DNA of 64,000 bases, taken from Auanema rhodensis. Its lineage: Eukaryota; Animalia; Nematoda. Numbering within the stretch: position 1 is the first letter of the stretch; each line of letters starts with the position of its first letter. The notes beneath the pieces were generated by a model that worked only from the letters and a program-made list of their open reading frames with translations, did not search any database and was not told where the DNA came from. The translations under genes were made by a program, and so were the position numbers. The DNA is taken from NCBI GenBank assembly GCA_964057225.1, contig OZ059897.1, forward strand, positions 10,168,001 through 10,232,000. The letters run 5' to 3'. Shown in pieces: positions 1 through 64,000 of the stretch.

Positions 1-493
1 CATCATTGCCAAAAAGGCAGAATTTGCTCTCATCTGTGAAGATGACTCTGCTCCAATCTTCTGGTGTCCAATGAAGATGAGCCCGAGCAAATTCTAGCCT
101 CGCTTGCCGGTTCTTGGCACTAACAAGCGGTTTGATGGCAGGTCTTCTTGCTCTCAAACCACGCTTCAGGAGACGCCTTCTAATATTGCTAGGGTCAAGA
201 TTGACCCTATACATCATAGTAAGGTGTTCTGTCAGCTGTTTTGACGTCAATTCTGGATGACGTTGAGCCAAGCGGACCATGGTGTTGTCCTGTGATGGTG
301 TGGTCTTCGGTGGGCGCCCTGGTTTTGTCTTCTTTATCATTGCTACTCCTTGGCTGTGATCCTTGATGATGGCTTGAACGCAGCTCTTCGAGATAGCCGT
401 AAAAGCAGCAATTTTTCGGGTTGCAAACCCTTCGTCTTTGAGCCTGAGGACTGTCTCCCTCATCTCGTTGCTGTATCTTCTGCCTTGAACCAT
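1..493 (-). CDS. Tc1 transposase, N-terminal part (partial; intactness unknown)
   Basis: ATG at 493; same sequence as 2209-2701, running through the DESKF motif. Confidence 0.8.
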   Translation of the reverse strand, partial: MVQGRRYSNEMRETVLRLKDEGFATRKIAAFTAISKSCVQAIIKDHSQGVAMIKKTKPGRPPKTTPSQDNTMVRLAQRHPELTSKQLTEHLTMMYRVNLDPSNIRRRLLKRGLRARRPAIKPLVSAKNRQARLEFARAHLHWTPEDWSRVIFTDESKFCLFGND

Positions 494-677
494 CTAAATT
501 TGCATATTAAAAATGAAGCTGAATCATTTTAATTTCCAAAATAATACATTTCAAAGTTAGTTTTAAAAAATGAATTCAGCTCCATTTTTTAGCAACATTT
601 CAGATTCCTAAATTGTAGTCTGAGCTCCAGATTCTAATATTTTCTAAATCTTGCCCTTTTTCTTTTACACATGACTG
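1..677 (-). mobile_element. Tc1-family DNA transposon, copy 1 (cut by window edge)
   Basis: Near-identical to 2209-2885 (offset 2208); ends in TIR ...TTTTACACATGACTG followed by TA. Confidence 0.93.
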
Positions 678-691
678 TATGTGCTGCTGCT

Positions 692-1203
692 ATGAAAGAA
701 TCTCTTTCAATTCAGGGAGTTAATATTTTTTTTAATTACTTAGATCTTTTCAGATCTCTAGTATTAAGCTTCTCCATAAGTTTTATCCTTGCTGGAATGA
801 GGGGTTGCCTTACATATTAGTATCTAGGTTGGTAAATCATGAAACGGGTGATGACAATGAGCACATTAATAAGTTAAAGGATGTAATAGGAAAAGGGAAT
901 CGAGGGATAATTGAGGTATCTTTATTTTTTCTAACTTTATTATTTTTGGTTTGATTATATTCACAGGGGCCTAAAAGAGAAACCTATGGCGTATATAACG
1001 TTATAGGAAAAAAAGAGACATAGGGAGATTTTATATTACAGATGTGTTACATAGAGCCTTGTTTGCACAGTAAGTTTTTTTTTTCGCACAAGCAATACTT
1101 TCGATATAGCTCGCAAGATGGCAATCACAACATCCACTTGAAGACATTGGAAGGTACGGAAATCATGATGAGAGCATCCTGGAATATTGCGAACATAGCT
1201 GCG
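692..1203 (+). pseudogene. Truncated, frameshifted duplicate of the spliced gene at 2900-3752
   Basis: Same exons; A7 instead of A8 at about 1008-1014 shifts the frame; cut at 1203 by the TIR. Confidence 0.55.
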
Positions 1204-1355
1204 AGTAGAGAGCCGTGCAAAATTTACTAACCACGCCCCCAAACAGCTGTCAAAAACATACTTTTGGGGGCGTCAGCTGCTAAAAACATACTTTTGGGGC
1301 GCGTCAGCTGTCAAAAACATATTTTTGAGCGTCAGCTGTTAAAATCATATTTTGG
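1204..1355 (+). repeat. Left TIR with about 28-30 bp subterminal tandem repeats (GCGTCAGCTGTCAAAAACATACTTTT)
   Basis: AGTAGAGAGCCGTGCAAAATTTACTAACCAC followed by about 4 repeat units. Confidence 0.85.
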
Positions 1356-1542
1356 GATCATGGTTCATGGATTCTCCTTTTTTAAATTTAAAAATCATGA
1401 TTTAAAGCATGATTTTTTTTTAAAATCAAATTTAAATATGCTTTTTCAAATGTATGTATATATTTTTAATTATTTTTAAATATATTAAGTAAAAATAAAA
1501 ATCTTAATTTTAAATATTTAAATTATATTTAAATTTTATATA

Positions 1543-2885
1543 CAGTCATGTGTAAAAGAAAAAGGGCAAAACTTTCGAATGGTCTACTGAAGTAGTGAGA
1601 CTACAAAAAATTAAAAACTATGAAAAATAGAAATGGTGAGCAGACCACAAATCGAAAAATGCAAAAAAAACCAAAAAATTAAGACTTTATTAATATTTTG
1701 TCGGATACCCGAAATTATCAATCACAGCTTTGAGCCTTCTATTCATCGAATTGACGAGCTTCTTCAAAATACCCGGAGAAGTTTCTCGCCAGAGGATTCT
1801 TAGGCATCTGAACTTCTCGTCCTTGTTCGATGACGGAAATTTTCTTCTTCCCAAATCTCTCCATAGATGTTCGATCGGATTCAGATCGGGCGATTGACTA
1901 GGCCAGGGTAAGAGAGTGACCCTATTCTGCTGAAACCACTGTTTAGTTGTGCTTTGGGTCGTTGTCCTGCTGGAAGATGAATCTATTCCGCGTGCGGAAT
2001 CGATCCAAAGCATACGGCAGGAAGACTTCAGAGAGAATATTCTGATAGTCGGAAGCACACATGCGTCCTTCAATCCTAAACAGTGGTCCAACTTCCTCGC
2101 TGGTGAAACAACCCCACACCATTACGTTTCCACCTCCATGTTTGAAGGAAGGCTTTAAATAACGGTGGTTGTAACGCTCACCAACGGGCCTTCTGACAAA
2201 GCCAGGTCCATCATTGCCAAAAAGGCAGAATTTGCTCTCATCTGTGAAGATGACTCTGCTCCAATCTTCTGGTGTCCAATGAAGATGAGCCCGAGCAAAT
2301 TCTAGCCTCGCTTGCCGGTTCTTGGCACTAACAAGCGGTTTGATGGCAGGTCTTCTTGCTCTCAAACCACGCTTCAGGAGACGCCTTCTAATATTGCTAG
2401 GGTCAAGATTGACCCTATACATCATAGTAAGGTGTTCTGTCAGCTGTTTTGACGTCAATTCTGGATGACGTTGAGCCAAGCGGACCATGGTGTTGTCCTG
2501 TGATGGTGTGGTCTTCGGTGGGCGCCCTGGTTTTGTCTTCTTTATCATTGCTACTCCTTGGCTGTGATCCTTGATGATGGCTTGAACGCAGCTCTTCGAG
2601 ATAGCCGTAAAAGCAGCAATTTTTCGGGTTGCAAACCCTTCGTCTTTGAGCCTGAGGACTGTCTCCCTCATCTCGTTGCTGTATCTTCTGCCTTGAACCA
2701 TCTAAATTTGCATATTAAAAATGAAGCTGAATCATTTTAATTTCCAAAATAATACATTTCAAAGTTAGTTTTAAAAAATGAATTCAGCTCCATTTTTTAG
2801 CAACATTTCAGATTCCTTAATTGTAGTCTGAGCTCCAGATTCTAATATTTTCTAAATCTTGCCCTTTTTCTTTTACACATGACTG
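1543..2885 (-). mobile_element. Tc1-family DNA transposon, copy 2, full length (1343 bp)
   Basis: 27-bp TIRs CAGTCATGTGTAAAAGAAAAAGGGCAA; TA target duplication at 1541-1542 and 2886-2887. Confidence 0.96.
1690..2701 (-). pseudogene. Tc1 DDE transposase, frameshifted near 1945
   Basis: GRPPK, DESKF, KHGGG, VMVWG and QQDNDPKH in ORF 1943-2701; WPSQSPDLNPIEHLW...GYPTKY in a different frame (1690-2091). Confidence 0.93.
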
Positions 2886-2899
2886 TATGTGCTGCTGCT

Positions 2900-3752
2900 A
2901 TGAAAGAATCTCTTTCAATTCAGGGAGTTAATATTTTTTTTAATTACTTAGATCTTTTCAGATCTCTAGTATTAAGCTTCTCCATAAGTTTTATCCTTGC
3001 TGGAATGAGGGGTTGCCTTACATATTAGTATCTAGGTTGGTAAATCATGAAACGGGTGATGACAATGAGCACATTAATAAGTTAAAGGATGTAATAGGAA
3101 AAGGGAATCGAGGGATAATTGAGGTATCTTTATTTTTTCTAACTTTATTATTTTTGGTTTGATTATATTCACAGGGGCCTAAAAGAGAAACCTATGGCGT
3201 ATATAACGTTATAGGAAAAAAAAGAGACATAGGGAGATTTTATATTACAGATGTGTTACATAGAGCCTTGTTTGCACAGTAAGTTTTTTTTTTCGCACAA
3301 GCAATACTTTCGATATAGCTCGCAAGATGGCAATCACAACATCCACTTGAAGACATTGGAAGGTACGGAAATCATGATGAGAGCATCCTGGAATATTGCG
3401 AACATAGCTGCGGCAATGTTCTGCTGTTCTAAATGTTGCATACGGATCGCATCAAACGAAAATCTTAGGAAAACGGTAAACGATACATTATATGGAATTT
3501 ATTATCGTATATCAGGGAAAAAGGGGTAAGCCATATTATCATATTCTAATAATTTTATCAAATTAATACAGAAATGTTTTCAATATTTTCACCAATAACA
3601 CCGGTATATTGAAAATACATGCAATGGAAAATATTCAAAGCTCTCAACAACAAACAATTGAGAAGCAATGGGTAAATTTCGTAACTGAGTTTTGGAAAAA
3701 AATCATATACGACTAGGTCCAAGGCAGCAAAAAATCACGTGTCTGGGATTAG
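2900..3752 (+). CDS. Putative 6-exon gene of unknown function, about 211 aa (exons 2900-2926, 2962-3123, 3175-3278, 3319-3525, 3572-3671, 3717-3752)
   Basis: Five GT-AG introns of 35, 51, 40, 46 and 45 nt; phases join into a stop-free frame; first and last exons least certain. Confidence 0.6.
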
Positions 3753-3970
3753 AAAAAATTGTAGGAGTATTAGAATTACCCAAATTGTCCATATCGGATA
3801 GAGATACAATAAGAGCACTAGAATTATCGTTAGAAAACATTACTTGTGGAAATGTAACACCTGACATTCTAGTAGGCATTGACTTCATGTGGGAGATATG
3901 GGGAAACCAACATCCAATAAGATTGATGTCAGGTCTACACCTGATAAGAACTGAATTGGGTCCTATAGTT
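3716..3970 (+). pseudogene. BEL/Pao aspartic protease (DUF1758-like) C-terminal fragment
   Basis: PDILVGIDFMWEI...LMSGLHLIRTELGPIV resembles the Pao protease C-terminal pattern; ends in AT-only filler. Confidence 0.7.
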
Positions 3971-4044
3971 AAAATAATTTTTAAAAAGATTTAAAAAAAA
4001 ATTATTTTGATCCATGCGCAGGCTCGAGAGCCTGCCTCGGGAGG

Positions 4045-4193
4045 AAAAGTATATTTTTGACAGCTGACGCCGAAAATATGATTTTGACAGCTGACGCCCC
4101 CAAAAGTATGTTTTTAGCAGTTGACGCCCTGAAAAGTATGTTTTTAGCAACTGTTTGGGGGGGTGGTTAGTAAATTCGGCATGGCTCTCTACT
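4045..4193 (-). repeat. Right TIR with the same subterminal repeats
   Basis: Reverse complement reads AGTAGAGAGCCATGCCGAATTTACTAACCAC followed by about 4 repeat units. Confidence 0.85.
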
Positions 4194-4286
4194 ATTATAG
4201 ACGACCAATCTTCGAACGTCCAGTTTAAATGCTCTCGGGCAAAATCTATTCTCTTCTGCCTGTTACCAACCGATATTAAAGTTTGA

Positions 4287-4418
4287 ATATGTAAAAATAG
4301 GTACTTGTGAAAAACATACTACACATACGCACGTATATTACGTACATGTGAAATAAAATGTGTCCATGTAGTGTGTATTAAATAGGTATATGTAAAAATG
4401 CGTACATGTATTAATGCC
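4287..4418. repeat. Degenerate minisatellite of GTACATGT(G/A)AAAA-like units abutting the first tRNA
   Basis: gtacttgtgaaaaa, gtacatgtgaaata, gtccatgta, gtatatgtaaaaa, gtacatgtatt. Confidence 0.5.
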
Positions 4419-4490
4419 GCCCAAGTAGTATAGTGGTTAGTACTCCACGTTGTGGCCGTGGCGACACAGGTTCGATTCCTGTCTTGGGCA
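4419..4490 (+). tRNA. tRNA-His(GTG), first copy of the + array
   Basis: Acceptor GCCCAAG/CTTGGGC, D stem GTAT/GTAC, anticodon arm CCACG-TTGTGGC-CGTGG, T arm ACAGG-TTCGATT-CCTGT, discriminator A; 72 nt. Confidence 0.97.
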
Positions 4491-4496
4491 TTTTTT
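4491..4496 (+). terminator. Pol III terminator (T6; T6-T7 follows nearly every copy)
   Basis: TTTTTT directly after the discriminator base. Confidence 0.85.
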
Positions 4497-7400
4497 GTTT
4501 TGAAATTAAAATGCTATAAACATATTGCTTGCTTGTCATGTTAGATTTGTTTAATTCAAATACTTATTTAAGTTCTAACAATTTTCGATATGAACACACT
4601 AACTCTGTTAAGTTGTTGTAATATCGGCCCAAGTAGTATAGTGGTTAGTACTCCACGTTGTGGCCGTGGCGACACAAGTTCGATTCCTGTCTTGGGCATT
4701 TTTTGTTTTGAAATTAAAATGCTATAAACATATCGCTTGCTGTCATGTTAGATTTGTTTAATTTAAATACTTATTTAAGTTCTAACAATTTTCGACTTAA
4801 TCACGTTCAATTAACAGTATTGTTTTCAAAAATAAAGACATCTTTCAATTTCTGGTCATTGAATTAGAATTTTCATGTTGTCACACAGAAATTGAAGAAT
4901 CTTAGTTCATTTCAGTAACAATGAACACACTAACTTTGTTAAGTTGTTGTAATATCGGCCCAAGTAATATAGTGGTTAGTACTCCACGTTGTGGCCGTGG
5001 CGACACAGATTCGATTCCTGTCTTGGGCATTTTTTGTTCTGAAATTTAAATGCTATAAAATTATTGCTTGTTTGTCATGTTAGATTTCTTTAATTTGAAT
5101 ACTTATTCAAGTTCTAACAATTTTCGATTTAATCACGTTCAATCAACTGTATTGTTTTCAAAAATAAAGACAAAATTCAATTTCTGTTCATTGAATTAGA
5201 ATTTTCATGTTGTCACACAGAAATTGAAGAATCTTAGTTCATTTCAGTAACAATGAACACACTAACTCTGTTAAGTTGTTGTAATATCGGCCCAAGTAGT
5301 ATAGTGGTTAGTACTCCACGTTGTGGCCGTGGCGACACAGGTTCGATTCCTGTCTTGGGCATTTTTTGTTTTGAAATTAAAATGCTATAAACATATTGCT
5401 TGCTTGTCATGTTAGATTTGTTTAATTCAAATACTTATTTAAGTTCTAACAATTTTCGATATGAACACACTAACTCTGTTAAGTTGTTGTAATATCGGCC
5501 CAAGTAGTATAGTGGTTAGTACTCCACGTTGTGGCCGTGGCGACACAAGTTCGATTCCTGTCTTGGGCATTTTTTGTTTTGAAATTAAAATGCTATAAAC
5601 ATATTGCTTGCTGTCATGTTAGATTTGTTTAATTTAAATACTTATTTAAGTTCTAACAATTTTCGATATGAACACACTAACTCTGTTAAGTTGTTGTAAT
5701 ATCGGCCCAAGTAGTATAGTGGTTAGTACTCCACGTTGTGGCCGTGGCGACACAAGTTCGATTCCTGTCTTGGGCATTTTTTGTTTTGAAATTAAAATGC
5801 TATAAACATATCGCTTGCTGTCATGTTAGATTTGTTTAATTTAAATACTTATTTAAGTTCTAACAATTTTCGACTTAATCACGTTCAATCAACTGTATTG
5901 TTTTCAAAAATAAAGACATCTTTCAATTTCTGGTCATTGAATTAGAATTTTCATGTTGTCACACAGAAATTGAAGAATCTTAGTTCATTTCAGTAACAAT
6001 GAACACACTAACTCTGTTAAGTTGTTGTAATATCGGCCCAAGTAATATAGTGGTTAGTACTCCACGTTGTGGCCGTGGCGACACAGATTCGATTCCTGTC
6101 TTGGGCATTTTTTGTTCTGAAATTTAAATGCTATAAAATTATTGCTTGTTTGTCATGTTAGATTTCTTTAATTTGAATACTTATTCAAGTTCTAACAATT
6201 TTCGATTTAATCACGTTCAATCAACTGTATTGTTTTCAAAAATAAAGACAAAATTCAATTTCTGTTCATTGAATTAGAATTTTCATGTTGTCACACAGAA
6301 ATTGAAGAATCTTAGTTCATTTCAGTAACAATGAACACACTAACTCTGTTAAGTTGTTGTAATATCGGCCCAAGTAGTATAGTGGTTAGTACTCCACGTT
6401 GTGGCCGTGGCGACACAGGTTCGATTCCTGTCTTGGGCATTTTTTGTTTTGAAATTAAAATGCTATAAACATATTGCTTGCTTGTCATGTTAGATTTGTT
6501 TAATTCAAATACTTATTTAAGTTCTAACAATTTTCGATATGAACACACTAACTCTGTTAAGTTGTTGTAATATCGGCCCAAGTAGTATAGTGGTTAGTAC
6601 TCCACGTTGTGGCCGTGGCGACACAAGTTCGATTCCTGTCTTGGGCATTTTTTGTTTTGAAATTAAAATGCTATAAACATATTGCTTGCTGTCATGTTAG
6701 ATTTGTTTAATTTAAATACTTATTTAAGTTCTAACAATTTTCGACTTAATCACGTTCAATCAACTGTATTGTTTTCAAAAATAAAGACATCTTTCAATTT
6801 CTGGTCATTGAATTAGAATTTTCATGTTGTCACACAGAAATTGAAGAATCTTAGTTCATTTCAGTAACAATGAACACACTAACTTTGTTAAGTTGTTGTA
6901 ATATCGGCCCAAGTAATATAGTGGTTAGTACTCCACGTTGTGGCCGTGGCGACACAGATTCGATTCCTGTCTTGGGCATTTTTTGTTCTGAAATTTAAAT
7001 GCTATAAAATTATTGCTTGTTTGTCATGTTAGATTTCTTTAATTTGAATACTTATTCAAGTTCTAACAATTTTCGATTTAATCACGTTCAATCAACTGTA
7101 TTGTTTTCAAAAATAAAGACAAAATTCAATTTCTGTTCATTGAATTAGAATTTTCATGTTGTCACACAGAAATTGAAGAATCTTAGTTCATTTCAGTAAC
7201 AATGAACACACTAACTCTGTTAAGTTGTTGTAATATCGGCCCAAGTAGTATAGTGGTTAGTACTCCACGTTGTGGCCGTGGCGACACAGGTTCGATTCCT
7301 GTCTTGGGCATTTTTTGTTTTGAAATTAAAATGCTATAAACATATTGCTTGCTTGTCATGTTAGATTTGTTTAATTCAAATACTTATTTAAGTTCTAACA

Positions 7401-10400
7401 ATTTTCGATATGAACACACTAACTCTGTTAAGTTGTTGTAATATCGGCCCAAGTAGTATAGTGGTTAGTACTCCACGTTGTGGCCGTGGCGACACAAGTT
7501 CGATTCCTGTCTTGGGCATTTTTTGTTTTGAAATTAAAATGCTATAAACATATCGCTTGCTGTCATGTTAGATTTGTTTAATTTAAATACTTATTTAAGT
7601 TCTAACAATTTTCGACTTAATCACGTTCAATTAACAGTATTGTTTTCAAAAATAAAGACATCTTTCAATTTCTGGTCATTGAATTAGAATTTTCATGTTG
7701 TCACACAGAAATTGAAGAATCTTAGTTCATTTCAGTAACAATGAACACACTAACTTTGTTAAGTTGTTGTAATATCGGCCCAAGTAATATAGTGGTTAGT
7801 ACTCCACGTTGTGGCCGTGGCGACACAGATTCGATTCCTGTCTTGGGCATTTTTTGTTCTGAAATTTAAATGCTATAAAATTATTGCTTGTTTGTCATGT
7901 TAGATTTCTTTAATTTGAATACTTATTCAAGTTCTAACAATTTTCGATTTAATCACGTTCAATCAACTGTATTGTTTTCAAAAATAAAGACAAAATTCAA
8001 TTTCTGTTCATTGAATTAGAATTTTCATGTTGTCACACAGAAATTGAAGAATCTTAGTTCATTTCAGTAACAATGAACACACTAACTCTGTTAAGTTGTT
8101 GTAATATCGGCCCAAGTAGTATAGTGGTTAGTACTCCACGTTGTGGCCGTGGCGACACAGGTTCGATTCCTGTCTTGGGCATTTTTTGTTTTGAAATTAA
8201 AATGCTATAAACATATTGCTTGCTTGTCATGTTAGATTTGTTTAATTCAAATACTTATTTAAGTTCTAACAATTTTCGATATGAACACACTAACTCTGTT
8301 AAGTTGTTGTAATATCGGCCCAAGTAGTATAGTGGTTAGTACTCCACGTTGTGGCCGTGGCGACACAAGTTCGATTCCTGTCTTGGGCATTTTTTGTTTT
8401 GAAATTAAAATGCTATAAACATATTGCTTGCTGTCATGTTAGATTTGTTTAATTTAAATACTTATTTAAGTTCTAACAATTTTCGATATGAACACACTAA
8501 CTCTGTTAAGTTGTTGTAATATCGGCCCAAGTAGTATAGTGGTTAGTACTCCACGTTGTGGCCGTGGCGACACAAGTTCGATTCCTGTCTTGGGCATTTT
8601 TTGTTTTGAAATTAAAATGCTATAAACATATCGCTTGCTGTCATGTTAGATTTGTTTAATTTAAATACTTATTTAAGTTCTAACAATTTTCGACTTAATC
8701 ACGTTCAATCAACTGTATTGTTTTCAAAAATAAAGACATCTTTCAATTTCTGGTCATTGAATTAGAATTTTCATGTTGTCACACAGAAATTGAAGAATCT
8801 TAGTTCATTTCAGTAACAATGAACACACTAACTCTGTTAAGTTGTTGTAATATCGGCCCAAGTAATATAGTGGTTAGTACTCCACGTTGTGGCCGTGGCG
8901 ACACAGATTCGATTCCTGTCTTGGGCATTTTTTGTTCTGAAATTTAAATGCTATAAAATTATTGCTTGTTTGTCATGTTAGATTTCTTTAATTTGAATAC
9001 TTATTCAAGTTCTAACAATTTTCGATTTAATCACGTTCAATCAACTGTATTGTTTTCAAAAATAAAGACAAAATTCAATTTCTGTTCATTGAATTAGAAT
9101 TTTCATGTTGTCACACAGAAATTGAAGAATCTTAGTTCATTTCAGTAACAATGAACACACTAACTCTGTTAAGTTGTTGTAATATCGGCCCAAGTAGTAT
9201 AGTGGTTAGTACTCCACGTTGTGGCCGTGGCGACACAGGTTCGATTCCTGTCTTGGGCATTTTTTGTTTTGAAATTAAAATGCTATAAACATATTGCTTG
9301 CTTGTCATGTTAGATTTGTTTAATTCAAATACTTATTTAAGTTCTAACAATTTTCGATATGAACACACTAACTCTGTTAAGTTGTTGTAATATCGGCCCA
9401 AGTAGTATAGTGGTTAGTACTCCACGTTGTGGCCGTGGCGACACAAGTTCGATTCCTGTCTTGGGCATTTTTTGTTTTGAAATTAAAATGCTATAAACAT
9501 ATTGCTTGCTGTCATGTTAGATTTGTTTAATTTAAATACTTATTTAAGTTCTAACAATTTTCGACTTAATCACGTTCAATCAACTGTATTGTTTTCAAAA
9601 ATAAAGACATCTTTCAATTTCTGGTCATTGAATTAGAATTTTCATGTTGTCACACAGAAATTGAAGAATCTTAGTTCATTTCAGTAACAATGAACACACT
9701 AACTTTGTTAAGTTGTTGTAATATCGGCCCAAGTAATATAGTGGTTAGTACTCCACGTTGTGGCCGTGGCGACACAGATTCGATTCCTGTCTTGGGCATT
9801 TTTTGTTCTGAAATTTAAATGCTATAAAATTATTGCTTGTTTGTCATGTTAGATTTCTTTAATTTGAATACTTATTCAAGTTCTAACAATTTTCGATTTA
9901 ATCACGTTCAATCAACTGTATTGTTTTCAAAAATAAAGACAAAATTCAATTTCTGTTCATTGAATTAGAATTTTCATGTTGTCACACAGAAATTGAAGAA
10001 TCTTAGTTCATTTCAGTAACAATGAACACACTAACTCTGTTAAGTTGTTGTAATATCGGCCCAAGTAGTATAGTGGTTAGTACTCCACGTTGTGGCCGTG
10101 GCGACACAGGTTCGATTCCTGTCTTGGGCATTTTTTGTTTTGAAATTAAAATGCTATAAACATATTGCTTGCTTGTCATGTTAGATTTGTTTAATTCAAA
10201 TACTTATTTAAGTTCTAACAATTTTCGATATGAACACACTAACTCTGTTAAGTTGTTGTAATATCGGCCCAAGTAGTATAGTGGTTAGTACTCCACGTTG
10301 TGGCCGTGGCGACACAAGTTCGATTCCTGTCTTGGGCATTTTTTGTTTTGAAATTAAAATGCTATAAACATATTGCTTGCTGTCATGTTAGATTTGTTTA

Positions 10401-12950
10401 ATTTAAATACTTATTTAAGTTCTAACAATTTTCGACTTAATCACGTTCAATTAACAGTATTGTTTTCAAAAATAAAGACATCTTTCAATTTCTGGTCATT
10501 GAATTAGAATTTTCATGTTGTCACACAGAAATTGAAGAATCTTAGTTCATTTCAGTAACAATGAACACACTAACTTTGTTAAGTTGTTGTAATATCGGCC
10601 CAAGTAATATAGTGGTTAGTACTCCACGTTGTGGCCGTGGCGACACAGATTCGATTCCTGTCTTGGGCATTTTTTGTTCTGAAATTTAAATGCTATAAAA
10701 TTATTGCTTGTTTGTCATGTTAGATTTCTTTAATTTGAATACTTATTCAAGTTCTAACAATTTTCGATTTAATCACGTTCAATCAACTGTATTGTTTTCA
10801 AAAATAAAGACAAAATTCAATTTCTGTTCATTGAATTAGAATTTTCATGTTGTCACACAGAAATTGAAGAATCTTAGTTCATTTCAGTAACAATGAACAC
10901 ACTAACTCTGTTAAGTTGTTGTAATATCGGCCCAAGTAGTATAGTGGTTAGTACTCCACGTTGTGGCCGTGGCGACACAGGTTCGATTCCTGTCTTGGGC
11001 ATTTTTTGTTTTGAAATTAAAATGCTATAAACATATTGCTTGCTTGTCATGTTAGATTTGTTTAATTCAAATACTTATTTAAGTTCTAACAATTTTCGAT
11101 ATGAACACACTAACTCTGTTAAGTTGTTGTAATATCGGCCCAAGTAGTATAGTGGTTAGTACTCCACGTTGTGGCCGTGGCGACACAGGTTCGATTCCTG
11201 TCTTGGGCATTTTTTGTTTTGAAATTAAAATGCTATAAACATATTGCTTGCTTGTCATGTTAGATTTGTTTAATTTAAATACTTATTTAAGTTCCAACAA
11301 TTTTCGATTAAATCACGTTCAATTAACTGTATTGTTTTCAAAAATAAAGACAAAATTCAATTTCTGTTCATTGAATTAGAATTTTCATGTTGTCACACAG
11401 GAAATGAAAAATCTTAGTTCATTTCAGGAACAATGAACACAATAACTTTGTTTAGTTGTTGAAATATCGGCCCAAGTAGTGTAGTGGTTAGTACTCCACG
11501 TTGTGGCCGTGGCGACACAGGTTCGATTCCTGTCTTGGCCATTTTTTGTTTTGAAATTAAAATGCTATAAACATATTGCTTGCTTGTCATGTTAGATTTG
11601 TTTAATTTAAATACTTATTTAAGTTCCAACAATTTTCGATTAAATCACGTTCAATTAACTGTATTGTTTTCAAAAATAAAGACAAAATTCAATTTCTGTT
11701 CATTGAATTAGAATTTTCATGTTGTCACACAGGAAATGAAGAATCTTTGTTCATTTCAGGAACAATGAACACAATAACTTTGTTTAGTTGTTCAAATATC
11801 GGCCCAAGTAGTGTAGTGGTTAGTACTCCACGTTGTGGCCGTGGCGACACAGGTTCGATTCCTGTCTTGGGCATTTTTTGTTTTGAAATTAAAATGCTAT
11901 AAACATATTGCTTGCTTGTCATGTTAGATTTGTTTAATTCAAATACTTATTTAAGTTCTAACAATTTTCGATTTAATCACGTTCAATCAACTGTATTGTT
12001 TTCAAAAATAAAGACAAAATTCAATTTCTGTTCATTGAATTAGAATTTTCATGTTGTCACACAGAAATTGAAGAATCTTAGTTCAATTCAGTAACAATGA
12101 ACACAATAACTTTGTTTAGTTGTTGTAATATCGGCCCAAGTAGTATAGTGGTTAGTACTCCACGTTGTGGCCGTGGCGACACAGGTTCGATTCCTGTCTT
12201 GGGCATTTTTTGTTTTGAAATTAAAATGCTATAAACATATTGCTTGCTGTCATGTTAGATTTGTTTAATTCAAATACTTATTTAAGTTCTAACAATTTTC
12301 GACTTAATCACGTTCAATTAACAGTATTGTTTTCAAAAATAAAGACATCTTTCAATTTCTGGTCATTGAATTAGAATTTTCATGTTGTCACACAGAAATT
12401 GAAGAATCTTAGTTCATTTCAGTAACAATGAACATACTAACTTTGTTAAGTTGTTGTAATATCGGCCCAAGTAATATAGTGGTTAGTACTCCACGTTGTG
12501 GCCGTGGCGATACAGATTCGATTCCTGTCTTGGGCATTTTTTGTTCTGAAATTTAAATGCTATAAAATTATTGCTTGTTTGTCATGTTAGATTTCTTTAA
12601 TTTGAATACTTATTCAAGTTCTAACAATTTTCGATTTAATCACGTTCAATCAACCGTATTGTTTTCAAAAATAAAGACGAAATTCAATTTCTGTTCATTG
12701 AATTAGAATTTTCATGTTGTCACACAGAAATTGAAGAATCTTAGTTCATTTCAGTAACAATGAACACACTAACTCTGTTAAGTTGTTGTAATATCGGCCC
12801 AAGTAGTATAGTGGTTAGTACTCCACGTTGTGGCCGTGGCGACACAGGTTCGATTCCTGTCTTGGGCATTTTTTGTTCTGAAATTTAAATGCTATAAACA
12901 TATTGCTTGCTTGTCATGTTAGATTTGTTTAATTCAAATACTTATTCAAG

Positions 12951-13331
12951 CGTTACATATTGTTTCTTCCCGTCTTTTCATGGTTGGAAGATATATGTAC
13001 TTCTACCTTGTTCCTTAGGTAGGCAGACCCGAACGCTTCGATTTCCTTATTAAGACAAATACTTAACGAGAAAAGAATTCATTATCAGATAACAAGAAAA
13101 TACAATATAAGAATTACATTAAGAAAGAATATAAAGAGATATAATGAAGTATTAAATAGAGTATATATATAGATGATATAGAGATGAGACTCACATGGCT
13201 ATAAGACAACCTATCTGGGTTAGACCAGAAGCAAGAGTGCCGTGTGTGTCCCATGTTGTAGGCGGGGCTTGTTCAGGCTCCCGCTATTTGAATAGCGCGC
13301 ACATGTTTACCATGTGCTTGCAGATGTGACA
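12951..13331 (-). repeat. 3' LTR (about 381 bp)
   Basis: Starts TGTCACAT right after the PPT; ends ATGTAACG at the array junction; TATA-like run near 13162-13171. No partner LTR to confirm the limits. Confidence 0.7.
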
Positions 13332-13343
13332 TCCCCCCACCTT
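13332..13343 (-). promoter_or_regulatory. Polypurine tract
   Basis: AAGGTGGGGGGA immediately before TG. Confidence 0.8.
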
Positions 13344-13928
13344 AAAGAGTTGAACATCCTCGTTCAAAAACAAAATAAATTAATTCACTTTTTAAGATAG
13401 TTGGATGTTGGAAAAAAAAATCATGGTGTAGTGAATAAAAAAAAATGTATACAATACGATTTGAAAGTTTAGCTATTGTCTCTTCAAGTTTGTTGAATTC
13501 GAAATGTAGTATCGAGTAGATTCTATTCCATTCACTTGAGTAGTGAAATGCTTGCAAACGAGAGCTTTGCTTCTAAACCATTCGACTGTTATATAGTCGT
13601 TCTTTTCTTGAGTTGTACAGGTACGGTGTTACCCTGAGAATAGGTCGAGCCCGTTCTGTACAAAAAAGAATGAAAACTCGTTTAACCCGTATGACTAATG
13701 TCCATAAGGTGAATACAAGTAATGATTGAGCATAAAAAATAGCAAGATTCACAAGAGAATGTTGAAAAAATCTACTCAATGAGAGTTGGAGTAATAAAAC
13801 AAACCCTTGTAAAACAATAGCAGACTTTTCGGAGAAAATCAATCAGCAACAAAGAAGTGTTACAATCAGAAATGGCACAAAATAAAAAAAAATTTCAACA
13901 GTTTGATTTTGTTAAAAAAAAACTACCT

Positions 13929-16900
13929 TCAAGAAATTGTGATAACTGGAATAGATGTTGTCCGTTGGTAAGGTTTGACGAAGTCTTTGTGTACTCTTCT
14001 GCTTTTTCCTTTATCTGTTTGAACCACGACGAAAGATCTTTGAACTGCTGTAACTAAATAAGGCCCTTCGAATGAAGGTGTTAGTTTGTTTCGAGTAGAA
14101 TTCACTTTTATCATAACTAAGTCATTAACCTGAATTTCTTTATTTTGTGTTCTATTTCGTGTATTGTACCGTTGTTCATTCTTCTTTGTGCATGTTTCAA
14201 TTCTATCTTTTACTATATTAGATGTGCTTTCATTTTGTATTAGCGATCTATTGACAAAATCTTCTGTAGGATTGGCTGGTTCTTCAGTTTGAAGATTATT
14301 TCCAGGCAATTGATGGTCAATAGGAAGTCTTGCATCCCGACCAAATAATACAACATATGGACTAATAGATGTTGATGAGTTTGGTAACGTATTGATCGCA
14401 AACATAACTTTAGGTAGGTGTATATCCCAGTTAGTTTGTTGTTCATTCACGAATGAAGAGAGAGCTTCTTCTAAAGTTCTATGAAGTCTCTCCACTTGTC
14501 CATTAGCATTTTTATGATATGGTAGCGTAGTAGTGTGTTCAATTCCAAATTGTTTACACATAGCTTGAAATTCAGATGACAAAAAGCTACTACCATTATC
14601 GGTTATCATACTCATTGGTGGTCCATATATGAAAACAAATCTAATTACAAACGCTTTTGTGATTTCAGTAGCCGTTTGTGTTATTAATGGGCAAGTTGTT
14701 CCCCATTTACTAAAAGCGTCTTGAATACTCAAGATGTATCGATGTCCATCATTAGTGCGAGGTAAAGGACCTAGTATATCTACATGAATACGATCAAATG
14801 GCTTTTCGGGTATAACAAATCTTCCCATAGGTTGAATATACGATTGGTGTGGGTTAGATTTCCTACTTGCACATTTTGTACAACGATTAATAAATTCAGT
14901 TATTTGTGGAACCATATTAGTCCAAAAGAATCGTCGTCGAATCGCATCAGTAGTTTTATTTATACCTAGGTGTGCACCAATTTTGGAATCTTCGTGAAAA
15001 AACTTGATGACAACATCAGTTATTTTGTCGTTTCGAGGCAAAATAATAGATGGTTTTAAATAATTTTTCGCTTGTTTTGCATGTAATATGCCTTCTCGTT
15101 CTTCATACCGGTCTGATATATTAGCCGGACAGTTATCATTATTAATTTGAGAAAGTGCTTCGCGAATCCAGGGAACTCCAGCTTGAACTTTCCGTATTTC
15201 TTCACAATTTAGTTGGTCAATAGAAGAAATAGTTGTAATATGAGCAATAAAAGCATCAACAGGTTTTACTTTGTCCTTTGGTTTAGTAGGACGACTGTCA
15301 TTTGCTTCGTTTTCTATATACTTGGAGAGAGCATCACAGACACTGTTTAATTTGCCAGGACGATATTCAATCTTTATGTTGAAATCTTGTGTCATTAGTT
15401 GATACTTGGCTAATCTACCTATGAGATCTTTACGCGACATTAAACTGGTTAATGGTCGGTGATCTGTGATAACTGTGGTAGGTACTTCTAATACATAGGT
15501 ACGGAATTGTTGAAGAGCAAAGACTAAACCGAGTGCTTCAACTTCAATAGGAGGATATTTCCGTTCCGCTGGAGTCAACTTTCTACTAGCGAACGCAATC
15601 GGGTGTAATGGAGAATTTTTCTCTGCTGATTGCAATAAAACTGCTCCCACAGCGATCATACTGCCATCACTTTCTATAACAAAAGGTTGGTCTGCTTTAG
15701 GAGGTTTCAGTACAGGGGCAGTACACAGTAATGTTTTTAAAGTTTTAAATGCGTCTGCATGTTCCGATTTCCACTCAAAAGGAGTATCCTTATGTGTTAA
15801 CTTATACAATGGCTCAGCTATTCCGGCATAATTTTGAATAAACCGTCGAAAATAGTTAGTCATACCTAGAAAGGATCTGACAGCCGTAACTGTGCTTGGA
15901 TTTGGAAATTCGGAAACAGCCTGTATTTTAGCAGGATCTGGTTTAACACCATTTCTACCTATTATAAAACCCAAAAACTTTACTTCAGTGGCTGCAAAGC
16001 AACATTTAGATAACTTAATTTTTAACCCTAGTTCAGTGACCTTTTTCAGCACTTCTTGTATATCTCTTAAATGTTCTTCAGCTGAGTTCGAAATTATTAG
16101 CAAATCATCTAGATATACAAACAGTTTGCATCTAACAAGAGATTGCAAGTATCGTACTGCGGATTGAAAAGTGTGTGGCGCTCCACAGAATCCCATAGGC
16201 ATTCGGCAATACTGATAGGTACCTGATGGAGTGGTAAAAGCAGTTAGGTATCTATCTGAGCGTTTCAACGGTATTTGGAAGAAACCAGAAATGAGATCAA
16301 AATTCGAAAAGAACTGAGCTCCAGCCGCTAAGTCTATGATATCAGGAATGTGTGGGATGCTGTATGTTTATTTCTTAGTAACACTATTCAATGCTCTAAA
16401 GTCAGTAACGAACCGGAAAGAATTATCTTTCTTTTTCACAAGAACAACTGGACTAGTGAAAGTAGCCGTCGAATTTTCGATTATACCTTGCGACAACATT
16501 TCTTTCACTTGCCGTTCTACTTCTTCTTGCTTACCCAATGGTACTCTGTAAGATCTACTTTTTGGAAAATCCATATCAGATCTTATAGGAATGGCATGTT
16601 CAACTGGTCCGCAAAAGAGACCAATATTATGATCATGGTTGAAAAATGCCGTTTGGTTTTCCTTAATGATTGTGATCAGATTTTTCTTCATTTTATGGGA
16701 CAGAGTGCAAGAATTGAAGTTCAAATCATCCAAAAGATGCTGAGGAAAAGTTGGTAACTTATCTTCCCAATCAGCTTCAGGTGGAACATAATCGTTCATA
16801 ATTTCTTTAGATGCTATAAGTCCTGAACCAATGTGGTCATTTTTATTAATTTTAATTGGCTTTGAAGAATTGTTTGATACTACCATAGTAATAGGAAAAG

Positions 16901-18070
16901 GTCCTATGGCGGCATCTGGAATTGAGATAGGACCTATGCTAGATTTTAAAAGAGCATATTGATCAAAATCTAATTCTGGTCCTGTTTGCAAAGATATGTG
17001 GGAGGTACTATGTGGTGGAACTGTTACTGTGGACAAACTTATGATATTTACTGTTTTAGTTGTGGTTTTATATGCAAAACAACCAGGTTTTACTAAGGGT
17101 GTTTCCATATTACCAACAATCAACTTTCCTTTACATAGTTTTAATGTAGTAAATATCTCTCTTTCTTCCAACGTACGCATAAAATCAGTACCAAGTAACA
17201 TTTGTCCTGGACAGTCATTGTCTTCAGATATTAAAAATTCGTGTTCCACTTGGTAACCTGCTATACCCACATCTAACTTGCATTTTCCCACAAAGCGAAA
17301 CTCTGATCCATTTGCAGTGGATGCAGATTTAGAATATTTTGTAAAATATTGTCTTCCAATATATGCCAATGTGGAGAACGGAATATATGAGACCGTAGCT
17401 CCAGAATCCCATAATGCTAACAGTCCTCTACCTTCAATGTCAATATGAACAAACGGTAACATGTGTCCATTTTTCTTTGCTGTTGTGTGACATACAAAAG
17501 GTATGGCTAAAGGAATGTAAGTTATGATGGTGGGAAAATAGCTCCGCATCAATTCATCACTAACTGTTTCATGAATCTCATCTCCCTCAAGTGGTGGAGC
17601 TGTTGGGCTCAACATGATATGGATTATTTTTAACATAGAAGTAGGGGAGAGATAACATTTTATAGTGAAATATAATGCTATCATTAGACATAATATCAGA
17701 GTTATACAACCGATGGTAATGAGTGTTCGTTCAATTGAACCTATACAAAAGTCAATGAACAGATCCCAATTGGAGAAAACAATTTTCCTGGCATCTCTTA
17801 TAAGTTTACTTCCTTTGAAGATGAAAGAGGAAATTTGAGGCCAATCACGTGAACGAGAAATTACGCGGAGAAGATCATGGTGAGGTGAAGTAGATAAATT
17901 ATAACCATAAGTTAATCCAATAGATAGGGCTAAGGATTTTTCAGTCGAATTTTCATTTTTTTTCAGTCGAATTTTCATTTTCATTTTCGTGAATCGAAGT
18001 TTACTCAATTCAGCATAATGATCATGTTTTTCTGAATGAATACTATCTACTTTATGTGTGTCACCTTTCT
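13929..18070 (-). pseudogene. pol: Env C-terminus/TM + protease + RT + RNase H + integrase in one frame, broken by TAA at 16368-16370
   Basis: TM TLITIGCITLILCLMIALYFTI, PTAPP, LWDSGA, SPVVLVKKKD, YLDD, ESDGS/TDHRPL, HHCC, HVDILGP/TDNGS/VERLH, GPY; frame continues TYSIPHIPDIID...FDLISGFFQIP past the stop. Confidence 0.93.
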
Positions 18071-21000
18071 GCTACATACAACTCTCGACCTCTCTCGTAC
18101 GCATTAGGGGAAGGAGTTGTTAAACTACGAATTGTAGTTTTGGTGGAAGTTATTGGGGTTACAGTAGTATGCTGTACCATATTTTTATCAGTTGTGATTT
18201 GAGTTTTAACCCAACTTATGAATTCTAAAACTTCTGTTTTATTGAATTTAGGATTTTCCTGTGGGTATTCGATGGACTGTGGAGGAAATCCATAATATGC
18301 TGTACTATTCTTTGTATAAAGGTTGTGATAGTCAGGCAGCTTGGATATAATTGCTAAATCTTGCTCTTGGTTGTTTCTAACAGTAGCATCAGCTTTTTGT
18401 TGTCGACTGACTTGCATGTCACGAGATATTTGTTCTTTTCCCGATTGTTGTTGGATCATGAATAACATGCCTTGAGCAGTTGCAATAATTTCAGATGGAT
18501 TCATATTTCCACTGCGTGGTAATATAGATGGATATAAGGCTCTTGCCAACTGTTCGATTGATGGAACTGTTTGTGTACCATCAAGAATTGTGGCTTGATA
18601 TACTACTGCGTGAGCCATTCCTCGAAAGAAATCTTCTATGGATGTTGTAGATTTCATCAAAGATCTTTTTAACCGAGGAACTTCTATACGACGAGCTACT
18701 TGAGTGATAAGGTCATCCAATTTCATGCTATTAATCACCTGTCTAGTAGCCAGTTTAATTTCCTCTATACCCATACATTGTAAAATCAAAAGATTGGGAT
18801 CTTTGAAATTATTAGACTTTGCCCAGTTAGTTATGTGATCTTTTGTCAATCCTAAACTAACAATTGTGTCAATGAACAGTGGATTATCTATCGCGAATTG
18901 GAGCAAACTTTCATAAGATGATGTAGCTGCATATCTCATATATTTTGCGTAAAACTTAGTGATAGATGCAGATCCAAAAATGAAAGTAGGTCTTAGAAAT
19001 GGAAACGCATATGGTTGGGATTTCGCATTAACAAAAAGATAATCATCACTGAAAGAGCGATGTTTTTGAGGTAATGCATTACGTTTATTTCTGCGTCTAT
19101 CAGCATTAAGCAAAGTATTGGAAAGATCAAGCAAATTATAAACACGGGGATATGCTGTGAATCGGATAATTGCCTCAGAAGATGATTCAAAAACAGCGAA
19201 TTCAAAACAAGATTGAACGTGAGCGGATGTGGAATGATTTTGGAGAACAAAAGCGCTTTCAATAGAGTGAACTAGAAGAATATGATCACCCAACATGGCG
19301 GAGAAGGGGCCAAGTTTTTGATAGTGACAGACAACTGATGGGATAGGTGGTTGCCAGATAACTGCACCTTCACCAGTTGCACAAAACCCTTCATTTCCTT
19401 TACAATTATCAGTATTTATAAATAAGTCTGATACAATGTGATCTTCTTTCAATCTAGTTATTATCCCTCGCTTCAATACAAATTGTTCAATTTCTACACA
19501 TTCTTCAGTGGACCAAGAGCGAGTTGGATTATGCTCGTTTAATGGTGTTTCAAAAACTGAATGCTGTTGGGCATTCATGATTTTATCATTCCACATACGA
19601 TTTCTATGTGCTCGAACACAATCTTTCTTATCTACTGTTTCAATATGAGAGAATGTGGTGTTACGATCTCTCAAAAACATGAAATCTCTCACACAGCTTT
19701 TATACTTTTTCACATAGCATTTCCATGCTTCCCATGACTCTATCTCAGCCTTTGGTAGATATATTTCTACCTCAACACTGTGAGCCTTTCCAATTTCTGC
19801 CTTATGGCAGCCTGTGACCACAGGAGGTGTTACTAATATACCCCCTTCAGATTGAGCGCAAATCTGATATTTTGCCGACCCAAAGGGAAGGCATGAGAGT
19901 GCCAATAAAGTCAGGCACAACGTGACCGGTGGCATGAATGGGGTCGCTACGCTGTATACCCTTGAGTTACCATTCCCATTGGCTGATGGTCTTTGTCTTC
20001 TTGGGGAACTAGGTCTAGGGTTCCAAGACGAGCTATTGGCATTTCTGCCATTGGCAAATGGGCGGTTTCCCGGGTTAGGACGCCTATTCATATTCCCGTT
20101 TTGCGAGTTATTATTATTATAACGTACGGCAGAAGGTCGCTCTCTCTCTCGCTCATAATCATTAGAGCCATTATTGTGCTGAGCCCAGTTATTATTTTTT
20201 TTATTTTTTTTATTATTTTTATAATTTTTATTATTATTATTATTCCTACTTCTTTCTCTTTCTTCACTAAAGCTTAATTTATGCTGTAAAGCATTTATGA
20301 GCTCCTTCAAGGTGCTGGTGTCTTCATTTCTTTTCATGAAGCTATTTCGAACGCCTTCTTCAAACCTAGCTAATTTCTTAGCTTGTTCATAAGTGGCGGG
20401 GTTTTTAGTTAAAACCGCAATACCCAGTTCCTCTTTTAAACCATTTAAAAATGCCGTTTTCAACATTGGTTCCCGCTCGGGATCCATTGGTGACATTATG
20501 GTGCTTGCCATTCTCTCTAATTCCATACTAAAATCAAGAACAGATTTATCTCCTTGTTGTACTTGATGAATAAGCGCTATGGTGAAATTTTTATCTGTTT
20601 TAGGCGCTAAAAGCTCAGTGAGCTGATCCATCAAAACAATCCATGGGCCATTAGTTCTTATGCCACTAGGAATACTATTATACAAGGAGAGAGCTGTTTC
20701 ATTTGATTCCAAAAGAAGAGGCAAAATTAATAGTCTCTCAGGTAAGCTTAGATTCATAACATTAAAAAATCTGTTTAAAGATTCAACAAAAGAACGAAAG
20801 CTACGAGAGCCGTCATACCTGGGACAGAGATGGCAATTCAAAATAGTTGCCATATTTCTAGAGGGTGGAGCAACATTAGAATTAGGAGATGGAGAGGTAG
20901 GAGTCATTTTTCTTTCAAAAGCTTTAGTTATAGCAGCGGCCCACCGACTTGGTGATCTATTTCGTACTGTAGTAGGTGCCCGAGGTGTTTCCTCAGTGAT

Positions 21001-21081
21001 GGCCCTTCTGCTTTTACTTCTCGTTCTAATTGTTAGAGAAGAAGAATGAGAAGAAGAAGAGGAATCACCTTCTTCTCTCAA
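18061..21081 (-). CDS. gag: Gag fused in frame to an env-like glycoprotein ectodomain (first ATG at 20907)
   Basis: Retrotransposon capsid-like motifs (CPRYDG, QQGDKSVLDFSMELERMA, AFLNGL), Asn-rich linker, hydrophobic signal-like segment from 19935, Cys-rich domain, furin-type RRRNKR at 19081-19098. Confidence 0.85.
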   Translation of the reverse strand: MREEGDSSSSSHSSSLTIRTRSKSRRAITEETPRAPTTVRNRSPSRWAAAITKAFERKMTPTSPSPNSNVAPPSRNMATILNCHLCPRYDGSRSFRSFVESLNRFFNVMNLSLPERLLILPLLLESNETALSLYNSIPSGIRTNGPWIVLMDQLTELLAPKTDKNFTIALIHQVQQGDKSVLDFSMELERMASTIMSPMDPEREPMLKTAFLNGLKEELGIAVLTKNPATYEQAKKLARFEEGVRNSFMKRNEDTSTLKELINALQHKLSFSEERERSRNNNNNKNYKNNKKNKKNNNWAQHNNGSNDYERERERPSAVRYNNNNSQNGNMNRRPNPGNRPFANGRNANSSSWNPRPSSPRRQRPSANGNGNSRVYSVATPFMPPVTLCLTLLALSCLPFGSAKYQICAQSEGGILVTPPVVTGCHKAEIGKAHSVEVEIYLPKAEIESWEAWKCYVKKYKSCVRDFMFLRDRNTTFSHIETVDKKDCVRAHRNRMWNDKIMNAQQHSVFETPLNEHNPTRSWSTEECVEIEQFVLKRGIITRLKEDHIVSDLFINTDNCKGNEGFCATGEGAVIWQPPIPSVVCHYQKLGPFSAMLGDHILLVHSIESAFVLQNHSTSAHVQSCFEFAVFESSSEAIIRFTAYPRVYNLLDLSNTLLNADRRRNKRNALPQKHRSFSDDYLFVNAKSQPYAFPFLRPTFIFGSASITKFYAKYMRYAATSSYESLLQFAIDNPLFIDTIVSLGLTKDHITNWAKSNNFKDPNLLILQCMGIEEIKLATRQVINSMKLDDLITQVARRIEVPRLKRSLMKSTTSIEDFFRGMAHAVVYQATILDGTQTVPSIEQLARALYPSILPRSGNMNPSEIIATAQGMLFMIQQQSGKEQISRDMQVSRQQKADATVRNNQEQDLAIISKLPDYHNLYTKNSTAYYGFPPQSIEYPQENPKFNKTEVLEFISWVKTQITTDKNMVQHTTVTPITSTKTTIRSLTTPSPNAYERGRELYVAER

Positions 21082-21344
21082 AAATTCAAAAGGAGAGAGG
21101 TAGGTGGATGGAGTATTTAAGTTTTTAGAATTAAATTCAAAAACTTGGCGTACCTCTGGTGATCCTTGTTCCTGATCTTTGTTTTCCTCGCTGATGTCCG
21201 AGTCCGACAGGGTGGCTGGTGAATACAGTTAGATGAATATAAGAGAGCGTACTGGAAGCAACTAGACTCCAGTAAAAACGTTTGTGAGAATGGCGTCTGA
21301 TGAAGGAGGATCGTTGAAGCTTCAAGCTCCGCCTCCAGCCATGT

Positions 21345-21356
21345 GTCACGACACCA
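21345..21356 (-). promoter_or_regulatory. Primer binding site TGGTGTCGTGAC
   Basis: ...AACA-TC-TGG arrangement upstream of gag. Confidence 0.7.
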
Positions 21357-21750
21357 GATGTTAGCGCTTATGGTAAACAACCATTGACCGTCTGTCGTGA
21401 TATTTGAATATTATAATCACTAATGTCAGCTTAGAGACAAATAAGGAATCACAGATGGTGCCTTAAGCCTGTTTGAAAACTTTTGAATTTTAACAGCTGT
21501 TATTGACTACACATGTCAAACAGCTGGTACGCATGGGCCAACTATTTGAATGTGAGTAAGCTTAAAGTAAACAAAAATGTCTTATCTCGTATATTAAGTT
21601 CAATTTTATAAAGTTTATTAAGATTTGTAGAAAGAATTTCAAAAAAAATCTTAATTAAGATAATTTTTAATTTAATTTCCAAAGATTTAGAAGGTAATTT
21701 AAGATTGATATAGGAGTTTAAATTCAGTAATCTGTCAGTAATATAGGAAA

Positions 21751-24700
21751 AATTAAACAAATCTAACATGACAGCAAGCAATATGTTTATAGCATTTTAA
21801 TTTCAAAACAAAAAATGCCCAAGACAGGAATCGAACCTGTGTCGCCACGGCCACAACGTGGAGTACTAACCACTATACTACTTGGGCCGATATTACAACA
21901 ACTTAACAGAGTTAGTGTGTTCATTGTTACTGAAATGAACTAAGATTCTTCAATTTCTGTGTGACAACATGAAAATTCTAATTCAATGAACAGAAATTGA
22001 ATTTCGTCTTTATTTTTGAAAACAATACAGTTGATTGAACGTGATTAAATCGAAAATTGTTAGAACTTGAATAAGTATTCAAATTAAAGAAATCTAACAT
22101 GACAAACAAGCAATAATTTTATAGCATTTAAATTTCAGAACAAAAAATGCCCAAGACAGGAATCGAATCTGTGTCGCCACGGCCACAACGTGGAGTACTA
22201 ACCACTATATTACTTGGGCCGATATTACAACAACTTAACAAAGTTAGTGTGTTCATTGTTACTGAAATGAACTAAGATTCTTCAATTTCTGTGTGACAAC
22301 ATGAAAATTCTAATTCAATGACCAGAAATTGAAAGATGTCTTTATTTTTGAAAACAATACTGTTAATTGAACGTGATTAAGTCGAAAATTGTTGGAACTT
22401 AAATAAGTATTTGAATTAAACAAATCTAACATGACAGCAAGCAATATGTTTATAGCATTTTAATTTCAAAACAAAAAATGCCCAAGACAGGAATCGAACC
22501 TGTGTCGCCACGGCCACAACGTGGAGTACTAACCACTATACTACTTGGGCCGATATTACAACAACTTAACAGAGTTAGTGTGTTCATATCGAAAATTGTT
22601 AGAACTTAAATAAGTATTTGAATTAAACAAATCTAACATGACAAGCAAGCAATATGTTTATAGCATTTTAATTTCAAAACAAAAAATGCCCAAGACAGGA
22701 ATCGAACCTGTGTCGCCACGGCCACAACGTGGAGTACTAACCACTATACTACTTGGACCGATATTACAACAACTTAACAGAGTTAGTGTGTTCATTGTTA
22801 CTGAAATGAACTAAGATTCTTCAATTTCTGTGTGACAACATGAAAATTCTAATTCAATGAACAGAAATTGAATTTCGTCTTTATTTTTGAAAACAATACG
22901 GTTGATTGAACGTGATTAAATCGAAAATTGTTAGAACTTGAATAAGTATTCAAATTAAAGAAATCTAACATGACAAACAAGCAATAATTTTATAGCATTT
23001 AAATTTCAGAACAAAAAATGCCCAAGACAGGAATCGAATCTGTGTCGCCACGGCCACAACGTGGAGTACTAACCACTATATTACTTGGGCCGATATTACA
23101 ACAACTTAACAAAGTTAGTGTGTTTATTGTTACTGAAATGAACTAAGATTCTTCAATTTCTGTGTGACAACATGAAAATTCTAATTCAATGACCAGAAAT
23201 TGAAAGATGTCTTTATTTTTGAAAACAATACTGTTAATTGAACGTGATTAAGTCGAAAGTTGTTAGAACTTAAATAAGTATCTGAATTAAACAAATCTAA
23301 CATGACAAGCAAGCAATATGTTTATAGCATTTAAATTTCAAAACAAAAAATGCCCAAGACAGGAATCGAACCTGTGTCGCCACGGCCACAACGTGGAGTA
23401 CTAACCACTATATTACTTGGGCCGATATTACAACAACTTAACAAAGTTATTGTGTTCATTGTTACTGAATTGAACTAAGATTCTTCAATTTCTGTGTGAC
23501 AACATGAAAATTTTAATTCAATGAACAGAAATTGAAAGATGTCTTTATTTTTGAAAACAATACACTTAATTGAACGTGATTTAATCGAAAATTGTTAGAA
23601 CTTAAATAAGTATTTGAATTAAACAAATCTAACATGACAAGCAAGCAATATGTTTATAGCATTTTAATTTCAAAACAAGAAATGCCCAAGACAGGAATCG
23701 AATCTGTGTCGCCACGGCCACAACGTGGAGTACTAACCACTATATTACTTGGGCCGATATTACAACAACTTAACAAAGTTAGTGTGTTTATTGTTACTGA
23801 AATGAACTAAGATTCTTCAATTTCTGTGTGACAACATGAAAATTCTAATTCAATGACCAGAAATTGAAAGATGTCTTTATTTTTGAAAACAATACTGTTA
23901 ATTGAACGTGATTAAGTCGAAAGTTGTTAGAACTTAAATAAGTATTTGAATTAAACAAATCTAACATGACAAGCAAGCAATATGTTTATAGCATTTAAAT
24001 TTCAAAACAAAAAATGCCCAAGACAGGAATCGAACCTGTGTCGCCACGGCCACAACGTGGAGTACTAACCACTATATTACTTGGGCCGATATTACAACAA
24101 CTTAACAAAGTTATTGTGTTCATTGTTACTGAATTGAACTAAGATTCTTCAATTTCTGTGTGACAACATGAAAATTCTAATTCAATGAACAGAAATTGAA
24201 AGATGTCTTTATTTTTGAAAACAATACACTTAATTGAACGTGATTTAATCGAAAATTGTTAGAACTTAAATAAGTATTTGAATTAAACAAATCTAACATG
24301 ACAAGCAAGCAATATGTTTATAGCATTTTAGTTTCAAAACAAAAAATGCCCAAGACAGGATTCGAATCTGTGTCGCCACGGCCACAACGTGGAGTACTGA
24401 CCACTATACTACTTGGGCCGATATTACAACAACTAAACAAAGTTATTGTGTTCATTGTTACTGAAATGAACTAAGATTCTTCATTTCCTGTGTGACAACA
24501 TGAAAATTCTAATTCAATGAACAGAAATTGAATTTTGTCTTTATTTTTGAAAACAATACAGTTAATTGAACGTGATTTAATTGAAAATTGTTGGAACTTA
24601 AATAAGTATTTTAATAAAACAAATCTAACATGACAAGCAAGCAATAATTTCATAGCATTTAAATTTCAAAACAAAAAATGCCCAAGACAGGAATCGAATC

Positions 24701-27700
24701 TGTGTCGCCACGGCCACAACGTGGAGTACTAACCACTATATTACTTGGGCCGATATTACAACAACTTAACAAAGTTAGTGTGTTCAGTGTTACTGAATTG
24801 AACTAAGATTCTTCATTTCCTGTGTGACAACATGAAAATTCTAATTCAATGAACAGAAATTGAATTTTGTCTTTATTTTTGAAAACAATACGGTTGATTG
24901 AACGTGATTAAATCGAAAATTGTTAGAACTTGAATAAGTATTTGAATTAAACAAATCTAACATGACAGCAAGCAATATGTTTATAGCATTTTAATTTCAA
25001 AACAAAAAATGCCCAAGACAGGAATCGAACCTGTGTCGCCACGGCCACAACGTGGAGTACTAACCACTATACTACTTGGGCCGATATTACAACAACTTAA
25101 CAGAGTTAGTGTGTTCATTGTTACTGAAATGAACTAAGATTCTTCAATTTCTGTGTGACAACATGAAAATTCTAATTCAATGAACAGAAATTGAATTTCG
25201 TCTTTATTTTTGAAAACAATACAGTTGATTGAACGTGATTAAATCGAAAATTGTTAGAACTTGAATAAGTATTCAAATTAAAGAAATCTAACATGACAAA
25301 CAAGCAATAATTTTATAGCATTTAAATTTCAGAACAAAAAATGCCCAAGACAGGAATCGAATCTGTGTCGCCACGGCCACAACGTGGAGTACTAACCACT
25401 ATATTACTTGGGCCGATATTACAACAACTTAACAAAGTTAGTGTGTTCATTGTTACTGAAATGAACTAAGATTCTTCAATTTCTGTGTGACAACATGAAA
25501 ATTCTAATTCAATGACCAGAAATTGAAAGATGTCTTTATTTTTGAAAACAATACTGTTAATTGAACGTGATTAAGTCGAAAATTGTTGGAACTTAAATAA
25601 GTATTTGAATTAAACAAATCTAACATGACAGCAAGCAATATGTTTATAGCATTTTAATTTCAAAACAAAAAATGCCCAAGACAGGAATCGAACCTGTGTC
25701 GCCACGGCCACAACGTGGAGTACTAACCACTATACTACTTGGGCCGATATTACAACAACTTAACAGAGTTAGTGTGTTCATATCGAAAATTGTTAGAACT
25801 TAAATAAGTATTTGAATTAAACAAATCTAACATGACAAGCAAGCAATATGTTTATAGCATTTTAATTTCAAAACAAAAAATGCCCAAGACAGGAATCGAA
25901 CCTGTGTCGCCACGGCCACAACGTGGAGTACTAACCACTATACTACTTGGACCGATATTACAACAACTTAACAGAGTTAGTGTGTTCATTGTTACTGAAA
26001 TGAACTAAGATTCTTCAATTTCTGTGTGACAACATGAAAATTCTAATTCAATGAACAGAAATTGAATTTCGTCTTTATTTTTGAAAACAATACGGTTGAT
26101 TGAACGTGATTAAATCGAAAATTGTTAGAACTTGAATAAGTATTCAAATTAAAGAAATCTAACATGACAAACAAGCAATAATTTTATAGCATTTAAATTT
26201 CAGAACAAAAAATGCCCAAGACAGGAATCGAATCTGTGTCGCCACGGCCACAACGTGGAGTACTAACCACTATATTACTTGGGCCGATATTACAACAACT
26301 TAACAAAGTTAGTGTGTTTATTGTTACTGAAATGAACTAAGATTCTTCAATTTCTGTGTGACAACATGAAAATTCTAATTCAATGACCAGAAATTGAAAG
26401 ATGTCTTTATTTTTGAAAACAATACTGTTAATTGAACGTGATTAAGTCGAAAGTTGTTAGAACTTAAATAAGTATCTGAATTAAACAAATCTAACATGAC
26501 AAGCAAGCAATATGTTTATAGCATTTAAATTTCAAAACAAAAAATGCCCAAGACAGGAATCGAACCTGTGTCGCCACGGCCACAACGTGGAGTACTAACC
26601 ACTATATTACTTGGGCCGATATTACAACAACTTAACAAAGTTATTGTGTTCATTGTTACTGAATTGAACTAAGATTCTTCAATTTCTGTGTGACAACATG
26701 AAAATTTTAATTCAATGAACAGAAATTGAAAGATGTCTTTATTTTTGAAAACAATACACTTAATTGAACGTGATTTAATCGAAAATTGTTAGAACTTAAA
26801 TAAGTATTTGAATTAAACAAATCTAACATGACAAGCAAGCAATATGTTTATAGCATTTTAATTTCAAAACAAGAAATGCCCAAGACAGGAATCGAATCTG
26901 TGTCGCCACGGCCACAACGTGGAGTACTAACCACTATATTACTTGGGCCGATATTACAACAACTTAACAAAGTTAGTGTGTTTATTGTTACTGAAATGAA
27001 CTAAGATTCTTCAATTTCTGTGTGACAACATGAAAATTCTAATTCAATGACCAGAAATTGAAAGATGTCTTTATTTTTGAAAACAATACTGTTAATTGAA
27101 CGTGATTAAGTCGAAAGTTGTTAGAACTTAAATAAGTATTTGAATTAAACAAATCTAACATGACAAGCAAGCAATATGTTTATAGCATTTAAATTTCAAA
27201 ACAAAAAATGCCCAAGACAGGAATCGAACCTGTGTCGCCACGGCCACAACGTGGAGTACTAACCACTATATTACTTGGGCCGATATTACAACAACTTAAC
27301 AAAGTTATTGTGTTCATTGTTACTGAATTGAACTAAGATTCTTCAATTTCTGTGTGACAACATGAAAATTCTAATTCAATGAACAGAAATTGAAAGATGT
27401 CTTTATTTTTGAAAACAATACACTTAATTGAACGTGATTTAATCGAAAATTGTTAGAACTTAAATAAGTATTTGAATTAAACAAATCTAACATGACAAGC
27501 AAGCAATATGTTTATAGCATTTTAGTTTCAAAACAAAAAATGCCCAAGACAGGATTCGAATCTGTGTCGCCACGGCCACAACGTGGAGTACTGACCACTA
27601 TATTACTTCGGCCGATATTACAACAACTAAACAAAGTTATTGTGTTCATTGTTACTGAATTGAACTAAGATTCTTCAATTTCTGTGTGACAACATGAAAA

Positions 27701-30700
27701 TTCTAATTCAATGAACAGAAATTGAATTTTGTCTTTATTTTTGAAAACAATACAGTTAATTGAACGTGATTTAAGCGAAAATTGTTGGAACTTAAATAAG
27801 TATTTAAATTAAACAAATCTAACATGACAAGCAAGCAATAATTTCATAGCATTTAAATTTCAAAACAAAAAATGCCCAAGACAGGAATCGAATCTGTGTC
27901 GCCACGGCCACAACGTGGAGTACTAACCACTATATTACTTGGGCCGATATTACAACAACTTAACAAAGTTAGTGTGTTTATTGTTACTGAAATGAACTAA
28001 GATTCTTCAATTTCTGTGTGACAACATGAAAATTCTAATTCAATGACCAGAAATTGAAAGATGTCTTTATTTTTGAAAACAATACTGTTAATTGAACGTG
28101 ATTAAGTCGAAAGTTGTTAGAACTTAAATAAGTATCTGAATTAAACAAATCTAACATGACAAGCAAGCAATATGTTTATAGCATTTAAATTTCAAAACAA
28201 AAAATGCCCAAGACAGGAATCGAACCTGTGTCGCCACGGCCACAACGTGGAGTACTAACCACTATATTACTTGGGCCGATATTACAACAACTTAACAAAG
28301 TTATTGTGTTCATTGTTACTGAATTGAACTAAGATTCTTCAATTTCTGTGTGACAACATGAAAATTTTAATTCAATGAACAGAAATTGAAAGATGTCTTT
28401 ATTTTTGAAAACAATACACTTAATTGAACGTGATTTAATCGAAAATTGTTAGAACTTAAATAAGTATTTGAATTAAACAAATCTAACATGACAAGCAAGC
28501 AATATGTTTATAGCATTTTAATTTCAAAACAAGAAATGCCCAAGACAGGAATCGAATCTGTGTCGCCACGGCCACAACGTGGAGTACTAACCACTATATT
28601 ACTTGGGCCGATATTACAACAACTTAACAAAGTTAGTGTGTTTATTGTTACTGAAATGAACTAAGATTCTTCAATTTCTGTGTGACAACATGAAAATTCT
28701 AATTCAATGACCAGAAATTGAAAGATGTCTTTATTTTTGAAAACAATACTGTTAATTGAACGTGATTAAGTCGAAAGTTGTTAGAACTTAAATAAGTATT
28801 TGAATTAAACAAATCTAACATGACAAGCAAGCAATATGTTTATAGCATTTAAATTTCAAAACAAAAAATGCCCAAGACAGGAATCGAACCTGTGTCGCCA
28901 CGGCCACAACGTGGAGTACTAACCACTATATTACTTGGGCCGATATTACAACAACTTAACAAAGTTATTGTGTTCATTGTTACTGAATTGAACTAAGATT
29001 CTTCAATTTCTGTGTGACAACATGAAAATTCTAATTCAATGAACAGAAATTGAAAGATGTCTTTATTTTTGAAAACAATACACTTAATTGAACGTGATTT
29101 AATCGAAAATTGTTAGAACTTAAATAAGTATTTGAATTAAACAAATCTAACATGACAAGCAAGCAATATGTTTATAGCATTTTAGTTTCAAAACAAAAAA
29201 TGCCCAAGACAGGATTCGAATCTGTGTCGCCACGGCCACAACGTGGAGTACTGACCACTATATTACTTCGGCCGATATTACAACAACTAAACAAAGTTAT
29301 TGTGTTCATTGTTACTGAATTGAACTAAGATTCTTCAATTTCTGTGTGACAACATGAAAATTCTAATTCAATGAACAGAAATTGAATTTTGTCTTTATTT
29401 TTGAAAACAATACAGTTAATTGAACGTGATTTAAGCGAAAATTGTTGGAACTTAAATAAGTATTTAAATTAAACAAATCTAACATGACAAGCAAGCAATA
29501 ATTTCATAGCATTTAAATTTCAAAACAAAAAATGCCCAAGACAGGAATCGAATCTGTGTCGCCACGGCCACAACGTGGAGTACTAACCACTATATTACTT
29601 GGGCCGATATTACAACAACTTAACAAAGTTAGTGTGTTCATTGTTACTGAATTGAACTAAGATTCTTCAATTTCTGTGTGACAACATGAAAATTCTAATT
29701 CAATGAACAGAAATTGAATTTTGTCTTTATTTTTGAAAACAATACAGTTAATTGAACGTGATTTAATCGAAAATTGTTGGAACTTAAATAAGTATTTAAA
29801 TTAAACAAATCTAACATGACAAGCAAGCAATAATTTCATAGCATTTAAATTTCAAAACAAAAAATGCCCAAGACAGGAATCGAACCTGTGTCGCCACGGC
29901 CACAACGTGGAGTACTAACCACTATACTACTTGGGCCGATATTACAACAACTAAACAAAGTTATTGTGTTCATTGTTACTGAAATGAACTAAGATTCTTC
30001 ATTTCCTGTGTGACAACATGAAAATTCTAATTCAATGAACAGAAATTGAATTTTGTCTTTATTTTTGAAAACAATACAGTTAATTGAACGTGATTAAATC
30101 GAAAATTGTTAGAACTTGAATAAGTATTTGAATTAAACAAATCTAACATGACAAGCAAGCAATATGTTCATAGCATTTAAATTTCAGAACAAAAAATGCC
30201 CAAGACAGGAATCGAATCTGTGTCGCCACGGCCACAACGTGGAGTACTAACCACTATATTACTTGGGCCGATATTACAACAACTTAACAAAATTAGTGTG
30301 TTCATTGTTACTGAAATGAACTAAGATTCTTCAATTTCTGTGTGACAACATGAAAATTCTAATTCAATGAACAGAAATTGAATTTTGTCTTTATTTTTGA
30401 AAACAATACGGTTGATTGAACGTGATTAAATCGAAAATTGTTAGAACTTGAATAAGTATTTGAATTAAACAAATCTAACATGACAAGCAAGCAATATGTT
30501 TATAGCATTTTAATTTCAAAACAAAAAATGCCCAAGACAGGAATCGAATCTGTGTCGCCACGGCCACAACGTGGAGTACTAACCACGATACTTTATGGGC
30601 CGGTATTACAACAACTAAACAAAGTTATTGTGTTCATTGTTACTGAATTGAACTAAGATTCTTCAATTTCTGTGTGACAACATGAAAATTCTAATTCAAT

Positions 30701-33700
30701 GAACAGAAATTGAATTTTGTCTTTATTTTTGAAAACAATACAGTTGATTGAACGTGATTAAATCGAAAATTGCTAGAACTTAAATAAGTATTTGAATTAA
30801 ACAAATCTAACATGACAAGCAAGCAATATGTTTATAGCATTTTAATTTCAAAACAAAAAATGCCCAAGACAGGAATCGAACCTGTGTCGCCACGGCCACA
30901 ACGTGGAGTACTAACCACTATACTACTTGGCTAAACACAGAAGAATCTAACATTACAACAACTTAACAAAATTAGTGTGTTCATTGTTACTGAAATGAAC
31001 TAAGATTCTTCAATTTCTGTGTGACAACATGAAAATTCTAATTCAATGAACAGAAATTGAATGATGTCTTTATTTTTAAAAACAATACAGTTGATTGAAC
31101 GTGATTAAATCGAAAATTGTTAGAACTTAAATAAGTATTTGAATTAAACAAATCTAACATGACAAGCAAGCAATATGTTTATAGCATTTTAATTTCAAAA
31201 CAAAAAAATGCCCAAGACAGGAATCGAATCTGTGTCGCCACGGCCACAACGTGGAGTACTAACCACTATATTACTTGGGCCGATATTACAACAACTTAAC
31301 AAAGTTAGTGTGTTCATTGTTAATGAATTGAACTAAGATTCTTCAATTTCTGTGTGACAACATGAAAATTCTAATTCAATGACCAGAAATTGAATGATGT
31401 CTTTATTTTTGAAAACAATACAGTTGATTGAACGTGATTAAATCGAAAATTGTTAGAACTTAAATAAGTATTTGAATTAAACAAATCTAACATGACAAGC
31501 AAGCAATATGTTTATAGCATTTTAATTTCAAAACAAAAAAATGCCCAAGACAGGAATCGAACCTGTGTCGCCACGGCCACAACGTGGAGTACTAACCACT
31601 ATATTACTTGGGCCGATATTACAACAACTTAACAAAGTTAGTGTGTTCATTGTTAATGAATTGAACTAAGATTCTTCAATTTCTGTGTGACAACATGAAA
31701 ATTCTAATTCAATGAACAGAAATTGAATTTTGTCTTTATTTTTGAAAACAATACAGTTGATTGAACGTGATTAAATCGAAAATTGTTAGAACTTAAATAA
31801 GTATTTGAATTAAACAAATCTAAGATGACAAGCAAGCAATATGTTTATAGCATTTTAATTTCAAAACAAAAAATGCCCAAGACAGAAATCGAACCTGTGT
31901 CGCCACGGCCACAACGTGGAGTACTAACCACTATATTACTTGGGCCGATATTACAACAACTTAACAGAGTTAGTGTGTTCATTGTTACTGAAATGAACTG
32001 AGATTCTTCAATTTCTGTGTGACAACATGAAAATTCTAATTCAATGAACAGAAATAGAATTTTGTTTTTATTTTTGAAAACAATACGGTTGATTGAACGT
32101 GATTAAATCGAAAATTGTTAGAACTTGAATAAGTATTCAAATTAAAGAAATCTAACATGACAAATAAGCAATAATTTTATAGCATTTAAATTTCAAAACA
32201 AAAAATGCCCAAGACAGGAATCGAACCTGTGTCGCCACGGCCACAACGTGGAGTACTAACCACTATACTACTTGGGCCGATATTACAACAACTTAACAGA
32301 GTTAGTGTGTTCATTGTTACTGAAATGAACTGAGATTCTTCAATTTCTGTGTGACAACATGAAAATTCTAATTCAATGAACAGAAATTGAATGATGTCTT
32401 TATTTTTAAAAACAATACAGTTGATTGAACGTGATTAAATCGAAAATTGTTAGAACTTAAATAAGTATTTGAATTAAACAAATCTAACATGACAAGCAAG
32501 CAATATGTTTATAGCATTTTAATTTCAAAACAAAAAAATGCCCAAGACAGGAATCGAATCTGTGTCGCCACGGCCACAACGTGGAGTACTAACCACTATA
32601 TTACTTGGGCCGATATTACAACAACTTAACAAAGTTAGTGTGTTCATTGTTAATGAATTGAACTAAGATTCTTCAATTTCTGTGTGACAACATGAAAATT
32701 CTAATTCAATGACCAGAAATTGAATGATGTCTTTATTTTTGAAAACAATACAGTTGATTGAACGTGATTAAATCGAAAATTGTTAGAACTTAAATAAGTA
32801 TTTGAATTAAACAAATCTAACATGACAAGCAAGCAATATGTTTATAGCATTTTAATTTCAAAACAAAAAAATGCCCAAGACAGGAATCGAACCTGTGTCG
32901 CCACGGCCACAACGTGGAGTACTAACCACTATATTACTTGGGCCGATATTACAACAACTTAACAAAGTTAGTGTGTTCATTGTTAATGAATTGAACTAAG
33001 ATTCTTCAATTTCTGTGTGACAACATGAAAATTCTAATTCAATGAACAGAAATTGAATTTTGTCTTTATTTTTGAAAACAATACAGTTGATTGAACGTGA
33101 TTAAATCGAAAATTGTTAGAACTTAAATAAGTATTTGAATTAAACAAATCTAAGATGACAAGCAAGCAATATGTTTATAGCATTTTAATTTCAAAACAAA
33201 AAATGCCCAAGACAGGAATCGAACCTGTGTCGCCACGGCCACAACGTGGAGTACTAACCACTATACTACTTGGGCCGATATTTCAACAACTAAACAAAGT
33301 TATTGTGTTCGTTGTTACTGAAATGAACTAAGATTCTTCATTTCCTGTGTGACAACATGAAAATTCTAATTCAATGAACAGAAATTGAATTTTGTCTTTA
33401 TTTTTGAAAACAATACAGTTAATTGAACGTGATTTAATCGAAAATTGTTGGAACTTAAATAAGTATTTAAATTAAACAAATCTAACATGACAAGCAAGCA
33501 ATAATTTCATAGCATTTAAATTTCAAAACAAAAAATGCCCAAGACAGGAATCGAACCTGTGTCGCCACGGCCACAACGTGGAGTACTAACCACTATACTA
33601 CTTGGGCCGATATTACAACAACTTAACAGAGTTAGTGTGTTCATTGTTACTGAAATGAACTGAAATTCTTCAATTTCTGTGTGACAACATGAAAATTCTA

Positions 33701-36700
33701 ATTCAATGAACAGAAATAGAATTTTGTTTTTATTTTTGAAAACAATACGGTTGATTGAACGTGATTAAATCGAAAATTGTTAGAACTTGAATAAGTATTC
33801 AAATTAAAGAAATCTAACATGACAAATAAGCAATAATTTTATAGCATTTAAATTTCAAAACAAAAAATGCCCAAGACAGGAATCGAATCTGTGTCGCCAC
33901 GGCCACAACGTGGAGTACTAACCACTATATTACTTGGGCCGATATTACAACAACTTAACAAAGTTAGTGTGTTCATTGTTAATGAATTGAACTAAGATTC
34001 TTCAATTTCTGTGTGACAACATGAAAATTCTAATTCAATGACCAGAAATTGAATGATGTCTTTATTTTTGAAAACAATACAGTTGATTGAACGTGATTAA
34101 ATCGAAAATTGTTAGAACTTAAATAAGTATTTGAATTAAACAAATCTAACATGACAAGCAAGCAATATGTTTATAGCATTTTAATTTCAAAACAAAAAAA
34201 TGCCCAAGACAGGAATCAAACCTGTGTCGCCACGGCCACAACGTGGAGTACTAACCACTATATTACTTGGGCCGATATTACAACAACTTAACAAAGTTAG
34301 TGTGTTCATTGTTAATGAATTGAACTAAGATTCTTCAATTTCTGTGTGACAACATGAAAATTCTAATTCAATGACCAGAAATTGAATGATGTCTTTATTT
34401 TTAAAAACAATACAGTTGATTGAACGTGATTAAATCGAAAATTGTTAGAACTGAAATAAGTATTTGAATTAAACAAATCTAACATGACAAGCAAGCAATA
34501 TGTTTATAGCATTTTAATTTCAAAACAAAAAAATGCCCAAGACAGGAATCGAACCTGTGTCGCCACGGCCACAACGTGGAGTACTAACCACTATACTACT
34601 TGGGCCGGTATTACAACAACTTATTAAAGTTAGTGTGTTCAGTGTTACTGAATTGAACTAAGATTCTTCATTTCCTGTGTGACAACATGAAAATTCTAAT
34701 TCAATGAACAGAAATTGAATTTTGTCTTTATTTTTGAAAACAATACGGTTGATTGAACGTGATTAAATCGAAAATTGTTAGAACTTGAATAAGTATTTGA
34801 ATTAAACAAATCTAACATGACAAGCAAGCAATATGTTTATAGCATTTAAATTTCAGAACAAAAAATGCCCTAGACAGAAATCGAATCTGTGTCGCCACGG
34901 CCACAACGTGGAGTACTAACCACTATATTACTTGGGCCGATATTACAACAACTTAACAAAATTAGTGTGTTCATTGTTACTGAAATGAACTAAGATTCTT
35001 CAATTTCTGTGTGACAACATGAAAATTCTAATTCAATGAACAGAAATTGAATTTTGTCTTTATTTTGAAAACAATACGGTTGATTGAACGTGATTAAATC
35101 GAAAATTGTTAGAACTTGAATAAGTATTTGAATTAAACAAATCTAACATGACAAGCAAGCAATATGTTTATAGCATTTAAATTTCAGAACAAAAAATGCC
35201 CAAGACAGGAATCGAATCTGTGTCGCCACGGCCACAACGTGGAGTACTAACCACTATATTACTTGGGCCGATATTACAACAACTTAACAAAATTAGTCTG
35301 TTCATTGTTACTGAAAAGAACTAAGATTCTTCAATTTCTGTGTGACTACATGAAAATTCTAATTCAATGACCAGAAATTGAAAGATGTCTTCATTTTTGA
35401 AAACAATACTGTTAGTTGAACGTGATTAAATCGAAAATTGTTAGAACTTAAATAAGTATTTGAATTAAACAAATCTAACATGACAAGCAAGCAATATGTT
35501 TATAGCATTTTAATTTCAAAACAAAAAATGCCCAAGACAGGAATCGAACCTGTGTCGCCACGGCCACAACGTGGAGTACTAACCACTATACTACTTGGGC
35601 CGATATTTCAACAACTAAACAAAGTTATTGTGTTCGTTGTTACTGAAATGAACTAAGATTCTTCATTTCCTGTGTGACAACATGAAAATTCTAATTCAAT
35701 GAACAGAAATTGAATTTTGTCTTTATTTTTGAAAACAATACAGTTAATTGAACGTGATTTAATCGAAAATTGTTGGAACTTAAATAAGTATTTAAATTAA
35801 ACAAATCTAACATGACAAGCAAGCAATAATTTCATAGCATTTAAATTTCAAAACAAAAAATGCCCAAGACAGGAATCGAACCTGTGTCGCCACGGCCACA
35901 ACGTGGAGTACTAACCACTATACTACTTGGGCCGATATTACAACAACTTAACAGAGTTAGTGTGTTCATTGTTACTGAAATGAACTGAAATTCTTCAATT
36001 TCTGTGTGACAACATGAAAATTCTAATTCAATGAACAGAAATAGAATTTTGTTTTTATTTTTGAAAACAATACGGTTGATTGAACGTGATTAAATCGAAA
36101 ATTGTTAGAACTTGAATAAGTATTCAAATTAAAGAAATCTAACATGACAAATAAGCAATAATTTTATAGCATTTAAATTTCAAAACAAAAAATGCCCAAG
36201 ACAGGAATCGAATCTGTGTCGCCACGGCCACAACGTGGAGTACTAACCACTATATTACTTGGGCCGATATTACAACAACTAAACAAAGTTATTGTGTTCA
36301 TTGTTACTGAATTGAACTAAGATTCTTCAATTTCTGTGTGACAACATGAAAATTCTAATTCAATGACCAGAAATTGAATGATGTCTTTATTTTTGAAAAC
36401 AATACAGTTGATTGAACGTGATTAAATCGAAAATTGTTAGAACTTAAATAAGTATTTGAATTAAACAAATCTAACATGACAAGCAAGCAATATGTTTATA
36501 GCATTTTAATTTCAAAACAAAAAAATGCCCAAGACAGGAATCGAACCTGTGTCGCCACGGCCACAACGTGGAGTACTAACCACTATATTACTTGGGCCGA
36601 TATTACAACAACTTAACAAAGTTAGTGTGTTCATTGTTAATGAATTGAACTAAGATTCTTCAATTTCTGTGTGACAACATGAAAATTCTAATTCAATGAA

Positions 36701-39700
36701 CAGAAATTGAATTTCGTCTTTATTTTTGAAAACAATACAGTTGATTGAACGTGATTAAATCGAAAATTGTTAGAACTTAAATAAGTATTTGAATTAAACA
36801 AATCTAAGATGACAAGCAAGCAATATGTTTATAGCATTTTAATTTCAAAACAAAAAATGCCCAAGACAGGAATCGAACCTGTGTCGCCACGGCCACAACG
36901 TGGAGTACTAACCACTATACTACTTGGGCCGATATTTCAACAACTAAACAAAGTTATTGTGTTCGTTGTTACTGAAATGAACTAAGATTCTTCATTTCCT
37001 GTGTGACAACATGAAAATTCTAATTCAATGAACAGAAATTGAATTTTGTCTTTATTTTTGAAAACAATACAGTTAATTGAACGTGATTTAATCGAAAATT
37101 GTTGGAACTTAAATAAGTATTTAAATTAAACAAATCTAACATGACAAGCAAGCAATAATTTCATAGCATTTAAATTTCAAAACAAAAAATGCCCAAGACA
37201 GGAATCGAACCTGTGTCGCCACGGCCACAACGTGGAGTACTAACCACTATACTACTTGGGCCGATATTACAACAACTTAACAGAGTTAGTGTGTTCATTG
37301 TTACTGAAATGAACTGAAATTCTTCAATTTCTGTGTGACAACATGAAAATTCTAATTCAATGAACAGAAATAGAATTTTGTTTTTATTTTTGAAAACAAT
37401 ACGGTTGATTGAACGTGATTAAATCGAAAATTGTTAGAACTTGAATAAGTATTCAAATTAAAGAAATCTAACATGACAAATAAGCAATAATTTTATAGCA
37501 TTTAAATTTCAAAACAAAAAATGCCCAAGACAGGAATCGAATCTGTGTCGCCACGGCCACAACGTGGAGTACTAACCACTATATTACTTGGGCCGATATT
37601 ACAACAACTTAACAAAGTTAGTGTGTTCATTGTTAATGAATTGAACTAAGATTCTTCAATTTCTGTGTGACAACATGAAAATTCTAATTCAATGACCAGA
37701 AATTGAATGATGTCTTTATTTTTGAAAACAATACAGTTGATTGAACGTGATTAAATCGAAAATTGTTAGAACTTAAATAAGTATTTGAATTAAACAAATC
37801 TAACATGACAAGCAAGCAATATGTTTATAGCATTTTAATTTCAAAACAAAAAAATGCCCAAGACAGGAATCAAACCTGTGTCGCCACGGCCACAACGTGG
37901 AGTACTAACCACTATATTACTTGGGCCGATATTACAACAACTTAACAAAGTTAGTGTGTTCATTGTTAATGAATTGAACTAAGATTCTTCAATTTCTGTG
38001 TGACAACATGAAAATTCTAATTCAATGACCAGAAATTGAATGATGTCTTTATTTTTAAAAACAATACAGTTGATTGAACGTGATTAAATCGAAAATTGTT
38101 AGAACTGAAATAAGTATTTGAATTAAACAAATCTAACATGACAAGCAAGCAATATGTTTATAGCATTTTAATTTCAAAACAAAAAAATGCCCAAGACAGG
38201 AATCGAACCTGTGTCGCCACGGCCACAACGTGGAGTACTAACCACGATACTTTATGGGCCGGTATTACAACAACTTAACAAAATTAGTCTGTTCATTGTT
38301 ACTGAAAAGAACTAAGATTCTTCAATTTCTGTGTGACTACATGAAAATTCTAATTCAATGAACAGAAATTGAATTTTGTCTTTATTTTGAAAACAATACG
38401 GTTGATTGAACGTGATTAAATCGAAAATTGTTAGAACTTGAATAAGTATTTGAATTAAACAAATCTAACATGACAAGCAAGCAATATGTTTATAGCATTT
38501 AAATTTCAGAACAAAAAATGCCCAAGACAGGAATCGAATCTGTGTCGCCACGGCCACAACGTGGAGTACTAACCACGATACTTTATGGGCCGGTATTACA
38601 ACAACTAAACAAAGTTATTGTGTTCATTGTTACTGAATTGAACTAAGATTCTTCAATTTCTGTGTGACAACATGAAAATTCTAATTCAATGACCAGAAAT
38701 TGAAAGATGTCTTCATTTTTGAAAACAATACTGTTAATTGAACGTGATTAAATCGAAAATTGTTAGAACTTAAATAAGTATTTGAATTAAACAAATCTAA
38801 CATGACAAGCAAGCAATATGTTTATAGCATTTTAATTTTAAAACAAAAAATGCCCAAGACAGGAATCGAACCTGTGTCGCCACGGCCACAACGTGGAGTA
38901 CTAACCACGATACTTTATGGGCCGGTATTACAACAACTAAACAAAGTTATTGTGTTCATTGTTACTGAATTGAACTAAGATTCTTCAATTTCTGTGTGAC
39001 AACATGAAAATTCTAATTCAATGACCAGAAATTGAATGATGTCTTTATTTTTGAAAACAATACAGTTGATTGAACGTGATTAAATCGAAAATTGTTAGAA
39101 CTTAAATAAGTATTTGAATTAAACAAATCTAACATGACAAGCAAGCAATATGTTTATAGCATTTTAATTTCAAAACAAAAAAATGCCCAAGACAGGAATC
39201 GAACCTGTGTCGCCACGGCCACAACGTGGAGTACTAACCACTATATTACTTGGGCCGATATTACAACAACTTAACAAAGTTAGTGTGTTCATTGTTAATG
39301 AATTGAACTAAGATTCTTCAATTTCTGTGTGACAACATGAAAATTCTAATTCAATGAACAGAAATTGAATTTTGTCTTTATTTTTGAAAACAATACAGTT
39401 GATTGAACGTGATTAAATCGAAAATTGTTAGAACTTAAATAAGTATTTGAATTAAACAAATCTAAGATGACAAGCAAGCAATATGTTTATAGCATTTTAA
39501 TTTCAAAACAAAAAATGCCCAAGACAGGAATCGAACCTGTGTCGCCACGGCCACAACGTGGAGTACTAACCACTATACTACTTGGGCCGATATTTCAACA
39601 ACTAAACAAAGTTATTGTGTTCGTTGTTACTGAAATGAACTAAGATTCTTCATTTCCTGTGTGACAACATGAAAATTCTAATTCAATGAACAGAAATTGA

Positions 39701-42700
39701 ATTTTGTCTTTATTTTTGAAAACAATACAGTTAATTGAACGTGATTTAATCGAAAATTGTTGGAACTTAAATAAGTATTTAAATTAAACAAATCTAACAT
39801 GACAAGCAAGCAATAATTTCATAGCATTTAAATTTCAAAACAAAAAATGCCCAAGACAGGAATCGAACCTGTGTCGCCACGGCCACAACGTGGAGTACTA
39901 ACCACTATACTACTTGGGCCGATATTACAACAACTTAACAGAGTTAGTGTGTTCATTGTTACTGAAATGAACTGAAATTCTTCAATTTCTGTGTGACAAC
40001 ATGAAAATTCTAATTCAATGAACAGAAATAGAATTTTGTTTTTATTTTTGAAAACAATACGGTTGATTGAACGTGATTAAATCGAAAATTGTTAGAACTT
40101 GAATAAGTATTCAAATTAAAGAAATCTAACATGACAAATAAGCAATAATTTTATAGCATTTAAATTTCAAAACAAAAAATGCCCAAGACAGGAATCGAAT
40201 CTGTGTCGCCACGGCCACAACGTGGAGTACTAACCACTATATTACTTGGGCCGATATTACAACAACTTAACAAAGTTAGTGTGTTCATTGTTAATGAATT
40301 GAACTAAGATTCTTCAATTTCTGTGTGACAACATGAAAATTCTAATTCAATGACCAGAAATTGAATGATGTCTTTATTTTTGAAAACAATACAGTTGATT
40401 GAACGTGATTAAATCGAAAATTGTTAGAACTTAAATAAGTATTTGAATTAAACAAATCTAACATGACAAGCAAGCAATATGTTTATAGCATTTTAATTTC
40501 AAAACAAAAAAATGCCCAAGACAGGAATCAAACCTGTGTCGCCACGGCCACAACGTGGAGTACTAACCACTATATTACTTGGGCCGATATTACAACAACT
40601 TAACAAAGTTAGTGTGTTCATTGTTAATGAATTGAACTAAGATTCTTCAATTTCTGTGTGACAACATGAAAATTCTAATTCAATGACCAGAAATTGAATG
40701 ATGTCTTTATTTTTAAAAACAATACAGTTGATTGAACGTGATTAAATCGAAAATTGTTAGAACTGAAATAAGTATTTGAATTAAACAAATCTAACATGAC
40801 AAGCAAGCAATATGTTTATAGCATTTTAATTTCAAAACAAAAAAATGCCCAAGACAGGAATCGAACCTGTGTCGCCACGGCCACAACGTGGAGTACTAAC
40901 CACTATACTACTTGGGCCGGTATTACAACAACTTATTAAAGTTAGTGTGTTCAGTGTTACTGAATTGAACTAAGATTCTTCATTTCCTGTGTGACAACAT
41001 GAAAATTCTAATTCAATGAACAGAAATTGAATTTTGTCTTTATTTTTGAAAACAATACGGTTGATTGAACGTGATTAAATCGAAAATTGTTAGAACTTGA
41101 ATAAGTATTTGAATTAAACAAATCTAACATGACAAGCAAGCAATATGTTTATAGCATTTAAATTTCAGAACAAAAAATGCCCTAGACAGAAATCGAATCT
41201 GTGTCGCCACGGCCACAACGTGGAGTACTAACCACTATATTACTTGGGCCGATATTACAACAACTTAACAAAATTAGTGTGTTCATTGTTACTGAAATGA
41301 ACTAAGATTCTTCAATTTCTGTGTGACAACATGAAAATTCTAATTCAATGAACAGAAATTGAATTTTGTCTTTATTTTGAAAACAATACGGTTGATTGAA
41401 CGTGATTAAATCGAAAATTGTTAGAACTTGAATAAGTATTTGAATTAAACAAATCTAACATGACAAGCAAGCAATATGTTTATAGCATTTAAATTTCAGA
41501 ACAAAAAATGCCCTAGACAGAAATCGAATCTGTGTCGCCACGGCCACAACGTGGAGTACTAACCACTATATTACTTGGGCCGATATTACAACAACTTAAC
41601 AAAATTAGTCTGTTCATTGTTACTGAAAAGAACTAAGATTCTTCAATTTCTGTGTGACTACATGAAAATTCTAATTCAATGACCAGAAATTGAAAGATGT
41701 CTTCATTTTTGAAAACAATACTGTTAGTTGAACGTGATTAAATCGAAAATTGTTAGAACTTAAATAAGTATTTGAATTAAACAAATCTAACATGACAAGC
41801 AAGCAATATGTTTATAGCATTTTAATTTCAAAACAAAAAATGCCCAAGACAGGAATCGAACCTGTGTCGCCACGGCCACAACGTGGAGTACTAACCACGA
41901 TACTTTATGGGCCGGTATTACAACAACTAAACAAAGTTATTGTGTTCATTGTTACTGAATTGAACTAAGATTCTTCAATTTCTGTGTGACAACATGAAAA
42001 TTCTAATTCAATGACCAGAAATTGAAAGATGTCTTCATTTTTGAAAACAATACTGTTAATTGAACGTGATTAAATCGAAAATTGTTAGAACTTAAATAAG
42101 TATTTGAATTAAACAAATCTAACATGACAAGCAAGCAATATGTTTATAGCATTTTAATTTTAAAACAAAAAATGCCCAAGACAGGAATCGAACCTGTGTC
42201 GCCACGGCCACAACGTGGAGTACTAACCACGATACTTTATGGGCCGGTATTACAACAACTAAACAAAGTTATTGTGTTCATTGTTACTGAATTGAACTAA
42301 GATTCTTCAATTTCTGTGTGACAACATGAAAATTCTAATTCAATGAACAGAAATTGAATTTTGTCTTTATTTTTGAAAACAATACAGTTGATTGAACGTG
42401 ATTAAATCGAAAATTGTTAGAACTTAAATAAGTATTTGAATTAAACAAATCTAACATGACAAGCAAGCAATATGTTTATAGCATTTTAATTTCAAAACAA
42501 AAAATGCCCAAGACAGGAATCGAACCTGTGTCGCCACGGCCACAACGTGGAGTACTAACCACTATACTACTTGGCTAAACACAGAAGAATCTAACATTAC
42601 AACAACTTAACAAAATTAGTGTGTTCATTGTTACTGAAATGAACTAAGATTATTCAATTTCTGTGTGACTACATGAAAATTCTAATTCAATGACCAGAAA

Positions 42701-45700
42701 TTGAAAGATGTCTTTATTTTTGAAAACAATACAGTTGATTGAACGTGATTAAATCGAAAATTGTTAGAACTTAAATAAGTATTTGAATTAAACAAATCTA
42801 ACATGACAAGCAAGCAATATGTTTATAGCATTTTAATTTCAAAACAAAAAAATGCCCAAGACAGGAATCGAACCTGTGTCGCCACGGCCACAACGTGGAG
42901 TACTAACCACTATATTACTTGGGCCGATATTACAACAACTTAACAAAGTTAGTGTGTTCATTGTTAATGAATTGAACTAAGATTCTTCAATTTCTGTGTG
43001 ACAACATGAAAATTCTAATTCAATGAACAGAAATTGAATTTCGTCTTTATTTTTGAAAACAATACAGTTGATTGAACGTGATTAAATCGAAAATTGTTAG
43101 AACTTAAATAAGTATTTGAATTAAACAAATCTAAGATGACAAGCAAGCAATATGTTTATAGCATTTTAATTTCAAAACAAAAAATGCCCAAGACAGGAAT
43201 CGAACCTGTGTCGCCACGGCCACAACGTGGAGTACTAACCACTATACTACTTGGGCCGATATTTCAACAACTAAACAAAGTTATTGTGTTCGTTGTTACT
43301 GAAATGAACTAAGATTCTTCATTTCCTGTGTGACAACATGAAAATTCTAATTCAATGAACAGAAATTGAATTTTGTCTTTATTTTTGAAAACAATACAGT
43401 TAATTGAACGTGATTTAATCGAAAATTGTTGGAACTTAAATAAGTATTTAAATTAAACAAATCTAACATGACAAGCAAGCAATAATTTCATAGCATTTAA
43501 ATTTCAAAACAAAAAATGCCCAAGACAGGAATCGAACCTGTGTCGCCACGGCCACAACGTGGAGTACTAACCACTATACTACTTGGGCCGATATTACAAC
43601 AACTTAACAGAGTTAGTGTGTTCATTGTTACTGAAATGAACTGAAATTCTTCAATTTCTGTGTGACAACATGAAAATTCTAATTCAATGAACAGAAATAG
43701 AATTTTGTTTTTATTTTTGAAAACAATACGGTTGATTGAACGTGATTAAATCGAAAATTGTTAGAACTTGAATAAGTATTCAAATTAAAGAAATCTAACA
43801 TGACAAATAAGCAATAATTTTATAGCATTTAAATTTCAAAACAAAAAATGCCCAAGACAGGAATCGAATCTGTGTCGCCACGGCCACAACGTGGAGTACT
43901 AACCACTATATTACTTGGGCCGATATTACAACAACTTAACAAAGTTAGTGTGTTCATTGTTAATGAATTGAACTAAGATTCTTCAATTTCTGTGTGACAA
44001 CATGAAAATTCTAATTCAATGACCAGAAATTGAATGATGTCTTTATTTTTGAAAACAATACAGTTGATTGAACGTGATTAAATCGAAAATTGTTAGAACT
44101 TAAATAAGTATTTGAATTAAACAAATCTAACATGACAAGCAAGCAATATGTTTATAGCATTTTAATTTCAAAACAAAAAAATGCCCAAGACAGGAATCAA
44201 ACCTGTGTCGCCACGGCCACAACGTGGAGTACTAACCACTATATTACTTGGGCCGATATTACAACAACTTAACAAAGTTAGTGTGTTCATTGTTAATGAA
44301 TTGAACTAAGATTCTTCAATTTCTGTGTGACAACATGAAAATTCTAATTCAATGACCAGAAATTGAATGATGTCTTTATTTTTAAAAACAATACAGTTGA
44401 TTGAACGTGATTAAATCGAAAATTGTTAGAACTGAAATAAGTATTTGAATTAAACAAATCTAACATGACAAGCAAGCAATATGTTTATAGCATTTTAATT
44501 TCAAAACAAAAAAATGCCCAAGACAGGAATCGAACCTGTGTCGCCACGGCCACAACGTGGAGTACTAACCACGATACTTTATGGGCCGGTATTACAACAA
44601 CTTAACAAAATTAGTCTGTTCATTGTTACTGAAAAGAACTAAGATTCTTCAATTTCTGTGTGACTACATGAAAATTCTAATTCAATGAACAGAAATTGAA
44701 TTTTGTCTTTATTTTGAAAACAATACGGTTGATTGAACGTGATTAAATCGAAAATTGTTAGAACTTGAATAAGTATTTGAATTAAACAAATCTAACATGA
44801 CAAGCAAGCAATATGTTTATAGCATTTAAATTTCAGAACAAAAAATGCCCAAGACAGGAATCGAATCTGTGTCGCCACGGCCACAACGTGGAGTACTAAC
44901 CACGATACTTTATGGGCCGGTATTACAACAACTAAACAAAGTTATTGTGTTCATTGTTACTGAATTGAACTAAGATTCTTCAATTTCTGTGTGACAACAT
45001 GAAAATTCTAATTCAATGACCAGAAATTGAAAGATGTCTTCATTTTTGAAAACAATACTGTTAATTGAACGTGATTAAATCGAAAATTGTTAGAACTTAA
45101 ATAAGTATTTGAATTAAACAAATCTAACATGACAAGCAAGCAATATGTTTATAGCATTTTAATTTTAAAACAAAAAATGCCCAAGACAGGAATCGAACCT
45201 GTGTCGCCACGGCCACAACGTGGAGTACTAACCACGATACTTTATGGGCCGGTATTACAACAACTAAACAAAGTTATTGTGTTCATTGTTACTGAATTGA
45301 ACTAAGATTCTTCAATTTCTGTGTGACAACATGAAAATTCTAATTCAATGACCAGAAATTGAATGATGTCTTTATTTTTGAAAACAATACAGTTGATTGA
45401 ACGTGATTAAATCGAAAATTGTTAGAACTTAAATAAGTATTTGAATTAAACAAATCTAACATGACAAGCAAGCAATATGTTTATAGCATTTTAATTTCAA
45501 AACAAAAAAATGCCCAAGACAGGAATCGAACCTGTGTCGCCACGGCCACAACGTGGAGTACTAACCACTATATTACTTGGGCCGATATTACAACAACTTA
45601 ACAAAGTTAGTGTGTTCATTGTTAATGAATTGAACTAAGATTCTTCAATTTCTGTGTGACAACATGAAAATTCTAATTCAATGAACAGAAATTGAATTTT

Positions 45701-48700
45701 GTCTTTATTTTTGAAAACAATACAGTTGATTGAACGTGATTAAATCGAAAATTGTTAGAACTTAAATAAGTATTTGAATTAAACAAATCTAAGATGACAA
45801 GCAAGCAATATGTTTATAGCATTTTAATTTCAAAACAAAAAATGCCCAAGACAGGAATCGAACCTGTGTCGCCACGGCCACAACGTGGAGTACTAACCAC
45901 TATACTACTTGGGCCGATATTTCAACAACTAAACAAAGTTATTGTGTTCGTTGTTACTGAAATGAACTAAGATTCTTCATTTCCTGTGTGACAACATGAA
46001 AATTCTAATTCAATGAACAGAAATTGAATTTTGTCTTTATTTTTGAAAACAATACAGTTAATTGAACGTGATTTAATCGAAAATTGTTGGAACTTAAATA
46101 AGTATTTAAATTAAACAAATCTAACATGACAAGCAAGCAATAATTTCATAGCATTTAAATTTCAAAACAAAAAATGCCCAAGACAGGAATCGAACCTGTG
46201 TCGCCACGGCCACAACGTGGAGTACTAACCACTATACTACTTGGGCCGATATTACAACAACTTAACAGAGTTAGTGTGTTCATTGTTACTGAAATGAACT
46301 GAAATTCTTCAATTTCTGTGTGACAACATGAAAATTCTAATTCAATGAACAGAAATAGAATTTTGTTTTTATTTTTGAAAACAATACGGTTGATTGAACG
46401 TGATTAAATCGAAAATTGTTAGAACTTGAATAAGTATTCAAATTAAAGAAATCTAACATGACAAATAAGCAATAATTTTATAGCATTTAAATTTCAAAAC
46501 AAAAAATGCCCAAGACAGGAATCGAATCTGTGTCGCCACGGCCACAACGTGGAGTACTAACCACTATATTACTTGGGCCGATATTACAACAACTTAACAA
46601 AGTTAGTGTGTTCATTGTTAATGAATTGAACTAAGATTCTTCAATTTCTGTGTGACAACATGAAAATTCTAATTCAATGACCAGAAATTGAATGATGTCT
46701 TTATTTTTGAAAACAATACAGTTGATTGAACGTGATTAAATCGAAAATTGTTAGAACTTAAATAAGTATTTGAATTAAACAAATCTAACATGACAAGCAA
46801 GCAATATGTTTATAGCATTTTAATTTCAAAACAAAAAAATGCCCAAGACAGGAATCAAACCTGTGTCGCCACGGCCACAACGTGGAGTACTAACCACTAT
46901 ATTACTTGGGCCGATATTACAACAACTTAACAAAGTTAGTGTGTTCATTGTTAATGAATTGAACTAAGATTCTTCAATTTCTGTGTGACAACATGAAAAT
47001 TCTAATTCAATGACCAGAAATTGAATGATGTCTTTATTTTTAAAAACAATACAGTTGATTGAACGTGATTAAATCGAAAATTGTTAGAACTGAAATAAGT
47101 ATTTGAATTAAACAAATCTAACATGACAAGCAAGCAATATGTTTATAGCATTTTAATTTCAAAACAAAAAAATGCCCAAGACAGGAATCGAACCTGTGTC
47201 GCCACGGCCACAACGTGGAGTACTAACCACTATACTACTTGGGCCGGTATTACAACAACTTATTAAAGTTAGTGTGTTCAGTGTTACTGAATTGAACTAA
47301 GATTCTTCATTTCCTGTGTGACAACATGAAAATTCTAATTCAATGAACAGAAATTGAATTTTGTCTTTATTTTTGAAAACAATACGGTTGATTGAACGTG
47401 ATTAAATCGAAAATTGTTAGAACTTGAATAAGTATTTGAATTAAACAAATCTAACATGACAAGCAAGCAATATGTTTATAGCATTTAAATTTCAGAACAA
47501 AAAATGCCCTAGACAGAAATCGAATCTGTGTCGCCACGGCCACAACGTGGAGTACTAACCACTATATTACTTGGGCCGATATTACAACAACTTAACAAAA
47601 TTAGTGTGTTCATTGTTACTGAAATGAACTAAGATTCTTCAATTTCTGTGTGACAACATGAAAATTCTAATTCAATGAACAGAAATTGAATTTTGTCTTT
47701 ATTTTGAAAACAATACGGTTGATTGAACGTGATTAAATCGAAAATTGTTAGAACTTGAATAAGTATTTGAATTAAACAAATCTAACATGACAAGCAAGCA
47801 ATATGTTTATAGCATTTAAATTTCAGAACAAAAAATGCCCTAGACAGAAATCGAATCTGTGTCGCCACGGCCACAACGTGGAGTACTAACCACTATATTA
47901 CTTGGGCCGATATTACAACAACTTAACAAAATTAGTCTGTTCATTGTTACTGAAAAGAACTAAGATTCTTCAATTTCTGTGTGACTACATGAAAATTCTA
48001 ATTCAATGACCAGAAATTGAAAGATGTCTTCATTTTTGAAAACAATACTGTTAGTTGAACGTGATTAAATCGAAAATTGTTAGAACTTAAATAAGTATTT
48101 GAATTAAACAAATCTAACATGACAAGCAAGCAATATGTTTATAGCATTTTAATTTCAAAACAAAAAATGCCCAAGACAGGAATCGAACCTGTGTCGCCAC
48201 GGCCACAACGTGGAGTACTAACCACGATACTTTATGGGCCGGTATTACAACAACTAAACAAAGTTATTGTGTTCATTGTTACTGAATTGAACTAAGATTC
48301 TTCAATTTCTGTGTGACAACATGAAAATTCTAATTCAATGACCAGAAATTGAAAGATGTCTTCATTTTTGAAAACAATACTGTTAATTGAACGTGATTAA
48401 ATCGAAAATTGTTAGAACTTAAATAAGTATTTGAATTAAACAAATCTAACATGACAAGCAAGCAATATGTTTATAGCATTTTAATTTTAAAACAAAAAAT
48501 GCCCAAGACAGGAATCGAACCTGTGTCGCCACGGCCACAACGTGGAGTACTAACCACGATACTTTATGGGCCGGTATTACAACAACTAAACAAAGTTATT
48601 GTGTTCATTGTTACTGAATTGAACTAAGATTCTTCAATTTCTGTGTGACAACATGAAAATTCTAATTCAATGAACAGAAATTGAATTTTGTCTTTATTTT

Positions 48701-51700
48701 TGAAAACAATACAGTTGATTGAACGTGATTAAATCGAAAATTGTTAGAACTTAAATAAGTATTTGAATTAAACAAATCTAACATGACAAGCAAGCAATAT
48801 GTTTATAGCATTTTAATTTCAAAACAAAAAATGCCCAAGACAGGAATCGAACCTGTGTCGCCACGGCCACAACGTGGAGTACTAACCACTATACTACTTG
48901 GCTAAACACAGAAGAATCTAACATTACAACAACTTAACAAAATTAGTGTGTTCATTGTTACTGAAATGAACTAAGATTATTCAATTTCTGTGTGACTACA
49001 TGAAAATTCTAATTCAATGACCAGAAATTGAAAGATGTCTTTATTTTTGAAAACAATACAGTTGATTGAACGTGATTAAATCGAAAATTGTTAGAACTTA
49101 AATAAGTATTTGAATTAAACAAATCTAAGATGACAAGCAAGCAATATGTTTATAGCATTTTAATTTCAAAACAAAAAATGCCCAAGACAGGAATCGAACC
49201 TGTGTCGCCACGGCCACAACGTGGAGTACTAACCACTATACTACTTGGGCCGATATTTCAACAACTAAACAAAGTTATTGTGTTCGTTGTTACTGAAATG
49301 AACTAAGATTCTTCATTTCCTGTGTGACAACATGAAAATTCTAATTCAATGAACAGAAATTGAATTTTGTCTTTATTTTTGAAAACAATACAGTTAATTG
49401 AACGTGATTTAATCGAAAATTGTTGGAACTTAAATAAGTATTTAAATTAAACAAATCTAACATGACAAGCAAGCAATAATTTCATAGCATTTAAATTTCA
49501 AAACAAAAAATGCCCAAGACAGGAATCGAACCTGTGTCGCCACGGCCACAACGTGGAGTACTAACCACTATACTACTTGGGCCGATATTACAACAATTTA
49601 ACAGAGTTAGTGTGTTCATTGTTACTGAAATGAACTGAAATTCTTCAATTTCTGTGTGACAACATGAAAATTCTAATTCAATGAACAGAAATAGAATTTT
49701 GTTTTTATTTTTGAAAACAATACGGTTGATTGAACGTGATTAAATCGAAAATTGTTAGAACTTGAATAAGTATTCAAATTAAAGAAATCTAACATGACAA
49801 ATAAGCAATAATTTTATAGCATTTAAATTTCAAAACAAAAAATGCCCAAGACAGGAATCGAATCTGTGTCGCCACGGCCACAACGTGGAGTACTAACCAC
49901 TATATTACTTGGGCCGATATTACAACAACTTAACAAAGTTAGTGTGTTCATTGTTAATGAATTGAACTAAGATTCTTCAATTTCTGTGTGACAACATGAA
50001 AATTCTAATTCAATGACCAGAAATTGAATGATGTCTTTATTTTTGAAAACAATACAGTTGATTGAACGTGATTAAATCGAAAATTGTTAGAACTTAAATA
50101 AGTATTTGAATTAAACAAATCTAACATGACAAGCAAGCAATATGTTTATAGCATTTTAATTTCAAAACAAAAAAATGCCCAAGACAGGAATCAAACCTGT
50201 GTCGCCACGGCCACAACGTGGAGTACTAACCACTATATTACTTGGGCCGATATTACAACAACTTAACAAAGTTAGTGTGTTCATTGTTAATGAATTGAAC
50301 TAAGATTCTTCAATTTCTGTGTGACAACATGAAAATTCTAATTCAATGACCAGAAATTGAATGATGTCTTTATTTTTAAAAACAATACAGTTGATTGAAC
50401 GTGATTAAATCGAAAATTGTTAGAACTTAAATAAGTATTTGAATTAAACAAATCTAACATGACAAGCAAGCAATATGTTTATAGCATTTTAATTTCAAAA
50501 CAAAAAAATGCCCAAGACAGGAATCGAACCTGTGTCGCCACGGCCACAACGTGGAGTACTAACCACTATACTACTTGGGCCGGTATTACAACAACTTATT
50601 AAAGTTAGTGTGTTCAGTGTTACTGAATTGAACTAAGATTCTTCATTTCCTGTGTGACAACATGAAAATTCTAATTCAATGAACAGAAATTGAATTTTGT
50701 CTTTATTTTTGAAAACAATACGGTTGATTGAACGTGATTAAATCGAAAATTGTTAGAACTTGAATAAGTATTTGAATTAAACAAATCTAACATGACAAGC
50801 AAGCAATATGTTTATAGCATTTAAATTTCAGAACAAAAAATGCCCTAGACAGGAATCGAATCTGTGTCGCCACGGCCACAACGTGGAGTACTAACCACTA
50901 TATTACTTGGGCCGATATTACAACAACTTAACAAAATTAGTGTGTTCATTGTTACTGAAATGAACTAAGATTCTTCAATTTCTGTGTGACAACATGAAAA
51001 TTCTAATTCAATGAACAGAAATTGAATTTTGTCTTTATTTTGAAAACAATACGGTTGATTGAACGTGATTAAATCGAAAATTGTTAGAACTTAAATAAGT
51101 ATTTGAATTAAACAAATCTAACATGACAAGCAAGCAATATGTTTATAGCATTTTAATTTCAAAACAAAAAATGCCCAAGACAGGAATCGAACCTGTGTCG
51201 CCACGGCCACAACGTGGAGTACTAACCACGATACTTTATGGGCCGGTATTACAACAACTAAACAAAGTTATTGTGTTCATTGTTACTGAATTGAACTAAG
51301 ATTCTTCAATTTCTGTGTGACAACATGAAAATTCTAATTCAATGACCAGAAATTGAAAGATGTCTTCATTTTTGAAAACAATACTGTTAATTGAACGTGA
51401 TTAAATCGAAAATTGTTAGAACTTAAATAAGTATTTGAATTAAACAAATCTAACATGACAAGCAAGCAATATGTTTATAGCATTTTAATTTTAAAACAAA
51501 AAATGCCCAAGACAGGAATCGAACCTGTGTCGCCACGGCCACAACGTGGAGTACTAACCACGATACTTTATGGGCCGGTATTACAACAACTAAACAAAGT
51601 TATTGTGTTCATTGTTACTGAATTGAACTAAGATTCTTCAATTTCTGTGTGACAACATGAAAATTCTAATTCAATGACCAGAAATTGAAAGATGTCTTTA

Positions 51701-54700
51701 TTTTTGAAAACAATACAGTTGATTGAACGTGATTAAATCGAAAATTGTTAGAACTTAAATAAGTATTTGAATTAAACAAATCTAACATGACAAGCAAGCA
51801 ATATGTTTATAGCATTTTAATTTCAAAACAAAAAAATGCCCAAGACAGGAATCGAACCTGTGTCGCCACGGCCACAACGTGGAGTACTAACCACTATACT
51901 ACTTGGGCCGATATTACAACAACTTAACAAAGTTAGTGTGTTCATTGTTAATGAATTGAACTAAGATTCTTCAATTTCTGTGTGACAACATGAAAATTCT
52001 AATTCAATGACCAGAAATTGAATGATGTCTTTATTTTTGAAAACAATACAGTTGATTGAACGTGATTAAATCGAAAATTGTTAGAACTTAAATAAGTATT
52101 TGAATTAAACAAATCTAACATGACAAGCAAGCAATATGTTTATAGCATTTTAATTTCAAAACAAAAAAATGCCCAAGACAGGAATCAAACCTGTGTCGCC
52201 ACGGCCACAACGTGGAGTACTAACCACTATATTACTTGGGCCGATATTACAACAACTTAACAAAGTTAGTGTGTTCATTGTTAATGAATTGAACTAAGAT
52301 TCTTCAATTTCTGTGTGACAACATGAAAATTCTAATTCAATGACCAGAAATTGAATGATGTCTTTATTTTTAAAAACAATACAGTTGATTGAACGTGATT
52401 AAATCGAAAATTGTTAGAACTTAAATAAGTATTTGAATTAAACAAATCTAACATGACAAGCAAGCAATATGTTTATAGCATTTTAATTTCAAAACAAAAA
52501 AATGCCCAAGACAGGAATCGAACCTGTGTCGCCACGGCCACAACGTGGAGTACTAACCACTATACTACTTGGGCCGGTATTACAACAACTTATTAAAGTT
52601 AGTGTGTTCAGTGTTACTGAATTGAACTAAGATTCTTCATTTCCTGTGTGACAACATGAAAATTCTAATTCAATGAACAGAAATTGAATTTTGTCTTTAT
52701 TTTTGAAAACAATACGGTTGATTGAACGTGATTAAATCGAAAATTGTTAGAACTTGAATAAGTATTTGAATTAAACAAATCTAACATGACAAGCAAGCAA
52801 TATGTTTATAGCATTTAAATTTCAGAACAAAAAATGCCCTAGACAGGAATCGAATCTGTGTCGCCACGGCCACAACGTGGAGTACTAACCACTATATTAC
52901 TTGGGCCGATATTACAACAACTTAACAAAATTAGTGTGTTCATTGTTACTGAAATGAACTAAGATTCTTCAATTTCTGTGTGACAACATGAAAATTCTAA
53001 TTCAATGAACAGAAATTGAATTTTGTCTTTATTTTGAAAACAATACGGTTGATTGAACGTGATTAAATCGAAAATTGTTAGAACTTGAATAAGTATTTGA
53101 ATTAAACAAATCTAACATGACAAGCAAGCAATATGTTTATAGCATTTAAATTTCAGAACAAAAAATGCCCAAGACAGGAATCGAATCTGTGTCGCCACGG
53201 CCACAACGTGGAGTACTAACCACTATATTACTTGGGCCGATATTACAACAACTTAACAAAATTAGTCTGTTCATTGTTACTGAAAAGAACTAAGATTCTT
53301 CAATTTCTGTGTGACTACATGAAAATTCTAATTCAATGACCAGAAATTGAAAGATGTCTTCATTTTTGAAAACAATACTGTTAGTTGAACGTGATTAAAT
53401 CGAAAATTGTTAGAACTTAAATAAGTATTTGAATTAAACAAATCTAACATGACAAGCAAGCAATATGTTTATAGCATTTTAATTTCAAAACAAAAAATGC
53501 CCAAGACAGGAATCGAACCTGTGTCGCCACGGCCACAACGTGGAGTACTAACCACGATACTTTATGGGCCGGTATTACAACAACTAAACAAAGTTATTGT
53601 GTTCATTGTTACTGAATTGAACTAAGATTCTTCAATTTCTGTGTGACAACATGAAAATTCTAATTCAATGACCAGAAATTGAAAGATGTCTTCATTTTTG
53701 AAAACAATACTGTTAATTGAACGTGATTAAATCGAAAATTGTTAGAACTTAAATAAGTATTTGAATTAAACAAATCTAACATGACAAGCAAGCAATATGT
53801 TTATAGCATTTTAATTTTAAAACAAAAAATGCCCAAGACAGGAATCGAACCTGTGTCGCCACGGCCACAACGTGGAGTACTAACCACGATACTTTATGGG
53901 CCGGTATTACAACAACTAAACAAAGTTATTGTGTTCATTGTTACTGAATTGAACTAAGATTCTTCAATTTCTGTGTGACAACATGAAAATTCTAATTCAA
54001 TGACCAGAAATTGAAAGATGTCTTTATTTTTGAAAACAATACAGTTGATTGAACGTGATTAAATCGAAAATTGTTAGAACTTAAATAAGTATTTGAATTA
54101 AACAAATCTAACATGACAAGCAAGCAATATGTTTATAGCATTTTAATTTCAAAACAAAAAAATGCCGAAGACAGGAATCGAACCTGTGTCGCCACGGCCA
54201 CAACGTGGAGTACTAACCACTATACTACTTGGGCCGATATTACAACAACTTAACAAAGTTAGTGTGTTCATTGTTAATGAATTGAACTAAGATTCTTCAA
54301 TTTCTGTGTGACAACATGAAAATTCTAATTCAATGACCAGAAATTGAATGATGTCTTTATTTTTGAAAACAATACAGTTGATTGAACGTGATTAAATCGA
54401 AAATTGTTAGAACTTAAATAAGTATTTGAATTAAACAAATCTAACATGACAAGCAAGCAATATGTTTATAGCATTTTAATTTCAAAACAAAAAAATGCCC
54501 AAGACAGGAATCAAACCTGTGTCGCCACGGCCACAACGTGGAGTACTAACCACTATATTACTTGGGCCGATATTACAACAACTTAACAAAGTTAGTGTGT
54601 TCATTGTTAATGAATTGAACTAAGATTCTTCAATTTCTGTGTGACAACATGAAAATTCTAATTCAATGACCAGAAATTGAATGATGTCTTTATTTTTAAA

Positions 54701-57700
54701 AACAATACAGTTGATTGAACGTGATTAAATCGAAAATTGTTAGAACTTAAATAAGTATTTGAATTAAACAAATCTAACATGACAAGCAAGCAATATGTTT
54801 ATAGCATTTTAATTTCAAAACAAAAAAATGCCCAAGACAGGAATCGAACCTGTGTCGCCACGGCCACAACGTGGAGTACTAACCACTATACTACTTGGGC
54901 CGGTATTACAACAACTTATTAAAGTTAGTGTGTTCAGTGTTACTGAATTGAACTAAGATTCTTCATTTCCTGTGTGACAACATGAAAATTCTAATTCAAT
55001 GAACAGAAATTGAATTTTGTCTTTATTTTTGAAAACAATACGGTTGATTGAACGTGATTAAATCGAAAATTGTTAGAACTTGAATAAGTATTTGAATTAA
55101 ACAAATCTAACATGACAAGCAAGCAATATGTTTATAGCATTTAAATTTCAGAACAAAAAATGCCCTAGACAGGAATCGAATCTGTGTCGCCACGGCCACA
55201 ACGTGGAGTACTAACCACTATATTACTTGGGCCGATATTACAACAACTTAACAAAATTAGTGTGTTCATTGTTACTGAAATGAACTAAGATTCTTCAATT
55301 TCTGTGTGACAACATGAAAATTCTAATTCAATGAACAGAAATTGAATTTTGTCTTTATTTTGAAAACAATACGGTTGATTGAACGTGATTAAATCGAAAA
55401 TTGTTAGAACTTGAATAAGTATTTGAATTAAACAAATCTAACATGACAAGCAAGCAATATGTTTATAGCATTTAAATTTCAGAACAAAAAATGCCCAAGA
55501 CAGGAATCGAACCTGTGTCGCCACGGCCACAACGTGGAGTACTAACCACGATACTTTATGGGCCGGTATTACAACAACTAAACAAAGTTATTGTGTTCAT
55601 TGTTACTGAATTGAACTAAGATTCTTCAATTTCTGTGTGACAACATGAAAATTCTAATTCAATGACCAGAAATTGAAAGATGTCTTTATTTTTGAAAACA
55701 ATACAGTTGATTGAACGTGATTAAATCGAAAATTGTTAGAACTTAAATAAGTATTTGAATTAAACAAATCTAACATGACAAGCAAGCAATATGTTTATAG
55801 CATTTTAATTTCAAAACAAAAAAATGCCCAAGACAGGAATCGAACCTGTGTCGCCACGGCCACAACGTGGAGTACTAACCACTATACTACTTGGGCCGAT
55901 ATTACAACAACTTAACAAAGTTAGTGTGTTCATTGTTAATGAATTGAACTAAGATTCTTCAATTTCTGTGTGACAACATGAAAATTCTAATACAATGACC
56001 AGAAATTGAATGATGTCTTTATTTTTGAAAACAATACAGTTGATTGAACGTGATTAAATCGAAAATTGTTAGAACTTAAATAAGTATTTGAATTAAACAA
56101 ATCTAACATGACAAGCAAGCAATATGTTTATAGCATTTTAATTTCAAAACAAAAAAATGCCCAAGACAGGAATCAAACCTGTGTCGCCACGGCCACAACG
56201 TGGAGTACTAACCACTATATTACTTGGGCCGATATTACAACAACTTAACAAAGTTAGTGTGTTCATTGTTAATGAATTGAACTAAGATTCTTCAATTTCT
56301 GTGTGACAACATGAAAATTCTAATTCAATGACCAGAAATTGAATGATGTCTTTATTTTTAAAAACAATACAGTTGATTGAACGTGATTAAATCGAAAATT
56401 GTTAGAACTTAAATAAGTATTTGAATTAAACAAATCTAACATGACAAGCAAGCAATATGTTTATAGCATTTTAATTTCAAAACAAAAAAATGCCCAAGAC
56501 AGGAATCGAACCTGTGTCGCCACGGCCACAACGTGGAGTACTAACCACTATACTACTTGGGCCGGTATTACAACAACTTATTAAAGTTAGTGTGTTCAGT
56601 GTTACTGAATTGAACTAAGATTCTTCATTTCCTGTGTGACAACATGAAAATTCTAATTCAATGAACAGAAATTGAATTTTGTCTTTATTTTTGAAAACAA
56701 TACGGTTGATTGAACGTGATTAAATCGAAAATTGTTAGAACTTGAATAAGTATTTGAATTAAACAAATCTAACATGACAAGCAAGCAATATGTTTATAGC
56801 ATTTAAATTTCAGAACAAAAAATGCCCTAGACAGGAATCGAATCTGTGTCGCCACGGCCACAACGTGGAGTACTAACCACTATATTACTTGGGCCGATAT
56901 TACAACAACTTAACAAAATTAGTGTGTTCATTGTTACTGAAATGAACTAAGATTCTTCAATTTCTGTGTGACAACATGAAAATTCTAATTCAATGAACAG
57001 AAATTGAATTTTGTCTTTATTTTGAAAACAATACGGTTGATTGAACGTGATTAAATCGAAATTTGTTAGAACTTGAATAAGTATTTGAATTAAACAAATC
57101 TAACATGACAAGCAAGCAATATGTTTATAGCATTTAAATTTCAGAACAAAAAATGCCCAAGACAGGAATCGAATCTGTGTCGCCACGGCCACAACGTGGA
57201 GTACTAACCACTATATTACTTGGGCCGATATTACAACAACTTAACAAAATTAGTCTGTTCATTGTTACTGAAAAGAACTAAGATTCTTCAATTTCTGTGT
57301 GACTACATGAAAATTCTAATTCAATGACCAGAAATTGAAAGATGTCTTCATTTTTGAAAACAATACTGTTAGTTGAACGTGATTAAATCGAAAATTGTTA
57401 GAACTTAAATAAGTATTTGAATTAAACAAATCTAACATGACAAGCAAGCAATATGTTTATAGCATTTTAATTTCAAAACAAAAAATGCCCAAGACAGGAA
57501 TCGAACCTGTGTCGCCACGGCCACAACGTGGAGTACTAACCACGATACTTTATGGGCCGGTATTACAACAACTAAACAAAGTTATTGTGTTCATTGTTAC
57601 TGAATTGAACTAAGATTCTTCAATTTCTGTGTGACAACATGAAAATTCTAATTCAATGACCAGAAATTGAAAGATGTCTTCATTTTTGAAAACAATACTG

Positions 57701-60700
57701 TTAATTGAACGTGATTAAATCGAAAATTGTTAGAACTTAAATAAGTATTTGAATTAAACAAATCTAACATGACAAGCAAGCAATATGTTTATAGCATTTT
57801 AATTTTAAAACAAAAAATGCCCAAGACAGGAATCGAACCTGTGTCGCCACGGCCACAACGTGGAGTACTAACCACGATACTTTATGGGCCGGTATTACAA
57901 CAACTAAACAAAGTTATTGTGTTCATTGTTACTGAATTGAACTAAGATTCTTCAATTTCTGTGTGACAACATGAAAATTCTAATTCAATGACCAGAAATT
58001 GAAAGATGTCTTTATTTTTGAAAACAATACAGTTGATTGAACGTGATTAAATCGAAAATTGTTAGAACTTAAATAAGTATTTGAATTAAACAAATCTAAC
58101 ATGACAAGCAAGCAATATGTTTATAGCATTTTAATTTCAAAACAAAAAAATGCCCAAGACAGGAATCGAACCTGTGTCGCCACGGCCACAACGTGGAGTA
58201 CTAACCACTATACTACTTGGGCCGATATTACAACAACTTAACAAAGTTAGTGTGTTCATTGTTAATGAATTGAACTAAGATTCTTCAATTTCTGTGTGAC
58301 AACATGAAAATTCTAATTCAATGACCAGAAATTGAATGATGTCTTTATTTTTGAAAACAATACAGTTGATTGAACGTGATTAAATCGAAAATTGTTAGAA
58401 CTTAAATAAGTATTTGAATTAAACAAATCTAACATGACAAGCAAGCAATATGTTTATAGCATTTTAATTTCAAAACAAAAAAATGCCCAAGACAGGAATC
58501 AAACCTGTGTCGCCACGGCCACAACGTGGAGTACTAACCACTATATTACTTGGGCCGATATTACAACAACTTAACAAAGTTAGTGTGTTCATTGTTAATG
58601 AATTGAACTAAGATTCTTCAATTTCTGTGTGACAACATGAAAATTCTAATTCAATGACCAGAAATTGAATGATGTCTTTATTTTTAAAAACAATACAGTT
58701 GATTGAACGTGATTAAATCGAAAATTGTTAGAACTTAAATAAGTATTTGAATTAAACAAATCTAACATGACAAGCAAGCAATATGTTTATAGCATTTTAA
58801 TTTCAAAACAAAAAAATGCCCAAGACAGGAATCGAACCTGTGTCGCCACGGCCACAACGTGGAGTACTAACCACTATACTACTTGGGCCGGTATTACAAC
58901 AACTTATTAAAGTTAGTGTGTTCAGTGTTACTGAATTGAACTAAGATTCTTCATTTCCTGTGTGACAACATGAAAATTCTAATTCAATGAACAGAAATTG
59001 AATTTTGTCTTTATTTTTGAAAACAATACGGTTGATTGAACGTGATTAAATCGAAAATTGTTAGAACTTGAATAAGTATTTGAATTAAACAAATCTAACA
59101 TGACAAGCAAGCAATATGTTTATAGCATTTAAATTTCAGAACAAAAAATGCCCTAGACAGGAATCGAATCTGTGTCGCCACGGCCACAACGTGGAGTACT
59201 AACCACTATATTACTTGGGCCGATATTACAACAACTTAACAAAATTAGTGTGTTCATTGTTACTGAAATGAACTAAGATTCTTCAATTTCTGTGTGACAA
59301 CATGAAAATTCTAATTCAATGAACAGAAATTGAATTTTGTCTTTATTTTGAAAACAATACGGTTGATTGAACGTGATTAAATCGAAAATTGTTAGAACTT
59401 GAATAAGTATTTGAATTAAACAAATCTAACATGACAAGCAAGCAATATGTTTATAGCATTTAAATTTCAGAACAAAAAATGCCCAAGACAGGAATCGAAT
59501 CTGTGTCGCCACGGCCACAACGTGGAGTACTAACCACTATATTACTTGGGCCGATATTACAACAACTTAACAAAATTAGTCTGTTCATTGTTACTGAAAA
59601 GAACTAAGATTCTTCAATTTCTGTGTGACTACATGAAAATTCTAATTCAATGACCAGAAATTGAAAGATGTCTTCATTTTTGAAAACAATACTGTTAGTT
59701 GAACGTGATTAAATCGAAAATTGTTAGAACTTAAATAAGTATTTGAATTAAACAAATCTAACATGACAAGCAAGCAATATGTTTATAGCATTTTAATTTC
59801 AAAACAAAAAATGCCCAAGACAGGAATCGAACCTGTGTCGCCACGGCCACAACGTGGAGTACTAACCACGATACTTTATGGGCCGGTATTACAACAACTA
59901 AACAAAGTTATTGTGTTCATTGTTACTGAATTGAACTAAGATTCTTCAATTTCTGTGTGACAACATGAAAATTCTAATTCAATGACCAGAAATTGAAAGA
60001 TGTCTTCATTTTTGAAAACAATACTGTTAATTGAACGTGATTAAATCGAAAATTGTTAGAACTTAAATAAGTATTTGAATTAAACAAATCTAACATGACA
60101 AGCAAGCAATATGTTTATAGCATTTTAATTTTAAAACAAAAAATGCCCAAGACAGGAATCGAACCTGTGTCGCCACGGCCACAACGTGGAGTACTAACCA
60201 CGATACTTTATGGGCCGGTATTACAACAACTAAACAAAGTTATTGTGTTCATTGTTACTGAATTGAACTAAGATTCTTCAATTTCTGTGTGACAACATGA
60301 AAATTCTAATTCAATGACCAGAAATTGAAAGATGTCTTTATTTTTGAAAACAATACAGTTGATTGAACGTGATTAAATCGAAAATTGTTAGAACTTAAAT
60401 AAGTATTTGAATTAAACAAATCTAACATGACAAGCAAGCAATATGTTTATAGCATTTTAATTTCAAAACAAAAAAATGCCCAAGACAGGAATCGAACCTG
60501 TGTCGCCACGGCCACAACGTGGAGTACTAACCACTATACTACTTGGGCCGATATTACAACAACTTAACAAAGTTAGTGTGTTCATTGTTAATGAATTGAA
60601 CTAAGATTCTTCAATTTCTGTGTGACAACATGAAAATTCTAATTCAATGACCAGAAATTGAATGATGTCTTTATTTTTGAAAACAATACAGTTGATTGAA

Positions 60701-63670
60701 CGTGATTAAATCGAAAATTGTTAGAACTTAAATAAGTATTTGAATTAAACAAATCTAACATGACAAGCAAGCAATATGTTTATAGCATTTTAATTTCAAA
60801 ACAAAAAAATGCCCAAGACAGGAATCAAACCTGTGTCGCCACGGCCACAACGTGGAGTACTAACCACTATATTACTTGGGCCGATATTACAACAACTTAA
60901 CAAAGTTAGTGTGTTCATTGTTAATGAATTGAACTAAGATTCTTCAATTTCTGTGTGACAACATGAAAATTCTAATTCAATGACCAGAAATTGAATGATG
61001 TCTTTATTTTTAAAAACAATACAGTTGATTGAACGTGATTAAATCGAAAATTGTTAGAACTTAAATAAGTATTTGAATTAAACAAATCTAACATGACAAG
61101 CAAGCAATATGTTTATAGCATTTTAATTTCAAAACAAAAAAATGCCCAAGACAGGAATCGAACCTGTGTCGCCACGGCCACAACGTGGAGTACTAACCAC
61201 TATACTACTTGGGCCGGTATTACAACAACTTATTAAAGTTAGTGTGTTCAGTGTTACTGAATTGAACTAAGATTCTTCATTTCCTGTGTGACAACATGAA
61301 AATTCTAATTCAATGAACAGAAATTGAATTTTGTCTTTATTTTTGAAAACAATACGGTTGATTGAACGTGATTAAATCGAAAATTGTTAGAACTTGAATA
61401 AGTATTTGAATTAAACAAATCTAACATGACAAGCAAGCAATATGTTTATAGCATTTAAATTTCAGAACAAAAAATGCCCTAGACAGGAATCGAATCTGTG
61501 TCGCCACGGCCACAACGTGGAGTACTAACCACTATATTACTTGGGCCGATATTACAACAACTTAACAAAATTAGTGTGTTCATTGTTACTGAAATGAACT
61601 AAGATTCTTCAATTTCTGTGTGACAACATGAAAATTCTAATTCAATGAACAGAAATTGAATTTTGTCTTTATTTTGAAAACAATACGGTTGATTGAACGT
61701 GATTAAATCGAAAATTGTTAGAACTTGAATAAGTATTTGAATTAAACAAATCTAACATGACAAGCAAGCAATATGTTTATAGCATTTAAATTTCAGAACA
61801 AAAAATGCCCAAGACAGGAATCGAATCTGTGTCGCCACGGCCACAACGTGGAGTACTAACCACTATATTACTTGGGCCGATATTACAACAACTTAACAAA
61901 ATTAGTCTGTTCATTGTTACTGAAAAGAACTAAGATTCTTCAATTTCTGTGTGACTACATGAAAATTCTAATTCAATGACCAGAAATTGAAAGATGTCTT
62001 CATTTTTGAAAACAATACTGTTAGTTGAACGTGATTAAATCGAAAATTGTTAGAACTTAAATAAGTATTTGAATTAAACAAATCTAACATGACAAGCAAG
62101 CAATATGTTTATAGCATTTAAATTTCAGAACAAAAAATGCCCAAGACAGGAATCGAATCTGTGTCGCCACGGCCACAACGTGGAGTACTAACCACTATAT
62201 TACTTGGGCCGATATTACAACAACTAAACAAAGTTATTGTGTTCATTGTTACTGAAAAGAACTAAGATTCTTCAATTTCTGTGTGACTACATGAAAATTC
62301 TAATTCAATGACCAGAAATTGAAAGATGTCTTCATTTTTGAAAACAATACTGTTAGTTGAACGTGATTAAATCGAAAATTGTTAGAACTTAAATAAGTAT
62401 TTGAATTAAACAAATCTAACATGACAAGCAAGCAATATGTTTATAGCATTTTAATTTCAAAACAAAAAATGCCCAAGACAGGAATCGAACCTATGTCGCC
62501 ACGGCCACAACGTGGAGTACTAACCACGATACTTTATGTGCCGGTATTACAACAACTAAACAAAGTTATTGTGTTCATTGTTACTGAATTGAACTAAGAT
62601 TCTTCAATTTCTGTGTGACAACATGAAAATTCTAATTCAATGACCAGAAATTGAAAGATGTCTTCATTTTTGAAAACAATACTGTTAATTGAACGTGATT
62701 AAATCGAAAATTGTTAGAACTTAAATAAGTATTTGAATTAAACAAATCTAACATGACAAGCAAGCAATATGTTTATAGCATTTTAATTTTAAAACAAAAA
62801 ATGCCCAAGACAGGAATCGAACCTGTGTCGCCACGGCCACAACGTGGAGTACTAACCACGATACTTTATGGGCCGGTATTACAACAACTAAACAAAGTTA
62901 TTGTGTTCATTGTTACTGAATTGAACTAAGATTCTTCAATTTCTGTGTGACAACATGAAAATTCTAATTCAATGACCAGAAATTGAAAGATGTCTTTATT
63001 TTTGAAAACAATACAGTTAATTGAACGTGATTTAATTGAAAATTGTTGGAACTTAAATAAGTATTTTAAGAAAACAAATCTAACATGACAAGCAAGCAAT
63101 GATTTCATAGCATTTAAATTTCAGAACAAAAAATGCCCAAGACAGGAATCGAATCTGTGTCGCCACGGCCACAACGTGGAGTACTAACCACTATATTACT
63201 TGGGCCGATATTACAACAACTTAACAAAGTTAGTGTGTTCAGTGTTACTGAATTGAACTAAGATTCTTCATTTCCTGTGTGACAACATGAAAATTCTAAT
63301 TCAAAGAACAGAAATTGAATTTTGTCTTTATTTTTGAAAACAATACGGTTGATTGAACGTGATTAAATTGAAAATTGTTAGAACTTGAATAAGTATTTGA
63401 ATTAAACAAATCTAACATGACAAGCAAGCAATATGTTTATAGCATTTTAATTTCAAAACAAAAAATGCCCAAGACAGGAATCGAACCTGTGTCGCCACGG
63501 CCACAACGTGGAGTACTAACCACTATATTACTTGGGCCGATATTACAACAACTTAACAAAGTTAGTGTGTTCATTGTTAATGAATTGAACTAAGATTCTT
63601 CAATTTCTGTGTGACAACATGAAAATTCTAATTCAATGACCAGAAATTGAATGATGTCTTTATTTTTGAA
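21751..63670 (-). repeat. Tandem tRNA-His(GTG) array, 127 copies, mostly 331-333 bp units, several higher-order periods
   Basis: Reverse complement of the + array unit; tRNAs at 21816, 22148, 22479 ... 63466. Confidence 0.97.
21816..21887 (-). tRNA. tRNA-His(GTG), intact copy nearest the retroelement
   Basis: Identical to 4419-4490 in reverse complement; G at -1; T6 terminator. Confidence 0.97.
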
Positions 63671-63697
63671 TTTAATTTTAATTATATTAATTTTTTT

Positions 63698-64000
63698 TCA
63701 ATATGAACAAACGGTAACATGTGTCCATTTTTCTTTGTTTTTGTGTGACATACAAAAGGTATGGCTAAAGGAATGTAAGTTATGATGGTGGGAAAATAGC
63801 TCCGCATCAATTCATCACTAACCGTTTCATGAATCTCATCTCCCTCAAGTGGTGGAGCTGTTGGGCTCAACATGATATGGTTTATTTTTAACATAGAAGT
63901 AGGGGAGAGATAACATTTTATAGTGAAATATAATGCTATCATTAGACATAATATCAGAGTTATACAACCGATGGTAATGAGTGTTCGTTCAATTGAACCT
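63698..64000 (-). mobile_element. Second copy (fragment) of the same Gypsy element: TM/PTAP/protease start
   Basis: Matches 17440-17742 with about 4 substitutions; truncated before the DSG active site; continues past the window edge. Confidence 0.93.

Follow-up and report, generated by a model that had tools for sequence, protein, structure and literature searches.

Tandem arrays of tRNA genes are a textbook feature of Entamoeba and are also known in frogs, fish, plants, and humans, and the 3.18 kb repeat of Xenopus is another vertebrate multi-tRNA tandem array. In Entamoeba (PMC2652664), as in the window described here (the whole stretch of 64,000 nucleotides that was analysed), tRNA genes lie in long tandem arrays, which account for a considerable part of the repeat DNA, but an Entamoeba unit can contain as many as 5 different tRNA genes, in some cases along with 5S RNA, and complex short tandem repeats lie between the genes. 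An Entamoeba-type array can be set aside for the window, since one tRNA isotype is found per unit throughout both of its arrays and TRF detects no short-period tandem repeats in the spacers. Vertebrate tandem tRNA arrays are similar to the window in having tens to hundreds of copies and a variable copy number. Nevertheless, the array located in the cyprinid fish Cirrhinus molitorella carries Ser-Lys-Ser-His per 1025 bp, and its heterogeneous units differ from the single-gene 332 bp unit of the window, while the human 1q23.3 tRNA VNTR (PMC4041453) is distinguished from it by large GC-rich units with CTCF sites. SINE-derived or otherwise tRNA-related satellites (e.g. PMC10702118) also consist of a tandem unit that holds tRNA-related sequence, but the SINE-derived ones are made of retroposed SINEs with a body and a tail. 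In the window, the unit comprises a complete tRNA gene and its genomic flanks, the terminator directly follows the tRNA, and no SINE body, A-rich tail or dispersed copies are found, so a SINE-derived satellite was rejected as well.

According to a survey from 2010, tRNA tandem repeats had by then been reported from Entamoeba only, and no paper describing tandem tRNA gene arrays in nematodes was found in the literature. The closest material comes from the draft genome of Heterorhabditis bacteriophora, for which homogeneous tandem clusters are tabulated for most tRNA isotypes (PMC3715494, Table S7), so that histidine is not special in this respect. In these clusters genes of the same isotype lie head-to-tail with fixed periods of 160-590 bp (190-193 bp for the His pairs), many of them on contigs of about 1 kb, and they are listed in the supplement and not discussed as arrays (PMC3715494). 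Since this short-read draft shows only 2-7 copies per contig, the arrays there were probably collapsed, and since, for most isotypes, the majority of the predicted tRNA genes are clustered, such arrays appear to house working genes. The genome of H. bacteriophora, with a GC content of 32.2%, is near the window (32.4%) in composition, but its His period differs from that of the window.

The window contains 157 tRNA-His(GTG) genes according to ARAGORN, and Rfam family RF00005 likewise gives 157 matches that pass its gathering score, the best at 67.3 bits and the weakest at about 41. The two arrays add up to about 50.4 kb of DNA, and the first-pass annotation, which had proposed a tRNA-His satellite of about 50 kb and about 157 copies, was thus right about size and number. 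That annotation had also described one continuous satellite (4419-63670) built from a single tRNA-His gene, and neither description holds. There are two arrays on opposite strands, in a convergent (tail-to-tail) arrangement with an 8.8 kb retroelement in between, and the 157 copies comprise 19 tRNA sequence variants, the canonical sequence being present in only 44 of them. Array A (4419..12950, plus strand) has 30 tRNA-His units, mostly organized as an 871 bp higher-order repeat inside a 2820 bp super-repeat, and array B (21750..63670, minus strand) has 127 units, mostly of 331-333 bp, among which there are higher-order repeats of 7 and 19 units. Both of the unit lengths first given, 208 and 332 bp, are present (207/208 bp or 331-333 bp), but the shorter one is a minority form (n=12) without a 124 bp spacer segment, and three units measure 347/348 bp. 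With 113.9 copies in a single row by TRF, and 157 units overall, the locus is a head-to-tail array of more than 100 copies, as is expected of a satellite.

Searches for related sequences returned little. No satellite-like fragments were found in the non-array DNA of the window, exact-pattern scans of a metagenome collection gave 0 matches for the tRNA 3' half and 0 for the most conserved spacer stretch, and an exact database look-up of two satellite-encoded ORFs returned no record. A search for relatives of the second antisense-frame ORF from the satellite gave no candidates, and a match to the sense-frame ORF of the satellite (P0130/L007) was dismissed as a chance match, as it comes without any tRNA.

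The individual tRNA copies differ in how well their promoters and stems are preserved. An example of the canonical tRNA-His(GTG) is the copy at 4419..4490 (plus strand), which scores 67.3 bits in Rfam and combines A73 with undamaged A and B boxes and a T6 run after the gene. When the copies were compared with promoter consensus sequences (A box TRGYNNAGTGG, B box GGTTCGANNCC) and a T-run terminator, all three elements were kept in 52 of the 157. Lesions affect the A box in 95 copies and the B box in 73, the B box matches the consensus in the other 84, no stem mismatch is seen in 47, and damaged copies make up 67% of the total. As an intact promoter is found in only 52/157, full membership among nematode tRNA-His genes is limited to a minority of copies. 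A run of at least T4 lies within 12 nt of the 3' end in every copy (157/157), mostly T6 or T7, which bears out the earlier statement that each unit has its own T-run terminator. The base at position -1 is G in 153 of the 157 copies, with C in the first one (4419..4490), and position 73 (linear position 72) is an invariant A in all of them. An encoded G-1 together with A73 characterizes the Thg1-independent tRNA-His type of C. elegans (PMC4338351), and the tRNA-His of the window fits this type in its GTG cloverleaf, its A73 and its encoded G-1. Moreover, none of the 157 copies shows any change in a run of 26 nt over the anticodon arm (permutation P ~0.009), and this run is left unexplained by the array-turnover model favoured below.

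The variants follow a repeat-specific order, such as A-E-A-C-C-B-G. In array B, identity reaches 97.8% at lag 7 and 97.8-98.8% at lag 19, against about 94.8% overall between monomers, meaning that multi-unit blocks are more alike than neighbouring monomers, as in higher-order satellites. Two adjacent copies of the 19-unit repeat (6327 bp each; 36177..48830, minus strand) are 99.6% identical, with 25 differences, and the first unit of each is of type 'I', in which 16 bp are inserted at the 5' end of the tRNA. The 871 bp repeat of array A is composed of units of 208, 331 and 332 bp, with 0-3 differences between its copies, and a single position separates the two copies of the 2820 bp repeat; across the three block sizes (871, 2820, and 6327 bp), identity between copies is 99.6-100%. 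The units of array A are closest (98-99.7%) to those that array B has at its inner end, which indicates that array A derives from these inner-end units. Nucleotide diversity is 0.038 in the tRNA and 0.052 in the spacer, segregating sites amount to 29% and 28%, respectively, and 30% of 72 bp spacer windows match or exceed the modal haplotype frequency of the tRNA. Inside the array the tRNA is therefore about as diverse as the spacer, so that selection on the copies leaves no direct trace here, a point against the gene-family model favoured below.

Transposons border the arrays on every side. The sequence between the two arrays is a Ty3/gypsy-type retroelement of 8.8 kb (12951..21749, minus strand), recognized by Pfam domains, with gag (by Pfam) and a 630-residue region at 18061-21081, the protease at 16368-18008, and RT-RNaseH-integrase at 13929-16268, all on the minus strand. 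The 630-residue region, located between gag and protease, has no Pfam or PDB match, and its AlphaFold model has a pLDDT of 35. Direct repeats were looked for and no LTR pair was found, and at the junctions between retroelement and arrays the nearest tRNA ends 64-80 bp upstream, so that they do not coincide with a Pol III start. A plain insertion of an LTR retrotransposon into one array was rejected because of the missing LTR pair, the inverted orientation of the flanking arrays, and the position of these junctions. Part of another copy of the 8.8 kb retroelement (63698..64000, minus strand) abuts the outer end of array B and is 98.7% identical, in the same orientation, to 17440-17742. Array A is flanked by the remains of nested Tc1/mariner-type transposons (1..4193), which include transposase pieces (1690-2701, minus strand), a direct duplication of 1.2 kb (1-1203 and 2209-3412), and inverted terminal regions with 30 bp sub-repeats (1204-1353 and 4046-4193). 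The nearest relatives of the transposon proteins are elements of rhabditid nematodes (Heterorhabditis, Auanema, Caenorhabditis), with 39-60% identity, and together with the encoded G-1 and A73 of the tRNA these proteins point to a nematode of the rhabditid (clade V) type.

Arrays of the same gene are found in two other nematodes. The chromosome-level assembly of Necator americanus has a tRNA-His array on CM062681.1 (about 16.68-16.71 Mb), which has no fewer than 141 copies and extends over at least 26 kb in units of 178-183 bp, and in Dictyocaulus viviparus a cluster of 8 tRNA-His copies surrounds an assembly gap on KN716376.1, in units of 135+373 bp. Like the arrays of the window, both are head-to-tail, homogeneous tRNA-His(GTG) arrays with encoded G-1 and A73, but they differ from it in unit length and in spacer, and no spacer homology was detected among the window, Necator, and Dictyocaulus, the alignment scores being within the shuffled range. 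Together with the 190-193 bp of Heterorhabditis, these lengths show that the dinucleosome size, to which attention had been drawn in the 332 bp unit, is not conserved. The canonical tRNA-His of the window is identical at 72/72 bases to the Dictyocaulus gene and to the canonical copies of Necator, and it matches the tRNA-His of Steinernema at 70/72, the difference being one compensated pair. Damaged copies dominate in Necator as they do in the window, with 13 of 141 copies canonical and interspersed among the others, and about 90% B-box-dead through G52A+G53C. The D arm is invariant and the anticodon arm variable among the Necator copies.

The explanation that we favour, and regard as reasonably probable, is that the locus is a tandem tRNA-His gene family evolving in a satellite-like manner via unequal exchange, with a working minority and many damaged passengers. 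It builds on the observed anatomy, variants, repeat hierarchy, and recurrence across species, and is supported by a canonical tRNA that is identical across species while the spacers are unrelated. The array would have arisen in a nematode of the rhabditid (clade V) type, starting with the head-to-tail amplification of one tRNA-His gene plus its flanks, and continual reshuffling by unequal exchange and conversion would have yielded the nested higher-order repeats, the 124 bp deletion variant, and the inverted, re-amplified block (array A). About one third of the copies would represent the conserved tRNA-His, with encoded G-1, A73, intact boxes and terminator, and these intact copies are probably transcribed by RNA polymerase III, thus supplying tRNA-His. 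The other two thirds, with promoter or stem lesions, would be neutral passengers, carried by a turnover that amplifies any unit caught in it. The number of copies is far above the 17 tRNA-His genes of C. elegans (PMC4338351), so the size of the array is not explained by translational demand, a point on which the first-pass annotation is upheld, and, with damaged copies being amplified by array turnover, the excess would be a side effect of the way the array turns over in its transposon-rich surroundings.

An unlikely alternative to this gene family is a purely non-functional, tRNA-derived satellite, with the working tRNA-His located elsewhere and the canonical copies persisting through recent amplification only. 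The similar diversity of tRNA and spacer, a tRNA haplotype spectrum that is not unusual, the damage in 67% of the copies here and in the B box of about 90% of those in Necator, and the setting among transposons all agree with it, but it sits poorly with the 44 exact copies in the window, and the 13 interspersed ones in Necator, of a tRNA sequence that different nematode orders share although their spacers are no longer recognizably related, and with H. bacteriophora, where working tRNA genes appear to be in such clusters. We find it quite improbable that the locus is a structural tDNA satellite, be it related to TFIIIC, condensin, centromere-like chromatin, a boundary, a pairing site, or germline-restricted DNA. 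A copy number above need, as judged against the 17 genes of C. elegans, and a consensus B box in 84/157 copies, where TFIIIC binding is putative, are compatible with such a role, as is the programmed DNA elimination known from rhabditid nematodes, in which the eliminated DNA is satellite-rich (10.1101/2025.10.23.681605). A role in TFIIIC recruitment, boundary function or condensin loading, as first suggested for this locus, nevertheless requires intact B boxes, and is weakened by the mutation of this box in 73/157 copies here and in about 90% in Necator. Moreover, neither the length of the unit nor the sequence of the spacer is conserved among species, a search across the window found no telomere repeat, no elimination-site feature is present in it, and no sequence feature is specific to the idea.

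That the assembler inflated the length or copy number of a real repeat is very unlikely. The blocks of array A, identical or with 1-3 differences, and the single difference between its 2820 bp copies, could be read in this way, but the differences in array B are consistent and structured, 25 of them separate its two 6.3 kb repeats, the 19 variants follow a regular order, and a comparable array stands in the independent chromosome-level assembly of Necator. We give least credence to a locus devoted to making small RNAs, whether tRNA fragments or germline small RNAs, for which convergent arrays could yield antisense transcripts upon read-through and to which the anticodon arm, invariant in 157/157 copies, might be relevant: a Pol III terminator closes every unit, the spacer has no significant RNA fold on either strand (z-scores -0.09 and 0.10), a permissive Rfam scan of the spacer gives only tRNA and sub-threshold noise, with no other Rfam family, and in Necator it is the anticodon arm that varies and the D arm that is invariant. 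In both the window array and Necator, the B box has been struck independently at positions 52/53. It is quite improbable that rhabditid/strongylid tRNA-His arrays are selected for promoter-dead copies, in which case the arrays might have a non-translational role, for example as germline-specific or eliminated chromatin, in the control of replication or recombination, or as a buffer tied to the unusual Thg1-independent G-1 processing.

The arrays of the window, of Necator, and of Dictyocaulus, together with the Heterorhabditis table, suggest that satellite-like tRNA arrays are kept by some clade V nematodes, among them the human hookworm N. americanus. Such arrays offer a natural system for following the decay and renewal of a multicopy Pol III gene family within a satellite, and they affect tRNA gene counts and the annotation of tRNA pseudogenes. 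No published account of the Necator or Dictyocaulus tRNA-His arrays was found, and these are annotated only as spurious 'hypothetical proteins': the protein models RB195_001565/67/68 and DICVIV_07977 are translated tRNA arrays.

The tRNA-His array is best supported as a tandem tRNA gene family with satellite-DNA behaviour. ARAGORN finds 157 tRNA-His(GTG) genes in the window, the identical 157 loci are recovered with the Rfam tRNA model, all above its gathering score (67.3 to about 41 bits), and a T-run lies 3' of all 157 copies (T6 or T7 in most), in agreement with the first-pass annotation, which had proposed about 157 copies with their own terminators. The single satellite of about 50 kb that it placed at 4419-63670 is correct in amount, with about 50.4 kb of array DNA in total, but is divided into two blocks of opposite orientation that face one another across a retroelement: array A (4419-12950, + strand, 30 copies) and array B (21750-63670, - strand, 127 copies). 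The periods given by Tandem Repeats Finder for the window are 332 and 207/208 bp.

The description of the satellite as built from a single tRNA-His gene does not hold, as 19 tRNA variants are found among the 157 copies. The sequence here called canonical accounts for 44 copies; it folds into a perfect cloverleaf, and both its A box (TAGTATAGTGG) and its B box (GGTTCGATTCC) match the consensus. The frequent derived forms, in standard tRNA numbering, are G10A, G10A + G53A, G10A + C56U, G52A, U68A, and the joint changes A6U + G7A + U8A + A14C. Stem mismatches are absent in 47 of the 157 copies; the A box is broken in 95 and the B box in 73, and both boxes and the terminator are all kept in 52. 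A73 is present and G at -1 is encoded in 153/157 copies, the same unusual arrangement as in C. elegans, a species without Thg1 and with 17 tRNA-His genes (PMC4338351). Three units of 347/348 bp (30860-30933, 42504-42577 and 48831-48904, all on the - strand) belong to variant 'I', in which 16 bp are inserted at the 5' end of the tRNA, the acceptor stem is altered and the 5' flank reads TCTTCTGTGTTT; two of the three sit at the start of a 19-unit repeat.

Within the array, the tRNA shows no extra constraint relative to the spacer: nucleotide diversity is 0.038 in the tRNA versus 0.052 in the spacer, segregating sites number 21/72 versus 74/260, and the frequency of the modal tRNA haplotype is equalled or exceeded in 30% of spacer windows of 72 bp. 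The longest invariant run of the unit is the 26 nt at tRNA positions 21-46, identical in all 157 copies and reaching from the 3' half of the D stem through the anticodon arm into the beginning of the variable loop (runner-up 12 nt; permutation P ~0.009). The array of Necator americanus is reversed in this respect, its anticodon arm being variable and its D arm invariant. The spacer gave no significant RNA fold and matched no Rfam family besides tRNA.

Variants follow one another in a fixed order along the arrays, such as A-E-A-C-C-B-G, which recurs several times, a 19-unit block, and A208-F331-B332. Units are about 94.8% identical overall, 97.8% at lag 7 and 97.8-98.8% at lag 19, and two blocks of 6327 bp share 99.6% identity. 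Assembly inflation is unlikely for array B because its differences between copies are structured in this way, and it may affect array A, where 871 bp blocks carry 0-3 differences and two super-blocks of 2820 bp differ at one site. Array A units find their closest match (98-99.7%) in the 208-331-332 units with which array B ends on its inner side, which marks array A as an inverted, re-amplified offshoot of array B. In such a tandem gene family, unequal exchange would multiply blocks whether the tRNA is intact or not; the minority of copies that exactly match the conserved nematode tRNA-His are probably functional, and the remaining copies would be passengers.

Relatives were sought through open reading frames that read through the tRNA, which led to protein models that are spurious translations of comparable arrays. 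Necator americanus CM062681.1 (~16,679,000-16,705,364) carries an array of tRNA-His units 178-183 bp long, with no fewer than 141 copies across at least 26 kb, a lower bound on copy number as the array extends beyond the analysed DNA. Thirteen canonical units, identical to the canonical copy of the window, are scattered along it, and in about 120 units (~90%) the B box is destroyed by G52A+G53C. Since the 183 bp period is divisible by three, the array has been annotated as 'hypothetical proteins' RB195_001565, RB195_001567 and RB195_001568. In Dictyocaulus viviparus KN716376.1 (9166-11149 of the analysed segment L002), eight nearly all canonical copies surround an assembly gap at a spacing alternating between 135 and 373 bp, and are annotated as hypothetical protein DICVIV_07977. 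No spacer similarity is detectable among the window, Necator and Dictyocaulus arrays. The same tRNA translation occurs in reading frames of Angiostrongylus, Heterorhabditis, Parascaris, Toxocara, Onchocerca, Setaria and Syphacia. Three spurious frames of Parascaris univalens (UniRef A0A915A756, A0A915A713, A0A915A744), one of which holds two tRNA-like stretches, the second degenerate, hint at tandem tRNA-His units in this species, which undergoes programmed DNA elimination. As a weak lead on the affinity of the window, a spurious Heterorhabditis bacteriophora frame shares residues encoded by the 5' flank with the window unit.

Other isotypes appear to be organised in this manner in H. bacteriophora, where most predicted tRNA genes lie in head-to-tail clusters of the same isotype with fixed periods of 160-590 bp (PMC3715494, Table S7), including His pairs at 190-193 bp and clusters of Ala (209 bp), Lys (389), Thr (588), Ser (240), Tyr (191) and Met (166). 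Because many of these clusters sit on contigs about 1 kb long, as collapsed arrays would, tRNA arrays may have been collapsed across the genome, a point undiscussed in that paper. Since arrays recur in other clade V nematodes and in other isotypes, the evidence argues for a lineage-wide mode of tRNA gene organisation and not for a histidine-specific device. The case for the structural role through TFIIIC suggested by the first-pass annotation is weakened, as it is precisely the B box that is lost, here and more so in Necator. No account of tRNA arrays in nematodes or of a tRNA-His satellite turned up in a literature search, and according to a 2010 survey tRNA tandem repeats had been reported in Entamoeba only. 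A by-catch of the reading-frame search is a Ser-Lys-Ser-His tRNA array with a period of ~1025 bp in the fish Cirrhinus molitorella (CM082399.1, 19,848,170-19,877,019), which fills all 28.8 kb analysed (L008); its annotation consists of proteins 1427 to >1800 residues long (QQF64_016502 and neighbouring entries).

The surroundings of the arrays are rich in mobile elements; no host protein genes or telomere repeats were found in the window, nor satellite fragments in its non-array DNA, and its GC content of 32.4% is near the 32.2% of H. bacteriophora. Nested Tc1/mariner remains lie left of array A (1-4193), with a 1.2 kb direct duplication (1-1203 versus 2209-3412, 99.8% identity), inverted ends of about four 30 bp sub-repeats apiece (1204-1353 and 4046-4193) and a transposase reading frame split by a frameshift. 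The element between the arrays is of Ty3/gypsy type (12951-21749, - strand; gag, protease, RT-RNaseH-integrase), and no LTR pair was found for it. A fragment of its protease region, 98.7% identical, adjoins the outer end of array B (63698-64000), so that array B is bracketed by two copies of one retroelement in the same orientation. The best relatives of the retroelement are rhabditid nematode elements, at 48% over the full length in H. bacteriophora and 39-60% over partial lengths in Auanema and Caenorhabditis brenneri. ORF 1 (18061-21081, - strand; 1006 residues) encodes a gag domain and, after it, some 630 residues that matched neither Pfam nor PDB and gave an unusable AlphaFold model (pLDDT 35). 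These residues include a stretch resembling a signal peptide, many cysteines and an RRRNKR site, and the next ORF (16368-18008, - strand) begins with a segment resembling a membrane anchor, which can also be aligned in the Auanema and C. brenneri elements; the two could form an envelope-like domain between gag and protease.
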